Shown here one piece after another: positions 1-64,000 of a stretch of DNA of 64,000 bases (position 1 is its first letter; the number at the start of each line of letters is the position of its first letter). Both the position numbers and the translations under genes were made by a program. Origin of the DNA: Chiloscyllium plagiosum. Its lineage: Eukaryota. The stretch spans positions 7,732,707 to 7,796,706 of the forward strand of contig NC_057718.1 of NCBI RefSeq assembly GCF_004010195.1, given 5' to 3'. Under the pieces are notes generated by a model. It was not told where the DNA came from, ran no database searches, and saw only the letters and a program-made list of their open reading frames with translations.

Positions 1-229
1 TGTATATGTGTGTGGAGTGGGGAGATGTGTGTGTGTGTGTGGGGGGGGGGGCGTTGGGGAGCTGTGTGTGTGGGTGTGTATGGTGGGGGGTGGGGGGGAC
101 TGTGTGTCTCCGCTTTTCCAGTGACCACAACTGCAGCCACCTTAAACAGCTTGGAATTCAACGTTAAAATCCGTAGTGAGGGCCTTGACACTCACTATCT
201 TGACCCAGAAGTGAACAATCCAATTTGGC

Positions 230-1160
230 CTCTTCTTGAGGTCCCCAGCATTACAGATACCAGTGTACAGTCAATTTAATTCACTCCATGTGGTGTCAAG
301 AAATGTCAGGAGGCATTCAATACTTCAAAGGCAATGGGCCCTGACAACATTCTGACAATAGTCCTGACCATGGTGCTCTAAAAACAACCATGCTTCTGAC
401 ACAAAACTGGACTAAACTGGAATCAGTTGGAATTGGTGGGGAAAGCTCTCCATTGGGTAGAGTCATACGTTGCACACAGGAACATGGTCGTGGTTGTTGG
501 AGATCAGTCATCTCAGCTCCAGGACACCTCTGCAGGAGGTCCTCAGGGTAGTGTCCTAGGCCCAACCATCTTCAGCTGCTTCATCAACCTTCCCTCCATC
601 ATAAGGTCAGAAGTGGGGATGTTCACCAATGATTGCACAATTGCACAGTGACTCCTCAGCCACTGAAGCAGTCGTGTCCAAATGCAACTAGATCTCAACA
701 GTATCCAGGCTTGGGCATACTAGTGGCAAGTAACATTCATACCACACAAATACAAACTCTGACAATCGAACCATTGCCCCCTTGACATTCAGTTGTACTA
801 CCATCACTGAATCCTCCACTGTCAACATCCTAGGGGTTTACCATTGTCCAAAAACTGAACTGGACTCATCACATAAACACAGTGGCTACAAGATTAAGTC
901 AGAGGCTAGGAATACTGAGGCTAGTTACCCACCTCTTGGCTCCTAAAAGCCTGTGTATCATCTACAAAGCACAAGTCAGGAGTGTGATGGAATTCCTGCC
1001 TGGGTGGGTGCAGCTCCAACAACACTGAAGAAACATGACACCATCCGGGGACAAAGCAGCCTGTTTGATTGGCACTGCATTCATAAATCAACCTCAGTCG
1101 CAATAGTGTGTACCATCCACAGGATGCACTACAGAAATTCACCAAGAGCCTGCTGCAGTA
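230..1160 (+). mobile_element. Degenerate CR1-clade LINE (family 2), RT and 3' region
   Basis: Fragments translate to [23 protein letters not shown] and TLKKHDTI; same family at 35375-37480 and 60930-62620. Confidence 0.8.
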
Positions 1161-1494
1161 CCACTCATGTCCACCGATCCTTGTGGCGCCACTGGTCAGG
1201 GATACTGATGGCCTCCAGTGGAGTTGGGACACCTTCCCTGAGATGGAGAGAGGTCCTGCTTTGTTCTAGTTAACGGGCCCTTGTCCATCTGCGTTCTCTT
1301 TGATGTGTTCACAACTTTCCTGCAATACATTACCCACGCTGTCCACAGTTCTCCAGCTGAGATCTAACAGATGTCTTCTACAAGTTGAACAACACCTCAC
1401 TGATCCAGGAGGTCAGGTGACCTGGTCACTCCAATCACCTTGGCATCAGACTCCAGCCACCATTTGCCACCTTGTGGAACCACACTGGCCTTGG

Positions 1495-1960
1495 TAGATG
1501 TGCAAACCTGAATTGGCCATGCCAAATTGCCCATAGTGTCCAGGAATGTGTAGGTTAGGTGCATTAGTCAGGGGAAATGTAGAGTAATAGGGTAGGGGAA
1601 TTGGTCTGGGTGGGATACTAAAACAAAAATGGGTGATTCAGTGGTTAGCACTGCTACCTCACAGTGCCAGGGACCTGGGTTCGGTTCCAGCCTTGGGTGA
1701 CTGTGTGGAGTTTACGCATTCTCCCTGTGTCTGTGTGGGTTTCCTCCGGTTTCCTCCCACCATCCAAAAATGTGCAGGTTAGGTGGATTGGCCATGCTAA
1801 ATTGCCCATAGCATTCAGGGATTTGTAGGTTAGGTGCATTAGTCAGGGGAAATGTAAAGTAATAGGGAAGGGGAATGGATCTGGGTTGGCTACTCTTCGG
1901 AGGGTCGGTGTGGACTTGTTTGGCCGAATGGCCTGATTCCACACTGTAGGGATTCTATGA
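1495..1960 (+). mobile_element. HE1-type tRNA-derived V-SINE (one partial plus one near-full copy)
   Basis: Head cagtggttagcactgctacctcacag...gggttcggttcc (A/B-box-like), V-domain core, CR1-like tail ending gggattctatga. Confidence 0.85.
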
Positions 1961-2049
1961 TACGCAATTTTGCGATCCTTGCCGGTCAATCAAACAGAGC
2001 CCAAGCCTTCCAACTTCTCTGAAACTGATGAAGAAAGTAAGTGGAAAGG

Positions 2050-2430
2050 AATAGTAACATCGTGCTCACGTCACTGCACTAATAATCCAGAGGAATTAGT
2101 TTGAATCCCACCTGGAAAACTGGGAATTTAGATTGAATTAATGAAGAAACCAGAATATTGACCCTGTTTGTTTGTTATAAAAAGTCCACATGATCTTTAG
2201 GAAGGGAAAGATCCCATTCTAGCCTGGTCCTCTGGGAATAAAATTCAAGACGCTCATCTCTTTGAAACATTTGGTATAAAAATAGATCTAGGTTCACTGA
2301 CGTCCTTGAGGGAAGAAAACTTGCCGTACTTACCTGGTCTGGCCTACATGTGACTCCAGACTCCAATCAAGACACTCAGTTCAAGGGCAATTAGGGATGG
2401 GTAATAAATGCCACCCCTGGCTGACGACAT
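2050..2430 (+). mobile_element. Second tRNA-derived SINE family (tail shared with CR1 family 2)
   Basis: gtcactg..taatccagag..gaatcccac head, cttacctggtctggcctacatgtgactccagac core, gggcaattagggatgggtaataaatg tail. Other copies near 4075-4225/5100-5190, 23325-23630 and 24710-24870. Confidence 0.65.
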
Positions 2431-2839
2431 CCTAACCCCCTCCAAACAATCTTATAAATGACGACGTGCTGCTCAATTGCAAAGAATGCTGTCCATTATT
2501 TTTTTCTCATGCAATCAAATCACAGCCTAACTGTCAGGGCAGAGTTGAAGGTGTTCAGCCGTGTACAGTAATGTAACAGAAGAGGATAAACAAGGGGTCG
2601 CAAATATAAGGTGGGCTCTAAAAAAAATCCAGCGGGAAATTTCGGGAGAAGTCCCTTTCCCTCGGAGAGCGGTGAGAATTAGGAACGTGCTATCACAAGG
2701 AATGGTAGATGTGAGGAACATGGCTGCATTTCAGGGGCACTCGATGAACAGGAGTGAGGAATAGAAGGATCTGTAAGGGGTTGTGTGCAAAAGGGTTGGA
2801 GATGTTCAGCTAGACCATGAGCAATATCAAAGACCTTTT

Positions 2840-3340
2840 TCTTAAAATTCACTCGTGATGTGGGTGTCGCCAACTCGGCCCATCCCTAGTTGTCCTTGAG
2901 AAGGTGGTAGTGAGCTCCATTCCTGAACCGTTACAGTCCATGTCCATTAACATATTGCCCTTAGAGAGGGAATTCCCCGATTTTAACCCAGCGACTGGGA
3001 AGGAATGGCAATGTATTTCCAAGTCGGGATGGTGAGTGGCTTGGAGGGGAACTTGGAGGAGGTGGTGTTCCCTTGGATCTGCTCTGACCTTCTATATGGA
3101 AGTGGTCGTGGGTTTGGAAGGTGCTGTCTGAGGATCTTTGGTGAATACCTGCAGTGTGTCTTGTAGATAGTACACACTGCTGCTACTGAGGGTTGGTGGT
3201 GGATATTTGTGGATGTGGTGCCAATCAAGCATGCTGCTTTGTCCTGGATGGTGTCAAGCTTCTTGAGTGTTGTTGGGGGTCTGCACCCACCCAGGCAAGT
3301 GGGGAGTATTCCATCACACTCCTGCCTAATAGATGGTGGA
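2840..3340 (-). mobile_element. CR1-clade LINE family 2, 3' end
   Basis: ORF 2983-3390 contains TTLKKLDTIQDKAACLIG, followed by the family 3'UTR. Confidence 0.8.
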
Positions 3341-4229
3341 TGGGCCCAACTGTGGCACAGAATGTGTAATTGTGATTCATTGGGACTCACTTGCTACAAT
3401 GAACAGCAGAGTTATATAAATTTAAACTGAAAGGCTTCTGTGTGTCACTAATGGACGTGTAGGAGCCAGCAAAGACTAATACCTCCCCACCTGACTCATT
3501 CCATGAGAACCTCATACCCTCTGCCCCCTCTCCAGGTCATTGTACAACTCTCTGCTGAATTTACTGATGCAATTTGTTCCGCACTCAGCACATGCGCACT
3601 GTGCAATGGAGTCAAATCGATCACTCCACAGAAACCCACAGCCCCTTTAACGTAATTAAGTGCCTCAAGGCATTTCATTCTACACCACTCCTCTCAAAGT
3701 TTGGTGCCTTTTGCGATCTGGTTGCTCTGGGTGATGCATGTCTCTGGTTATTTTGGATAGTGAGTGGTACTAGTGGCCATGGATAGCAAATAGTTCCAGT
3801 TGCTATGGGTACAGAATATCTCTGGTTGCTATGGGAAGCGAATTGCTTTCACAGAGCCACGGTGCTTATCTTGTCCGAATTCTTGCACCAAAACAAGGTG
3901 ATGTTTTAGATTAATTCCCTTTCAAGAAAGGGACAAGAAAAGTCTACAGACAATGCCATTGCTGCCCCTTTTATGAATTGAGAAAATTGCGTATCATAGT
4001 AATAGCTCAGTAGGTGACGAGGCTGAGTGAGATAGTGTACTGTTTAGAAGTAACATCTCTGTACTGATGCAAAGGGAGGTGATGGTCTAGTGGTATTATC
4101 ACTGGACAGTTTATCAAGGGACCCAGATAATGTTCTGAGGGCCTCATTTCAAATCCTACCATGGCAAATGGTGAAATTTGAATTCGAAAACAAATCTGAG
4201 ATTCAGAGTCTAATGATAGCCATGAATTC

Positions 4230-5100
4230 ACTGGGCTAATGGTAAGATTCTTGGGAGTGCAGATGAGCAGAGAGATCTCGGTGTCCATGTACACAGATCC
4301 CTGAACGTTGCCACCCAGATTGACAGGGTTGTTAAGAAGGCATACAGTGTTTTACCTTTTATTAATAGAGGGATCGAGTTCCGGAACCATGAGGTTATGC
4401 TACAGCTGTACAAAACTCTGGTACGGCCGCACTTGGAGTATTGTGTACAGTTCTGGTCACCACATTATAAGAAGGATGTGGAAGCTTTGGAAAGGGTTCA
4501 GAGGAGATTTACTAGGATGTTGCCTGGTATGGAAGGAATGTCTTACGGGGAAAGGCTAAGGGCCTTTAGGCTGTTCTCGTTAGAGAGAAGAAGGTTGAGA
4601 GGTGACTTAATAGAGACATACAAGATAATCAGAAGGTTAGATAGGGTGGACAGGGAGAGCCTTTTTCCAAGTATGGGGACGGCAAACACGAGGGGACACA
4701 ACTTTACAGTGAGGGGAAATAGGTATAAGACAGATGTCAGAGGTAGTTTCTTTACTCAGAGAGTAGTAAGGGTATGGAATGCTTTGCCTGCAACGGTAGT
4801 AGATTCTCCAAGTTTAAGTGCATTTATGTCGTCATTGGACTAGCATATGGACGTATATGGAATAGTGTAGGTGGGATGGGCTTCAGATTAGTATGTCAGA
4901 GGTAGTTTCTTTACTCAGAGAGTAGTAAGGGTATGGAATGCTTTGCCTGCAACGGTAGTAGATTCGCCAAGTTTAAGTGCATTTATGGACGTATATGGAA
5001 TAGTGTAGGTGGGATGGGCTTCAGATTAGTATGACAGGGCAGCGCAACATCGAGGACCGAAGGGCCTGTATTGTGCTGTAATGTTCTATGTTCTATGATT
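4230..5100 (+). mobile_element. CR1/HER1-type LINE 3' end with internal ~160 bp duplication
   Basis: ORF 4397-4843 LYKTLVRPHLEYCVQFWSP...LERVQRRFTRM...RRLRGDLIETYK...FFTQRVVRVWNALP is the CR1 ORF2 C-terminus; (ttctatg) tail. Confidence 0.92.
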
Positions 5101-6007
5101 GTCAGGAAAAGCCCACTTAAGGGTTACCATCCTTACCTGGTCTGGACTACATGTGAGGCCAAACCCACAGCAATGTGGTTGACTCTGAACCCATCAGCAG
5201 TAAAAACCCGCAACTACAAAACACTTCCCAAACCTCATATTGTCTCCAGTCTGGACCAAGTAGGAGACAGGATCGAATCAGAGAATGGTGTAGCTCAGAA
5301 ATAGGCCATTCAGTCCATCCTTCCTGCATTCCTTCTTTGAAAGAGCTGTCCAACTTGACTCATTCCTCACTTCTTTCCCTGCAAGACCTGTCCTGACCTT
5401 GAGTGCTTATCCAACTCTCTCTGGGACAAGTGGAATAAAATCCAGGTCAGAATGAGTTTGACCCTTTCATCCCCCCTTTACCTATTGGACACTTTCCCAG
5501 AATGTCCAACTCCAGCCCTAGTTATCGACCAGATTGTCCCAGTAATCGCGAGTGTTAGGAATCCAGGGGGTTAGCCTCATGTTCTGGGGTACACCGGTTT
5601 GAATCCCACCACGGAAGCTGGTGGAATTTCAATTTGATTAGTAAATCGAGATGAGAAAGTTCATCACCATGATGGTGAGTGCCAGAACACTTGTCAATTT
5701 TTGTCTTCTTCATTAGCATCCCTTAGGAAAGGAAACCTGGGTCCGGGGATGAAGGGCTCATCATATGAAGAGCGGTTGAGGACTCTGGGTCTGTACTCAA
5801 TGGAGTTTAGAATGATGAGTGTGGGGGGGGGGAGTTCTCATTGAAACTTATAGAATACTGAGAGGTCTGGATAGGGTGGATGTAGAGAAGATGTTTCCAA
5901 TGGAAGACGTGGGGGCACAGCCTTGAAGTGAAGTGAAGTCCTTGAAGAGGACTGCAGAAGGCTGCAGAGGCCTAGTTACTGAATGTATTTAAGGCAGAGT
6001 GGGTTTA

Positions 6008-6297
6008 TGGGCAGCACTGTGGCTCAGTGGTTAGCACTGCTGCCTCACAGCACCAGGGACCTGGGTTTGATTCCACCTGCGGGTGACTGTTTGCACATTC
6101 TCCCCGTGTCTGCGTGGGTTTCCTCTGGATGCTCCAGTTGCCTCCCACAGTCCAAAGATGTGCAGGTCAGGTGAATTGGCCATGCTAAATTGCCCGTAGT
6201 GTTAGGTGCATTAGTCAGAGAGAAATGGGTCTGGGTAGGTTACTCTTCCGAGGACTTGCTGGGTTGAAGGGCCTGTTTCCACACTGTAGGGAGTCTA
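6008..6297 (+). mobile_element. HE1-type SINE
   Basis: gggcagcactgtggctcagtggttagcactgctgcctcacagc head and conserved body and tail. Confidence 0.85.
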
Positions 6298-6377
6298 ATT
6301 TTTTTTAAACTAAAACATATCAGCCATGATAGAATGGTGGAGCAGACTTGAATGGCCTTAGCTGCTCCTCTGTCTTA

Positions 6378-6496
6378 TGGGAGATGCAGATGCTGGAGAT
6401 CAGAGTCGAGAGTGTGATGCTGGAAAAGCACAGCAAGTCAGGCAGCATCCAAGGAGCAGGAGAATCGACGTTTCGGGCATAAGCCCTTCATCAGGG
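6378..6496 (-). mobile_element. Short non-autonomous Penelope-type element (family A) carrying a hammerhead motif
   Basis: Minus strand CTGATGAAGGGCTTATGCCCGAAACGTCGATTCTCCTGCTCCTTGGATGCTGCCTGAC...CCAGCATCTGCA. Confidence 0.75.
6467..6494 (-). ncRNA. Minimal type I hammerhead ribozyme motif (family A), intact core
   Basis: CUGAUGA-A-GGGC(UUAU)GCCC-GAAAC-GUC; stem I is weak in this copy. Confidence 0.7.
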
Positions 6497-7387
6497 ACAT
6501 ACTGCAGCCTTCCTCAACACTACATGTCCCTCCACCTTTCACTGTGTCATCTGCAAACTTAGCAACAAAGCCCTCAGAATGACAGAGCAGACTCCATGGG
6601 CAGAAGGACCTCCTTCTGTTCCGACATCTCCGATAATTATATGAGGAGAGACTGGTTTGACTGGGCCTGTATTCCCTAGAGTTTAGAAGGATGAGAGGGT
6701 GCTGGTATAAAATTCTAACAGGGTGGGACAGACTAGAGTCAGGGAGGACACTTCCCCCTGCATGCAGAGTCTCAAACACAGTGTCCGAAAATGGGGCTAT
6801 CATTTAGGACTATGAAGAGGAAGCGTTTCTTTTCTGAAAAGGTAGTCAACATGTGGAATTCTCTATCACAGAAGTCAGTAGAGGCCAGATCACTGAACGT
6901 GGAATTAAATTCCTGAGGAAGTGTTGGGTGTAGGTACAGTTACAACGTTCAAAAGGCACTTAGATAAGAACATGAACAAGGAAGGTTTGGAAGGATATGG
7001 GCCTGGAGCAGGCAGGTGGGGGTGGTTTAGGTTGGGGTTTTAATCAGCATGGACCGGTTGGACCGCAATATAACTCTCTATTCTAGAAAGAGAAAGATAA
7101 TTTGTTCCGATTTTAAAGGCATCAAGGGCTATGGTGTTGGAGTCGAGGATCAGACATGATGATATTGAATGATGGAGCAAGCTGAAAGGGCTGAATGGCC
7201 TCTGCCTAGTTTCTCTGCTTTAGAAAGCTGGTTATGGAATATCCCAAGCATCCAATGTCGCAGATAACCCATTGAGTGAGAAGAGCAGCATCTGTTAGAT
7301 AGGTGAGGATTCTGAAGCAATGTCTACATGTTGCCTTGACTTAAAACCAGCTTGCTTAGCTTCTTTGTGAACCCTCTGTCCTTGCAG

Positions 7388-7563
7388 GTACAAATCCAAT
7401 GAAGACTATGTCTATGTGAGGGGGCGGGGCAGAGGAAAGTATATCTGTGAGGAATGTGGAATTCGCTGTAAAAAGCCCAGTATGCTGAAGAAACACATCC
7501 GCACCCACACCGACCTGCGACCTTTCATGTGCAAGTTCTGCAATTTTGCTTTCAAGACGAAAG
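7388..7563 (+). CDS. HIVEP2: HIVEP/Schnurri-family zinc-finger transcription factor, exon encoding most of the C-terminal C2H2 pair ([58 protein letters not shown])
   Basis: Translation matches the hallmark ZAS-C zinc-finger pair of HIVEP1/2/3. Acceptor ...ccttgcAG at 7386-7387, donor GTaaag at 7564. Family is certain; paralog (HIVEP2 vs HIVEP3) is less so. Confidence 0.93.
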
Positions 7564-8381
7564 GTAAAGTCTGTGCGAGCTGGTTTGGGGAAGTGGCGGG
7601 GGCGGGGAGAAACAGGGAGTCCTCGTTCACTTCCCCCTCGTGAATCTGGGGGAAGCTGAAGGGGTTTGCGTTTTTCAGAGCCGCGTGGCACCTTGAACCG
7701 AGGGCTAAGTGAGCAATCGCGAGGTGATTCTGATCGAGCCAAACCCCTTTTCTGAGCTGCTCGATAACAATGGCACTGCCAATTGCCCTCACACTTGTGT
7801 CAATCCCAAATTATGGAACTTAGTGAGGCCACTCAGCCCATTTTAAGCCTGTTCCATCTTTGAGTTAGGTAACACCCAGTTGGCATCTTCAACATCTTGC
7901 CTTGATACTCTTCCTCCTGCCGTTCTGAAGTATTGGAGCCCAGAGTTCTGCCATCGATTCTTCTAATTACATCAGATAGGCAAACAAACCCAATCCACCC
8001 AAGCAGTTTATACACCACTCGAGGCACCTTGTCAATCACTGTAAACCCCTTACTCTCTTCTCCACGAAATGATCATCAGACTTTCCCTTAAATGTGTCAA
8101 TTCGCCTTCTTTGCTTCGAGGTAATGAGATCTCAAAACCTGTCATATTGAGGGAGAGGGGGGGATATTCAGAAATGTTATGGCCATTCGGTCCATTGTGT
8201 TTGCACTGGTTTTAGTACCTAATGTGAATCTCCTGCCTTTAACCCCGTTTACCCACACACCATTTCTATCCACATAATCATCCCATGCTTGCCTGAATGC
8301 CTCAAAAATTGTATAAATACACACCCAATCCTACTCAACCAGTCAGCTGCTTCTTCCCCTGCTTCACAATTTGACACAGGA

Positions 8382-8572
8382 TTTTTTTTAATTTCAAAAA
8401 TACACTTTATACACAAAATATTTTGATGATCTGTACAACTGGTGGGCCATACATACATATACATTCCATTTCTTTACATACAGAGATCAGAATTAAGCAT
8501 ACAGGTCTGTACATTGACTATCCATATATTTAACTGAGGCTTCAGCGGAGCCCATTTACTGAGTGGGCCCCA
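8382..8572 (-). mobile_element. Tx1/L1-clade LINE 3' end (short copy)
   Basis: Poly-T followed by sequence near-identical to 8698-8890. Confidence 0.65.
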
Positions 8573-9800
8573 ATGTCTCACTGTGATACTGACTGCAGGA
8601 CAGTCTTCCCAGAATGCCTCACTGTGATACTGACTGCAGGACATTCTTCCCAGAATGCCTCACTGTGATACTGACTGCAGGACATTCTTCCCAGAATTAT
8701 TTTTTATTTCAAAAATATACTTTATTCATAAAATATTTTGATAATCTGTACAATTTGTCATGCTATACATCCGTATACATTCCATTTCTTGGTATACAGA
8801 GACCGAGTAATCATTCATATATACAGGTCTGTACGACTACATATTTAGCTGAGGCGTCAGCAGAGCCCAAATGACTGCATGGGCCCCATGTTCTTCTTAG
8901 GCAGGCAGATGTTACACGGTGGTCTTTCTCCACCGCGCCTTGGCAGCAGCTGCCCCAAGCTTCAGCACGTCCCTCAACACGTAGTCCTGGACCTTGGAAT
9001 ATGCCAGTCTGCAGCACTCAGTCGGGGTCAACTCCTTCAGCTGGAAGATCAACAGGTTTCGGACCGCCCAGAGAGCGTCCTTCACCGAGTTGATGATGTG
9101 TGATACTGACTGCAGGATAGTCTTCTAAGAATGTCTCAATGTGATACTGACTGCAAGACAATCTTCCCAGAATGCCTCACTGTGATACGGACTGCAAGAC
9201 AATCTTCCCAGAATGCTTCACTGTGATATGCACTGCAAGACAATCTTCCCAGAACGCCTCACTGTGATACTGACTGCAGGACAGTCTTCCCAGAATGCCT
9301 CACTGTGATACTGACTGCAGGACAGTCTTCCCAGAATGCTTCACTGTGATACTGACTGCAGGATAGTTTTCCCAGAATGCCTCACTGTGATACTGACTGC
9401 AGGACAGTTTTCCCAGAATGCCTCACTGTGATACTGACTGCAGGACAGTTTTCCCAGAATGACTCACTATGATACTGACTGTAGGACCATTTTCCCAGAA
9501 TGCCTCACTGTGATACTGACTGCAGGATTCTCTTCCCAGAATGCTTCACAGTGATGCTGACTGCTGGACACTCTTCCCAAAGTGCTTCACTGCAATTCCA
9601 AGAATGCCTCACTGTGACACTGACTAAAGGACAGACTTCCCAGAATGCTTCACAGTGATGCTGACTGCTGGACACTATTCTCAGAATGTTTCACTGCCAA
9701 GCTAACTGTGGGACACTTCCCAGAATGCTTCACTGTGATGCTAATTACAGGGCACTTTTCCCAGAGTGCTTCACTGCCTTACTGGCTGCGGGACATTCTT
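8573..9800. repeat. 41-bp minisatellite (aatgcctcactgtgatactgactgcaggacagtcttcccag), interrupted by a Tx1 fragment
   Basis: Unit recurs at 41-bp spacing (e.g. 8581 and 8622): 3 copies before the insertion and roughly 16 after, degenerating towards 9800. Confidence 0.92.
8698..9100 (-). mobile_element. Tx1/L1-clade LINE 3' end
   Basis: Minus strand translates IINSVKDALWAVRNLLIFQLKELTPTECCRLAYSKVQDYVLRD...W, typical of the Tx1 ORF2 C-terminus; A-rich tail. Confidence 0.75.
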
Positions 9801-10573
9801 CCCGTGGAGCTGGTGGTTACGACAATGAGTTTCAATGAGAAAGGTTGGACGAGGAGCATGAGCATGAGTTGGGCGGTATGACCTATTTCTGAGACTTCTT
9901 TCTTCAGCAATCCTGGGTGTATGCCTTGATATTTGGAGCACACGCTCCAGCTGCATGGCTCTTGTAATTCAGATGGATATCAAAAGACCCAGTGACGGAA
10001 CTCGAAGATGAGCAAGACATTTTTTCCAGGAGTCTGGCCAAGGTTACTCCCCATAATGAGCACAATCGAGAGACAGGCGGTGAGGGAAAGCAGCTTAACC
10101 CGTCGTGCCTTGAGCCGTGTTTGGTGGGGATTTTACTGTGTGCCAAATGGCGGCTGTGTTTTGGTTTGTCTGCTCAACCAGCCACAGCTCCTTTTGGAGC
10201 AAGTTACTTTACATAACACTTCCCCCAAAGTGTTTGCTTGGTAATGAGAGAGACTTTAGAAATGTGTGAGTCATTCCAGTGTCTCTAAAGGAGAGTGATC
10301 CGAGGTATAACAGTGTGAATATTGCATCGAGCAATTTGAATGGCTTATAGCCTGTTCATAAATACATTGCAGTATTTTTAAAGCAGAAGCTAAGTTGTGG
10401 AGTGTTCCTCATTTGTATTCCTCACAGTCATGGGGATGGAATGAGTCACTCTGCCTCTGTACCAGTGGGCGTTGGAATGAGGAATAAATAGACGGCTATT
10501 GTCACCCTTCACTGCTTTTGCTGCCTCATTATCTCGACCCACTTACCTATGTCATTTTGTGTTCTTCCCCCAG

Positions 10574-10675
10574 GAAACCTGACAAAACATATGAAGTCAA
10601 AGGCTCATACCAAAAAGTGCCTGGAGTTGGGAATAGCAGTAACCTGCACGTACAGCACAGACACGGAAGAAGCAG
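10574..10675 (+). CDS. HIVEP2: HIVEP exon completing the second zinc finger ([34 protein letters not shown])
   Basis: Acceptor ttcttcccccAG at 10572-10573, phase 1 matching the previous exon. Ends at non-canonical donor AG|GCAAGT (10676), the only nearby donor that gives the phase required by the next exon. Confidence 0.9.
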
Positions 10676-10784
10676 GCAAGTTCAATTGCTGTCCGTCATG
10701 AGGTCCTTTGGCCCTTTGTGCTGGTTCTGGCTCTTTTGAGGGAGCTCACCAGTCAATCCCCATTCAGCCCGCTCTTTCATAGAA

Positions 10785-11116
10785 ATCTTAGCGTCCCTAC
10801 AGTATAGAAACAGGCCCTTCGGCCCAACAAGTCCACACCGGCCCTTCGAAGAGTAGCCCACCCAGACCCATTGCCCTAACCTACACTTACCCCTGACTAA
10901 TGCACCTAACCTGAACACAATGGGCAATTTCACGTGGCCAGTCCACCTAACCTGCACATCTTTGGATTATGGGAGGAAACCGGAGCACCCGGAGGGAACC
11001 CCCGCAGACACGGGGAGAATGTGCAAACTCTACACAGTTACTCAAGGCTGGAATTGAACCCGGGTCTCCTGGTACTGTGAGGCAGCAACACTAACAACTG
11101 AGCCACTGTGCCACCC
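10785..11116 (-). mobile_element. HE1-type SINE, full length
   Basis: Reverse complement of the HE1 head, body and tail; further partial copy at 11440-11670. Confidence 0.85.
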
Positions 11117-12084
11117 TTAGATGCCAGAAGTCCAGTGTGACTTCACTTTTCGTTTGGTACCTTTCCCAGTATTTATCCAGTCCCTCTTTTTAAACATTAC
11201 ATCTGAAAGCTCTTTGAAAATGGTTAGATGCTGCTGCTGCTTCCTAACGAGTCTCCTTATATCTGCTCCGCCAAGATGCTGTGCGAATTTACTCAAGTCT
11301 GTGACCCTCTGGTCACTAGCCTGCCCATCAGTGGAAACAGTCTGTCACTATCTGACAAAACCCCTTTCAAAGTTTTGAACCTCTCTGTTAAAGTAATTTA
11401 ACATTCCAGCCTCGAAGGAGAACACACACTGACTTCTGCAGTGTCTGCCTTCCCAGACCCCTCCAAAGAGCATCCCACCCCTACCTTATCCCCGTATTTC
11501 CCACGGCCAATTCAGCTAACCTGTACATCTTTGGATTGTGGGAATAAACTCACGCAGACATGGGGAGAATGTGCACACGCCTCACAGACAGTCACCCGAG
11601 GCTGGAGTCGAAACTGGGTCCCTGGTGCTGTGAGGCTGCAGTGCTAACCACTGAGCCGTCGCACCGCCCACTGCCATTAGGCTAGCTTTGGATTTTCACT
11701 CGATTTAAATTTCAGTGTCAGCCATGAGCCCCTGTCCACAGAGCCTGGGGTTCTGGATTGTCAGTCCAATGATGTTACCATGACAGCATTGCCTGCTCTG
11801 ACTCTGGGAGCAAGGTAGGTCGAGAATATGACAGTTGGCACAGTCTCAAGGGCTGAGTGACCTCCTGATATTCTGTTAAGCAGCTCAAATACAACACTTC
11901 TGACCAATTGAGACGAGCCATTTCTGAGTACAAAAAAAAACCCAACAAGGCCAATAGCAGGAATGACGGGCCTGTTGGGTGAGGAGAAATTGGTCCTGTA
12001 TTCCCTAGAATTTAGAAGGATGAGAGGGGATTTGGTTGAAATGTATAAAAATTTTAACAGGGCTGGACAGGTAAGACGCAGGGG

Positions 12085-12314
12085 AAAAAAAAAAGCAAAT
12101 TACCGCGGATGCTGGAATCTGAAACCAAAGATAAAATGCTAGAAAATCTCGGCAGGTCTGGCAGCATCTGTGAGGAGAGAAAAGAGCTGACGTTTCGAGT
12201 CTAACTGACCCTTTGTCAAAGCTTTGACAAAGGGTCAGTTAGACTCGAAACGTCACCTCTTTTCTCTCCTTACAGATGCTGCCAGACCTGCTGATATTTT
12301 CCAGCATTTTCTCT
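12085..12314. mobile_element. Palindromic Penelope-type element (family B) with back-to-back hammerhead-like motifs, inserted in a CR1 fragment
   Basis: ~90-bp inverted arms centred at 12221/12222; TSD TAAGA(C/T)GCAGGG at 12072-12083 and 12315-12326. Confidence 0.8.
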
Positions 12315-12744
12315 TAAGATGCAGGGAATACATTTCACTGGTTGGGGACCCTTGAACCAGGGAATGATTATGAATCAGGCCAGTTAGGACTGAGATGAGG
12401 AGAAATCTTCTTCAGGGACGGTAGTGAACCTGAGGAATTCTCTACCGTGGAACACCCAATATATTCAAGAAAGAGATTGACACATTTTAAAACATTAAAG
12501 GAGGATGGTGAGAAAGTAGGAAAACAGCATTGAGGTAGAGGGTCAGTCATGATCATGTCGAATGACAGAACAGGGGCTGAGGGGTCAAAAGGCTTACTCC
12601 AGCTCCTTCCTAAAGGAGGAATAAGACATTCCAGGGTTGAGTTTGGGGACAGGACTAGATTCCGCATACACTAATGGCATTTCCTCGCTCTTCCCACTCT
12701 GTGAAAGCCCTGATACAGAGGTGCCGCTGTTGCACTGAGGTGGA

Positions 12745-12868
12745 TAAAGTCAGAAGTCACATGACATCAGGTTATAGTCCGACAGGCTTATTTGAAATCA
12801 CAAGTTTTCGGAACGCTGCCCCTTTGTCAGGTGCACTATAACCTAGTGTCGTGTGACTTCTGACTCAG
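12745..12868 (-). mobile_element. Family C Penelope-type element with inverted arm and degenerate hammerhead
   Basis: Minus strand CTGACAA-A-GGGGC(AGC)GTTCC-GAAAACTT at 12802-12830; flanking inverted repeats agtcagaagtcacatgac / gtcgtgtgacttctgact. Confidence 0.6.
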
Positions 12869-12996
12869 TCTGTGACAGATTGTAGAATTTGACTTTGAGA
12901 TTAAGGAGAGAGGTGATGTGGAGACACTCTTGTGCAGAGGCGGATAAGTTGTCAGCAGGTAACTGGCTCACTCACCGAACTTCTCTCCCTTTTCAG

Positions 12997-13934
12997 GAAT
13001 CCCGGAAGAGCCTGAGAAGGATGCGTTGGGTGACGTTCCAGTCCGGCATCAGTTTTCCGATCCGGAAGAATCCGACGGAGCGGAGGAGGAGGCAGACGAA
13101 GACGACGATGATGAGGATGACGACGATGAAGATCGCCAAGGCGACAGCACTCCAACCACCAGGTCACGAAGCACGAGCCCACTCCCACGTCACTCCAGAG
13201 CACCCTCAGGCACTTTTGGCATCACCTCATCCTCCGCGTTCGACGTGTCGCCCTCGACAAACCAGTCTTCCCTCATCAGCTACTTGGTGACACTACCCAG
13301 GATCCAAGCGACTCAATTCATGCCACCCAGTTACTCGCACGTGGGGACTCCACTGACAGACTACCCGAGACACTTGCAGAGCAGGTTGGCAGAGTCAGCC
13401 GAGCACAAAGACAGACTGGACATCCCGACGCCCCCCAACGTGTGGCTGGCACGCACCAGCGATGACACGTCTTCGAGAGAAGATAGCTCCAGAGAGGTGT
13501 CCCCCTCAGGAGACACAGGCTCGAGCGCTCACCCGTCGCCGGCCTACGAAGGTTCCCCGGGCAGCGACCCCTCCCCCACTCCGCGAAGGTACTTATCTCC
13601 GAGGAGGGAGCTCTCCCCCAGACGGCACTTGTCCCCGCGGAGGGAGATTTCACCAATTCGGCACCGCTCGCCAAAGAGGGACACCTACCTGAGTGAGTTC
13701 TGCCTGAGGCGAGATGCTTCCCCACGCCGTCCCTTCCTCCAGAGGAGGGAGATCCAGTCTCCAAGGCAGCTGTCCCCCGTCAAAGACCTCTCCCCGAGGA
13801 GGGAATTGTCGCCAAGGAGGGACTACAGAGACAGGAGGCACATGCCTTTGGTGAGAGCGACATCGCCTAGGCGGGGCTGCCTTCAGGGTGGCACCATCGT
13901 AGGTCCATATGTGCAGCATTCAGACCTGAGTCTG
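12997..13934 (+). CDS. HIVEP2: HIVEP exon: acidic tract, Ser/Thr-rich region and SPRR/SPxR repeats
   Basis: Acceptor ttttcAG at 12995-12996, donor GTGAGT at 13935 (phase 0). Motifs HQFSDxEESDG, TRSRSTSP, SSLISYLVTLP, KDRLDIP and LSPRRHLSPRR match HIVEP2 as I recall it. Confidence 0.9.
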
Positions 13935-14019
13935 GTGAGTATTCACACTGACCCAACACACTCCGTTAAAGAGTCACATTTTCACAATGAGGTGTCTAAA
14001 ACGATGCAGTTTTACTGTG

Positions 14020-14510
14020 TTCGATTTGATTTGATTTCTTGTAGTCGCATGTACAGGTCGTTCTCCTATAACGCGATGGCTGTGTTCTTGTGCAACCCCA
14101 TATTGTAGACAAACAGCTCGTTGGAAACAGCGTGTAAAGTGTTGATGCTGTAATCGCAACACACATTTTAAAAGTTTGCACTTTAGAAACAGCGTCCCCG
14201 ATTCGTCAATCGCAAGTTCACATTAACGAAACACACGTTGTAGCAGAACAAGTTGTACCTAAATACAGTGCAAAGTTTTGTTTTGCGAGCAATACAGGCA
14301 GATCATAGCAAACAAGGACATACATATCATAGGGTGCTGAGACAGAGTGAGGCATACAGCTGCACAGAAGGGGCATGAGGCATGATCAATATTATATGAA
14401 GTTAGAGAGGGCCATTCGTCAGTCTAATAACGGCAGGGAAGAAGCTGTTCTTCAACCTGTTGATGGGTATGTTCAAATCTCTGTATCTTCTGCCTGATGG
14501 AAGAGCAAAT
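14020..14510 (-). mobile_element. Rex1/Babar-type LINE 3' end
   Basis: Minus strand reads LPSGRRYRDLNIPINRLKNSFFPAVIRL, matching the LPSGRRYR...SF.P.AIRL C-terminal motif; (caaat)n tail. Confidence 0.65.
14054..14255. mobile_element. Tc1/mariner (Tigger-like) MITE nested in the Rex1 fragment
   Basis: TA|caggtcgttctcctataacgcg ... cacgttgtagcagaacaagttg|TA: imperfect 22-bp TIRs with TA on both sides. Confidence 0.7.
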
Positions 14511-14894
14511 TCTACACCTTAAGGCCCATGTAGCTGAGGGTACAGCCTCCGAAAAAAATTGAATCAAATCGATCGTACACAGGAGGGTAAAGTTGCGAGA
14601 TTGGGGGGTGCATATTTTGGATGGTTGTATGGCTGGAGGCGAATACAGAGGGCAGAAAAGGCTGGGAAAAAATTCAAACGCAAAAGGGGAATTCCAGATT
14701 ATGAGGGATTGCTGTGGTGGGAGCCAGCTTTGGTTAGTGAGCACAGCAATGAGTGATGGGTGAACAAGGCATGATGCTGAGAGTTCTGGCAATGCAGTTT
14801 AATTCAGCAGGAACTTCAAAATGGAAAATTTAAATTCCATTATGGCACAAGAAGTCAGTACGAAAAATCCATCAGCTATAACGCCCAGGTCTGG

Positions 14895-15552
14895 CAGAGG
14901 GTCAGTACTGAGGGAGTGTAGCACTGTCAGAGGGTCAGCACTGAGGGAGTGCAACACTGTCAGAGGGTCAGCACTGAGGGAGTACAGCACTGTCAGAGGG
15001 TCAGCACTGAGAGAGTACAGCACTGTCAGAGGGTCAGCACTGAGAGAGTGCAACACTGTCAGAGGGTCAGCATTGAGGCTGCACTGCACTGTCGGAGGAT
15101 CAGTGCTGAGGGAGTGCCGCACCGTTGGAGGGTCAGTACTAAGGGGATTGTTGCACTGCCGGAGGGTCAGTGCTGAGGGATTGCCGCACTGCCGGAGGGT
15201 CAGTGCTGAGGGAGTGCTGCACTGTCGGAGGGTCAGTGCTGAAGGAGTGCTGCACTGTTGGAGGGTCAGTACTGAGGGAGCGCCGCACTGTCAGAAGGTC
15301 AGTACTGAGACACTGCCACATTGTCAGAGGGTCAGTGCTAAGGGAGTGCTGCACTGTCGATGGGTCAGTGCTGAGGGAGTGCTGCATTGTCGGAGGGTCA
15401 GTGCTGAGGGAGTGCCGCACTGTCGGAGGGTCAGTGCTGAGGGTGTGTTGCACAGTCGGAGGGTCAGTGCTGAGGGAGTGTTGCACTGTCGGAGGGTCAG
15501 TGCTGAGGGAGTGCCGCACTGTTGGAGGGTCAGTGCTAAGGAAGTGCTGCAT
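14895..15552. repeat. 33-bp minisatellite (gagggtcagtgctgagggagtgccgcactgtcg), about 20 copies
   Basis: Clear tandem unit; generates the 11-aa periodic spurious ORFs in several frames. Confidence 0.95.
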
Positions 15553-18009
15553 TAAGTGATGTCCTATAGTTGAGAAGTGGTGTTGTATTAATGCAAAGAA
15601 TTTGTAAATACAAGCTTTCTCCTGTATTCCCCAGTGGATTTATTCACGGCTGCCTTAGCTGCCTCTGGTGTAACCTGTAAGTGTAAACAGTTGCTCTACA
15701 TCCGTACCCTTGCACCCTTTCAACATTGTCTTTGGGTCACATTCCCACATTTCCCTTAATTGTGAAAAAGAGCCAGTGGGCTCAGTCTTTCCCGATGTTC
15801 TAACCGGTGAATTCCGCTCGTCTGTGCTTATGGTGAATATGAAAACCCTCCTCATCGGATAAAAGTCACATAAAATGTAATTCATAATTAAATGCTGCAA
15901 ATGTTTTATTTCTCTTTTTCCAGGGGCTTGTATAAAGTAATAGCACCTTCAACATGACAATATTGACTGGTTGTTAATCAGCTTATATAAGATGGGAATA
16001 AAAATAAGAATTTAAAGTAGCTCTGAGGAAGAGTTGGAAGAGCGGTAACAGCGCAGACTGAGATGAGATTTATCTGTGTAAAATCATGAAGGGGACTAGG
16101 TCATGTGATGAGGAGAGCCCTAGCTCCCTCAGAAATCAGACAAGTCAAAAATCAGTTCAGACCCGGATTAGTGGGGAATAGACCATTTGGGACTGTGATG
16201 AGGAAACATCTTTCACCCAGATGGTAGTCAGCCTGTGGAACGTACTACTAGCGTAGGCTGGGTTACTGAGTGTATCCTGGAAGGCAGCGTGGGAGATGCC
16301 AAGAACTACAGCATTGAAATAGAAGATTAGCCGTGATCAAAGTCATAGTCACACAGCATGGAAACAGACCCTTTGGTCCAACTCGTCCGTGCTGACCGTG
16401 TTCCCAAACTAAACTGAACTAAAGTCCCACCTGCCTGCGCTTGGCACATATCCCTCCAAATGTTTCCTATACATGGACTTGTACAAATGTCTTTTAAAAT
16501 GTTGTAACTATACCCGCATCCAGCACTTATAGAGTCATAGAGATCTACAGCACAGAAACAGGCCCTTCAACCCAACTGATCCATATTGATCCATGGTCCC
16601 ATTTTCTTGTGTTTGGACCCTATCCCTCCATACCATCCATGTGCCTGTCTAAGCGTTTCTTAAATGACCAAATTAGACTCACCTCCCCAACTGGTGGAGC
16701 AGACTCGAAGGGCCGAATGTCCAATTCTGGCCCTTAATTTCCAGGATTGTGGTTATGAGTTGAGGAGGATTTCATCTTTCATCTAGACGTGAGAAGGGGA
16801 TCTGGAATTCACTGGCTGAAAGATATCAAGCAGGCAGAAACCCTTAACTCGAAACTCACAGTTATCTGGCACCTTTAAGAGCTGTAACTACCAGGGCTAC
16901 AGACTAAATGCTGGAACGTGGGATTAGTAGCGAGCATGATGGGCTGAATAGCCTCCAAGGAGAAGGGACAGGAAGCTCCCTTGAGTGTGAATGTGACCCT
17001 GAAGCAGCGCTCTCAACAGCTGGGGGTCGGATATCCGATTGTGGAATGACGACTGAGAGAGGCTGCTGCAGATATTTTCGAATTAGTCAGTTGTGGAGAT
17101 GTTAAGACACACAACTGCATTAGGTAGTCAATGAACCCGGTCCTCCTGGCTCAGAGATAGGGACACCACCCCTTCGCTTCAGGAGCCCTTGAGATTGGTC
17201 GATGCATCTGCTTTGCAGTTGGGAACTCAACCAGGAAAGTGAGCTGACCATCGAGATTCACGATCGTATTCCTGCGATTGTTAACTCATTATCGTAGACT
17301 AACAATGTGACAAGTGAACCTGTGTTACTATTTGCAATTAGAGCTCTTTCGCCCTTCAGGTACTTGCCTTTGCTAATCGCTGGGGCCGCCTTTATTTATT
17401 CATTTTGTGGGATGTGGGCGTCGCTGGTGGATGTGGCGCCAGTCAAGTGGGGACTAGGTGGTATCAAGCTTCTTGAGCATTATTGGGGCTGCACCCATCC
17501 AGGGCAAGTGGGGAGTATTCCATCAGACTCCTGACTTGTGGATGGTGGACAGGCTTTCAGGAGTCAGGAAGTGAGTTACTCGCAGTTGCTCTCCTTAGCA
17601 ACTAACTCCCCTCACTCTGTCAGCATGTCCACCTATCCCTGTCTCCCTCACAAACTCATAGAGCATCCCTTGGCACTCATCTGTGCTCCTGACTTCAACC
17701 TACTCTGCATAGTACAGTCCCAGTGCCAAATCGCATCTTGCTCTGCACTGCCACATTTGGAGACCAGTGGGCACTGCAAGGCCTGGACTAAGGCGTCACC
17801 CAGAGAGTATTATTTTTGGTTTAATAAGTTTGCCTTAATTGTTTTTTGTAGGTTTCTGTTATCCATTTGATTGTCCTGTTGTTACGGTACCCCATTGGCA
17901 GCTGTCCAACCTGGTTATACTTCAGAGTACAAACAGGCCATTCAGCCCCAAATGGTTTTCCTATCTCTGCTTTAGCTGAGCTGGTCAACATAATTGCTTG
18001 ATTTCCATA

Positions 18010-18320
18010 TAATTCATACAGTGGAAACAGGCCATTCAGCCCAACAAGTCCACACTGACCCTCCAAAAACCATCCCACCCAGACCCAACCCTGTATTTCC
18101 TGTGACTAACGCAGCTAACCTGCACATCATACGCAATTTAGATTGGTCAATCACCCTAACCTGCACATCTTTGGGCTGTGGAAGGAAACCGGAGCAAACC
18201 CACACAGACGCAGGGAGAACGTGCTAACTCCACGTAGACAGCCACCCTGAGGGTAGAATTGAACCCGGGTCCCTGATGCTGTGAGGCAGCAGTGCTAACC
18301 ACTGAGCCACCGTACCACCC
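18010..18320 (-). mobile_element. HE1-type SINE
   Basis: Reverse complement of the HE1 consensus. Confidence 0.85.
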
Positions 18321-18778
18321 AGATTTTTTTTAAGGGGTTTTAAAATAAGACATTTGTTGTTGTTGTTTCGAAGAAGACGCCCTCTTTCCAGCCATGAAAT
18401 TGTGAAGAGAAAAAAGAACGAGAGGGAAGGGATAAAAATTCTGTCAAAGAGGGCGTGTGACCCCCATCGAGGTTATTTATTTATTCTCTTCCCCTCCCAA
18501 CAAATAACCCTCAGCTTTCGATTTGCTTGCCCCCTTTGCTCCCATCTGAGGCCTCTTCCTCCTAAAATGGCAGGTGCTCCCACCTCCCCTCACTCACTCA
18601 TTTATTGAAGCATAATTGATAAGTGGGGGTTTGGGATACCCTACCCTCACAAAATACGGCATTTATCTCATGGAAGGAGAATCCAATGGGAGTGTGAGCA
18701 AGGGCTACACTGGGCTCTGGGTTCCTTTTAAACTGTCTTTCTATTTACGTTTGGAATTTTCCTTTTGAAAATTTGCAG

Positions 18779-19429
18779 AGACCATCTCACCAGAATCCAT
18801 TGGACAGCAGCAGAATGGTTCCCTGGCCGTCATATCCTGTGTGTGAAACTGCCCAAGGAGACCAAAGCCATGCCATCCTTCCCAATGGGCCTCAGGGCTG
18901 CCTCTTCAGCCACCTTCCATTGCACTCACAGCAACAAGTGCGGGCCCCATACCAGATGATCCCCATTGGAGGCATCCAGATGGTCCATTCTGGAGATGTC
19001 CCTCTGCCTGGGCCGCTGCCGGCGCCTCAGCTCCCCCTGGGGGCCAGGAGGAGGGAGGAAAGCGTCATCGACGAGGCCACCCACTGCGTCATCGAGAGCA
19101 TCAAGGAGATGGACATCTTCTCCAAGTCCGAGGACGTGCAGATTGAGTCCCCAATGGCTGTGTCGCCCCCCCGGCCGACCAGCCCCACCGATCCCCTCGG
19201 GGCTGAGGTGTTGGGGGGCACCGGTGAGGAGGGGGTGCGCGGTCGGATGGCGGAGCAGCGGACGTTGCAGGGCCCTCTCGCTCCCAGCAGGGGGCACAGT
19301 GAGCACCCAGTCCCTCCTGGTCAGGAGGGCGAGGAGTTTCGATCTCCAGCAGAGGAAGGGGAGAGGGCCGGGAGGGCAGGATGCCCCCCGGGCAGTTGGG
19401 CCTGGGGCATTTCAGCAAGTCCACCTTGA
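18779..19429 (+). CDS. HIVEP2: HIVEP terminal coding exon (contains [28 protein letters not shown]), stop TGA 19427-19429
   Basis: Acceptor tttgcAG at 18777-18778, phase 0 matching the upstream donor. FSHLPLHSQ...PIGGIQMV is the conserved HIVEP C-terminal motif. Confidence 0.88.
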
Positions 19430-20621
19430 AAACCATTGGGTGATTGGAAACAACCACCAGGAGTAACTGGTACTCACGTTGAAAGGAGCGAGAGAGAAAG
19501 ACAGAGCATGAGAGAGAGATTGTCAGACAGAAAGCCTGGGCAGGAGACATTGACTGAAACCACTGGTGGGGCAATGGAGGGGGACAATTAAGGCACAGTG
19601 CCACAAAATACCCTCCCGGCTGGATTCCCAGTGAAGGCAAGAGTTTGGGAAGGAAGGAGAGCATGCTGAAACCTTTGTCTATCTGTGGTCTAGACTTTGA
19701 ACACGTAAAATATTTGAAAATATTTTCTATTTGTCCGTGAGATGAAACAAAAAACCCCGACCAAAACCAAGTTCCTTCTGTTGTCCTCGTTAAGTATTTT
19801 ATTTTTTTTAAGAAGGTGTTGCAGATATTTTGTGCCTTTTATTTTTGCTCAAACTCCTGTATGCATTACAAAGGAAGGGGAGAAATTGTACATATTTTAG
19901 AATTTTGTGTACATGGCTTTAATATTTGTGATGTTTTCTTTTCAGAGCACTTGTTTTGGTGGGAGGGGTGGGGGGTTTCGTCTTGAATTATGTGAATGCT
20001 CCGAAACGGTTTATTTTTATGGGTTTTGGGTGAGGGGGTGAAGTATCATGTGAGGTTGCACTAAAAATGTATTTTTATACAATTGAACTACTCTTATGTA
20101 CAGCAATGATTCTGTGATACTAATATTTATTACTTTTTGTTTTGTTTTATAACTTGCAGAAGTTCTGATCCTCTCTCTAATTGTAGGCACCTCTGACATG
20201 AAGCATGGGATTTGTCTTTTTTCTGGTTTGCGGGAGTTAGAACAAAGATTTGTAACGCTGTAAATTGTTTGCTGCTGAGATTCCGAGGGGTGGGCATTGC
20301 TATCAGACGTGACTCCCCCCTCTCCTTCGGAAAGATCAAACCATTACGAATAATTCCTCTTTGGTTTCAGTTCCAGCAGCCGGTGCTGGTTTTGTGGGGT
20401 TGTCAGGGAAGAGAGAAGCAAAAGGTAATTGAGGGAAGACCTGACAGAGCACGAACATTTGAGGTAGAGATCTTTTCCCCCTTTCCCCCTTTCCCCCCAG
20501 TTGTCTGTCCCTCTTTTCTTCCTTGTCTGCTCACCAACTGCTCTTCATTGTCTCCTGCTGTCCTTAAGAAGCCCCAGCGTCTCCACATCCCATTGAAAAA
20601 TCCTCCCTCAGCCCTCCCAGA

Positions 20622-20811
20622 GTCAAAGCGTGCAGTGCTGGAACAGCTGGTCAGGCAGCATCTGAGGACAGGAGAGGCCTTGGTGATGGGCTTATGCCCA
20701 AAACCTTGACCGTCCTGCTTCTCCAATACTGCCTGACCAGCTGTGCTTTTCCAGCACCACACCTTTTGACTCTGATCTCCAGCATCTGCAGTCCTCATTT
20801 TCTCCTCGTTG
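20622..20811 (+). mobile_element. Family A Penelope-type element with inverted arm, inside the HIVEP 3'UTR
   Basis: Perfect 14-bp TSD TCAGCCCTCCCAGA (20608-20621, 20812-20825); degenerate hammerhead gtgatgggcttatgcccaaaacc. Confidence 0.75.
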
Positions 20812-20919
20812 TCAGCCCTCCCAGACCCTAGCTCCCTTACAGGATTTTCCCTGTCAAGATGACTGAGATAGACAACACAGTTGAATAGCCTGAGATGGAA
20901 GGGGTAACCCTTACCTCCT

Positions 20920-21030
20920 CACAGACACGGGGAGAATGTGCAAGCTCCACACGGACAGTCACCCGAGGCTGGAATCGAACCCGGGTCCCTGGCGCTGTGA
21001 GGCAGCAGCACTGAGCCACCGTGCCGCCCC
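20920..21030 (-). mobile_element. HE1 SINE 5' fragment in the 3'UTR
   Basis: cagacacggggagaatgtgcaagctccacac...ctgagccaccgtgccgcccc. Confidence 0.8.
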
Positions 21031-21787
21031 AGCTGTGAAAAGCCAGGCCAGAAATCTGTGCAAATAAGATCAATTTATTTTTTAAAACTGTAAGTCCTTC
21101 AGGAGCATGGTTAAGTTTGTTAAATCGGGATATCAGACGGTATTGCCCACTCCTTTTTTTATATATATAGAGATCTAAAAATGTTTTTTTTAAAAATGAC
21201 GTACCGTGATTATGCACTTAAAAAGACAATAGATTGAAAACCGAAGAATGCATATGATGTAATCATTTGTTTGAATTAAATTTTTTATCCAGACTGTTGT
21301 CGTATTCATTATAAATGAAGTGCTTACTGGTAATTTTAAAATATAATACTGTTTAGCATTAATTGAATTGTATCTGGCTGGTGTACATCTTTTATGCCTT
21401 TGTGAAGGTTTAAAACAAAAAAAAAAGATATTTTAAACTTACATGTGAATATTTTTTGTGTGCTGTGCTTGATACATTTAGCAGAGACGGAAAATACATT
21501 CCAAAAAACCTGTACATATTGTATATTCCAAGTGAGTTATCTGTGTAATTCTTTTGTGTAATTACTCATAAACGGACACTGTCACCACATTTCCTGTTTT
21601 CACACTTAACTGTACAGCAAAGACTTGAAGAACAAGTGTGATAAAAAGCACAGCCCTGTCATTTTAAACAAGATATTCTATATAAATATATATATATATA
21701 TTATATATATGGGGTTGGGTGGGAGAGGGGTGGTAGGGTTGGGGGTAGAACCCTTTTGGAAAATGTGTGTATGTGACGTTCAGTGCA

Positions 21788-21793
21788 AATAAA
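21788..21793 (+). terminator. Polyadenylation signal AATAAA
   Basis: Canonical hexamer at the end of the U-rich UTR, with downstream GU-rich sequence (tgctgtgttcagttgtggtttc). Confidence 0.65.
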
Positions 21794-21984
21794 ATGTGCA
21801 GTGGTATTATCTGCTGTGTTCAGTTGTGGTTTCTGCAGGGTTACAGTGTGGAACCCAAGGTGATCCTATTGTCCTGGCTGGCAATATCTTGGACCGTGAG
21901 TTTTGGCTCATGTCATTGTTCAGGACCTGGGCATCGTGAGGAACATCATTTACAAGTTTGCCAACAGGCAGCAGTTTTTTTGTA

Positions 21985-22200
21985 ATAGAAATAGAAATTG
22001 CTGGAAAAGCCTAGCAGGTCTGGCAGCATCTGTGCAGAGAAATCAGAGTTAACGTTTCGGATCGACTGACCCTCCCTCAGAACGGTTCTGAGGGAGGGTC
22101 ACTCGACCCGAAACATTAACTCTGATTTCTCTCCACAGATGCTGCCAGACCTGCTGAGCTTTTCCAGCAGTTTCTATTTCTTTTTCTGATTTACAGCCTC
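21985..22200. mobile_element. Palindromic family B element with two outward-facing hammerhead-like motifs
   Basis: ~95-bp inverted arms centred at 22084; each arm reads CTGAGGG-A-GGGTC(4 nt)GA(C/T)CC-GAAAC(G/A)TTAAC. Confidence 0.8.
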
Positions 22201-22384
22201 AGGAGTTGCTTTGATCTTCAGCGAGTTTTCTGTGTTGGAGTGTGGAGCAGAGTAGGAGATCTCGAGGGGACATGGAGTGGTGGATAACGTGCTGGGATGA
22301 TGTGGCAGATATAATTTACTGCAGAACAGCATGAGGCGATACATTTTGGTGAGAGGAATGAGAAAAAAAAAGTAAGCCAAACAA

Positions 22385-23095
22385 AAAGACCTTGGAGTGC
22401 AGGTTCATAGCACCTTGAAAGCAGAGTCCCAGGTAGACAGGATAGTGAAGAAGGTGTGTGGTATACTTGCCTTTATTGGTCAGTGTATTGAGTATAGGAG
22501 TTGGAATGTCATATTGCGGCTTTACAGGACATTGATTAGGCCACTTTTGGAATACTGTGTGCAATTCTGGTCTCCCTGCTACAGGAAAGATGTTGTGAAA
22601 CTTGAAAGGGTTCAGAAAAGATTTACAAGGATGTTACCAGGGTTGGAGGGTTTGAGCTACAGGAAGGGGCTGAATAGGCTGGGGCTGTTTTCCCTGGAGC
22701 ATCGGAGACTGAGGGGTGATCTTACAGAGCTTTATAAAATCATGAGGGGCATGGAAAGGGTGAACATCCAAGGTCTTTTTCCCCAGGTTATGGGACTCCA
22801 GAACTAGAGGGCATAGATTTAAGATGAGAGGGGAGAGACTTAAAAGGGATCTGAGGGATAACCTTTTCACGCGGAGGGTCGTACATGTACAGAATGAGTT
22901 GGTTGAGGAAGTGGTGGAGGCTTGTACAATTGCAGCATCTAAACGGCATCTGGATGGGTATATGAATAGGAAGGATTTAGAGGCATATGGGCCAAGTGCT
23001 GGTTAATGGGATTAGATTAATTTAGGATATCTGGTTGGCATGGAGGAGTTAGCAGAAAGGGTCTCTTTCCATGCTGTACATCTCTATGACTCTAA
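22385..23095 (+). mobile_element. CR1/HER1 LINE 3' end
   Basis: ORF 22397-22807 LYRTLIRPLLEYCVQFWSP...; ctctatgactct tail. Confidence 0.9.
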
Positions 23096-24954
23096 GCTAA
23101 AGAAGGCAATTTGAAAGGGGACTACAGGGACCCAGACAATTGGGAATCTATGGATGTATATCTTTGAAGGCAACAGGACCAGTTGAGAAGATGGTTTGAT
23201 GATCAGATGGGATCCTGAGGATTATATGGAGTGCTATAGAGTACAGAAGCAAGGAAGCTATGTTAAACAACCATAGGATACTGGTTAGGCCTCGGCTTGA
23301 GCATTGTATTCTGTTGTGGGCACTCGGGGGCAGTGGTGTAGTGGTAATGTCACTGGGCATGCAATCCAGAACTACAGGCTAATGCATGGACTTCAAGTCC
23401 CACCATGGCCAATGCTGAAATCTGAGCTTAATTTAAATAACGATGGAATTGAAAACTAGCCTAATGCCACAGTTGATCTTGTTACTGATGTCCTTTATGG
23501 AAGGAAATCTGCCATCCTTATCTGGTCTGGCCGACATGTGACTCCTGACTTGCAGCAACGTGGTTGACTTTCAACTGCCCATTGATCAATTTGGGATAGA
23601 CAATAAGGCTAGAATGCGGGTGGGGGTGTTCAGAAGAAATGACTGATCTTGCCCTTGTAGGGAGTGGAGGTGGTGGGTGGTTTTGTAAAGTGCTGTCAGA
23701 AGACTCTTGGTGTGTCTTGGAAATGGTGCACACTGATGCCCATGGAGAAGACCCTTTACAACCTGAGCCACAGTTTCCAAAGGCTTTAATCATTTGTCCA
23801 AAGATGTGTAGCTTAGGTCAATTGGCCATGCTAAATTGTCCCATAGTGTTCATGGATATGCAGGCTGGGTGGATTAGCCATAGGGAAATGTGGGGTTAGA
23901 GGGGTAGGGTAGGGAATGGGATGCACTTTGGAAGATGGATTTCAATGGGCTGAATGATCTCTTCTGAACTATAGGGATTCCATGATTTGACAAGTCCTCA
24001 TTATCCTTATTTGTGTATCAAAACTTAAGTGTTTTCGACATGAATCTCCCTGCGGTGGCCAATTGACCAACAATACACGTGATCTGACAGGGAGTGTCAT
24101 GGAGTCAGTGTTCCTATTGACGGCAGTCCAGAAAACGACCCCTGGCGTTTCCGCATTAGCAGACTTGGATAAAATGAATCATCTTCAGACTTGCAGCGAT
24201 TCAGGTGATTCTTTTGAGAAAGAGGGTGGAGTTCAGGAATGCAGACGTGCATCTTATCAATCTGGTACTGTCTTGATCATGTGGTCTATAGTACAACAGG
24301 GAAGTGGTTGTAAAGACTGGTGACAAATGGAGACTTCAGAGAGATGGTAATTCCTATCGCTCCAATGTCCAATTTAATATCGTAGCCACCCTCGTTAAGT
24401 TGAAACCTAGGCCTGATAATGAACTGTGGCCATCTTTGTTGTCACTACTAACAGGGATTCCAGGGCAGCTCAACAATTTGATTCCCATTCAAACACCACC
24501 TAGAAATTGTATAAACTAGTCAGTAGAAATGTTTGTATTGTTAGCTCAGGCGTAGACGTCTTGCCTGCCATAGGGGATTCCCAGCCAATCATGGTACTCC
24601 TTTCCATCCCTTCTTGAATACATGTGACAATAAATGATTCAATTCAGTTGAAGTGACCGATAAGCAGTCAGACTGGAAACAAACTCCTTATGGCTTTACC
24701 AGGGACAGAGAGTGGCATGGAATTGAAGTCACTGGCCTAATAATCCACAAAACCAGGCGCTAATCCTCTGGGGATATGCATTCAGAAAATACCATGCTAA
24801 CTGGTGGAATTTGAATGCAATGTATTCATAAATCTGGAAATAAAAGCCAGTCTTGAAAACTATACATTTATTATAAAGAAGCTATTGTCCTTTCGGAAAA
24901 GATGTTTAGCCTCCGACATGAGACTTCAAACAAAATCTTAACTCTAACCCCAAC

Positions 24955-25830
24955 AAAGGGGTTGGTTGATAGTGACGGAGAAGGTCTTAGGATACAGGAG
25001 GATGCATATGGATGGGTCAGGAGACAGTGAGGACTGCAGATACTGGAGACCAGATTCCAAATGACCATGGATGGGTCAGATGGGCAGACCAGTGGCAGAT
25101 GGAATTTAACTCTGATAAATGTGAGGCATTGCACTTTGGAAAAGGAACAAGACAAGGGTGAACTGAATGACTGAGGTTAGTTAAGAAGGCACACAGGAAT
25201 TTTGCCTATATTAGCTGAGGCATGGATTGAAAAAGCAGGGAGGTTATATTGGAGCTGTACAGAATTTTGGTTAAAGCTGGAATACTGTGTGCAGTTCTGG
25301 TCACTACATGATAGGAAGGGAGTGAGGACCTGCATCAGAATGTTGACTGGGTTGGAGCATTTTAGCATTTGGAGAGAGGCTGGAAAAGCTCAGGTTGTTT
25401 TCTTTGCAGCAGAGAAGGTTGCGAGAGTACCTGATGAATTGTATAAGATTATGAGGGACATAGACACGGTGTTTAGGAAACAGCTGTTTCCCTTAGTCAA
25501 AGGAATAATAATAGGGGGGCTTAATTATAAGATGAAAGGCAGAAGGTTCAGAGGGAATTTGAAGGAAGACTTTTTTCACCCAGAGGTTGATGAGGAGTTT
25601 GGAAATCGCTGGGAGAGTATTGGTGGTGAGAAACCTCACCACCTTTAAAATTAAACCTGTTGGACTATAACCTGGTGTTGTGTGAGTTTCAACTTTGTAC
25701 ACCTTTAAAAAGTACTTGGATGAGTACTTGATGTGTCAAAACATACAAGGCAATGGACCTAGTGTGGGAAAGTGTGACGAGTGCCAATTAGTCAGTGCAG
25801 ACCTGATGGGCTGAATAACCTCTTCTATCC
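24955..25830 (+). mobile_element. Degenerate CR1 LINE 3' portion
   Basis: WQMEFN, LEYCVQFWS and downstream CR1 motifs. Confidence 0.75.
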
Positions 25831-28048
25831 AGTCTGATTGCCTGCCTCTGCAATGACCACTTGTATATCAGGGTAACTAATAAATGGGACAATAGATCCC
25901 CCAGTGACACTGATGCCTGAGGAATGAATAGAAATCAGGGAATGAGAAATAGAAAGGGTTGGAAATATTCAGTGGGACCAGTGGATCCTATTGGGAAATG
26001 GACAGAGTTAATGTTTATCTGAGGTGACTCTTCTCTGGAGTTGGATAAAAGCCAGCTGTCTGAATGGAACCTGCTGTCTTCTGTTAGAGAGTGAGGTAGT
26101 TCAGTTAAGTCATCGACTCAGATAGCACAGATGCGATGTGCCAAATGGCTCGCTCTGTGCTATATAACTCTTGTGAAATAAATTTACATACATAAGCTAC
26201 TACTTAATCCGACAATAAACTTTATGCTTTGCCAAACTCTCTTGGGTAAGATCACGTGAATATATGAGCTGCAGAGAAGTGGTGATACAATAATGATCTC
26301 AGCTCTGCATTTGGTACTCCGATCACATTAGAAGGTGGGGGTCAGTTATGGCCATCATAACTGGTGTGCCAGTGATCTGCCCACTTAGATTCTCCTCTGA
26401 GCTATCACAAAGTTTTTTTTTAAATCCTTGCTTTCTTCAGCTTGAACTTTTTATTGCAGCTACTCACTGGAGAATAAAGGAAAATAATAGTTCTACTCAC
26501 CGTCTTTATCCTAAGTTTGAGAAGAGAACCCTTCAGGAGTTGCCAAGGAGTCAAGTGGGTTATTTCCAATATCAACTGCTGATCACCAATGCGTTAAAAC
26601 CTGATTACTATATAGAATCACAGGCCCTTCAAACCATTGTGCCTGCACTGGCTGGCTGAATGCGCACTTCACCCAATTGCAATTCCCCTCACCTTCTCGT
26701 TGCACATTGTCCCCTTTCATCCCACTGTCAGGCTTTCCTCTCCAAACCAGAACATCTTGCAGCATGAAAAAATATTTCCTCACATCGTTTTTTTTCCCTT
26801 CTGCCAATTACTTTAAACCTCCCATTCTCAAACCTTTTACAAGTGGGAATGGTTTCTCCCAATCTACCTTTGTGGATTTTGAACACTTCAATCAGATCCC
26901 CTGTCAGCCTTCATATCTCCAAGGTTGACAGTCCCAGCATCTCCAGTCAGTCTTTACAAATGAAATTCCGCCTCCCTGAAAGACTCTCGTAAACCTCTTC
27001 TGCCCTCTCTCCAAAGCCATCACCTCCTTCCTGATGAGAGCTGCCTTACACTGTACACGATATTCTAGCTGAGCTCCAACTAGTGTCTTGTACAAGTTCA
27101 TCATTACCTCCTTGCTCCTGTATGCTAAGCCCTTATTAACAAATAGTTAAGTCAAAAGTCTTACGGCGCCAGGTTATAGTCCAACAGGTTTATTTGAAAT
27201 GAGCAACAGCCCATCGATCCTCACAGCAACCACCATCTGAACAAATGAACATCTCGTTCTCAAAGAAATCTCCAAAGGCACTATCTATCAAAAGGTACCT
27301 TTTCCCATTAAAGCAGTAAAAAGTAGGAAGAAGACCCAGGAAGACTACAGCAGAATCAGAAGGACAAAAGGGAGTAACAGATTCAGAAGACGGGAAGGGA
27401 GACAGCATAAGAGACAATGTGAACTCGAGGTTAAGTTAATTAAATGTTTAATAATTGTGTTATTGGAGCAGCATTTTTATAGAGTTGAGATCAGTCAGTA
27501 ATTAGCTAAGAAAAAGGGGGCTTGGATTTGTTACTAGTTTTTGTTTAGTGTTCACTGTTACAGTTAGGAAAATAAATTGTTATTTTTCTTGAAATGGTAG
27601 AAACTAGGAATTCTCTTTCACTCATTCACACTTTTAGCAGATTGCCAGGCGAGCTTTTCTGGGTGTTTGCTTTTAATTAAAATTTCAAATAAACCGTTTG
27701 GACTAGTGTCATGTGACTTCTGACTTTGTCCATCCCAGTCCAACATTGGTACATCCACATCGTAATAAATAATAGAATGCTTTATTTACAGTTCTCACAA
27801 CCAACCCTGCCACCTTCAATGACCTACGTCCACATATACCCTGGTTCCTGTTCTCCTGCTCCCTTAGAATGGAGCCTTTATTGAATATTGTCTTTTCGTG
27901 CTCTCACCAAAATGAATCCCCTCACATTTCTCCATTGAACTTCATCCACGCCCACCTTCCAGCCCCTCCCCTCCCCCCCACACACACTTGTCTATGCCCT
28001 TTTGAGGTTCAGTGTTGTCTTCCTCAAAGTTTACAACTCTGGAGAGTT

Positions 28049-28267
28049 AGGTAAAAACAATGACTGCAGATGCTGGGAACCAGATTTTGGATTAGTGGTG
28101 CTGGGAGAGCACAGCAGTTCAGGCAGCATCCCAGGAGCAGTAAAATTCGACGTTTCGGGCAAAAGCCCTTCATCAGGAATAAAGGCAGAGAGCCTGAAGC
28201 ATGGAGAGCCACTGCTCCTGGGATGCTGCCTGAACTGCTGTGCTCTTCCAGCACCACTAATCCAAAA
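28049..28267 (-). mobile_element. Young family A Penelope-type element with inverted arm
   Basis: TSD TCTGGAGAGTT (28038-28048, 28268-28278); arms 28080-28141 and 28211-28272 are near-perfect inverted copies. Confidence 0.85.
28146..28180 (-). ncRNA. Minimal type I hammerhead ribozyme motif (family A), intact
   Basis: AUUC-CUGAUGA-A-GGGC(UUUU)GCCC-GAAAC-GUC|GAAU: 4-bp stem I, 4-bp stem II, palindromic ACGU in place of a stem III loop. Confidence 0.8.
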
Positions 28268-28479
28268 TCTGGAGAGTTGCACCTTGGTGTTAGTCTCACA
28301 GGTTTTGACTTGTCCACAAATTTGGAAAGCGTGCCCCGTACTTGAAGCTTTAGGTCATAAAGAAAGACAGTTGGGATTACTTGCCATGGTGTTATGGGTT
28401 TGTTTTCAGTTCACGATCAACAGTTCATTAAATGCCTACATTTGGACAGGTACATCGGCATTAGGTTCTTTAAGGCAAC

Positions 28480-29030
28480 GGCATAGAGTCCTACAGCATT
28501 GGGACAGGCCCGTTTGACCAAACTGGTCTATGCCGATCAAAACATCCATCCACACAAACTCCATTTCCCTGCACTTGGCCTGTATCCTTCTAAATCTTTC
28601 CTATCCATGTATTTGTCCGAATGCCATTTAAATGTTGTTAATGTACCCACCTCAACCACTTCCAATGGCAGCACATTCCATACGTGTACCATCCTGTGTG
28701 CACAAAAGTTGCCCCTCAGGTTCCCTTTTATTCTTTCCCCTGTACCTCCATCCCCCAAGGCCCCCTCCCATTTATCTCTCATCCCCCTTGGGCCACCCCC
28801 TCATTCCTGAAGAGCTTATGCTTGAAACGTCGATTCTCCTGTTCCTCGGATGCTGCCTGACCTGCTGTGCTTTTCCAGCACCACTCTCTTTGAATCCGAT
28901 CTCCAGCATCTGCAGTCCTCACTTTCTCCCCCGCCTTAAACTGATGCCCTCTTGTCTTCAATTCCCCATTCCTGGGGAAAACATTATACAAGTCTGTAAG
29001 ATCCCGCTCAGTCTCCTACACTCTGAAGAT
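28480..29030 (-). mobile_element. CR1 LINE 3' end, interrupted by a + strand family A element (~28740-28930)
   Basis: ORF 28537-28782 NFCAHRMVHVWNVLP; family A tail with degenerate hammerhead at 28807-28831. Confidence 0.75.
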
Positions 29031-29033
29031 AAA

Positions 29034-31130
29034 TATTCTGGGTGTGGTTTTGCTCGCTGAGCTGAAAGGTTCACTTCCAGATGTTTTGTCACCCTACTAA
29101 GTAACATCTTCAGTGGGCCTCTGGGTGAAGCACTGCTGATGATATCTGCTTTCTATTTATATGTTTGGGTTTCTTTGGGTTGGTGATGTCATTTCCTGTG
29201 GTGATAGCATTTCCTGTTTTTCTCAGGGGGTGGTAGATGGGGTCTAGCACGATGTGTTTGTTGATAGAGTTCTGGTTGGAATGCCATGCTTCTAGGAATT
29301 CTCGTGCGTGTCTCTGTTTGGCTTGTCCTAGAATGGATGTGTTGTCCCAGTCGAATTGGTATCCTTCGTCATCCATATATAGGGATACTAGTGAGAGAGG
29401 GTCATATTGTTTTGTGGCTAGTTGATGTTCATGTATCCTGGTGGCTAGTTTTCTAGACTTTGATGGTCTTTAGGAATTCTGGGGTGGAGTGGATGGAGTG
29501 GTGTGAGTCAATGACTAAGTGTTTTAGTCTTTAGCGTAGCTCCTTGGCCAGTCTGCAAGTTGGTGTTCCAGGTAGCGCGACTATGGGTCTGAGGGAGGCT
29601 CCTGGTTTGTGAATTTTGGGTAATCTGTAGAAGCGTAGTGTGTTGGATCCACCTGGTTTCATCTTTTGGAAGTCAGTCTTATTTATTTCTCCAGATTTCT
29701 GAAGGTTTTTGAATAGGGCTGTGATTCAGTTCTCCAGTTGTGGGGTTGGGTCTATCGCCACCTGTTGGTAAGTGTTGGTATCTGTAGGTAGTGCGTTCGC
29801 TTTTTCAATGTCGTCTCCTCGATTTAGAATGACTGTCAAGCGACCTTCGTCTGCAGGCAGGATAACATGTTTTTATTTCTTTTTAGTCTTTCCAATGCTT
29901 TCCTTTCTTGTGTATTAAGGGTGTTTCCTTCCTTTTTTCTACTTAATGTTGGTGCGACTACCTGTCTGGTGGTTTGCTGGGTTTGCTGTGAGTTGGTCGT
30001 CTTTCAGTGTTGTTTCTAATGCTGCAAAGAAATCTTTCTTGTCCACATCCTGGCAGTTGTAATTTAATCCTCTTACTAAGACGGCTTTTTCAGTGTCCGT
30101 TAAGGGTCGGTCAGATAAGATTTTTTTATCCATGCTTCTGTGTTGTCATTGTTGTTACTTTGTGTAAGTTTGTCTAGTTTTTTCTGCAGGTCTAGTTTTT
30201 CTCATTTTCTGTGTTTGTCGCTGTCTAATATCTATGGCTTGTTGTACTGTGTCTGTCTATTCATGGTCTGTTGCCATGAGTGAGTAAAAGATTTTTGTTG
30301 TAAAATTTCCCAGTTGTATTTACGGAGTTTGTTGTGGGGCATCGTTAATCATTTCTCTAGGCATTCTGCGGCCGTTTTGCTCTGATATTCTTTTGGCTAG
30401 TGGGGTGTTAAGGGGAGGTTTGTATTGAAAACATTTAGGTAGTACCTGTTTCCTTAGGCATTCGTGCAGGAGGTACAGCTGTTCGTGGGTGGCACTCTGT
30501 CAGATAGCATCTCGGAAATGACTGCCAGACTATTCAGACCCTTTAGCATCATGGTAGCCCATAAACCCACCAACACACTAAAACAGCAGCTAATGAACTT
30601 GAAAGACCCTATACAGACAACAAGCAAAATTAATGTCATTTACAAAATACTGTGCAAAAACTATAACAAACACTACATTGGACAAACAGGCAGAAAACTA
30701 GCCACCAGGACACATGAACATCAACTAGCCACAAAATGACATGACCCTCTGTCAATAGTATCCTTACATATGGATAAGGAAGGACACCACTTCGACTGGG
30801 ACAACACATCAATCCTCGGACAAGCCAAACAGAGACATGCACGAGGATTCCTAGAATCATGGCATTCCAACCAAAACTCTATCAACAAACACATTGTGTT
30901 AGACTCCATCTACCACCCCCTGAGAAAAAGAACAGGAAATGACCTCACCAACCCAAAGAAACCCAAACATATAAATAGAAAGCAGAAATCATTAGCAGTG
31001 CTTCGCCCAGAGGCTCATTGAAGATGTTACCTAGTAGGGTGATGAAACGTCTGGAAATGAACCTTCCAGCTCAGCGAGCAAAGCTCCATCCAGAAACTCA
31101 ACCTGAGCTACAAATCTTCTCAAACTCTCA
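29034..31130. mobile_element. Penelope-like element (Poseidon/Penelope type), internally deleted, with inverted 3' segment
   Basis: Minus 29454-30470: N-terminus (LSDRPLTDTEKAVLVRGLNY) and RT start (FYRLPKIHKPGASLRPI). Plus 30475-31021: GIY-YIG endonuclease (NVIYKILC...HYIGQTGRKLATRTHEH...FDWDNTSIL...EAWHS). Its 3' part is repeated inverted at 29036-29453. Short TSD aagataaa. Confidence 0.9.
31016..31053 (+). ncRNA. Hammerhead motif in the PLE terminal repeat (family D), C3-to-U variant; mirror copy at 29080-29113 (-)
   Basis: (U/C)UGAAGA-U-GUUACC(UAGUAG)GGUGA(U/C)-GAAAC-GUC|UG. The two copies carry different lesions, so their consensus is intact. Confidence 0.7.
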
Positions 31131-34100
31131 AAGATAAAAGTCCTAACTTTATGCCACAGTTTTTGCTTCCAAGTCTAGAATGCTGTTGGTTCAAGATGCA
31201 GTCTTATAACTTTCAGACTTAACCTGTCATGCTTTGGGGCAGTGTTTTTCCTTTAATTCTCAAGGGGGACATGTGCATCACCCATTGTCTTTGAAAGGAT
31301 TGACTCTTGGGGACTGTTTCAGAGGGCAACTGAGAACCAATCCCATTCTTGTGGGTCTGAAGGAATGGATATCATCCTACATGGAGCGTTGGTGAACCAG
31401 ATTGGTATTACACCTGCAGTTGGCATGAGGCAAAATTCTAATTCCAGATTTTTAATGATTAATTCAAGTTTCACCATCAGTTATGGAAGGATTCAAAACA
31501 TTGTCCCAAAACATCAAACAGGGTTTTTTGTTTACTCATCCAGTGACGTTGCCATGATAGAACTGCCAGTGGCGATTCTCTCCTGTGCGTGAGCTATCAT
31601 AGTGATGTGTTTGGTCAAGATGATACTAAAACGTCTTATGGTACTATTTTGGAGAAGATCAAGGCGGTTTTCCTTAGGTATCCTGCCCAAAATGTATCAC
31701 TCATCCAGCATCACTGGGTCAAAATCCTCAAATTCCCTCCCAAAGGGGATTGTGGATGAACCTACAGCACATGGAGTGTAGCGGTTCAAGGAGGCAGCTC
31801 ACCCCCACCTGGTGGTGAGGGCAACTAGGGACAGGCAATAAATGCTGGGCCCAGCCAGTGATGCTCACATCCAATGCGAGAATAAACAAATAAAATCGCA
31901 AGTGTCAAATTGCTATTAGCAGAGGAACTTGCTTTGTCCAGTTTGGGTCTCTGTTACCCGGTACAACAGTTGCTATCCAGCCTTGGAATGTTGGGAATGG
32001 AACTCAACATCATCAGAGTCACACCATAACTCATAATGTTAACTCGGTTTCTCTCTCTCTCTCTCTCGACAGATGCTGCCAGACCTGCTGAGTTTCTGCA
32101 ACACTTTCTGTGTTGTTTCTCCTTCCTCATTTAGACTGGAATGCTCCGCTGTCAGCCATTTGGAACTGAAATCTTCCAGGGGAGAAGTCATCAATATTTC
32201 ACCAGCCAAGCACATGTGCGGGCTGGTAGAGACCAGGCTGCCAAGTTTCCTCAGCTAAGTGTTAACTTACCTGGCACGAGAAGAGTCAAAATTGACTAAG
32301 TTTCTCATTGTCGAAGCTTCAACTCAATCTTACTCTTTGCTCTGAGTGAGACCAGCATGAAACAACACACTAGCAGCTGTGTGGGAGGTGGGATTTCAGG
32401 GCAAAGGTGGGGGGGGGGGGGGGGGTCAAGCAAATCTGGGAACACTGCCCAGAAACACCTCCACACAAAATTCCCAGCATGCACAAGGTACATCGGCCTA
32501 TCTACTCAGGCTCACTGCAGTTACCAGCTACAGGATACTAACAGCCAAAAGAAAGGGAAAGTCGGTCAGTTACAACATTAGAACCAGGAGCAGGAGGAGG
32601 CCATTCAGCCGCTCGGTCCTGCTGTGTCATTCAATATGATGGTGGCTGATCACATCTCAATCTCAATTCCATTTTCCTGCCCGTTCCCCATAACCCTGCA
32701 CCCATTACGAATTAACAATCCGTCTACTTCCTCCTTTAAGTTGATTAATGTTCAAGCGTGCACTGTACTCCACCGAATCACGACCCTTTGAGAGAAGTAA
32801 TCTCTCCTCATCTCAGTTTTAAATCTACCTCCCTTTACTCTAACGCCACGACCTCTCGTTCTAGATTGACCCACAGGGAGTAGCATCCTTTCTCGATCTG
32901 CTTTATCACGACTTTATCAATCCCCTTTGGCATCAGTTGACCACAATGGCACGGAGGCAGAAGTGGGTACTGCAGATTAGTGTCAAGATTAGAGCGGTGC
33001 TGGAAAAGCACAGCAGGTCAGGCAGCATCCGAGGAGCAGGAGAGTCAACATGTTGGGCAAAAGCCCTTCATCAGGAGTTGTACTGAATTGCACACAATGG
33101 TACTGAACCATCCCCATCCTCCTTGAGTGGTACAACAAACGGAGCTCGTCCACCCATTTAAAAAACTATGGTCAGGCCATGAGCATGTTTTGGTGGGCAG
33201 CTCAGAAACCAGTGAATTACCCTCAGGGAGTTACGCAGCTCAAGTCCCAATATTCCCCTTTCCATAGCCCAACCGCACTAAGACTAACACTCTCCCTCGC
33301 CCCACACCCAGCTTAGATTGGCCACAAGAAAATGTTATTCTAACGCCAATATTTGACATTATGGTAGAAAGAATAACAAATGTCTGGCTAGCGGATTCAG
33401 ACCGTAATTCAGTCTCTGTAGGCTTGTTTGCATTCATAAACTGAATTGAATGATGTGATTGAATTTTTACCCTGTAGTTAGACCCTGCTGGCTGACTAGT
33501 GTGTCTATATTATGTACACAGTGCTTCGAATTAACTGCTCTGAGAGGGAGCTTCAAGTCAGTGGTTTATTACCATGCTGTTTATCTAAATACTGGCTGGT
33601 GGTCTCGTGGTTAAGTATTGGATTGAGTAAGCTTGAGAGATGGACACTCAGTCCAGTGCATTGTGAATTCAAACTAACGCTCAAAGAAGCTGAGTTCAGT
33701 TTTAAAACCTGGCCTTGCTCTAGGCAACTGTGAAACTGATTCATGCGTAACTCAATGGGGGGGGGTGGAAATCTGACATCCTTGCACAGCGTGAGCTTGC
33801 CAGCGTGTCTGACCAGAGACAATGTGCTGTTCCTACTCAACAGGTCTGACAGCATCTGCAAAGGGAGAAAATAGGCAGAGGAAAGTGTTTTGTATTGAAT
33901 GTGACTTCCCCAGAGCTGAAGGGAGATGGAAGTTTGGAAGTAGGGTCGCTGGACCCGAAACACGTACTCTGCTTTCTCTCTCCACAGATGCTGCCAGACC
34001 TGCTGAGTTTCTCCAGCGATTTCTGTTCTTGTTGGAGATAGAGGTTTGGTGGGCTTTATCCTCTGAGAAGGTGGGGCAAGACGAGTGAGGCAGAGATGAG

Positions 34101-34654
34101 GTGGAGGGTTGCAGAGACTGGATGCCAGAGATGTTGGAGTGGGCCTTCGGAATCTCATGCTAACTCCAATGGACATCGCAAGAAGCTTGCATCAAATCCA
34201 GTAGGAAAAAGAAAAGGAAGGCACATGAAATATTGGCCTTAATTGCAGAGGGAATGGTGTATTAAAGTTTCAAAGACCACAGCTGCAATACAGTGAAGAG
34301 TTTTGATTCTCTTATTTAAGGAAAGATATCCTGGCATCAGTGCCCATCCATAGAAGGTACTGTCTTTCAGGTGAGATGTTCAATTTCTCACTGAACTCTT
34401 CAGTGCACGTGAAGATCCCAAAGCACTATTTCAAAGAGAGCCTGGGAAGAATTTCTTGATGTGTGGGTCAATATTTATTCCTCAGCCAACATCTCACAGT
34501 ACTTAATTTGATCGTTAGCACATTGGGTGCTCTGAGTCAATCAATTTCCACATTCTCTGCAACTGCTGAGGAGCACTTTGCGATAGTCAATCGTGCTGAA
34601 ATCTGTCTGTTAGCACCAGCAGCAGTTCGGAGCACAACCTTATCAATACAGTGC

Positions 34655-34854
34655 GGGGCGGTACAGCAGCTCAGTGGTTAGCCCTACTGCCTCCCAGTGC
34701 CAGAGAACTGGGTTCGATTCCAGCCTCTGGCGGCTGTCTGTGTGGAGTTGGCACATTCTCCCCGTGTCAGTGTGGGTTTCCTCCGGGTGCTCCAGTTTCG
34801 TCCTATAGACCAAAGATGTGCAGGTTAGGTGAATTGGCCATGCTAATTTGCCCA
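34655..34854 (+). mobile_element. HE1 SINE 5' part
   Basis: ggggcggtacagcagctcagtggttagc head, truncated by LTR sequence. Confidence 0.8.
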
Positions 34855-35295
34855 TGTTACAACTTGGTGGTGAACCCTTCTGTTAATTGAACCAAATAAC
34901 CAGAAAAGTTCACCTGGCCTTGTAATCTGTTAAAATATGAGTGACAGAGAACTCCCAAACTCCATTATTTAAAGAAAATAACATCAATTTATTCTTTAAC
35001 TCTAAAAGTGAATATTAAACAGCAACCATTCACAACTCTAAGTTCCCCTTTCTCTTAACTACGTACTATCAGCATACAACTCTCTAATAATATACTGTTC
35101 CAATAAAACACTTATTAAAATTACATTGACTCAATTTCAAAAACATACAATGGCTGTCGTCTTCGGTGTCTGTCTTCTTTCGGCTGAAGATCTCCCTGGG
35201 TAATCTTTTGTTTACCATGAAGATATTTCATATGAAAAGGTACTTTTGATAGAGAGTGTTTTAATGTCTTGGGTCTCTCTCTCGATGGCAGTTAT
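34855..35295 (-). mobile_element. Partial Gypsy-type LTR
   Basis: Begins TGTTAC; similar to 50881-51598, 43184-43750 and 27200-27680 (shared tatcaaaggtacc block). Confidence 0.6.
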
Positions 35296-35374
35296 TTATG
35301 CCCGAAACGTCGACTCTCCTCCTTGGATGCTGCCTGACTGCTGTGCTTTTCCAGCACCACACCCTTCGACTCTT

Positions 35375-37480
35375 GGCTGATGAATGCCACATCGAACAAT
35401 ACTTGGAGGAAGCACTGAGAGTGGCATGGGTGCAGCATGTACGCTGGAAGGGGATTTCAATGTCCATCACCAAGAGTGGCTCGGCAGCAGCATTACAGGT
35501 CAAGCTGGTCGGGTGCTGAAGGACATAGCTACTAGACTGGGTGTGCAGCAGGTGGTGAAGGAATAAACAAGGGGGAAAGATCCATGACAGTATCGGTAAG
35601 AGTGACCACTGCACAGTCCTTGTGGAGATCAAGTCCTGCCTTCACATTGAGAATACATTCCATCGCATTGTATGGCACTGTCACTGTACTAAATGGGACA
35701 GACTTCGAACTGATCTAGCAGCTCAAGACCGGACATCCACGAGGTGCTGTGGGCCATCAACAGCAGCAGAATTGTACTCCAGCACAATCCGCAACCTCAT
35801 GGGCTGGCATATCCCCCACTCAACCATTACCATCAAGCCAGGAGATCAACCCTGGTTCAATGGAAAATGCAGGAGGGCATCCCAGGAGCAGAACCAGGCA
35901 TACCTGAAGGTGAGATGATAACCTGGTGAAGCTACCAAACAGGACTACTTGCATGCCAAATGGTGTAAACAGCCAGTGCTAGACAGAGCTAAGTGATCCC
36001 ACAACCAACGGATCAGATCTAAGCTCTGCAGTCCTTCCATGTCCACTCGTCAACGGCAGTGGACAATTTAACAACTCACTGGAGGAGGAGGCTCCACAAA
36101 TATCTCGATCCTCAATGATGGAAGAGCCCAGCACATCAGTGAAAAAGACAAGGCTGATGCATTTGTAACAATCTTCAGCTAGAAATGCTGAGTGGAAGAT
36201 CCATCTTGGCCTGCTCCTGGCATCCTCTGCATCACTGATACCTGTATCCTGCCAATTCAATTCACTCTACATGATAACGAGAGACAGTTGGAGGCACTGG
36301 GTATTGCAAAGGCTGTCGGCCTTGACAACATTCTCGCAGTAATGCACGATCAGTGTGCTTGCACAATGGGAAGGCAGTTCTGGATGCTGGAGGTCAGTCA
36401 TCTCAGCTCCAAGACATTCCTCCAGGCGTTCCTCAGGGTAGTGTCTGATGCCCTACCATCTTCAGCTGCTTCATCAATGACTTTCACTCCATCATGAGGT
36501 CAGAAGTGGGATGTTCACCGATGATTACACAATGTTCAGCACCATTCGTGACTCCTCATCCACTGAAGCAGTCTGTGTCCAAATGCAACAAGATCTGGAC
36601 AATATCCAGGTTTGAACTGACAAGTGACAAGTAACATTCACACCACACAAATGCCAGGTAATGATCATCACCAACAGAAGAGAATCTAACCAGTGCCCCT
36701 TGATATGCAATGGGGATTACCATCACTGATGGGCTTTTGCCCGAAACATCGATTTTCCTGCTCCTCGGATGCTGCCTGAGCTGCTGTGCTTTTCCAGCAC
36801 CACTCTAATCCAGAATCTGGTTTCCAGCATCTGCAGTCATTGTTTTTAACCATCACTGAACACCCCATTATCAACATCTTCGGGGTTACCATTGACCAGA
36901 AATTGAACTGGACATACCATATAAATACAGTGGCTATACCAGCAAGTCAGACAGAGGCTAGGAATCCTGCAGTGAGTAACTCACCTCCTGACTCCCCAGT
37001 GCCTGTTCACCGCATACAAGGAACAAGTTAGCAATGTGATGGAATACTCCCCATGAGCCTGATCGGGTGCAGCTCCAACAACACTCAAGAAGTTTGACAC
37101 CATCCAGGACAAAGCAGTCCACTTGATTGGAAACACATCCACAACCACACCCACAAACATCCACTCCCTCCACCACCAACAGTAGCAGCAGTGTGTACCA
37201 TCTGCATGATGCATTGCAGAAATTCACCGATTCTTAAACATGACCACTTCCATCTAGAAGGGCAATGGCAGAAGATCCATGGGAACGCCACCCCCTGCAA
37301 GTTCCCCTCCAAGTCACTCACCATGCAGACTTGGATATATTTCCCCATTCCTTCAGTGTAGCTGGGTCAAAGTCCTGGAATTCCCTCCCTAATGGCATTA
37401 TGGGTCAACTTATAAGAAAGGGACTGCAGTGGATCAAGAAGCTCACCACCACCTTCTCAAGGGCAGCTGGGGACAGGTAA
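35375..37480 (+). mobile_element. CR1-clade LINE family 2: APE endonuclease end, RT (internally deleted) and 3' end
   Basis: GDFNVHHQEWLGS and IGKSDH endonuclease motifs, KPGDQPWFN, RT remnants and LDTIQDKA. Confidence 0.85.
36730..36848 (+). mobile_element. 5'-truncated family A element nested in a LINE
   Basis: TSD ACCATCACTGA (36719-36729, 36849-36859); begins within the hammerhead motif (gggcttttgcccgaaac). Confidence 0.8.
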
Positions 37481-38209
37481 CAAAAGCAAAATTGAAGTGG
37501 TCACAATAAAGAATCCGATAATCAGGAGCACACTTGTAGTATTTGATTCCTCCGTCCAGATCTCAAGGCCAGTTGCCATGGTGACAGGAGAAGAAGCCAT
37601 TTGTTCTTTAATGCTATTGCCTCTTACCTGTCCACTTGAGTATCTTCCCTTCTGGTCTTCGTCAGAAGAGTTTGCTGAGAATGGCATCAATGATTCCTTT
37701 GAGTGAAGAAGACTAAGGGGGTGACATTGCTGATCGGGTTTCCTGGATGATTGCAGGTACCTTGTGGAATTTACCACCTCTACTAGCGTCTCATACTGAG
37801 TAACTGGTGGTCTGAGGTAGCTCGCTGCCTCTAATCCTCCTTTGTCTTGGGTTCATCTAGCAATTAGCAGCAGACGGCGTACCATTGTGGAATTTCTGCA
37901 GAAGACGCTGTGTTCTTAGATAGCATAAAGATTTCTTCTATGAACGCAGTACACACCACTCCATTTTGTCAGGTATAATGCACTAGGACTTGAGGGAGTT
38001 GGAGAGAGTGCATGGATGAGGCTAATATAACGTGAACATTAACCCTTTCAGAACCATGATTGTGCACCATGAGGGGGGAGTGGCATTGTAAAGGATGAGT
38101 GGTAATCAGAACATCAGCTTCCTGCTTATCTCTGAACTGTCTCCCATGATGCAATAGGAATTGAGCAACATACTTGCCAATTTTCAATTAGAATTCTAGT
38201 CTCCATCCT

Positions 38210-38710
38210 CCAGGAAGGAAGCTGTGAAACTTGAAAGGATTCAGAAAAGATTTATGAGGATGTTGCCGGGGTTGGAGGATTTGAGCTATAGGGAGAGGCT
38301 AAAATGAGGCTGTTTTCCCTGGAGCGTCAGAGGCTGAGGAGTGACCTTATAGAGGTTTATCAAATCATGAGGGGCATGGATAGGATAAATAGACAAGGTC
38401 TTTTCTCTGGGATTTGGGGAGTCCAGAACTAGAGGGCATAGGTTTAAGGAGAGAGGGGAAAGATTTAAAAGGGACCTAAGGGGCAAATTTTCCACGCAGG
38501 TGGTAGTGGATGTATGGAATGAGCTGCCAGAGGAAGTGGTGGAGGCTGGTACAATTACAACATTTAAAAGGCACCTGGATGGGTATGTGAATAGAAGGGG
38601 TTTAGAAGGATATGGATCAAATGCTGGCAAATGGGACGAGATTAATTTAGGATATCTGGTCGGCATGGATGAATTGGACCGAAGGGTCTGTTTCCGTGCT
38701 GTACTTCTCT
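38210..38710 (+). mobile_element. CR1/HER1 LINE 3' end
   Basis: VWNELPEEVVEAGTITTFKRHLDGY. Confidence 0.88.
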
Positions 38711-39934
38711 TTAACGGTCCATCAAGCTTGTTACCAAGGTAATTGTCCTGAACATCATGCAGTCCACGCCAGAATAGGTTTGTCGAAAGAAGCTAGGAAG
38801 GAGTGAGGAAGCTGTACAGAAAGTGGAAAGGGTGGGGTGGGACGCGGTGTGATGTCACCAGGACTACCCCACCTCCACAAAGAGGTCACCCCCTTCAACC
38901 TCCACCCCCACCCACCTTGTCCCTCTCTGGCTGACCTCCGAAATGCCCCATTCCTTTCCCTGAGATGTCTGATCCCTGAGTGCTCCAACCCTGTACAGGT
39001 CCCTGTCATACATCATCACATTTTGCTGTCTGCTCCTGACTGAACAAGACCTGGAAAGTGACGGCTGGGTTCCAGAATGTGCAGAGACAGAGCAGGCTGA
39101 CTGAGAATCCTCACTGTAAGAGCTGCAAGTGATTATACCTCCTCTCATGCCAAAGACATTTACAACATGCCTGTTTCCACAATCAGCAACACATGTGTGT
39201 CGACGTCATGGAAACATAGAGTGTTCAAACAGTAAAAATAAATAATCTCCGTTTTTAAAAAAAATTGAAGAATTACTGCAGCGATTTTCCTTCAGATTTC
39301 CTGTCGATGTTGTGTTTAACAATGACACGCTATTAACAAACCCCAAATTGATGCAGGTTTCCAGTTAGTCCATGCTGCTGCGTCTAATGCTTTAAAACAA
39401 TGCCTCCCACAACTATTATAGGGAATTTAAAATGTTAAAAGGGTTGTCTACCGTATTAAAATGGACATTTAGGGCTAATTATTTCATGCCCTGTGGCAGA
39501 AGTTACATGGGAGTGTTTTACAAGAACTCGGGGAGAAACGTTAAGGGAACGATGAAGGGGGTGAGATGGCCAACCCACAAGTGAATCCAAAGTCAGTCTG
39601 TCAGGTACTCAGCCTTCCAAAAAGTTTTCATGTCTTGTTTGGGTATGGAGATTGTCCAACAGCTGCAGAGACTTGAACAACCACATGCTTAACCTTCGAG
39701 CATAGCTGGCTGATTGCAAACAACAGCAGCTTGACTCAAATCTGCTTTGCTCCCTTTGAGATGAGCACTGACTCACATTGGGTACAGTACATGCCCCCTG
39801 TCACCGCTCATGCCCCATTCCAGTACCCACTCTTCACAGGCGTAAGACCTAATATTCAGAATGGATGGCTATTTGACCTGGGAGGGAATCACGGCTGATC
39901 CAAACCTATTACCCGCCTACAAAGAGGAAAAGAA

Positions 39935-40530
39935 AACATTTATGTGCAGCATTTATCACAGCCTTGGGTGAACCCAAAGGACTTTATAGCCACTGGGGTA
40001 CTTTTGAAATGTCATTGCTGCTGTTGTGATGGAAGCACAGCCGTGAATGTACACAACAAGATCCCACAAACAATCAGTTTGCTCACAGCAGGTTCCGGCT
40101 GACCACCAAGTTGTGCACAGCGAGCTCCCACTAACAATTCCTTTGTGTAAAGCAATTATCAAACAAGCCAACTGGCAGGTAGGAAGCTCCCAGGGCGAGC
40201 CAATTTGTTTGCGACAACAGGCCAGTTTGTACAGAGCAAGCTCCCACAATAGCAATATATCGATGACCTGAAAATTTCCAACTGGAATGTGGACTGTGTT
40301 CCAAATGGTGGCTAGCATCTTCTTCAAACAGTGAAGGGATCATTAATGTGCACCAGAGCAGAACACAAGGCTTTGATTAAAAGGAAACTTTATCACAAAT
40401 ACAAGCTCTTTCGTCAATGTGGTACTTGCTCAGTACCTCACTAGGGGAGTCAGCTTCAATTATGTGTCAAAATCTCTGGAAAGGGATTTGAACCAACAAT
40501 CTTCTGACTCTGAGGCAAGAGACTGACAAA
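39935..40530 (-). mobile_element. Old DeuSINE-like element (SacSINE1/AmnSINE1-related core)
   Basis: caagatcccacaaac / agcaagctcccacaatagcaat resemble the reverse complement of the Deu core as I recall it; related fragments at 31600-31710, 34350-34620 and 59940-60080. Confidence 0.5.
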
Positions 40531-40639
40531 TGAAGCAAATAGCAAATTTTGCAGCAAGGATTCTGAACCTGAGTTCACTGCACAACCACAATCAATGTTC
40601 ACTTAAATAGCAGAGATTGCATGAAACTGCTGTGGGATG

Positions 40640-40955
40640 ATACGGTGGGTCAGTGGTTAGCATTGCTGCCTCACAGCACCAGGGACTCAGGTTCGATTCC
40701 AGCCTCGGGCGACTGTGTGGAGTTTGCGCATTCTCCCTGTGTCTGCATGGGTTTCCTCCCACAGTCCAAAGATGTGCAGGTTAGGGTGGGTTGGTCATGT
40801 TAAGTTGCCCCATAGTGTTCAGGGATGTGTTGGTTAGGTGTATTCGTCAAGGGTAAATGTAGAGGAATGGGTTTGGATGGGATACTCTTTGGAGGGTCGG
40901 TGTGGACTTGTTGGGCCGAAGAGCCTGTTTCCACAGTGTAGGGATTCTCTGATCA
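40640..40955 (+). mobile_element. HE1-type SINE
   Basis: Full head, body and tail match. Confidence 0.85.
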
Positions 40956-41534
40956 ACAAAAAGATCTAGAATCACAGTTAAGGGATAGACTAATGAGAAT
41001 CGACAACAACCAAAATATTTGTACAGCACCTTTCTCCAAATGAAACACCCCCAAGGTGCTTTGGAAGAGTGAAATTAAACAAAATTTGACACTGGACCAA
41101 AAGAACTCAGGGGTAATTATAGGATGATAGGGTAGGGGAATGTGTCTGGGTGGGTTACTCTTCGGAGGGTCAGTGTGGATTTGTTGGGCCAAAGGGCCTG
41201 TTTCCATAGAGTAGGGATTCTATGAACTCAAGCTAAGACAAATGGCCAAGAGCTTGGTCAAAGAGGATGGTTTATAAGAAACCTCTTGAAGCAGTTGACG
41301 GAGGTATGGAGGGAGAGATATATAGCGAGAGGGTTCCTGAGATTAGGGTCTTGGTGATTGAAACATGGCCACCCTTGACTGGGAGATAGTAGTCATAAAT
41401 ACACAAGAGCCAGAAGTGGGGAGGAGGTACAGACATAGCAGAGAGCATCAGACTCTTTGACCAGAGTGAAGTGAGAAGGAAGCAAGTTGGGTAAGAAAGG
41501 AAAGTTGTGAGCTCAAGAACTGGAGGATTATGTG

Positions 41535-43183
41535 GAGAATTTAGGAGGCATGGTTAGTACATTTGCAGATGGCACCAAAAATTGGTGGGATAGCAGACAG
41601 TTAAGAAGGTCATCTATGATTACAAAGAGACTTTGATCAATTGGGTCAATGGGCTAAGGAGTGGCAGATGGAATTTAATTAGGATAAATGTAAAGTATTA
41701 GATTACATTACAGTGTGGAATCAGGCCCTTCGGCCCAACAAGTCCACACCGACCCGCACCCACTCATACCCATTCCCCTACATTTACCCCTGCATCGAAC
41801 ACTATGGGCAATTTAGCGTGGCCAATTCACCTAACCTGCACATTTTTGGACTGTGGGAGGAAACCGGAGCACACCCATGCAGACACGGGGAGAATGTGCA
41901 AACTCCACACAGACAGTCGCCTGAGGCGGGAACTGAACCCGGGTCTCTGGCGCTGTGAGGCAGCAGTGCTAACCACTGATCCACCGTGCCGCCCACGACA
42001 TTACATTAAAGTAAAAACAAACAAGAGCAGGATTTATACAATTAATGGTAGGGCCCTGGGTTGTGTTGGAGAACAGAGAGAGTCTGAAGGGTTCAGGTAC
42101 ATAATTCTTTGAAATTTGCGTCACAGGTAGACAAGATGATTAAGTATGTTCTTAGCACACTTGCCCTCAGTGCTCAGATCATTTAGCATAGGAGTTGGGG
42201 CGTCATGTTGAGGTGGTTCAGGACGTTGGTGGGGCCTCTTCTAGAGTACTGTGTCCAGTTCTAGTCACCCAGTTATAGTTATTAAATTGGAGAGGGTACA
42301 GAATAGACTCACCAGGATGTTGCCAGCAATGGGAGGTTTGAGTTATAAAAGTAGGCTGGATAGGCTGGGACTTCTTTTACTGGAGTGTAGGAAGTTGGGG
42401 AGTGACCTCATATAAAATCATGAGGGTTATAGATAAGGTAGATAGCAAAGGTTTTTTACCCAGGGTAGGGGAGTTCAAAACTAGACGGCATAGGTTTAAG
42501 GTGAGAGGAGAGATTTAAAAAGAACATGAGAGATAACATTTTTCCGCCCACGACATTACATTAAAGTAAAAACAAACAAGAGCAGGATTTATACAATTAA
42601 TGGTAGGGCCCTGGGTTGTGTTGGAGAACAGAGAGAGTCTGAAGGGTTCAGGTACATAATTCTTTGAAATTTGCGTCACAGGTAGACAAGATGATTAAGT
42701 ATGTTCTTAGCACACTTGCCCTCAGTGCTCAGATCATTTAGCATAGGAGTTGGGGCGTCATGTTGAGGTGGTTCAGGACATTGGTGGGGCCTCTTCTAGA
42801 GTACTGTGTCCAGTTCTAGTCACCCAGTTATAGTTATTAAATTGGAGAGGGTACAGAAAAGACTCACCAGGATGTTGCCAACAATGGGAGGTTTGAGTTA
42901 TAAAAGTAGGCTGGATAGGCTGGGACTTCTTTTACTGGAGTGTAGGAAGTTGGGGAGTGACCTCATATAAAATCATGAGGGTTATAGATAAGGTGGATAG
43001 CAAAGGTTTTTTTACCCAGGGTAGGGGAGTTCAAAACTAGACAGCATAGGTTTAAGGTGAGAGGAGAGATTTAAAAAGGACATGAGAGATAACATTTTTA
43101 GACAGAAAGTGGTTCGTATATGGAATGAACTGTCACAGGAAGTGGTTATAGTTAGAACATTTAAAAGACACTTGGATAAGTAC
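41535..43183 (+). mobile_element. CR1 LINE 3' portion, interrupted by an HE1 SINE (41700-41995, -) and containing a 555-bp tandem duplication
   Basis: FADGTKIGG, WQMEFN and LEYCVQF motifs; duplicated unit 41989-42543 / 42544-43099. Confidence 0.85.
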
Positions 43184-43750
43184 TGTTATGAAGTTGAAGG
43201 CGTGCACTGTACTTTTAAGCGAGAGTAAATGCTGTTTTGAACAAGAGCAGTCTCAGAGTGTACTGGAAAATTGAACAAATGCAACATTTGGCGAAGTTGG
43301 TTGCTGTTTTAACAACAATTCGAATTTAACCAATCAGTTTCTGCCCCAGGATACTAAAACCCAATCAAGTTTAAATTTATTGTTTTGCCAGCATCAAACC
43401 AATGAGATGATCCAATGTTGGGAATATGAAAAAAAGGCAGGCATTTTGAAAATTGGACAGAACAACTGCCATTGAGACAGACCCAAAAAATCAGGAAATA
43501 CTCTCTATCAAAGGTACCTTTTCATATGAGGTATATTCGCAATAAAAAGAAGCCAACCCATGGAGATCTACAGCCGGAAGAAGACAGACATCAATGATGA
43601 CAGTCACTGAACGTTTTTGAAATTAAGTTGATGTAATTTTAATGTGTTTTATTGGAACAGTATATTGTTATAGAGTTGGAGGCAGATAATAAAAGGGAGG
43701 CTTAGAGTTGTGAATAGTTGTTGTTGAATGTACACTATTTGAGTTTGGGA
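43184..43750 (+). mobile_element. Partial Gypsy-type LTR
   Basis: Starts TGTTATGAAG; similar to the reverse complement of 50881-51598. Confidence 0.65.
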
Positions 43751-43828
43751 ACAATGGTTGGCATGGACTGGTTGGACTGAAAGATCTGTATAGTGCTGTA
43801 TGACTCTATGACTCTATAACATCGAGGA

Positions 43829-43950
43829 CTGAAGAAGAGTCATACTGGACTTAAAACATTAACTCTGTTTTATCACTCCACAGATGCTGTCAGACCTGCT
43901 GACATTCTCCAGCGTTCTCTGTTTTTGATTCAGATTTCCAGCATCTGCCG
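43829..43950 (+). mobile_element. Family B element with degenerate hammerhead
   Basis: CTGAAGA-A-GAGTC(ATACTG)GACTT-AAAACATTAAC followed by the family tail cagatgctgtcagacctgctg. Confidence 0.6.
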
Positions 43951-44649
43951 AACTTTGCTTTGAGTAACATTGAATTTGTGTTGCCGACACCTAGTTGATA
44001 GCAGTGACCTTGTAAACCTCCTCTGGACTCCCTCCAAGGCAACATATCCTCTCTTTAAATATGAGGTCCAAAACTGCTCACAATATTCCAAATGTGGTCT
44101 GACCAGAGCCTTATACAGCCTCAGCAGTACATCTCTGCTCGTGTATTTCCTTACCTCAAGGGCATTAATGAACCAAGTGGGGATTTTCCTCACAACAGTT
44201 TCATGAGACTCTTAACTTCAGACTTTTCTCAATCTTAAATTCCACCATCTGCCACCGCAGGATTCAAATCTGAGTCTATAGAATATTACCTGGGATTATC
44301 ACTTCCCCACTCTGAGAGAGCTTGACATGTGTTGTCAGGGAGGATGGTTCCTCTTACAGAAGAGTCTAGAACTATGGGTCATTGTTTACAAATTCAGGGT
44401 CACCGTTTACGAAGGACTATTTCCCCGTAGAGTTTGGAACTTGCTTCCTGAAAAGGTGTTAGATAAAAAGTCTTTAGTCAAATGCGGGTAGGTTCTTCCT
44501 AAACAAGGGGAGTGAAAGGGTCGAGGGACTGCATGGGAATGAGAATGTTTGAGGCTCGTAATTTATGCACAGTATCAAGAAAAAGACAGAACCAGCACAG
44601 CCAAATGGCCTCCATCTGTGCCATTACCGTTCCACAAATTGTACGAACA

Positions 44650-45775
44650 ACAGAGAAGAGGTGTTGGAAATTCTGGAAAGGGTGAAAATAGATAAGTCCC
44701 CTGGACCTGATGGCATTTATCCTAGGATTCTCTGGGAAACAAGGGAGGAGATTGCAGAGCCATTGGCCTTGATTTTTATGTCCTCGTTGTCTACAGGAGT
44801 AGTGCCAGAAGATTGGAGGCTAGCAAATGTGGTTCCCTTGTTCAAGAAGGGGAGTAGGGATAACCCTAGTAACTATAGGCCGGTGAGTCTCACTTCTGTT
44901 GTGGGCAAAGTCTTAGAGAGAATAGTAAGGGATAGGATTTATGCACATCTAGATAGGAATAATGTGAACAAGGATAGTCAGCATGGTTTTGTAAAGGGCA
45001 GGTCGTGCCTCACAAACCTTATTGAATTCTTTGAAAAGGTGACAAAGGAGGTTGATGAGGGGAAAGCGGTAGATGTGGTATATATGGATTTTAGTAAGGC
45101 GTTTGATAAGGTTCCCCATGGTAGGCTACTGCAGAAAATACGGAGATATGGCATAGAGGGTGAGTTGGAGGTTCGGATTAGGAATTGGCTGGATGGAAGA
45201 AGACAGAGGGTAGTAGTTGATGGCAAAGTTTCTTCATGGAGTGCCGTCACTAGCGGTGTTCCGCAAGGATCTGTTTTGGGACCATTGCTGTTTGTCATTT
45301 TTATAAATGACATGGAAGAGGGGTTAGAAGGTTGGGTAAGCAAGTTTGCGGATGATACGAAAGACGGAGGAGTTGTTGNNNNNNNNNNNNNNNNNNNNNN
45401 NNNNNNNNNNNNNNNNNNNNNNNNNNNNNNNNNNNNNNNNNNNNNNNNNNNNNNNNNNNNNNNNNNNNNNNNNNNNNNNNNNNNNNNNNNNNNNNNNNNN
45501 NNNNNNNNNNNNNNNNNNNNNNNNNNNNNNNNNNNNNNNNNNNNNNNNNNNNNNNNNNNNNNNNNNNNNNNNNNNNNNNNNNNGAGTCGTGAGTTCGTGG
45601 AATGCCCTGCCAGTAGCAGTGGTGGACTCTCCCTCAATATGTGCATTTAAGCGGGCATTGGATAGGCATATGGAGGATAGTGGGCTAGTGTAGGTTAGGT
45701 GAGCTTGGATCGGCGCAACATCGAGGGCCGAAGGGCCTGTACTGCGCTGTATTCTTCTATGTTCTATGTTCTATG
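44650..45775 (+). mobile_element. Young CR1 LINE ORF2 (reverse transcriptase), spanning an assembly gap
   Basis: Uninterrupted frame [10 protein letters not shown]...NYRPVSLTS...[14 protein letters not shown]...DFSKAFD...[13 protein letters not shown]...FADD; 3'UTR and (ttctatg)n after the gap. Confidence 0.95.
45379..45583. other. Assembly gap (N run)
   Basis: Run of n. Confidence 1.
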
Positions 45776-45944
45776 TAAGAATGTTAGTAAATAAAATGAG
45801 CTAAGTCAATGAAGCTGCTCTGAAGCCCATTTTTGTCAGAAACTAGAGGGCAATGTCTGTGTATTCGGGCCACACTGTTCAGGAGCGATGTTAGGAAGCT
45901 CTCCTACACACAAAGGGTGGAAGAGGTTTGGAACTCTCCAAAAA

Positions 45945-47635
45945 TGCCCATATTACAGAAGAGGGGCGTGCTGGATGTCTTAAAACGCATAAAAGTGGAT
46001 TTACGCCCAGGACCTGGTCAGGTGTACCCTGGAACTCTGGGGGAAGTGAGGGAAGTGATTGCTGGGCCCCTTGCTGAGATATTTGGAACATTGGTAACAA
46101 CAGGTGAGGTGTCGGAAGACTGTAGGTGCCACTATTTAAGAAAGATGGTAAGGAAAAGCCAGGGAACTATATCTGATATCAGTGGTGGGCAAGTTGTTGG
46201 AGGGAATCCTGAGGGACAGGATTTACATGTATTTGGAAAGGCAAGGACTTATTAGGGATAGTCAGCATGGCTTTGTGCATGGGAAATCATGTCTCATGAA
46301 CTTGATTGAGTTTATGAAGAAATAACAAAGAGAATAACAAAGTTGGCAGAGCAGTGGGCATGATCTATATGGACTTCAGTAAGGCATTTGACAAGGTTCC
46401 CCATGGGAGACTGTTTAGCAAGTTTGGATCTCAAGGAATACAGGGATAACTAGCCATTTGGATACAAAACTGGCTCAAAGGTAGAAGATAGAGGGTGGTG
46501 GTGGAAGGTTGTTTCTCAGACTGGAGGCCTGTGACCAGTGGAGTGCCACAAGGATTGGTGCTGGGTCCATGATGTTTTGTTACTTATATAAATGACTTGG
46601 ATGTGAGCATAAGAGGTATAGTTAGTATGTTTGCAGGTGACACCAGAATTAGAGGTGTGGTGTAGTGAAGTATAGAAAGACATAGGAAGAAATTTAAATG
46701 TGTTGACCTCTAAACGATGCAGAAATCAGAAAGTCTGTGTCCCAGTGAGGATTTAACGGGGCAATAAAAGCATGTAAATGTTACCTCAAATCAGGATGGG
46801 ATCTTGATAGATGGGCCAATGGGCTAAGGAGTGGCAGATGGAGTTTAATTTAGATAAATGTGAGGTGCTGCATTTTAGAAAAGCAAATCAGATCAAGACT
46901 TATACATTTAATAGTAAGGTCCTGGGGAGTGTTGCTGATCAAAGAGACCTTGGAGTGCAGGTTCATAGTTCCTTGAAAGTAGAGTCGCAGATAGATAGGA
47001 TAGTGAAGAAGGCATTTGGTATGCTTTCCTTTATTGGTCAAAGTATTGAGTATAGGAGTGGGGAGGTCATGTTGTGGCTGTATACGACATTGTATCGGCC
47101 ACTTTTGGAATATTGCGTGCAATTCTGGTCTCCTTCCTATCAGAAGGATGTTGGGAAACTTGAAAGGATTCAGAAAGGATTTACAAGGATGTTGCCAGGG
47201 TTGTAGGGAGAGGCTGAATAGGCTGAGGCTGTTTTCCCTGGAACGTCGGAGGTTGAGGGGGGACCTTATTGAGGTTTATAAAATCATGAGGGGCATGGAT
47301 AGGGTAAATAGACAAGGTCTTTTACCTGGGGCGGGGAGACCAGAACGTGAGACCATTGGTTTAGGGGAAAGATTTAAAAGGGACCTAAGGGGCAAATTTT
47401 CCATGCAGGTGGTAGTGCATGTATGGAATGAGCTGCCAGAGGAAATGATGGAGGCTGGTACAATTACAGTATTTAAAAGACACCTGGATGGGTACATGAG
47501 TAGGAAGGATTTAGAGGGATATGGGCCAAATGCTGGCAAAGAGGACTAGATTAGGTTAGGATATCTGGTTGGCATGGAGGAGTTGGCAGAAAGAGTCTGT
47601 TTCTGTGCTGGACATCTCTATGACTCAATGATTCT
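45945..47635 (+). mobile_element. CR1/HER1 LINE, RT to 3' end, degenerate
   Basis: Frameshifted RT motifs and ORFs 46811-47206 and 47016-47549. Confidence 0.9.
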
Positions 47636-47972
47636 ATAAAAGCAGTGGATGCTAGATCATTTGTCCATTTTAAATCTGAGGTAAATAGATTTTTGCAAAG
47701 GTATTAAGGGAAATGGGCCAAAGGCAGGTATATGGAGTTCGGAAGCATATCAGACATGATCTCATTGAATGGTGGAACAGGCTTGACGGGCTGAATGGCC
47801 TGCTCCAGTCCCTACGCTGCTGTGAAGGATAGAACTACCTGAGTAAATGGTAATTCTAGAACAAGGTTCCAAAAGTGTGGGTTGTGAGCCCCAATGGGAT
47901 CCTGAGCTAACATTTTGGAGCTATGATGTCCAAGGCTCCAAAGGGAACACCACCCCCTGCAAGTTCCCCTCC

Positions 47973-48241
47973 TCGCCACTCACGGTTCTGATTTGGAAAT
48001 ATATCCCATTCCTTCAGTATCAGAGTTAGAAATACAGGTCCCTTTATGACTGAATAGAACAGTCCAGAGGTGGTTGAGAGCAGGTAAAGCTCATCAGACT
48101 TTGTTGATTCGCCACTCACGGTTCTGATTTGGAAATATATCCCATTCCTTCAGTATCAGAGTTAGAAATACAGGTCCCTTTATGACTAAATAGAACAGTC
48201 CAGAGGTGGTTGAGAGCAGGTAAAGCTCATCAGACTTTGTT
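47973..48241. repeat. Tandem duplication of ~133 bp (136-bp period)
   Basis: 47973-48105 and 48109-48241 differ at about one position. Confidence 0.9.
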
Positions 48242-48918
48242 TCCCCCTCCAACTCCAACTCCCTTCCATCTCTCCCGAGCAGCTCCCCCCCTCCTCAGTT
48301 TTGATGGTTTACATTGCCCACAGTGGGCTTTGCTTGTAAATAGTTAATTGGCTACACGGGTGATTACTGCTGGTGGTTAATAGTTTAAACAAGAAAAAAA
48401 ACCTGGTGTTTTGGGTGATGGGACAGTCACCCAGTTTTGTGTGATTCCGCTTCTGGGTATGAGAAAAAAGGCTGGGCTCTTGGAGCTTTTCTGGTACAGT
48501 GGTAGTGTCCCTCCTTCTGAGCCAGGAGGCCTGGGTTCAAGTCCCACCTGCTCCAAAAATGTATAATAGCATCTCTGAACTGATTAATTGAGAGGAGGAA
48601 AAATACAGTTGGATTCTTCTTTATAGCAAAGGCAGAGGCGAGGGCCCATCATTGCAATAGTTTAATGTAGTCCTTATCCAAGTTTCTCCCTCTTGGGCTT
48701 TTCATTGTTGGTTATCATAGAATCATAGAATCCCTACAGCATGCAAACAGGCTCTTTGGCTAAACATGTCCACACCGACTCTCCGAAGAGTAACCCACCT
48801 AGACCCATTGCCTTACCCTATTACGCAACATTTATCCCTGACTAATGCACCTAACCTACATATGCCCAATTTAGCATGGCTAATTCACCTAACCTGCACA
48901 CCTTTGGATGTTATATCT

Positions 48919-49962
48919 TGTTATGGACTAGGCCAGACCACTCAAAACATTCTTAAGCAGGCAGCCCAGACAATAACTTTGCAACGTGTTTTGATAAGTG
49001 TACAGCGAAAATTACCTAGAGTAAGTTAGATTACCTACTGTATGGGAACAGGCCCTTCAGCCCAACAAGTCCATGCCAACCCTCCGAAGAGTAACCCACC
49101 AAGACCCATTTCCCTCTGACTAATGCACCTAACATTTTGCCTGTCCTCGGATGCTGCCTGAATTGCTGTGCTCTTCCAGCACCACTGATCCAGAATCTGG
49201 TTTCCAGCATCTGCAGTCATTGTTTTTACCCCACCTAACACTATGGGCAATTTAGCATGACCAATCCACCTGACCTGTACATCTTTGGACTATAGGAGGA
49301 AACCGGAGCACCCGGAGGAAACCCACGCTGACACGGGGAGAACATGCAAACTCCACACAGACAGTCACCGAGGCTGGAATCGAACTTAGGCCCCTGGCGC
49401 TGTGAGGCAGCAGTGCTAACCACTGAGTCACCGTGCCGTTAGCGAGGTTGACTACCAGGTTTTAAAACAGACAAAAATTTATTCACAAAATTACACAATG
49501 AAACACAAAGAACAGAATAAAGAACCCCTCCAGAACTCAGTCTATCCAAACTAGGCTTAATTAAGCTGCTCCGAATATGCACAACGGTCCCAATAAGCAA
49601 ACCCCCTTAAACACAGTAAAAATGAAACAAAGGCTGATTTGTTGAAGTTAGAAGGGCAGAAAGAGAGAGAGCTGAGCAGCCTTTCTTCACACAGTCCACA
49701 GCTGAGCTCCCAACTTCTGGACTGAACTGCTCAGGTAGACAGCTGGCCGCGCCCCCTTGACTTATACAGGTTACTTTAAAAACATAAAAGCTTTGGCCGA
49801 AAGTCTTATCTGTTTCCATATAAACAAAAAGGCCTTTCATTCTGCACCAAACCCAGCCGCTTCAGAGCTCGGGCTGTGTACAACCCCTCTGAATAAAAAC
49901 CAAGGACACTGTATTCTTGAGAAAAGGAACAGCTTTTGGGATAAAGGATCAGCTTTGTGACA
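48919..49962. mobile_element. Solo LTR with nested HE1 SINE (49030-49437) and nested family A fragment (49135-49231)
   Basis: TG...CA termini (TGTTAT / GTGACA); 4-bp TSD ATCT at 48915-48918 and 49963-49966. Confidence 0.8.
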
Positions 49963-50354
49963 ATCTGGTGGCTGGTTTTTGTGGTTTCTTCATTATTTCA
50001 AAGCAAGAAGCTGAATTATTTTGTTCGCATTCTGTCTCTTTCAAAGGTATTTAGACTTGTTTCCCTTCGCTTTTGCATTTTGCTTTTCAGTTAGCGTTAC
50101 AATGCCCAGAATGGGCAGCTTCTGTTTCTCTTTATTTGGTTGATTTAGAAATAAATGCCCTTCTGAAAAGGGTAAAGATGCAGGGGGATGAGTGAAAATT
50201 GATGTATGTGCTAAACCATAGATTTTCATTCAAACCCTTTAAAGCTCTAAATGCTGTTTGCTGCCTAACCCGATGGATATTGGTCCCAGCTGTGAGATCA
50301 CCTGAGATCTGGGTTCAATATCGCACCTTGTCATTGATGCAAGAAGGGTTAAGG

Positions 50355-50690
50355 GATGGCACTGTAGCTCAGTGGTTAACACTGCTACCTCACAGGGACC
50401 CAAGTTCGATTCCAGCCTTGGGCAATTGCCTGTGTGGTGTTTGCACACTCTTCCCGTGTCTGCGTGGGTTTCCTCCGGGTGCTCTCACAATCCAAAGATG
50501 TGCAGGTTAGGTGGATTGGCCATGCTAAATTGTCCATAGTTTCCAGGCATGTACAGGCTAGGTGGATTAGACATGGTGAATGCAGGGTTACACGGGAGGG
50601 AGGTGGGTCTGGGTGGGATGCTCTTTAGAGGGTCAGTGTAGACCCGATGGGCCAAATAGCCTGCTTCCACACGGTACGGATTCGATGATT
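50355..50690 (+). mobile_element. HE1-type SINE
   Basis: Head, body and tail match. Confidence 0.85.
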
Positions 50691-50880
50691 CTGAGGCTTT
50701 TCCAGAGGGTGGGGAGGGAAATGGTGAATGCATATATTATATTCAGGTCATTATGTGATAGGATATGACAAGTATAGACAGACATGGGAAGAAATTTAAA
50801 TGTGTTGACCTCTAAATGATGCAGAAATCAGAACGTTTGTATCCTAATGAGAATTTAACAGGGCAATAAAAGCATGTAAA

Positions 50881-51620
50881 TTTTAGGACATGAGGTTAAA
50901 CTCACCCCTCACTATTTTAAACTAGCAACATAGAAAAGATTTACCGCGGTAATCTGTGAAAATTTGAGAGGCCAAGAACTATCCAAACATCACTATTTAA
51001 AGTAAAAATTAACAACTTTATTTCTTAAAGTATAACAGAGAATAATTGACAGACAACTATTTACAACTCCTTCATCTAACCTATCTTTTACCGTCCCTTT
51101 CTACAATACTAGTCCAATAAAACCCCCTGATTAAGATTTACCAAAAATTCAAATTTCTAAACCAGCCAGCTGCCGAATCTTCTCTTCCTCTGTCTTCTTT
51201 TCTTCTTCTTAGGGATTTCTGTTTCACAGGTCACTGATTGATAAAGGTACCTTTATGTGAGCTATTTTTCGGGCAGTCTACAGACGCTAGTGGCTTGGCA
51301 GTTTTCCTCCAACTGTTCAATTTTTCCCGGTCTTATACCTCAAAGGAATGGATTGTTTCATTGGTTTTTAATATTAATATACTAAATTCAAACTTGATTG
51401 GAGATTGGTATTTTGGAGTATAATTTAAACTGATTGGCAGAATTTAACTTTGTTTTGCCATCTCCAGGCAACCAGCTACACTAGCTGCTGGACCAAAAGG
51501 TTACATTATATCTTATTCAGAACACTTGGTGCTGTATCAGGTCGTTCTGCTAGCTTTTAACTCTCTTAAAGGGACAGTACCCCTTATACTTTCATAGCGC
51601 CTTCCCCCCAAAGAAAAAAA
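50881..51620 (-). mobile_element. 3' LTR plus polypurine tract of a Gypsy element
   Basis: Plus-strand ccttccccc at ~51600 is a minus-strand PPT abutting the LTR start; same orientation as the integrase at 53940-54950. Confidence 0.65.
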
Positions 51621-51714
51621 ATGAACCATCATAATGAAAAGATGGCTTCATTTTTTTCCTATATTCTTTCAACACATTATCCTAACATGCAGATAACTTG
51701 AATATAAATTCACC

Positions 51715-53560
51715 TTTTTTATTGTATATATTTATTGAAAAAGATGTTCCTTTTTTTACAAAAAAACCCCACAAACCAAAATAAAAAGTTATAAAAGTAC
51801 AATAGTAAGAAAAGTAGGAATAATAGTGCACTATTATGTTACATTACAATATCATTAACAATAAACTGCCTACTATTCTCCAGATTGTAGTCGGCTCTTA
51901 TTTACTTAATCCCAACTAACACAAACTTAAATTAAGTAAAATAACATTAAATTCAATTGCAATCCACCAAACTTGAATTACACTACATTGTACTATATTA
52001 CATTACTCCACTTGCCGCACTTCTGTCAAGGTTCCCGTTCAAGGGGGCAACAGTGATTATATCCGTATTTATTAGGCCTGCCCCCCTCTGGGGTCTCTGG
52101 ACCGCCATATATGACCCTCATGGCTATACAAAGGCCCTTATCACTACCGCCGACAAATCCATGTCTATATAATTTAAAAAGAGCCACCATGTCTCATAAG
52201 GTTTCTCTGTTCCGTGGTGCACCATACTTGTCAGGTAATCCTGAGGGACGTGCTCCGTCACAGGTCTGCATCACCCTACAAGACCTGGCGACTTGTCTGA
52301 TATCCATTTCATTAGGATGCTTTTCCTCACACATTACGTCAGAGTATTGACTAATCTCCTCCCGTGCTCATCCAAAGAGGGAAGATTCGGGAGCCCTAAG
52401 ATGAAGGATACCGGATCCCCCCCGATCCCAAATCTCATGGAGTCTCTCCATATCCCCCCAGGCATTCCCTCTTTGCAGATGATATAAGGTACTTACTGAG
52501 AGAGCACTCCCGCAACGGAACACTCTACGTTCTATATCAGACTTGTAGGGCTGGGTCATAAGTGTGGTTTTCTTCTGTATAAAGTCTCTAACTTGGAAAT
52601 ATCAGGAAAGTTCCCTATTAGGGATTCCGTATTTCTCATATAATTGGCTAAAAGACATCATGACCTCTCCCTCAAACAGATCTCCCAGACAGGAGATTCC
52701 TTTATTGAGAGTTATTGGAAAAGCACAGCAGGTCAAGCAGCATTTGAGGAGCAGGAAAATTGACATTTCAGGCTGGAGCCCTTTATCAGGAATGGGTCCT
52801 CTTGCAAGGATGCCTACCTTGAAGAAGTTCTCCTCTCTCTACAAAGATCGCAGTGAGTCCCTCTCTCACTGTACTCCCCAAGTCCTCTCCTCCACTCTCA
52901 ACTCTGATCTCCAGCATCTGCAGACCTCACTGTCTCCTAGGAGATTCCTTTACCCTCCCATGCTCTAAAGCTGGAATCCATTGATCCCGGCTTAAATTCT
53001 GGGGCTCCCACTAATGGGGTAAACGGCAAAGCCTCGAACAAGTTGCCCTCACTCTGTTGCACCATCCTCCATGCTTTTATTGTATTTATAATAATTGGAC
53101 TTTCACAATACTCTTTATTTGGTTGATTTAGAAATAAATGTTACTGATCACATCTTATTCATGAAAAGCAAGTTTACGAGGGGACACCACCTGTGAGGCC
53201 TCCACACCTAACCAATTTGATTTCAGGTAAATACACACCCATTTGCCTACATATGAACAGCAGAGCACCTATTTGATATTTCTTCAGATCCAGGAGATCC
53301 ACCCCATCCATATCCTGCGGAAGCTGCAACTTAGTAAATTTAATTAACGGACACCTACGGCACCAAATAAATGACCCAAGCCATTCCGCAATCCTCCGCA
53401 GCACCTGTTTGGGTAATAATAACGGGAGCATCCTTATAGGACATAACAACAAAGGGAGAACATTCATCTCGATCAACGCTATATGGCCTAGCCATAATAT
53501 GGACAGTCCCTCCCATCGCTGCAAGTCCTGTTTTATGTAAGGTTCTGTTAATTCATTTTT
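51715..53560 (-). mobile_element. L1-clade LINE 3' portion (degenerate ORF2 C-terminus and A-rich tail)
   Basis: ORF 53174-53617: IKQDLQRWEGLSILWLGHIALIEMNVLP...SFIW...KLQLP...DLKKY, typical of post-RT L1 ORF2. Confidence 0.75.
52705..52938. mobile_element. Family A element with inverted arms and internal cargo
   Basis: Perfect 14-bp TSD AGGAGATTCCTTTA (52691-52704, 52939-52952); degenerate hammerhead at 52761-52789 (-). Confidence 0.75.
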
Positions 53561-53938
53561 TAGATTAGAATCAGTCTGAACATTATGGCACAGACAGCAG
53601 CACACAGGGGTGCTCACACCTTCAATACATTATCTAGGCTGACACCAACTGCTGAAGTTCACTTGAGAATGTAACTTTTAAAAAGTTTTGCAATTTACAT
53701 ATGAAAGAAGTGAAACTAACATGGTCATTCTAACAGATGAGAGACTTAACAAACAATCAAGGTATTTTTCAATGTATAATTTCAGTTACATCACACTGTA
53801 AACTTTTGCTATAAATTCTGTGTCTTACAATTGTGTCCTCCACAACCACCTGATGAAGGAGCGTTGCTCTGAAAGCTAGTGTTTCCAATTAAACCTGTTG
53901 GACTATAACCTGGTGTTGTGTGATTTTTAACTTTGTAC
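53560..53938 (+). mobile_element. Family C Penelope-type non-coding element
   Basis: Ends in a hammerhead motif plus the aaacctgttggactataacctggtgttgtgtg tail, also seen at 25651, 27150, 58710/59610 and 60315. Confidence 0.7.
53847..53881 (+). ncRNA. Minimal type I hammerhead motif (family C), intact core
   Basis: CAC-CUGAUGA-A-GGAGC(GUU)GCUCU-GAAAG-CUA|GUG: 3-bp stem I, 5-bp stem II, palindromic AGCU. Confidence 0.75.
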
Positions 53939-53939
53939 T

Positions 53940-54950
53940 CCTCAAGGACGTTTTCAGTTTTTAATCTATTTCGAGGCACATCAACATCTACATCATCTGG
54001 ATTTGATTCCTCACTCTATGGGGCAGTAACTAACACCTGTTTCTCCAGTTCTTTCTCTCTAATACAATATAGTGACAACGTGTTCACATGACACACCCAA
54101 TACCATTTTTTTTTCTATCTGACATCTTTATTAAATAATTCCTCTGTATCAACTTTTTCTCCATTTGATAGAGGATACTAAACCTGGCTTTGAAGGGATC
54201 GCCTATTATTGGTAACAATACTAACACGCCATCCCCTTGAGAAAATGTCTGAGTTTCAAAGCTTTTATCTACCACCTGTATCATTCTCTCCTGTGCCCTC
54301 TTTAGATGATGTTTAGCTAATTCAACTACTCTATTTAATCTCTCCCTCACCTCTGATACATAATCCAAGTGTGAGATCTCTGACTTTGGTCATGCCAATT
54401 TTCTTTAATTAATTTCAAGGGACTTCTCATTTCATGACTGAATATGAACTCAAAGCGAGTGAACTGAGTGGAGTCATTTGGGGCATCTCTAATTGCAAAC
54501 AATACAAATGGGGTACCTTTAGCCCAAACATTCGGATAATCCTGACAGTATGCTCTCAATATGGTCTTGTAGGTCTGATGCCATCTTTCTGAAGCTCCCT
54601 AGGATTCAGGATGATACGCACTGGATTTAAAGTGCTGTCTACCTAAGCTATCCATAACCTCCTTAAATAGCCTAGCAGTAAAGTTTGACCCTTGCTCCAA
54701 CTGAATCTCTCTGGGTAGCCCATACCATGTGAAGAAAGCTACTAACTCCTCTACCACCTTTTTTGCCTTGATATTTCAAATGGAATTGCCTCGGGAAATC
54801 TGGTAGACAGATCCATTATGGTTAACAAATACTGGTTCCCACTTTTAGTTCTCGAGAGGGGAACTACACAATCAATTATAACACGCGTGAAAGGTTCTTC
54901 AAATATGGGAATTGGTAACAAATGTGTTGGTTTTAACCACATCCTGGTAT
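53940..54950 (-). mobile_element. Gypsy LTR-retrotransposon integrase remnant
   Basis: PIPIFEEPFTRVIIDCVVPLSRTKSGNQYLLTIMDLSTRFPEAIP, QGSNF, SAYHPES, ER..., PFVLFAIRDAP; frameshifted. Confidence 0.88.
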
Positions 54951-55434
54951 ATTCCAAATATGGCTGAAACAAAGTCTTACTTTAACCAAAGGGTCACTAC
55001 ACCTTAATCAAGGGAGAAGTTGAGAAGGAGAGTCCTTTATGTTAGCCTCAGCCTACATGGGAATTAAACTCACAAAGTTGGCATCACTCTACATTGCAAA
55101 CCAGCTGACTGAGCTAACTGACCCCTGATTAAGGGAGCAATGTTAGTCAGAAAGCCAGGACCCATCCCTGATCCTCTCTAGAAAGGACAGAGTGCTCACA
55201 GTTATTGAGGAAGGAAGTATCTAAATCTTTCATTTGTGCTGGCTTAATTTCACTGAATTTAGTTTGCAGCTGCAGTTGGCATTAAAAACTGCTTTCTGTT
55301 TGCTCCTGTTCACCTGAAACATTAACTCTGATTTCTCTCCACAGATGCTGCTAGACCTGCTGAGATTTTCCAACAATTTCTGTTTTTTGTAACTACAGGC
55401 CAATTAGTTTAATGTCTGTCATTGAAAAAATATT

Positions 55435-55848
55435 AAGAGTCATTGAGAAGTACAGCATGGACACAGACCCTTTGGTCTACCTTGTCCAAGCCAATCAGAT
55501 ATCCTAAACTAATCTAGTCCCATTTGTCAGCATTTGGCCCTTATCCCTCTAAACCCTTCTTACTCATATATCCAACCAGATGCCTTTTAAATGTTGGAAT
55601 TGTACCAGCCTCCACCACTTCCTCTGGCTGCTCATTCCAGACACACACCACCCTCTGTGCGAAAAAGTTGCACCTTAGGTCTTTTTCATATCTTTCCCTT
55701 CTCACCCTATGCCCTCTCGTTCTGGACTCCCCCACCCTTGGCTATTCACCCTATCCATGTCCCTCATGATTTTATAAACCTCTATAAGGTCACCCCTCAG
55801 CCTCCAATGCTCCAGGGAAATAGCCCCAGTCTATTCAACCTCCATTGA
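55435..55848 (-). mobile_element. CR1/HER1 LINE 3' end
   Basis: FFAQRVVCVWNEQPEEVVEAG. Confidence 0.85.
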
Positions 55849-55869
55849 TGTTGAAGAATTTAATACCAG

Positions 55870-57100
55870 AACATCTAGAAATGTATAGTCTCATCAAGCA
55901 GAGTCAGTATGGCTTCATGAGGGGAAAAACATGCCAGACAAATGAATTAAAATTCTTTGAGGAGGGAACAGACATGATAGATAAAGGGAAAGGAGTCGAT
56001 GTAATATATTTGGATTTCTAAAAGGAGTTTGAAAAAGTGGTATACATGAGTTGACTTAGTACAAAAAAAGTCTGTGGTGTTAGAGACAGTATAACAATAT
56101 AGGTGGAGGGTTTCACAGGCAGAGAGTTGGGATAAGGAATGTAATTCCACTTTCAGCATGGTAACCTGTAGCTAGTGGAGTGTCACGGTGATCAGTGTGG
56201 GGGCCTCAATTATTTGCAACGCAAATCATATTAATGACTTTGATGATGAAAGTGAATGTACTACAGCCAACGTTGCAAATGACATACAGATATGTGTGAA
56301 GGGTAAGCATTAAGGGTGTTGTAAAGCATTTGCAGAGGGATATAGATTGTGGGCATCAACTTGGCAGATAGAATATAATATGGAAATTATACATTTTAGC
56401 AGGACGAATAAAGGACCTGAATATTATTTATTCAGAGAAAGCTGCAGCACAGAGGAAATTGAGGCTCTTCATTAATGAATCACAAAAATAAACTCACATC
56501 CAAGTTCACCAGATAGTATGGAAGGTGATTAGACAATTGGCTTTTATTTTAAAGAGAATAAAATATAAAAATGGAGAAGTCTTACTTAAATTAAACGGAA
56601 GTCAGCACATAGTGAGAACACAGTGAACAGATATGGTTCCCTTATCTAAATGAAGGTACATTGGCATTGGAAGCAAAAGGTTCGTTATATTGACTCTGTG
56701 TGTGTGGAGCAATTGTCTAATGATGAGATGTTGAGTAGATTGGACTTGTACTCATTGAAGTTTCAAAGAATGAGAGGTGGCTTGATTGAAAGGGGGCTTG
56801 AAAGGGGAGATGTTGCGAGTTTGTTTCCCCCTTGTGGGAGAGTCCACCTCCAAAGGCCGCAATCGCAGAATTTGGTCATCTGTTTAAGACAGAGATGAGG
56901 AGGCTTCTTTTTTTTCTGTCAGAATGTAGTGAACCTGTGGAATTCTTCACCACAGAGGTTGGATTGTTGAGTATATGTCAAGGCTAAGGTAGGCAAATTT
57001 TTAATTAGTGTGGGAATGAAAGGTCATGGGGAGACAGTAGCAATGATCTCATTGAACAATCTTGTTTGGCTGAATGGCCTACATTTGCTGCCTATTCTAT
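55870..57100 (+). mobile_element. Old, highly degenerate CR1 LINE
   Basis: Remnants of the QYGF, YLDF, SGVS...SVWGPQLF and RMRGGLIE motifs. Confidence 0.7.
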
Positions 57101-57849
57101 TGCCTTAATAACTGACGTGTCAAACACAAGGGGGTGTCCGACACAGGATTGTTAATCTAGTACAAATACTCACTCAGCCATGATGACAGAATGGGATAAA
57201 TGTGGTAACAATATCACGTTAATGATATTGTTCTCAGAGACTACAGTTGCTCTATGTTGCAAATCAGCGCAGATCATTAGGAATTCACGGGTACCATCTG
57301 CAGCTAAGGTATCAGCATTGCAATCGTTGCTTTTATCATTAGCGCTAATCCAGCCAGTCTGACCAACAGAACCAATAGTCAGCAATATCAGCACCATTAA
57401 CCTGAACCTCCCTTAGCAACATTCCAGACCGCTGCATTAACACTCCAGCCAAATTCAGAATCTTTAAAAACTAAGGTGCAGATTAGTTCTGGAGTGGTAA
57501 TAATATCCCTATTTGCCAGTCCCAGGCAGAATCTCGTAAACTGTGATTGTAAATGTGTTCAGCAGTTGACTGCACTGAGATTATTGAGGAATAAAGTTGT
57601 GCAGTTGACTGTTCCGTCACCTCAGTCAAGTGTCTGTCACATGTTGGTGAATGAGAGCTAAAGGTTGCCCTTAAAATGGTAGAAAAACTGACCTGAAGGC
57701 CATATCTCTGGGTGGTGCAGGCACGATCCCAAGCATCTCTTCACAACTGTTGTCAGAGGCATGGAGTGCCGTTCCTGGATAATGTCTCAGTCATTCGCAT
57801 ATCATTGATTGGAGAGTTCAGATCTGTGGGATATCCCACACTGGTTTCC

Positions 57850-58060
57850 AACTAGCTCTTGCTGTAGAAGCACATGTCACCGTAGAGTTCTGTATAGCGG
57901 TCCATTAATTCTCTGCCTCACTCCCACTCTGACTGTTCTGTCTTTGACTCCAGTGAGGCTCAACACAATGTCCAAGGAACAGCATCTCATTGTTCAAGGA
58001 AGGGTGGTACAATCTTCTAAATGCAACAATAAGTTCAACAATTTTGGATCATAAACTGTG
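57850..58060 (+). mobile_element. Degenerate C-terminus of a PLE (Neptune-type) GIY-YIG endonuclease
   Basis: EQHLIVQGRVVQSSKCNNKFNNF resembles the EQHLIFRLGTLQPxGLNxEFNNF ending of vertebrate PLE endonucleases. Confidence 0.45.
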
Positions 58061-58861
58061 CCACTTCTCAAAAAAAACAGCAGCTGCTGCTATAGATTCT
58101 GCTGTTGCCATTCACACTTCTTTCAGGCGTTGCTCTGATTTCTTTATGTGTCTGGATACCACTCCCTTTAATTTTGTATCATCATCCCATTGGTCAGTTA
58201 TTCCCTCCTGCCATCTACAATTCCACAGATCTTTAAGTTATTTTTCTCTCACAGCTACACAGTTCCCTTGCCGGGAGAGCACTGAAAACGGGGCCATTGA
58301 ATATGGGCTTAAGGCAGTATTGGAAAGATTCAAAATAACGATGGAGTCTGTGGCTATTAGAGTGTGGGGTTAGGGCCAGACACAAAAACAAAACAGCCAA
58401 TGGAACGTTGTCTGACCCCAGGTTGAGGGCCTCACCCCTAAAGTGCATTGTCTGACCTGAGATGTCACCTTTACACTGATAAAACCTTAAGTTATCTCGG
58501 GGCAGTGACTTGAAAGAAATTCTGGGATTTGTGTATTAATCAATCAAACCCTGCACCTCCGTTCCGACTTAATAACCAGCTATATTTGTTCAATACATTC
58601 AGGTAAGTTGCATGACCCTTTGATCTTTTACTTATAAATTATGTCTCTGATGTACTCTCTCTCACTAGCTGCCTGAGGAAGGAGCAAAGTTCCAAAAGCT
58701 TTTAGTTTCAAATAAACCTGCTGTTGTTGTGGTTCTGTTCGCCGAGCTGGAAGTTTTTGTTGCAAACGTTTCGTCCCCTGTCTAGGTGACATCCTAAGTG
58801 CTTGGGAGCCTCCTGTGAAGCGCTTCTGTGGTGTTTCCTCCGGCATTTATAGTGACCTGTC

Positions 58862-59264
58862 NNNNNNNNNNNNNNNNNNNNNNNNNNNNNNNNNNNNNNN
58901 NNNNNNNNNNNNNNNNNNNNNNNNNNNNNNNNNNNNNNNNNNNNNNNNNNNNNNNNNNNNNNNNNNNNNNNNNNNNNNNNNNNNNNNNNNNNNNNNNNNN
59001 NNNNNNNNNNNNNNNNNNNNNNNNNNNNNNNNNNNNNNNNNNNNNNNNNNNNNNNNNNNNNNNNNNNNNNNNNNNNNNNNNNNNNNNNNNNNNNNNNNNN
59101 NNNNNNNNNNNNNNNNNNNNNNNNNNNNNNNNNNNNNNNNNNNNNNNNNNNNNNNNNNNNNNNNNNNNNNNNNNNNNNNNNNNNNNNNNNNNNNNNNNNN
59201 NNNNNNNNNNNNNNNNNNNNNNNNNNNNNNNNNNNNNNNNNNNNNNNNNNNNNNNNNNNNNNNN
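58862..59264. other. Assembly gap (N run)
   Basis: Run of n. Confidence 1.
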
Positions 59265-59495
59265 ATAGTGTCTTGATGCAACTTCGTTTGTGTGTATTGG
59301 GGTGGTTGCTTTCATAGTTCAGGACTTGGTCTGTGTGTGTGGCTTTCCTGTGTACCTTAGTGGTGAATTCTCCGTTTGGTGTTCTCTGTACCATCACGTC
59401 TAGGACAGCTGAAACTGACAACCGGAAGCGGCGGGGACAGGCCACTATAAATGCCGGAGGAAACACCATAGAAGCGCTTCACAGGAGGCTCCCAA

Positions 59496-59535
59496 GCACT
59501 GAGGATGTCACCTAGACAGGGGACGAAACGTTTGC
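59496..59535 (+). ncRNA. Hammerhead motif in the PLE terminal repeat (family E), intact; mirror copy at 58762-58801 has G5-to-U
   Basis: GCA-CUGAGGA-U-GUCACCU(AGAC)AGGGGAC-GAAAC-GUU|UGC: 3-bp stem I, stem II with one mismatch, palindrome AAACGUUU. Confidence 0.78.
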
Positions 59536-60929
59536 AACAAAAACTTCCAGCTCGGCGAACAGAACCACAGCAATGAGCACCCGAGCTACAAATCTTCTTA
59601 CAAACTTCAAATACACCTGTTGGACTTTAACCTGATTGTGTGTTTTTTGAATTTATTGAATGGAGGAGTAGGCAGAAGAGGCCTAATCCTAATTTGTACG
59701 TCTGTGGTTGAGTTCTTATCTTTCCTTGCCTCTCTTCTCACTTAAAACTTATGGTCTTATGGTCTAAAACCTGTCATATTTGCAACATTTTTCAATTGTG
59801 TTGCAAGGCCATCAAACCTGAACATTTAACTCTCTTTCTCCCTGCATTAGCCCAACCCATCAAACTGCTTTATTTTTATTTCAGTTTTCTGGCATCCTCG
59901 GTATTTTATGATTGATTGGATGAACATGGTACACGTTCAGGGATGAATGTTGGCCAAGACGCACATGAAATGCTCTTGCTTTTCTGCGAACAGTCTGTAC
60001 TTGATTAGGAAGTTAGCTTAGTGTCACATCTGAACGTGCACACCTTCGACAGTGTAGCCCACATTTAACCCTTTAATACTCAGCTAGGGGAGGTAGTCAA
60101 AGTTTGGTCTGGAATACACTGCAGAAAGGACTTTGGGAGGAGGTCCATAGAAACCTCTACGAGGGAATTGGATGAGAACCTCATGAGTAAACATACCTAA
60201 GGCATTTTATTTCTAAATCCCTGATTTAGAACTTGCCCTCTTTGTGATCTGAGTTCAGGTCAGGAACAAGGTGTCTGGATCAGCTTTGCCAATTCACTTC
60301 ATCAAAACATGGTTGGAAGTCACATGACACCAGGTTATAGTCCAATAAACCTTGGTGTCATGTGACTTATCCACCTCAGTCCAACCCTGGTGCCTCCACA
60401 TCATGTAGGAATTCGGGAATAGGAGTTCAAAAATGGGAAAGGCCAAGATGATTGAGAATCTTGAGCCACAGACTTGGGCAGGAACATTGGGATTGGGTTT
60501 CTTCCTACCCGAAAAGACAGAAGGACGATACCAATCAATGTTGCTGCCCCCTCACCCGTTTCACAGAGGTAGGACAAACAGTTCTCACACGGGCAGAGGT
60601 CCCACTATGGAGAGCTGCCAACCAATTGGATTGCTCAGCACCTCAGAAGCAGCAGCGGCATTAATGGGAACTAAAAGCAGATCCCCAATGGTGAAACCAT
60701 TAGAGGCAAGACCAGAGGGGATGAGACCTCAAGGGGTGGGGAGAGCAGGTAGAGTTCATGATGGACTGCCCAGGGATGAGGAAGGAGCCTTTGTGGGGTC
60801 ACTTCTGGTCTTCCCTTACCCCCTACCCCTTTACCGCTTACTCTAGCCTGAAAATAGAAGCCTTGTAGGAGATAACGGTGTTGTGATAATACCACTGGGC
60901 TAATAATCATAGGATTTTGAAAAAAATCA

Positions 60930-62620
60930 TTCATTGGACTTGGGGTGAGCTTGCATTTATTACCCCTCTCCAATTACCCTTGAGGAGGTGATGGTGAGCT
61001 GCCTTCTTGAACTGCTGGAGTCCATTTGTTATCGAGACACTCCCAGTGTTAACAGGGAAGGGGTTCCAGATTTTGACTCACTGACAATGAAGGAATGGTG
61101 ATATATATTTTTCTTTATTCATTCATGGAATGTGGGCATTGCTGACTGAGTCAGCATTTATTGCCTGTCCCAAGTTGCCCCTGAGAAGGTGGGGTAAGCT
61201 GCCTTTGTGAACCGCTGCAGTCCATGTGCTGTAGGTAGACCCACAATGCCCTTAAGGAGGGAATTCCAGGATTTTAACCCAGTGACAGTGAGAGAACAGT
61301 TATTTCTAAGTCAGGATGGTGAGTGGCTTGGATGAGAACCTGCAGTTGGTGGTGTTCCCAGGTATCTGTTTTCATTGTCCTTCTAGATGGAAGTGGTTAT
61401 GGATTTGGAAGGTGCTGTCTGATGGTCTTTGGTGAATTTCTGCAGTGCATCTTGTAGATAGTACACACTGCTGCAGTGTCGGTGGTGGATGGAGTGGATG
61501 TTTGTGGATGTGGTGCCAATCAAGCGGGCTGCTTTGTCCTGGATGGTGTCAAGCTTCTTGAGTGTTGTTGGAGCTGCCCTCGTCCAGGCAAGTGGGGAGT
61601 ATTCCATCACACTCCTGACTTGTCCCTTGTAGATGGTGGACAGGGTTTGGGAAGTCAAGAGGTGATTTTCTCACTGCAAAATTCCTAGCCTTTGATGTGC
61701 CTTTGTAGCCACAGTATTTACTTGGCAAGTCCATTTCAGTTTCTTGTCAACGGTAACCCCCAGGATATTGATAGTGGGACTTTCAGTGATATTAATGTCA
61801 TTGAAGGTCAAGGTTCAGTGGTTACATCTCCATCTCTTGTTGGAGATGGTCATTGTCTGGCATTTATATGGTGTGAATGTTTCCTTCTGCTTTTCAACAA
61901 TACCTAGATTGGTGAACATCCCCACTTCTGACCGTCTGATAGAGAGAAGGTCATTGATGAAGCAGCTGAAGATGGTTGGGCCGAGGACACTCCTCTGAGG
62001 AACTCCCGTAGAGATGTCCTGGAGCTGAGATTACTGACCTTCAACAATCACAACCACTTTACTTTGTGTCAAGTATGACTCCAACCGATCGAGAATTTGC
62101 CCTCCCAATACGCATTGACTTTACCTTTGATACAGCTTCTTGACACCACACAATTGTCAACTTAGCTTCGATGTCAAAGGCTATCACTCTCACTCTACGT
62201 TCAGCTCCTTGGTCCATGTTTGAATCAAGGCTGTAATGACTGCTCCTCGGATGCTGCCTGACCTGCTGTGCTTTTCCAGCACCACTCTAATCTGGACTCT
62301 GGTTTCCAGCATCTGCAGTGCTTGTTTTTACCTGGGAGCTGAGTGGCCCTGGCAGAACCCAAAATGGGCATCACTGAGCAGGTTATTGCTGAGCAGATGC
62401 TGCTTAATAGCACTGTTGATTTCACCTTCCATCACATTACTGGTGATCAAGAGTAGACTGATGGGGTGGTAATTGCCAGGTTGGATTGCTCCTGCTTTTT
62501 GAGTATAAGGCATACCTGGACAATTATCCACGTTATCAAGTAGATTCCAGCTTTGTAGCAATACTGGAACAGATTCGGTCAGGGCAAGTTCTGGAGTACA
62601 AGTCTGCAATACTATTAACC
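60930..62620 (-). mobile_element. CR1-clade LINE family 2, RT and 3' end
   Basis: NYHPISLLLITSNVME...HFGF and VRSVMEYSPLAW...LDTIQDKAARLIG; interrupted by a family A fragment at 62240-62333. Confidence 0.85.
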
Positions 62621-62624
62621 TAGA

Positions 62625-63400
62625 ACACAAAACATAGCACAGTACAGGCCCTTTGACCCTTGATGTTGTGCTGGCCTTTTATCCTACTCTAAGATTAGGC
62701 TAATTTACATACCCTTAATTTTGCTATCATCCATGTGCCTATCCAAGAGTCGCTCAAATATCCCTAATGTATCTGATTCTACTACCACTGCTGGCAGTGC
62801 ATTCCACACACCCACCACTCTGTGTAAAAAACCTACCTTCTGTCATCTCCCCTAAATCTTCCCCATCTATGCCTTTAGCACTAAGGGAGTCCCAGTCAAT
62901 TTTGCAGAAGTTAAAATCATTGGCCACAACAAACCTTCCTCCAATCACCTTAAAACCATGACCCCTTGTGACAGACATTTCCACAATGGAAAAATGTCTC
63001 TGCCTATCCACTCTATCTATGCCTCTCATCATCTTGTTCACCTCTATCAAGTCACCTCTCATCCTTCTTCGCTCCAGTGAGAAAAGCCCTAGCTCCCTCA
63101 ACCTTTCTTCATAACACATGCCCTCCAGTCCAGGCAGCATCCTGGTAAGTCTCCTCCACACCCTCTCTAAAGCTTCCTCATCTTTCCTATAATGAGGCAA
63201 TCAGAACTGAACACAATATTCCAAGTGTGGTCTAACCAGGACTCTGTGGAGCTGCAGCATAAACTTGTGGCTCTTAAGCTCAATCCCCCTGCTAATGAAA
63301 GCCAGCACACCATACTCCTTCTTAACGACCCTATCAACTTAGGTGGCAATTTTGAGGGATCTATAGACAAGGACCCCAAGGTCCCTCTGTTCCTGCACAT
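62625..63400 (-). mobile_element. CR1 LINE 3' end
   Basis: ORF 62754-63200 ALERVWRRLTRMLPGLEG...RRMRGDLIEV. Confidence 0.88.
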
Positions 63401-64000
63401 TTCCATGAGGGAACAACATCTCAGCATCTACCCTAAGACCCTAAGAAATTATACTGTAGTGCTCGCATACAGAGCTTTTCACTGCACTTAGGTACACTTA
63501 ACAACAATAAATCAACTCAAATCAAATCAAAATATGTGTTAATAAGGCCACCTCTCTTTCTTCTAAACTCCAGTGAGTACAGGCCCAACCTACTCAACCT
63601 CTCCTCATAATACAGTCCCTCCATATCGTCTGCATATTAACCTTCTCTGGACTACTCCTGATGCCAGGACATACAGTATTTTCTTGGATAAGGGGTCCAA
63701 AGCTCTCCACAGTATCCCAGGTGTGATTTGCCTGACGCTGATATAGCTCCAGCAGTACTTCACTATTACTCCAGTTCCATTGCCTCATCCTTAACCATCT
63801 CTTAAGTCTCTGTGTTGAAAAGTTCAACTGAGCCTCACCACATTTTGGAGGTGACCAACTTTCCATCTCAGTTTCTGTAAAAATTATCTTCTTAATTACT
63901 GAATGATCTAGCTCGGCTCTAATGAGGGTGTAACACTTGGAAATTGTTCCTATTTGCTTGATGAAATCCTTTAATCATTTTAAGTGCCTCAAATACAGCA

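Follow-up and report, generated by a model that had tools for sequence, protein, structure and literature searches.

Putative minimal type I hammerhead ribozymes of the Penelope-like kind in five repeat families of a shark genome

Hammerhead-like motifs recur along a 64,000-nucleotide stretch of the Chiloscyllium plagiosum genome (NC_057718.1, positions 7,732,707 to 7,796,706), here called the window, which raises the question of whether they are ribozymes and what kind of element carries them. The earlier note had counted about 19 such motifs in five families (A to E). Judged from their sequences, the motifs are very probably hammerhead ribozymes of the minimal type I class found in pseudo-LTRs of Penelope-like elements (PLEs), with five families coexisting.

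A minimal-hammerhead descriptor was used that demands CUGANGA, an optional bulge, a helix II of 4-8 bp and GAAA, as well as a self-complementary 15.2/16.2 pair, U16.1 and H17. Forty dinucleotide-type shuffles of the window served as the control. With an intact core the descriptor matched four window sites (two of family A, one each of C and E) against a shuffle mean of 0.025 (maximum 1), and with at most one core mismatch it matched eight in total against 0.225, the additional sites being one each of B, C, D and E with a single substitution. At least two core defects, or else a deletion or truncation, mark the A sites at 20684, 28807, 33045, 35296, 36726 and 52761, the B sites at 12188-12255 (both arms), 22082-22123 (plus arm), 43829 and 33940, the C site at 12802 and the D site at 29080. 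A covariance model (R1) trained on rows of families A, B, D and E recovered 17 window sites at E <= 0.016, six of which are training rows; it reached only E ~7 on two C sites and missed 12802 and 35296. The copies in the window are as follows.

6385..6495, minus: family A copy, 5'-truncated at the ribozyme; intact minimal hammerhead 6494-6467 with weak helix I, 43.1 bits
12086..12315, arms 12086-12230 (minus) and 12213-12315 (plus): family B head-to-head inverted pair; both ribozymes degenerate, core TTGACAA
12736..12833, minus: family C copy; degenerate ribozyme with at least two core changes, missed by R1
20632..20806: family A inverted pair (hairpin); degenerate ribozyme 20674-20713 (plus), 18.9 bits
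21981..22219: family B head-to-head inverted pair with ribozyme modules on both strands, one per arm; minus arm 22086-22045 (descriptor site 22080-22051), sole core change A9 to G; plus arm 22082-22123, A9 to G plus ACAU
28049..28272, arms 28049-28208 (minus) and 28211-28272 (plus): family A head-to-head pair; intact minimal hammerhead 28176-28149 (minus), 4 bp helix I, 50.5 bits
28764..28917, plus: family A copy; ribozyme 28801-28837 with helix II deletion, 32.3 bits
29036..29246, minus: family D copy; ribozyme 29119-29077 with CpG-type decay (GAAA to AAAA, ACGU to ACAU)
30900..31130, plus: family D copy; ribozyme 31018-31051, C3 to U
32993..33076, minus: family A copy; first core box and helix II intact, GAAACGUC destroyed, 21.6 bits
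33814..34039: family B head-to-head pair; the plus copy (33931-34039) has no CUGANGA box
35296..35360, plus: family A copy truncated within the ribozyme, no CUGANGA; missed by R1
36727..36848, plus: family A copy; 2-nt deletion past CUGAUG, ACAU in place of ACGU; partial, 20.1 bits
43831..43961, plus: family B copy; first core box intact, GAAA to AAAA, ACAU, 30.1 bits
52694..52793, minus: family A copy; G8 to A and other changes, 17.4 bits
53700..53942, plus: family C copy; intact minimal hammerhead 53850-53878, helix III AGCU, H17 = A
58667..58704, plus: family C-like ribozyme module (descriptor site 58673-58701), G12 to A, 8.9 bits
58723..59623: family E head-to-head pair flanking an N run (58862-59264); minus copy 58723-58861 with ribozyme 58798-58765, G5 to U; plus copy 59403-59623 with intact minimal hammerhead 59499-59532
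49134..49230, plus: tail-only fragment of family A, beginning 2 nt past the predicted cut
62239-62335: similar tail-only fragment, family A
32053-32119 and 55312-55385: similar tail-only fragments, family B
25644-25704, 27149-27199 and 59608-59654: similar tail-only fragments, family C

Every place in the earlier count does belong to a hammerhead-like repeat family, but only four are intact and eight lie within one mismatch; the remaining sites are decayed or truncated members of the same five families. The window motifs are real, yet the majority of copies are dead or decayed, and 4 of about 21 places could be active. The B motifs reported on both strands are present as the two arms of head-to-head inverted copies. 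In the D copy at 30900..31130, A9, the bulged U and G10.1 together spell an ATG whose frame stays open through the end of the copy; the E pair has a TATAAAT box some 50 nt before C3. The 20 longest ORFs of the window gave no credible Pfam domain, the only match being NTS_2 at 17.4 bits, under its 25-bit cut-off.

The structural features claimed for the module, namely an extra nucleotide after A9, a helix I of about 3-4 bp and a loopless ACGU/AGCU helix III, hold. The A copy at 6494 is an exception in helix I, with just one contiguous pair, and the commonest A form pairs at only three of the first four positions, with a U-U mismatch. Common to every family are the bulged nucleotide after A9, the self-complementary 15.2/16.2 pair and a non-G H17; G10.1 pairs with C11.1 as GC in 12 of 15 rows and as GU in three. 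Covariation was assessed across about four independent families, on a structure derived from the very rows tested; 80% of cells pair as against 61% in shuffles (0/500 shuffles reach 80%), and pairing falls to 22-46% when the 3' partners are slid by 1-3 columns. Helix II pairing stands at 93.7% across family rows, and in helix II and helix I alike three pairs are changed on both sides between families. Five repeat families are present, as the earlier note had it, but A and B cross-match, as do D and E, which suggests only about three lineages.

Genome-wide copy numbers were obtained as pattern counts allowing 2-3 mismatches, which gave about 167,000 near-intact motifs in total: 98,580 of A, 33,342 of C, 23,672 of E, and 6,148 of D and 5,028 of B (within 3 mismatches). 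Reversed-pattern controls gave 0 for each of the five families. For D and B, ancestral 37-mers inferred from decayed copies have at least 100 and 14 exact genome matches, respectively. Family consensus sequences lacking the core, the outcome that the earlier note had named as damaging, are not what emerges: the reconstructed ancestral form of each family carries the canonical hammerhead core, and the controls are empty. The summed near-intact density is about 1 per 21 kb, or about 3 per 64 kb, so the density of the window is ordinary for this genome; the "very high density" claimed is true of the whole genome, but the locus is not special.

All families share 5' truncation and two alternative 3' ends, which lie past the cut at +40 and +70 in E and at +50-65 and +95-100 in A. 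Among same-family neighbours within 600 bp, 44 of 54 are head-to-head (-+ 44, +- 3, ++ 4, -- 3), as against -+ 7, +- 15, ++ 6 and -- 7 among different-family neighbours. One A insertion, at L074, has at its two ends perfect direct repeats of 95 nt, each containing a ribozyme, and a 10-13 nt duplication borders it. Truncated 5' ends, two alternative 3' ends and head-to-head copies are given as PLE hallmarks in PMC8557442 and PMC11167929, and the 5' truncation, bimodal 3' ends and head-to-head excess seen here are such insertion hallmarks.

A direct link to a PLE protein comes from family E. At locus L072, two same-strand E ribozymes 2,267 nt apart flank an ORF, whose N-terminal 219-aa piece has no Pfam match itself and has 106 relatives at E <= 0.001. 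The best of these, 89% identical and carrying RVT_1, is from the shark Chiloscyllium punctatum, which bears out the assignment of the DNA to a shark. Two relatives (P0103 and P0086) contain both RVT_1 and GIY-YIG, with an alignment E value of 4e-20 for P0103. The C-terminal 55 aa are 95% identical to P0036 over a segment ending ...VVYKIPC..C.KHYI, and P0001 includes the peptide that the E ribozyme sequence itself encodes; the ribozyme overlaps the ORF start, its A9, bulged U and G10.1 supplying the ATG. The tandem unit is disrupted by frameshifts and stops, and its reverse transcriptase core is N in the assembly, so the E architecture rests on the flanks and database relatives. A genome search with Pfam GIY-YIG gave a single weak match among 150 scored candidates. 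By these sequence criteria family E is a canonical PLE member, and its relative D probably is too. The features described in PMC4209133, the joining of E to a PLE-type ORF and the insertion hallmarks uphold the assignment to PLE-kind minimal type I hammerheads. Of the claim of several ribozyme-bearing retroelement families, the hallmarks stand in all, but the link to a coding PLE stands for E only.

Following the literature, tandem copies would give transcripts longer than one unit, and the PLE protein would nick both DNA strands, with reverse transcription beginning within the 3' module downstream of the ribozyme. Such priming may yield 5'-truncated copies, a choice of two 3' ends separated by about 30-45 nt, and inverted pairs lying head to head; the pairs would be explained by the both-strand DNA extension reported for anole PAc (PMC11167929). 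The ribozyme has no helix III hairpin; its active core could assemble only if the ACGU/AGCU palindrome pairs with that of another copy or a protein assists, and the assembled ribozyme is predicted to cut after H17. Inserted copies would then decay neutrally, chiefly at CpG sites, which may be why just 4 of the window's roughly 21 motif places remain intact.

It is scarcely credible that the window sites match a short degenerate pattern by chance, or that they are MITE- or microRNA-like hairpins unrelated to ribozymes. Rfam hammerhead models gave no match, even at E <= 10 on 181 bases, and Rfam returned only sub-threshold microRNA-like hairpins at four inverted-pair regions (12163-12280, 21997-22171, 20632-20757 and 28100-28254); an earlier, looser descriptor gave 3 matches against 0.51 for the shuffles, whose maximum was 3. 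The full descriptor's excess (4 against 0.025) and the tens of thousands of genome matches against empty reversed-pattern controls refute such an origin. The hairpins are not terminal inverted repeats of fixed form: each consists of two 5'-truncated 3' ends from one and the same retroelement in head-to-head orientation, and the junctions vary. A search for a tRNA-like head found none. It is possible, although unlikely, that the module is kept for PLE-protein recognition or initiation, as an ORF start or as a promoter/initiator, and that the core is a relic no longer cutting in vivo. In a single-cell RNA run, A and E copies were covered by reads from both strands, with no position where molecules start or stop and no read ends at the cut. 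The starts of genomic A copies concentrate 2-5 nt before C3, 19 of them between positions -32 and -29; only 1-2 A copies start at the predicted cut, and there is no pile-up at +1. Both A and C units start 1-5 nt ahead of C3; the commonest A form has TTATTCC there, a sequence resembling an initiator element, and the D and E cores overlap the ATG and coding sequence. The anole PLE points the same way: ribozyme mutants left in vitro insertion unaffected, cleavage required protein and RNA-seq reads never ended at the cut (PMC11167929). A relic core is harder to reconcile with families A, B and C, in which no ORF crosses the module yet the 11 fixed core letters are all preserved along with the bulge and H17, or with helices whose sequences differ among families while pairing is preserved. 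In one-mismatch B copies, moreover, the commonest non-CpG change falls at N7, the one free core position (about 15 among the first 86 listed).

Families A, B and C appear to be non-coding: they are short units lacking a long ORF (the single measured A unit, at L074, is 406 nt), in which the ribozyme is followed by a 40-110 nt 3' module, and a search for a coding partner found none. We infer that PLE enzymes mobilise them as non-autonomous passengers. Cervera and de la Pena reportedly described animal non-LTR retrozymes in 2020 as short non-coding type I hammerhead units, and it is improbable that A to C are such retrozymes, with tandem hammerhead repeats cut to unit length, circularised and recopied from circular RNA, instead of passengers left 5'-truncated by PLE target-primed reverse transcription. 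The length of the A unit and the ribozyme in each of its terminal repeats would suit this, as would close same-strand pairs 406 nt and 439 nt apart. A 2026 preprint (10.64898/2026.07.22.740005) gives a mean retrozyme consensus of 363 bp in its sole chondrichthyan species and argues for an origin of retrozymes from PLE pseudo-LTRs, which would also fit. Dispersed singles or inverted pairs dominate here, however, not arrays (same-family -+ 44 against 7 for ++ and -- together), with no array beyond two units in 277.5 kb of sampled DNA; the cut site and unit ends do not coincide, and the RNA run, from a library poorly suited to detect them, listed no back-splice-type joints.

As PLE-type ribozymes, the shark motifs resemble the minimal hammerheads of Cervera and de la Pena 2014 (PMC4209133) in type I topology, no helix III hairpin, a short helix I, the self-complementary 15.2/16.2 pair, the unpaired nucleotide between A9 and 10.1 and G10.1-C11.1. 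Shared too are several consensus families per genome and mostly solitary truncated copies, with opposite-strand pairs 100-700 bp apart. Helix II is 4-5 bp in A, B and C versus 7-8 bp in schistosome families (PMC4209133). As in the anole Poseidon element PAc (Frangieh et al. 2024, PMC11167929), the D/E ORF begins with an ATG at the helix II start, the predicted cut lies 25 nt past the ATG codon, and genomic copies end at two sites about 30 nt apart downstream of the ribozyme (the "tail"). The E 3' ends lie about +40 and +70 past the cut versus about +85 to +92 in PAc, and the predicted shark protein belongs to a PLE lineage other than PAc's (PMC11167929). The non-coding families share with animal non-LTR retrozymes (Li et al. 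2026 preprint) few-hundred-nt units, a type I hammerhead and a proposed PLE-derived, non-autonomous nature, and differ from their long tandem arrays in being dispersed monomers and head-to-head pairs. As summarised in PMC6765202, the SINE-like Sm-alpha elements of Schistosoma are likewise short retroposons present in high copy, in which a promoter precedes a near-5' hammerhead; these hammerheads are canonical with loop-loop contacts, whereas the minimal shark motifs have no helix III. The hammerhead-bearing Penelope arrangement is already known, and copy number is the main notable point. PMC4209133, in which cartilaginous fish go unmentioned, called about 4,000 motifs in coelacanth and 9,000 in Xenopus remarkable, as compared with about 167,000 near-intact motifs in this shark, although the counting methods differ.

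The shark motifs are a new set within the minimal hammerhead ribozymes (min-HHRs) that Penelope-like elements (PLEs) carry, a type already known. The earlier note, which had read them as PLE-type minimal hammerheads carried by several retroelement families, was right in this, both on the traits of core, bulge and palindrome and on the PLE hallmarks. The window was searched with a descriptor comprising CUGANGA, an optional bulge, a helix II of 4-8 bp with a 3-8 nt loop, and GAAA, and further demanding a self-complementary 15.2/16.2, U16.1 and an H17 other than G. With this full descriptor, an intact core was found at four sites (shuffle mean 0.025; 40 shuffles), and at most one core mismatch was found at eight sites versus 0.225 in shuffles. 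An initial descriptor, at once too loose and too strict, gave three matches versus 0.51 in shuffles and missed family E.

Intact and one-mismatch hammerhead motifs in the window
6494-6467, minus strand, intact min-HHR, full descriptor
28176-28149, minus strand, intact min-HHR, full descriptor
53850-53878, plus strand, intact min-HHR, full descriptor
59499-59532, plus strand, intact min-HHR, full descriptor
22080-22051, minus strand, one mismatch (A9 to G), descriptor
31018-31051, plus strand, one mismatch (C3 to U), descriptor
58673-58701, plus strand, one mismatch (G12 to A), descriptor
58798-58765, minus strand, one mismatch (G5 to U), descriptor

Upon inspection of both strands, the other claimed sites displayed several defects, deletions or truncation. 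Judged against shuffles, the motifs claimed for the window are real, with four intact and four nearly intact, but they had been overcounted, and the remainder are fossils. BLAST of the window with one real copy per family gave 43 rows, from which 11 cross-family duplicates and two matches to only the flank of the B reference were dropped. This left 30 distinct copies or fragments, 21 of which extend into the ribozyme and nine of which are tail-only or nearly so. Family A cross-matched with B, and D with E; by such sequence resemblance, the five families fall into about three lineages.

The core C3 U4 G5 A6 N7 G8 A9 ... G12 A13 A14 A15.1, together with U16.1 and a non-G H17, is present in the ancestral 30-37-mers of all five families. 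An unpaired nucleotide lies between A9 and 10.1 (A in families A, B and C; U in D and E). The helix III hairpin is absent and 15.2/16.2 is self-complementary (ACGU in A, B, D and E; AGCU in C), so that two copies can pair.

Distinguishing positions of the five families
A: N7 U; bulge A; helix II GGGC/GCCC; helix III ACGU; H17 C
B: N7 A; bulge A; helix II GGGUC/GACCC; helix III ACGU; H17 U
C: N7 U; bulge A; helix II GGAGC/GCUCC; helix III AGCU; H17 A
D: N7 A; bulge U; helix II GUUACC/GGUGAC; helix III ACGU; H17 C
E: N7 G; bulge U; helix II GUCACCU/AGGGGAC, one A-G mismatch; helix III ACGU; H17 U

Base pairs were counted in a 15-row alignment of families A, B, D and E. The family C rows (3 of 18) were dropped from these counts and from the covariance model, R1, because MAFFT set C out of register on the 3' side; since the model holds no C rows, an intact C copy scores just 8.7 bits with it. 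Paired cells amounted to 80% versus 61% in shuffles, none of 500 shuffles attaining 80%, and sliding the 3' partners by 1-3 columns gave 22-46% paired. Helix II was 93.7% paired, and its closing pair, G10.1-C11.1, was GC in 12 of the 15 rows and GU in three. The covariation across family sequences to which the earlier note had looked is present: pairing exceeds shuffles, and six pairs (three in helix II and three in helix I) change on both sides between families. Helices I and II thereby appear to be backed by compensatory changes, drawn from about four independent lineages and with the structure read from the same rows. Five families with differing helices and one invariant core provide the minimal hammerhead with a natural series of compensatory mutations. 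In the account of Cervera and de la Pena (PMC4209133), PLE min-HHRs have one nucleotide more between 9 and 10.1, the pair G10.1-C11.1, a palindrome at 15.2-16.2 and a helix I that is short, and a genome holds several families of them; the shark motifs agree with this list point for point.

Abundance was estimated from short-pattern counts in the 3.56 Gb assembly, where a reversed-pattern control gave zero in every search. Insertion hallmarks were studied in a 277.5 kb sample consisting of the window and 67 loci, with six overlapping or irrelevant loci left out. Because no intact copy of families B and D occurs within this sample, their ancestral 37-mers were inferred from decayed copies with CpG sites restored; in the genome, these inferred sequences have at least 100 exact matches for D and 14 for B.

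Matches to family patterns in the assembly
A, 30-mer core, up to 2 mismatches: 98,580
C, 32-mer core, up to 2 mismatches: 33,342
C, 33-mer tail, up to 2 mismatches: 87,729
E, 36-mer core, up to 3 mismatches: 23,672
B, 28-mer tail, up to 1 mismatch: 17,518
D, inferred 37-mer core, up to 3 mismatches: 6,148
B, inferred 37-mer core, up to 3 mismatches: 5,028

The five core counts total 166,770, or about one per 21 kb and three per 64 kb, and the window is therefore typical for this genome. The very high motif density noticed earlier thus holds for the genome as a whole, but not as a peculiarity of the window. We term these motifs near-intact rather than active because the tolerated mismatches can kill a ribozyme. 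Genomes called "remarkable" in print have 4,000-9,000 motifs (PMC4209133), against which the 166,770 near-intact shark motifs, counted by different methods, are a notable copy number. The ribozyme-retroelement association of bony fishes, amphibians and reptiles is confirmed to include a shark, where its scale is far larger (a 3.56 Gb assembly with ~1.7 x 10^5 near-intact motifs, versus thousands reported elsewhere). Young families with many identical copies (E and A) stand beside old ones with CpG decay (B and D), making ribozyme turnover datable. A PLE expansion has already been published for a related shark (10.1101/443036), and one chondrichthyan species is included among retrozyme-bearing vertebrates (2026 preprint, 10.64898/2026.07.22.740005). 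Our literature search found no paper specifically on hammerheads in sharks.

According to Craig et al. (PMC8557442), PLE insertions are marked by heavy 5' truncation, by pseudo-LTRs that arise from partial tandems, by an inverted copy, itself 5'-truncated, that adjoins the 5' end, and by a tail of 30-40 bp that is not always there. Across the sampled 277.5 kb, the 5' starts of copies are spread out and 5' truncation is frequent. The 3' ends, taken as BLAST alignment ends and good to a few nucleotides, are bimodal after the predicted cut: +40 (12 copies) and +70 (19 copies) in family E, +50-65 and +95-100 in A, and +50-80 and +100-110 in B. Hammerhead-bearing partial tandems, or pseudo-LTRs, were found at three sampled loci, with ribozymes 2,267 nt (L072, family E), 1,191 nt (L073, family E) and 406 nt (L074, family A) apart. 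Same-family neighbors within 600 bp (n = 54) are mostly head-to-head with tails outward (-+ 44, +- 3, ++ 4, -- 3), and different-family neighbors within that distance (n = 35) are distributed as -+ 7, +- 15, ++ 6 and -- 7. Among the first 100 matches listed for family E, and likewise for the family C tail, there were 15 close -+ pairs and no close +- pairs. In the anole, the PLE protein nicks both strands of the DNA, extends them, and begins reverse transcription at two internal sites (Frangieh et al., PMC11167929); two-strand extension with two internal starts of this type would yield exactly the inverted pairs and tails seen here. Family E has a preferred 5' boundary near 211-220 nt before the cut: about 20 of 57 copies start there, as do many inverted pairs in both of their arms.

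Head-to-head inverted pairs occur at six places in the window. The presence of the family B motif on both strands, reported in the earlier note, was borne out and is due to the two arms of such pairs, as are the hairpin matches in Rfam. The latter are sub-threshold, microRNA-like hairpins at 12163-12280, 21997-22171, 20632-20757 and 28100-28254, and nothing else was matched in the window; the hammerhead families of Rfam (clan CL00010) gave no match there at the gathering score or at E <= 10, nor with 28090-28270 alone. Rfam hammerhead models expect a helix III hairpin, which is probably why none matched. For annotation, many shark microRNA-like hairpins and unclassified repeats are explained as head-to-head PLE fragments.

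Two other readings of these repeats were weighed. A MITE or foldback DNA transposon would have fixed terminal inverted repeats; the arms of the shark pairs are retroelement 3' ends with variable 5' truncation points, and this candidate was rejected. Non-LTR retrozymes are characterized by tandem hammerhead arrays giving circular RNAs; the sampled shark loci contain two-unit tandems, with no longer array in 277.5 kb.

A putative single ORF for a telomerase-like reverse transcriptase and a GIY-YIG endonuclease is indicated for family E only, by the flanks of the broken unit at locus L072, which match proteins with RVT_1 as well as relatives with RVT_1 plus GIY-YIG; the two E ribozymes of this locus share one strand. 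Downstream of the first ribozyme, the frame from the ATG formed by A9, the bulged U and G10.1 passes, with frameshifts, into a piece of 219 aa that includes FYGLPKVHKPDIPLRPIVS, after which N follows. At E <= 0.001, 106 database proteins are related to this piece, the best being a Chiloscyllium punctatum protein with RVT_1 (89% identity) and the more distant ones coming from flatworms, rotifers and others. Two relatives, P0103 (E = 4e-20) and P0086, have RVT_1 plus GIY-YIG. Beyond the N run lies a stretch of 55 residues that matches a second bamboo-shark protein in its C-terminal part (95% identity) and ends in VVYKIPC..C.KHYI, a segment we take to be the start of the PLE GIY-YIG domain. A stop follows this segment and the next unit's ribozyme lies ~170 nt on; the reverse transcriptase core reads N, and the copy is broken. 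The peptide MSPRQGTKRLQ, encoded by the E ribozyme, is present in another relative, P0001, and a TATAAAT box lies ~50 nt upstream of C3 in family E. Pfam gave no match above cut-off for five ORFs adjoining E ribozymes and no credible match for the 20 longest ORFs of the window, and a GIY-YIG search of the genome gave one weak match among 150 scored of 14,403 candidates. N runs, which may be assembly gaps or withheld sequence, occupy window 45379-45583 and 58862-59264, the latter exactly between the arms of an inverted E pair, and L072 1-953 and 3104-3666, of which the run within the unit covers the reverse transcriptase core. At L073 (2073-3299), the same strand carries both E ribozymes, separated by a stretch with an ORF piece of 242 aa, and the tandem looks like an internally deleted E derivative.

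Also notable are the abundant non-coding units that start with a ribozyme. Families A-C appear to be non-autonomous: read from the AUG within CUGAUGA, the frame meets a stop after 17 codons in A and nine in C, the longest A copies have only ~330-370 nt in common, and neither a long ORF nor a coding partner was found for A, B or C. Locus L074 (272-771, in minus-strand orientation of G000:C1:3867900-3869100) holds a complete A insertion of ~500 nt, arranged as a ribozyme with a long tail, a 280-nt body, and a ribozyme with a short end. Its 95-nt terminal direct repeats are 100% identical, and a duplication of 10-13 nt (AGCACCTATC, perhaps with CTG in addition) flanks the insertion, suggesting that a non-coding unit of 406 nt was active recently. 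A tRNA-like head, the classical test for a SINE, was found in none of three loci. A copies tend to start upstream of C3 by 2-5 nt (19 copies between -32 and -29, with C3 at -27), C copies likewise begin just upstream of C3, and the unit therefore opens with the ribozyme. Among the copies in the sampled 277.5 kb, 5' ends of family A are concentrated at the A of TTATTCC, 4 nt ahead of C3; this motif in our view resembles an initiator element, and transcription of A may begin with the first base of helix I.

We tentatively consider, as a possibility more doubtful than probable, that families A, B and C are very short SINE-like parasites of Penelope enzymes, in which the ribozyme is transcribed first and serves to remove a leader or to be recognized by protein. 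The 5' strand of hammerhead helix I is the exact starting point of units in these families, and their tail- or core-anchored counts exceed 2 x 10^5 (~98,600 A, 87,700 C and 17,500 B). If this were true, the cut after H17 would strip a capped 30-nt leader, the ribozyme itself, from every transcript, making the hammerhead a 5'-end processing or uncapping device; alternatively, the hammerhead would be a handle by which a PLE protein recognizes non-coding RNAs in trans. Either role would be unlike the unit-length cutting of tandem transcripts, and the genome would be the largest known natural reservoir of vertebrate hammerhead motifs.

Signs of self-cleavage were sought in three ways. If cDNAs came from cut RNA, genomic copies would be expected to begin at +1; only 1-2 of ~60 A copies do so, with no pile-up. 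RNA run X19, a poly(A) single-cell library with the same species label and poorly suited to 5'-OH ends, gave 1,977 reads on both strands of locus L064 (A and E copies) with no start or end pile-ups. A second run, X20, yielded no reads on this locus, and X1 and X15 consist of contigs, in which molecule ends do not show. Co-folding of two RNA copies, using nearest-neighbor energies that do not model the core, did not recover the hammerhead dimer fold. In vitro, published min-HHRs show little activity, dimers included (PMC4209133), and in anole, cleavage is protein-assisted and dispensable for insertion in vitro, with no read ends at the cut (PMC11167929). The shark results give the same picture as these reports, and the known working of these ribozymes is unchanged by our findings.

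Several other features were observed. At window 12963-14108 (plus strand), an open frame of 381 codons contains an acidic D/E run together with numerous S-P-R-R repeats and gives no Pfam match; it resembles a large coding exon from a host gene, so a gene may contain and adjoin the ribozyme-bearing repeats. A 41-nt satellite (12 copies, 90% match) with diverged flanks and higher-order periods of 63, 80 and 104 nt occupies 8572-8697 and 9099-9803. At 14897-15551 is a 33-nt minisatellite (19.8 copies, 85% match) with weak chance matches to model R1 (E 0.9-7.5), and at 47973-48241 a 136-nt unit in two copies of 99% identity. Near position 2802 of sampled locus L004 (minus strand), a lone motif with helix II AGCA/UGCU and AGCU passes the full descriptor, and is either a chance occurrence or a sixth family.
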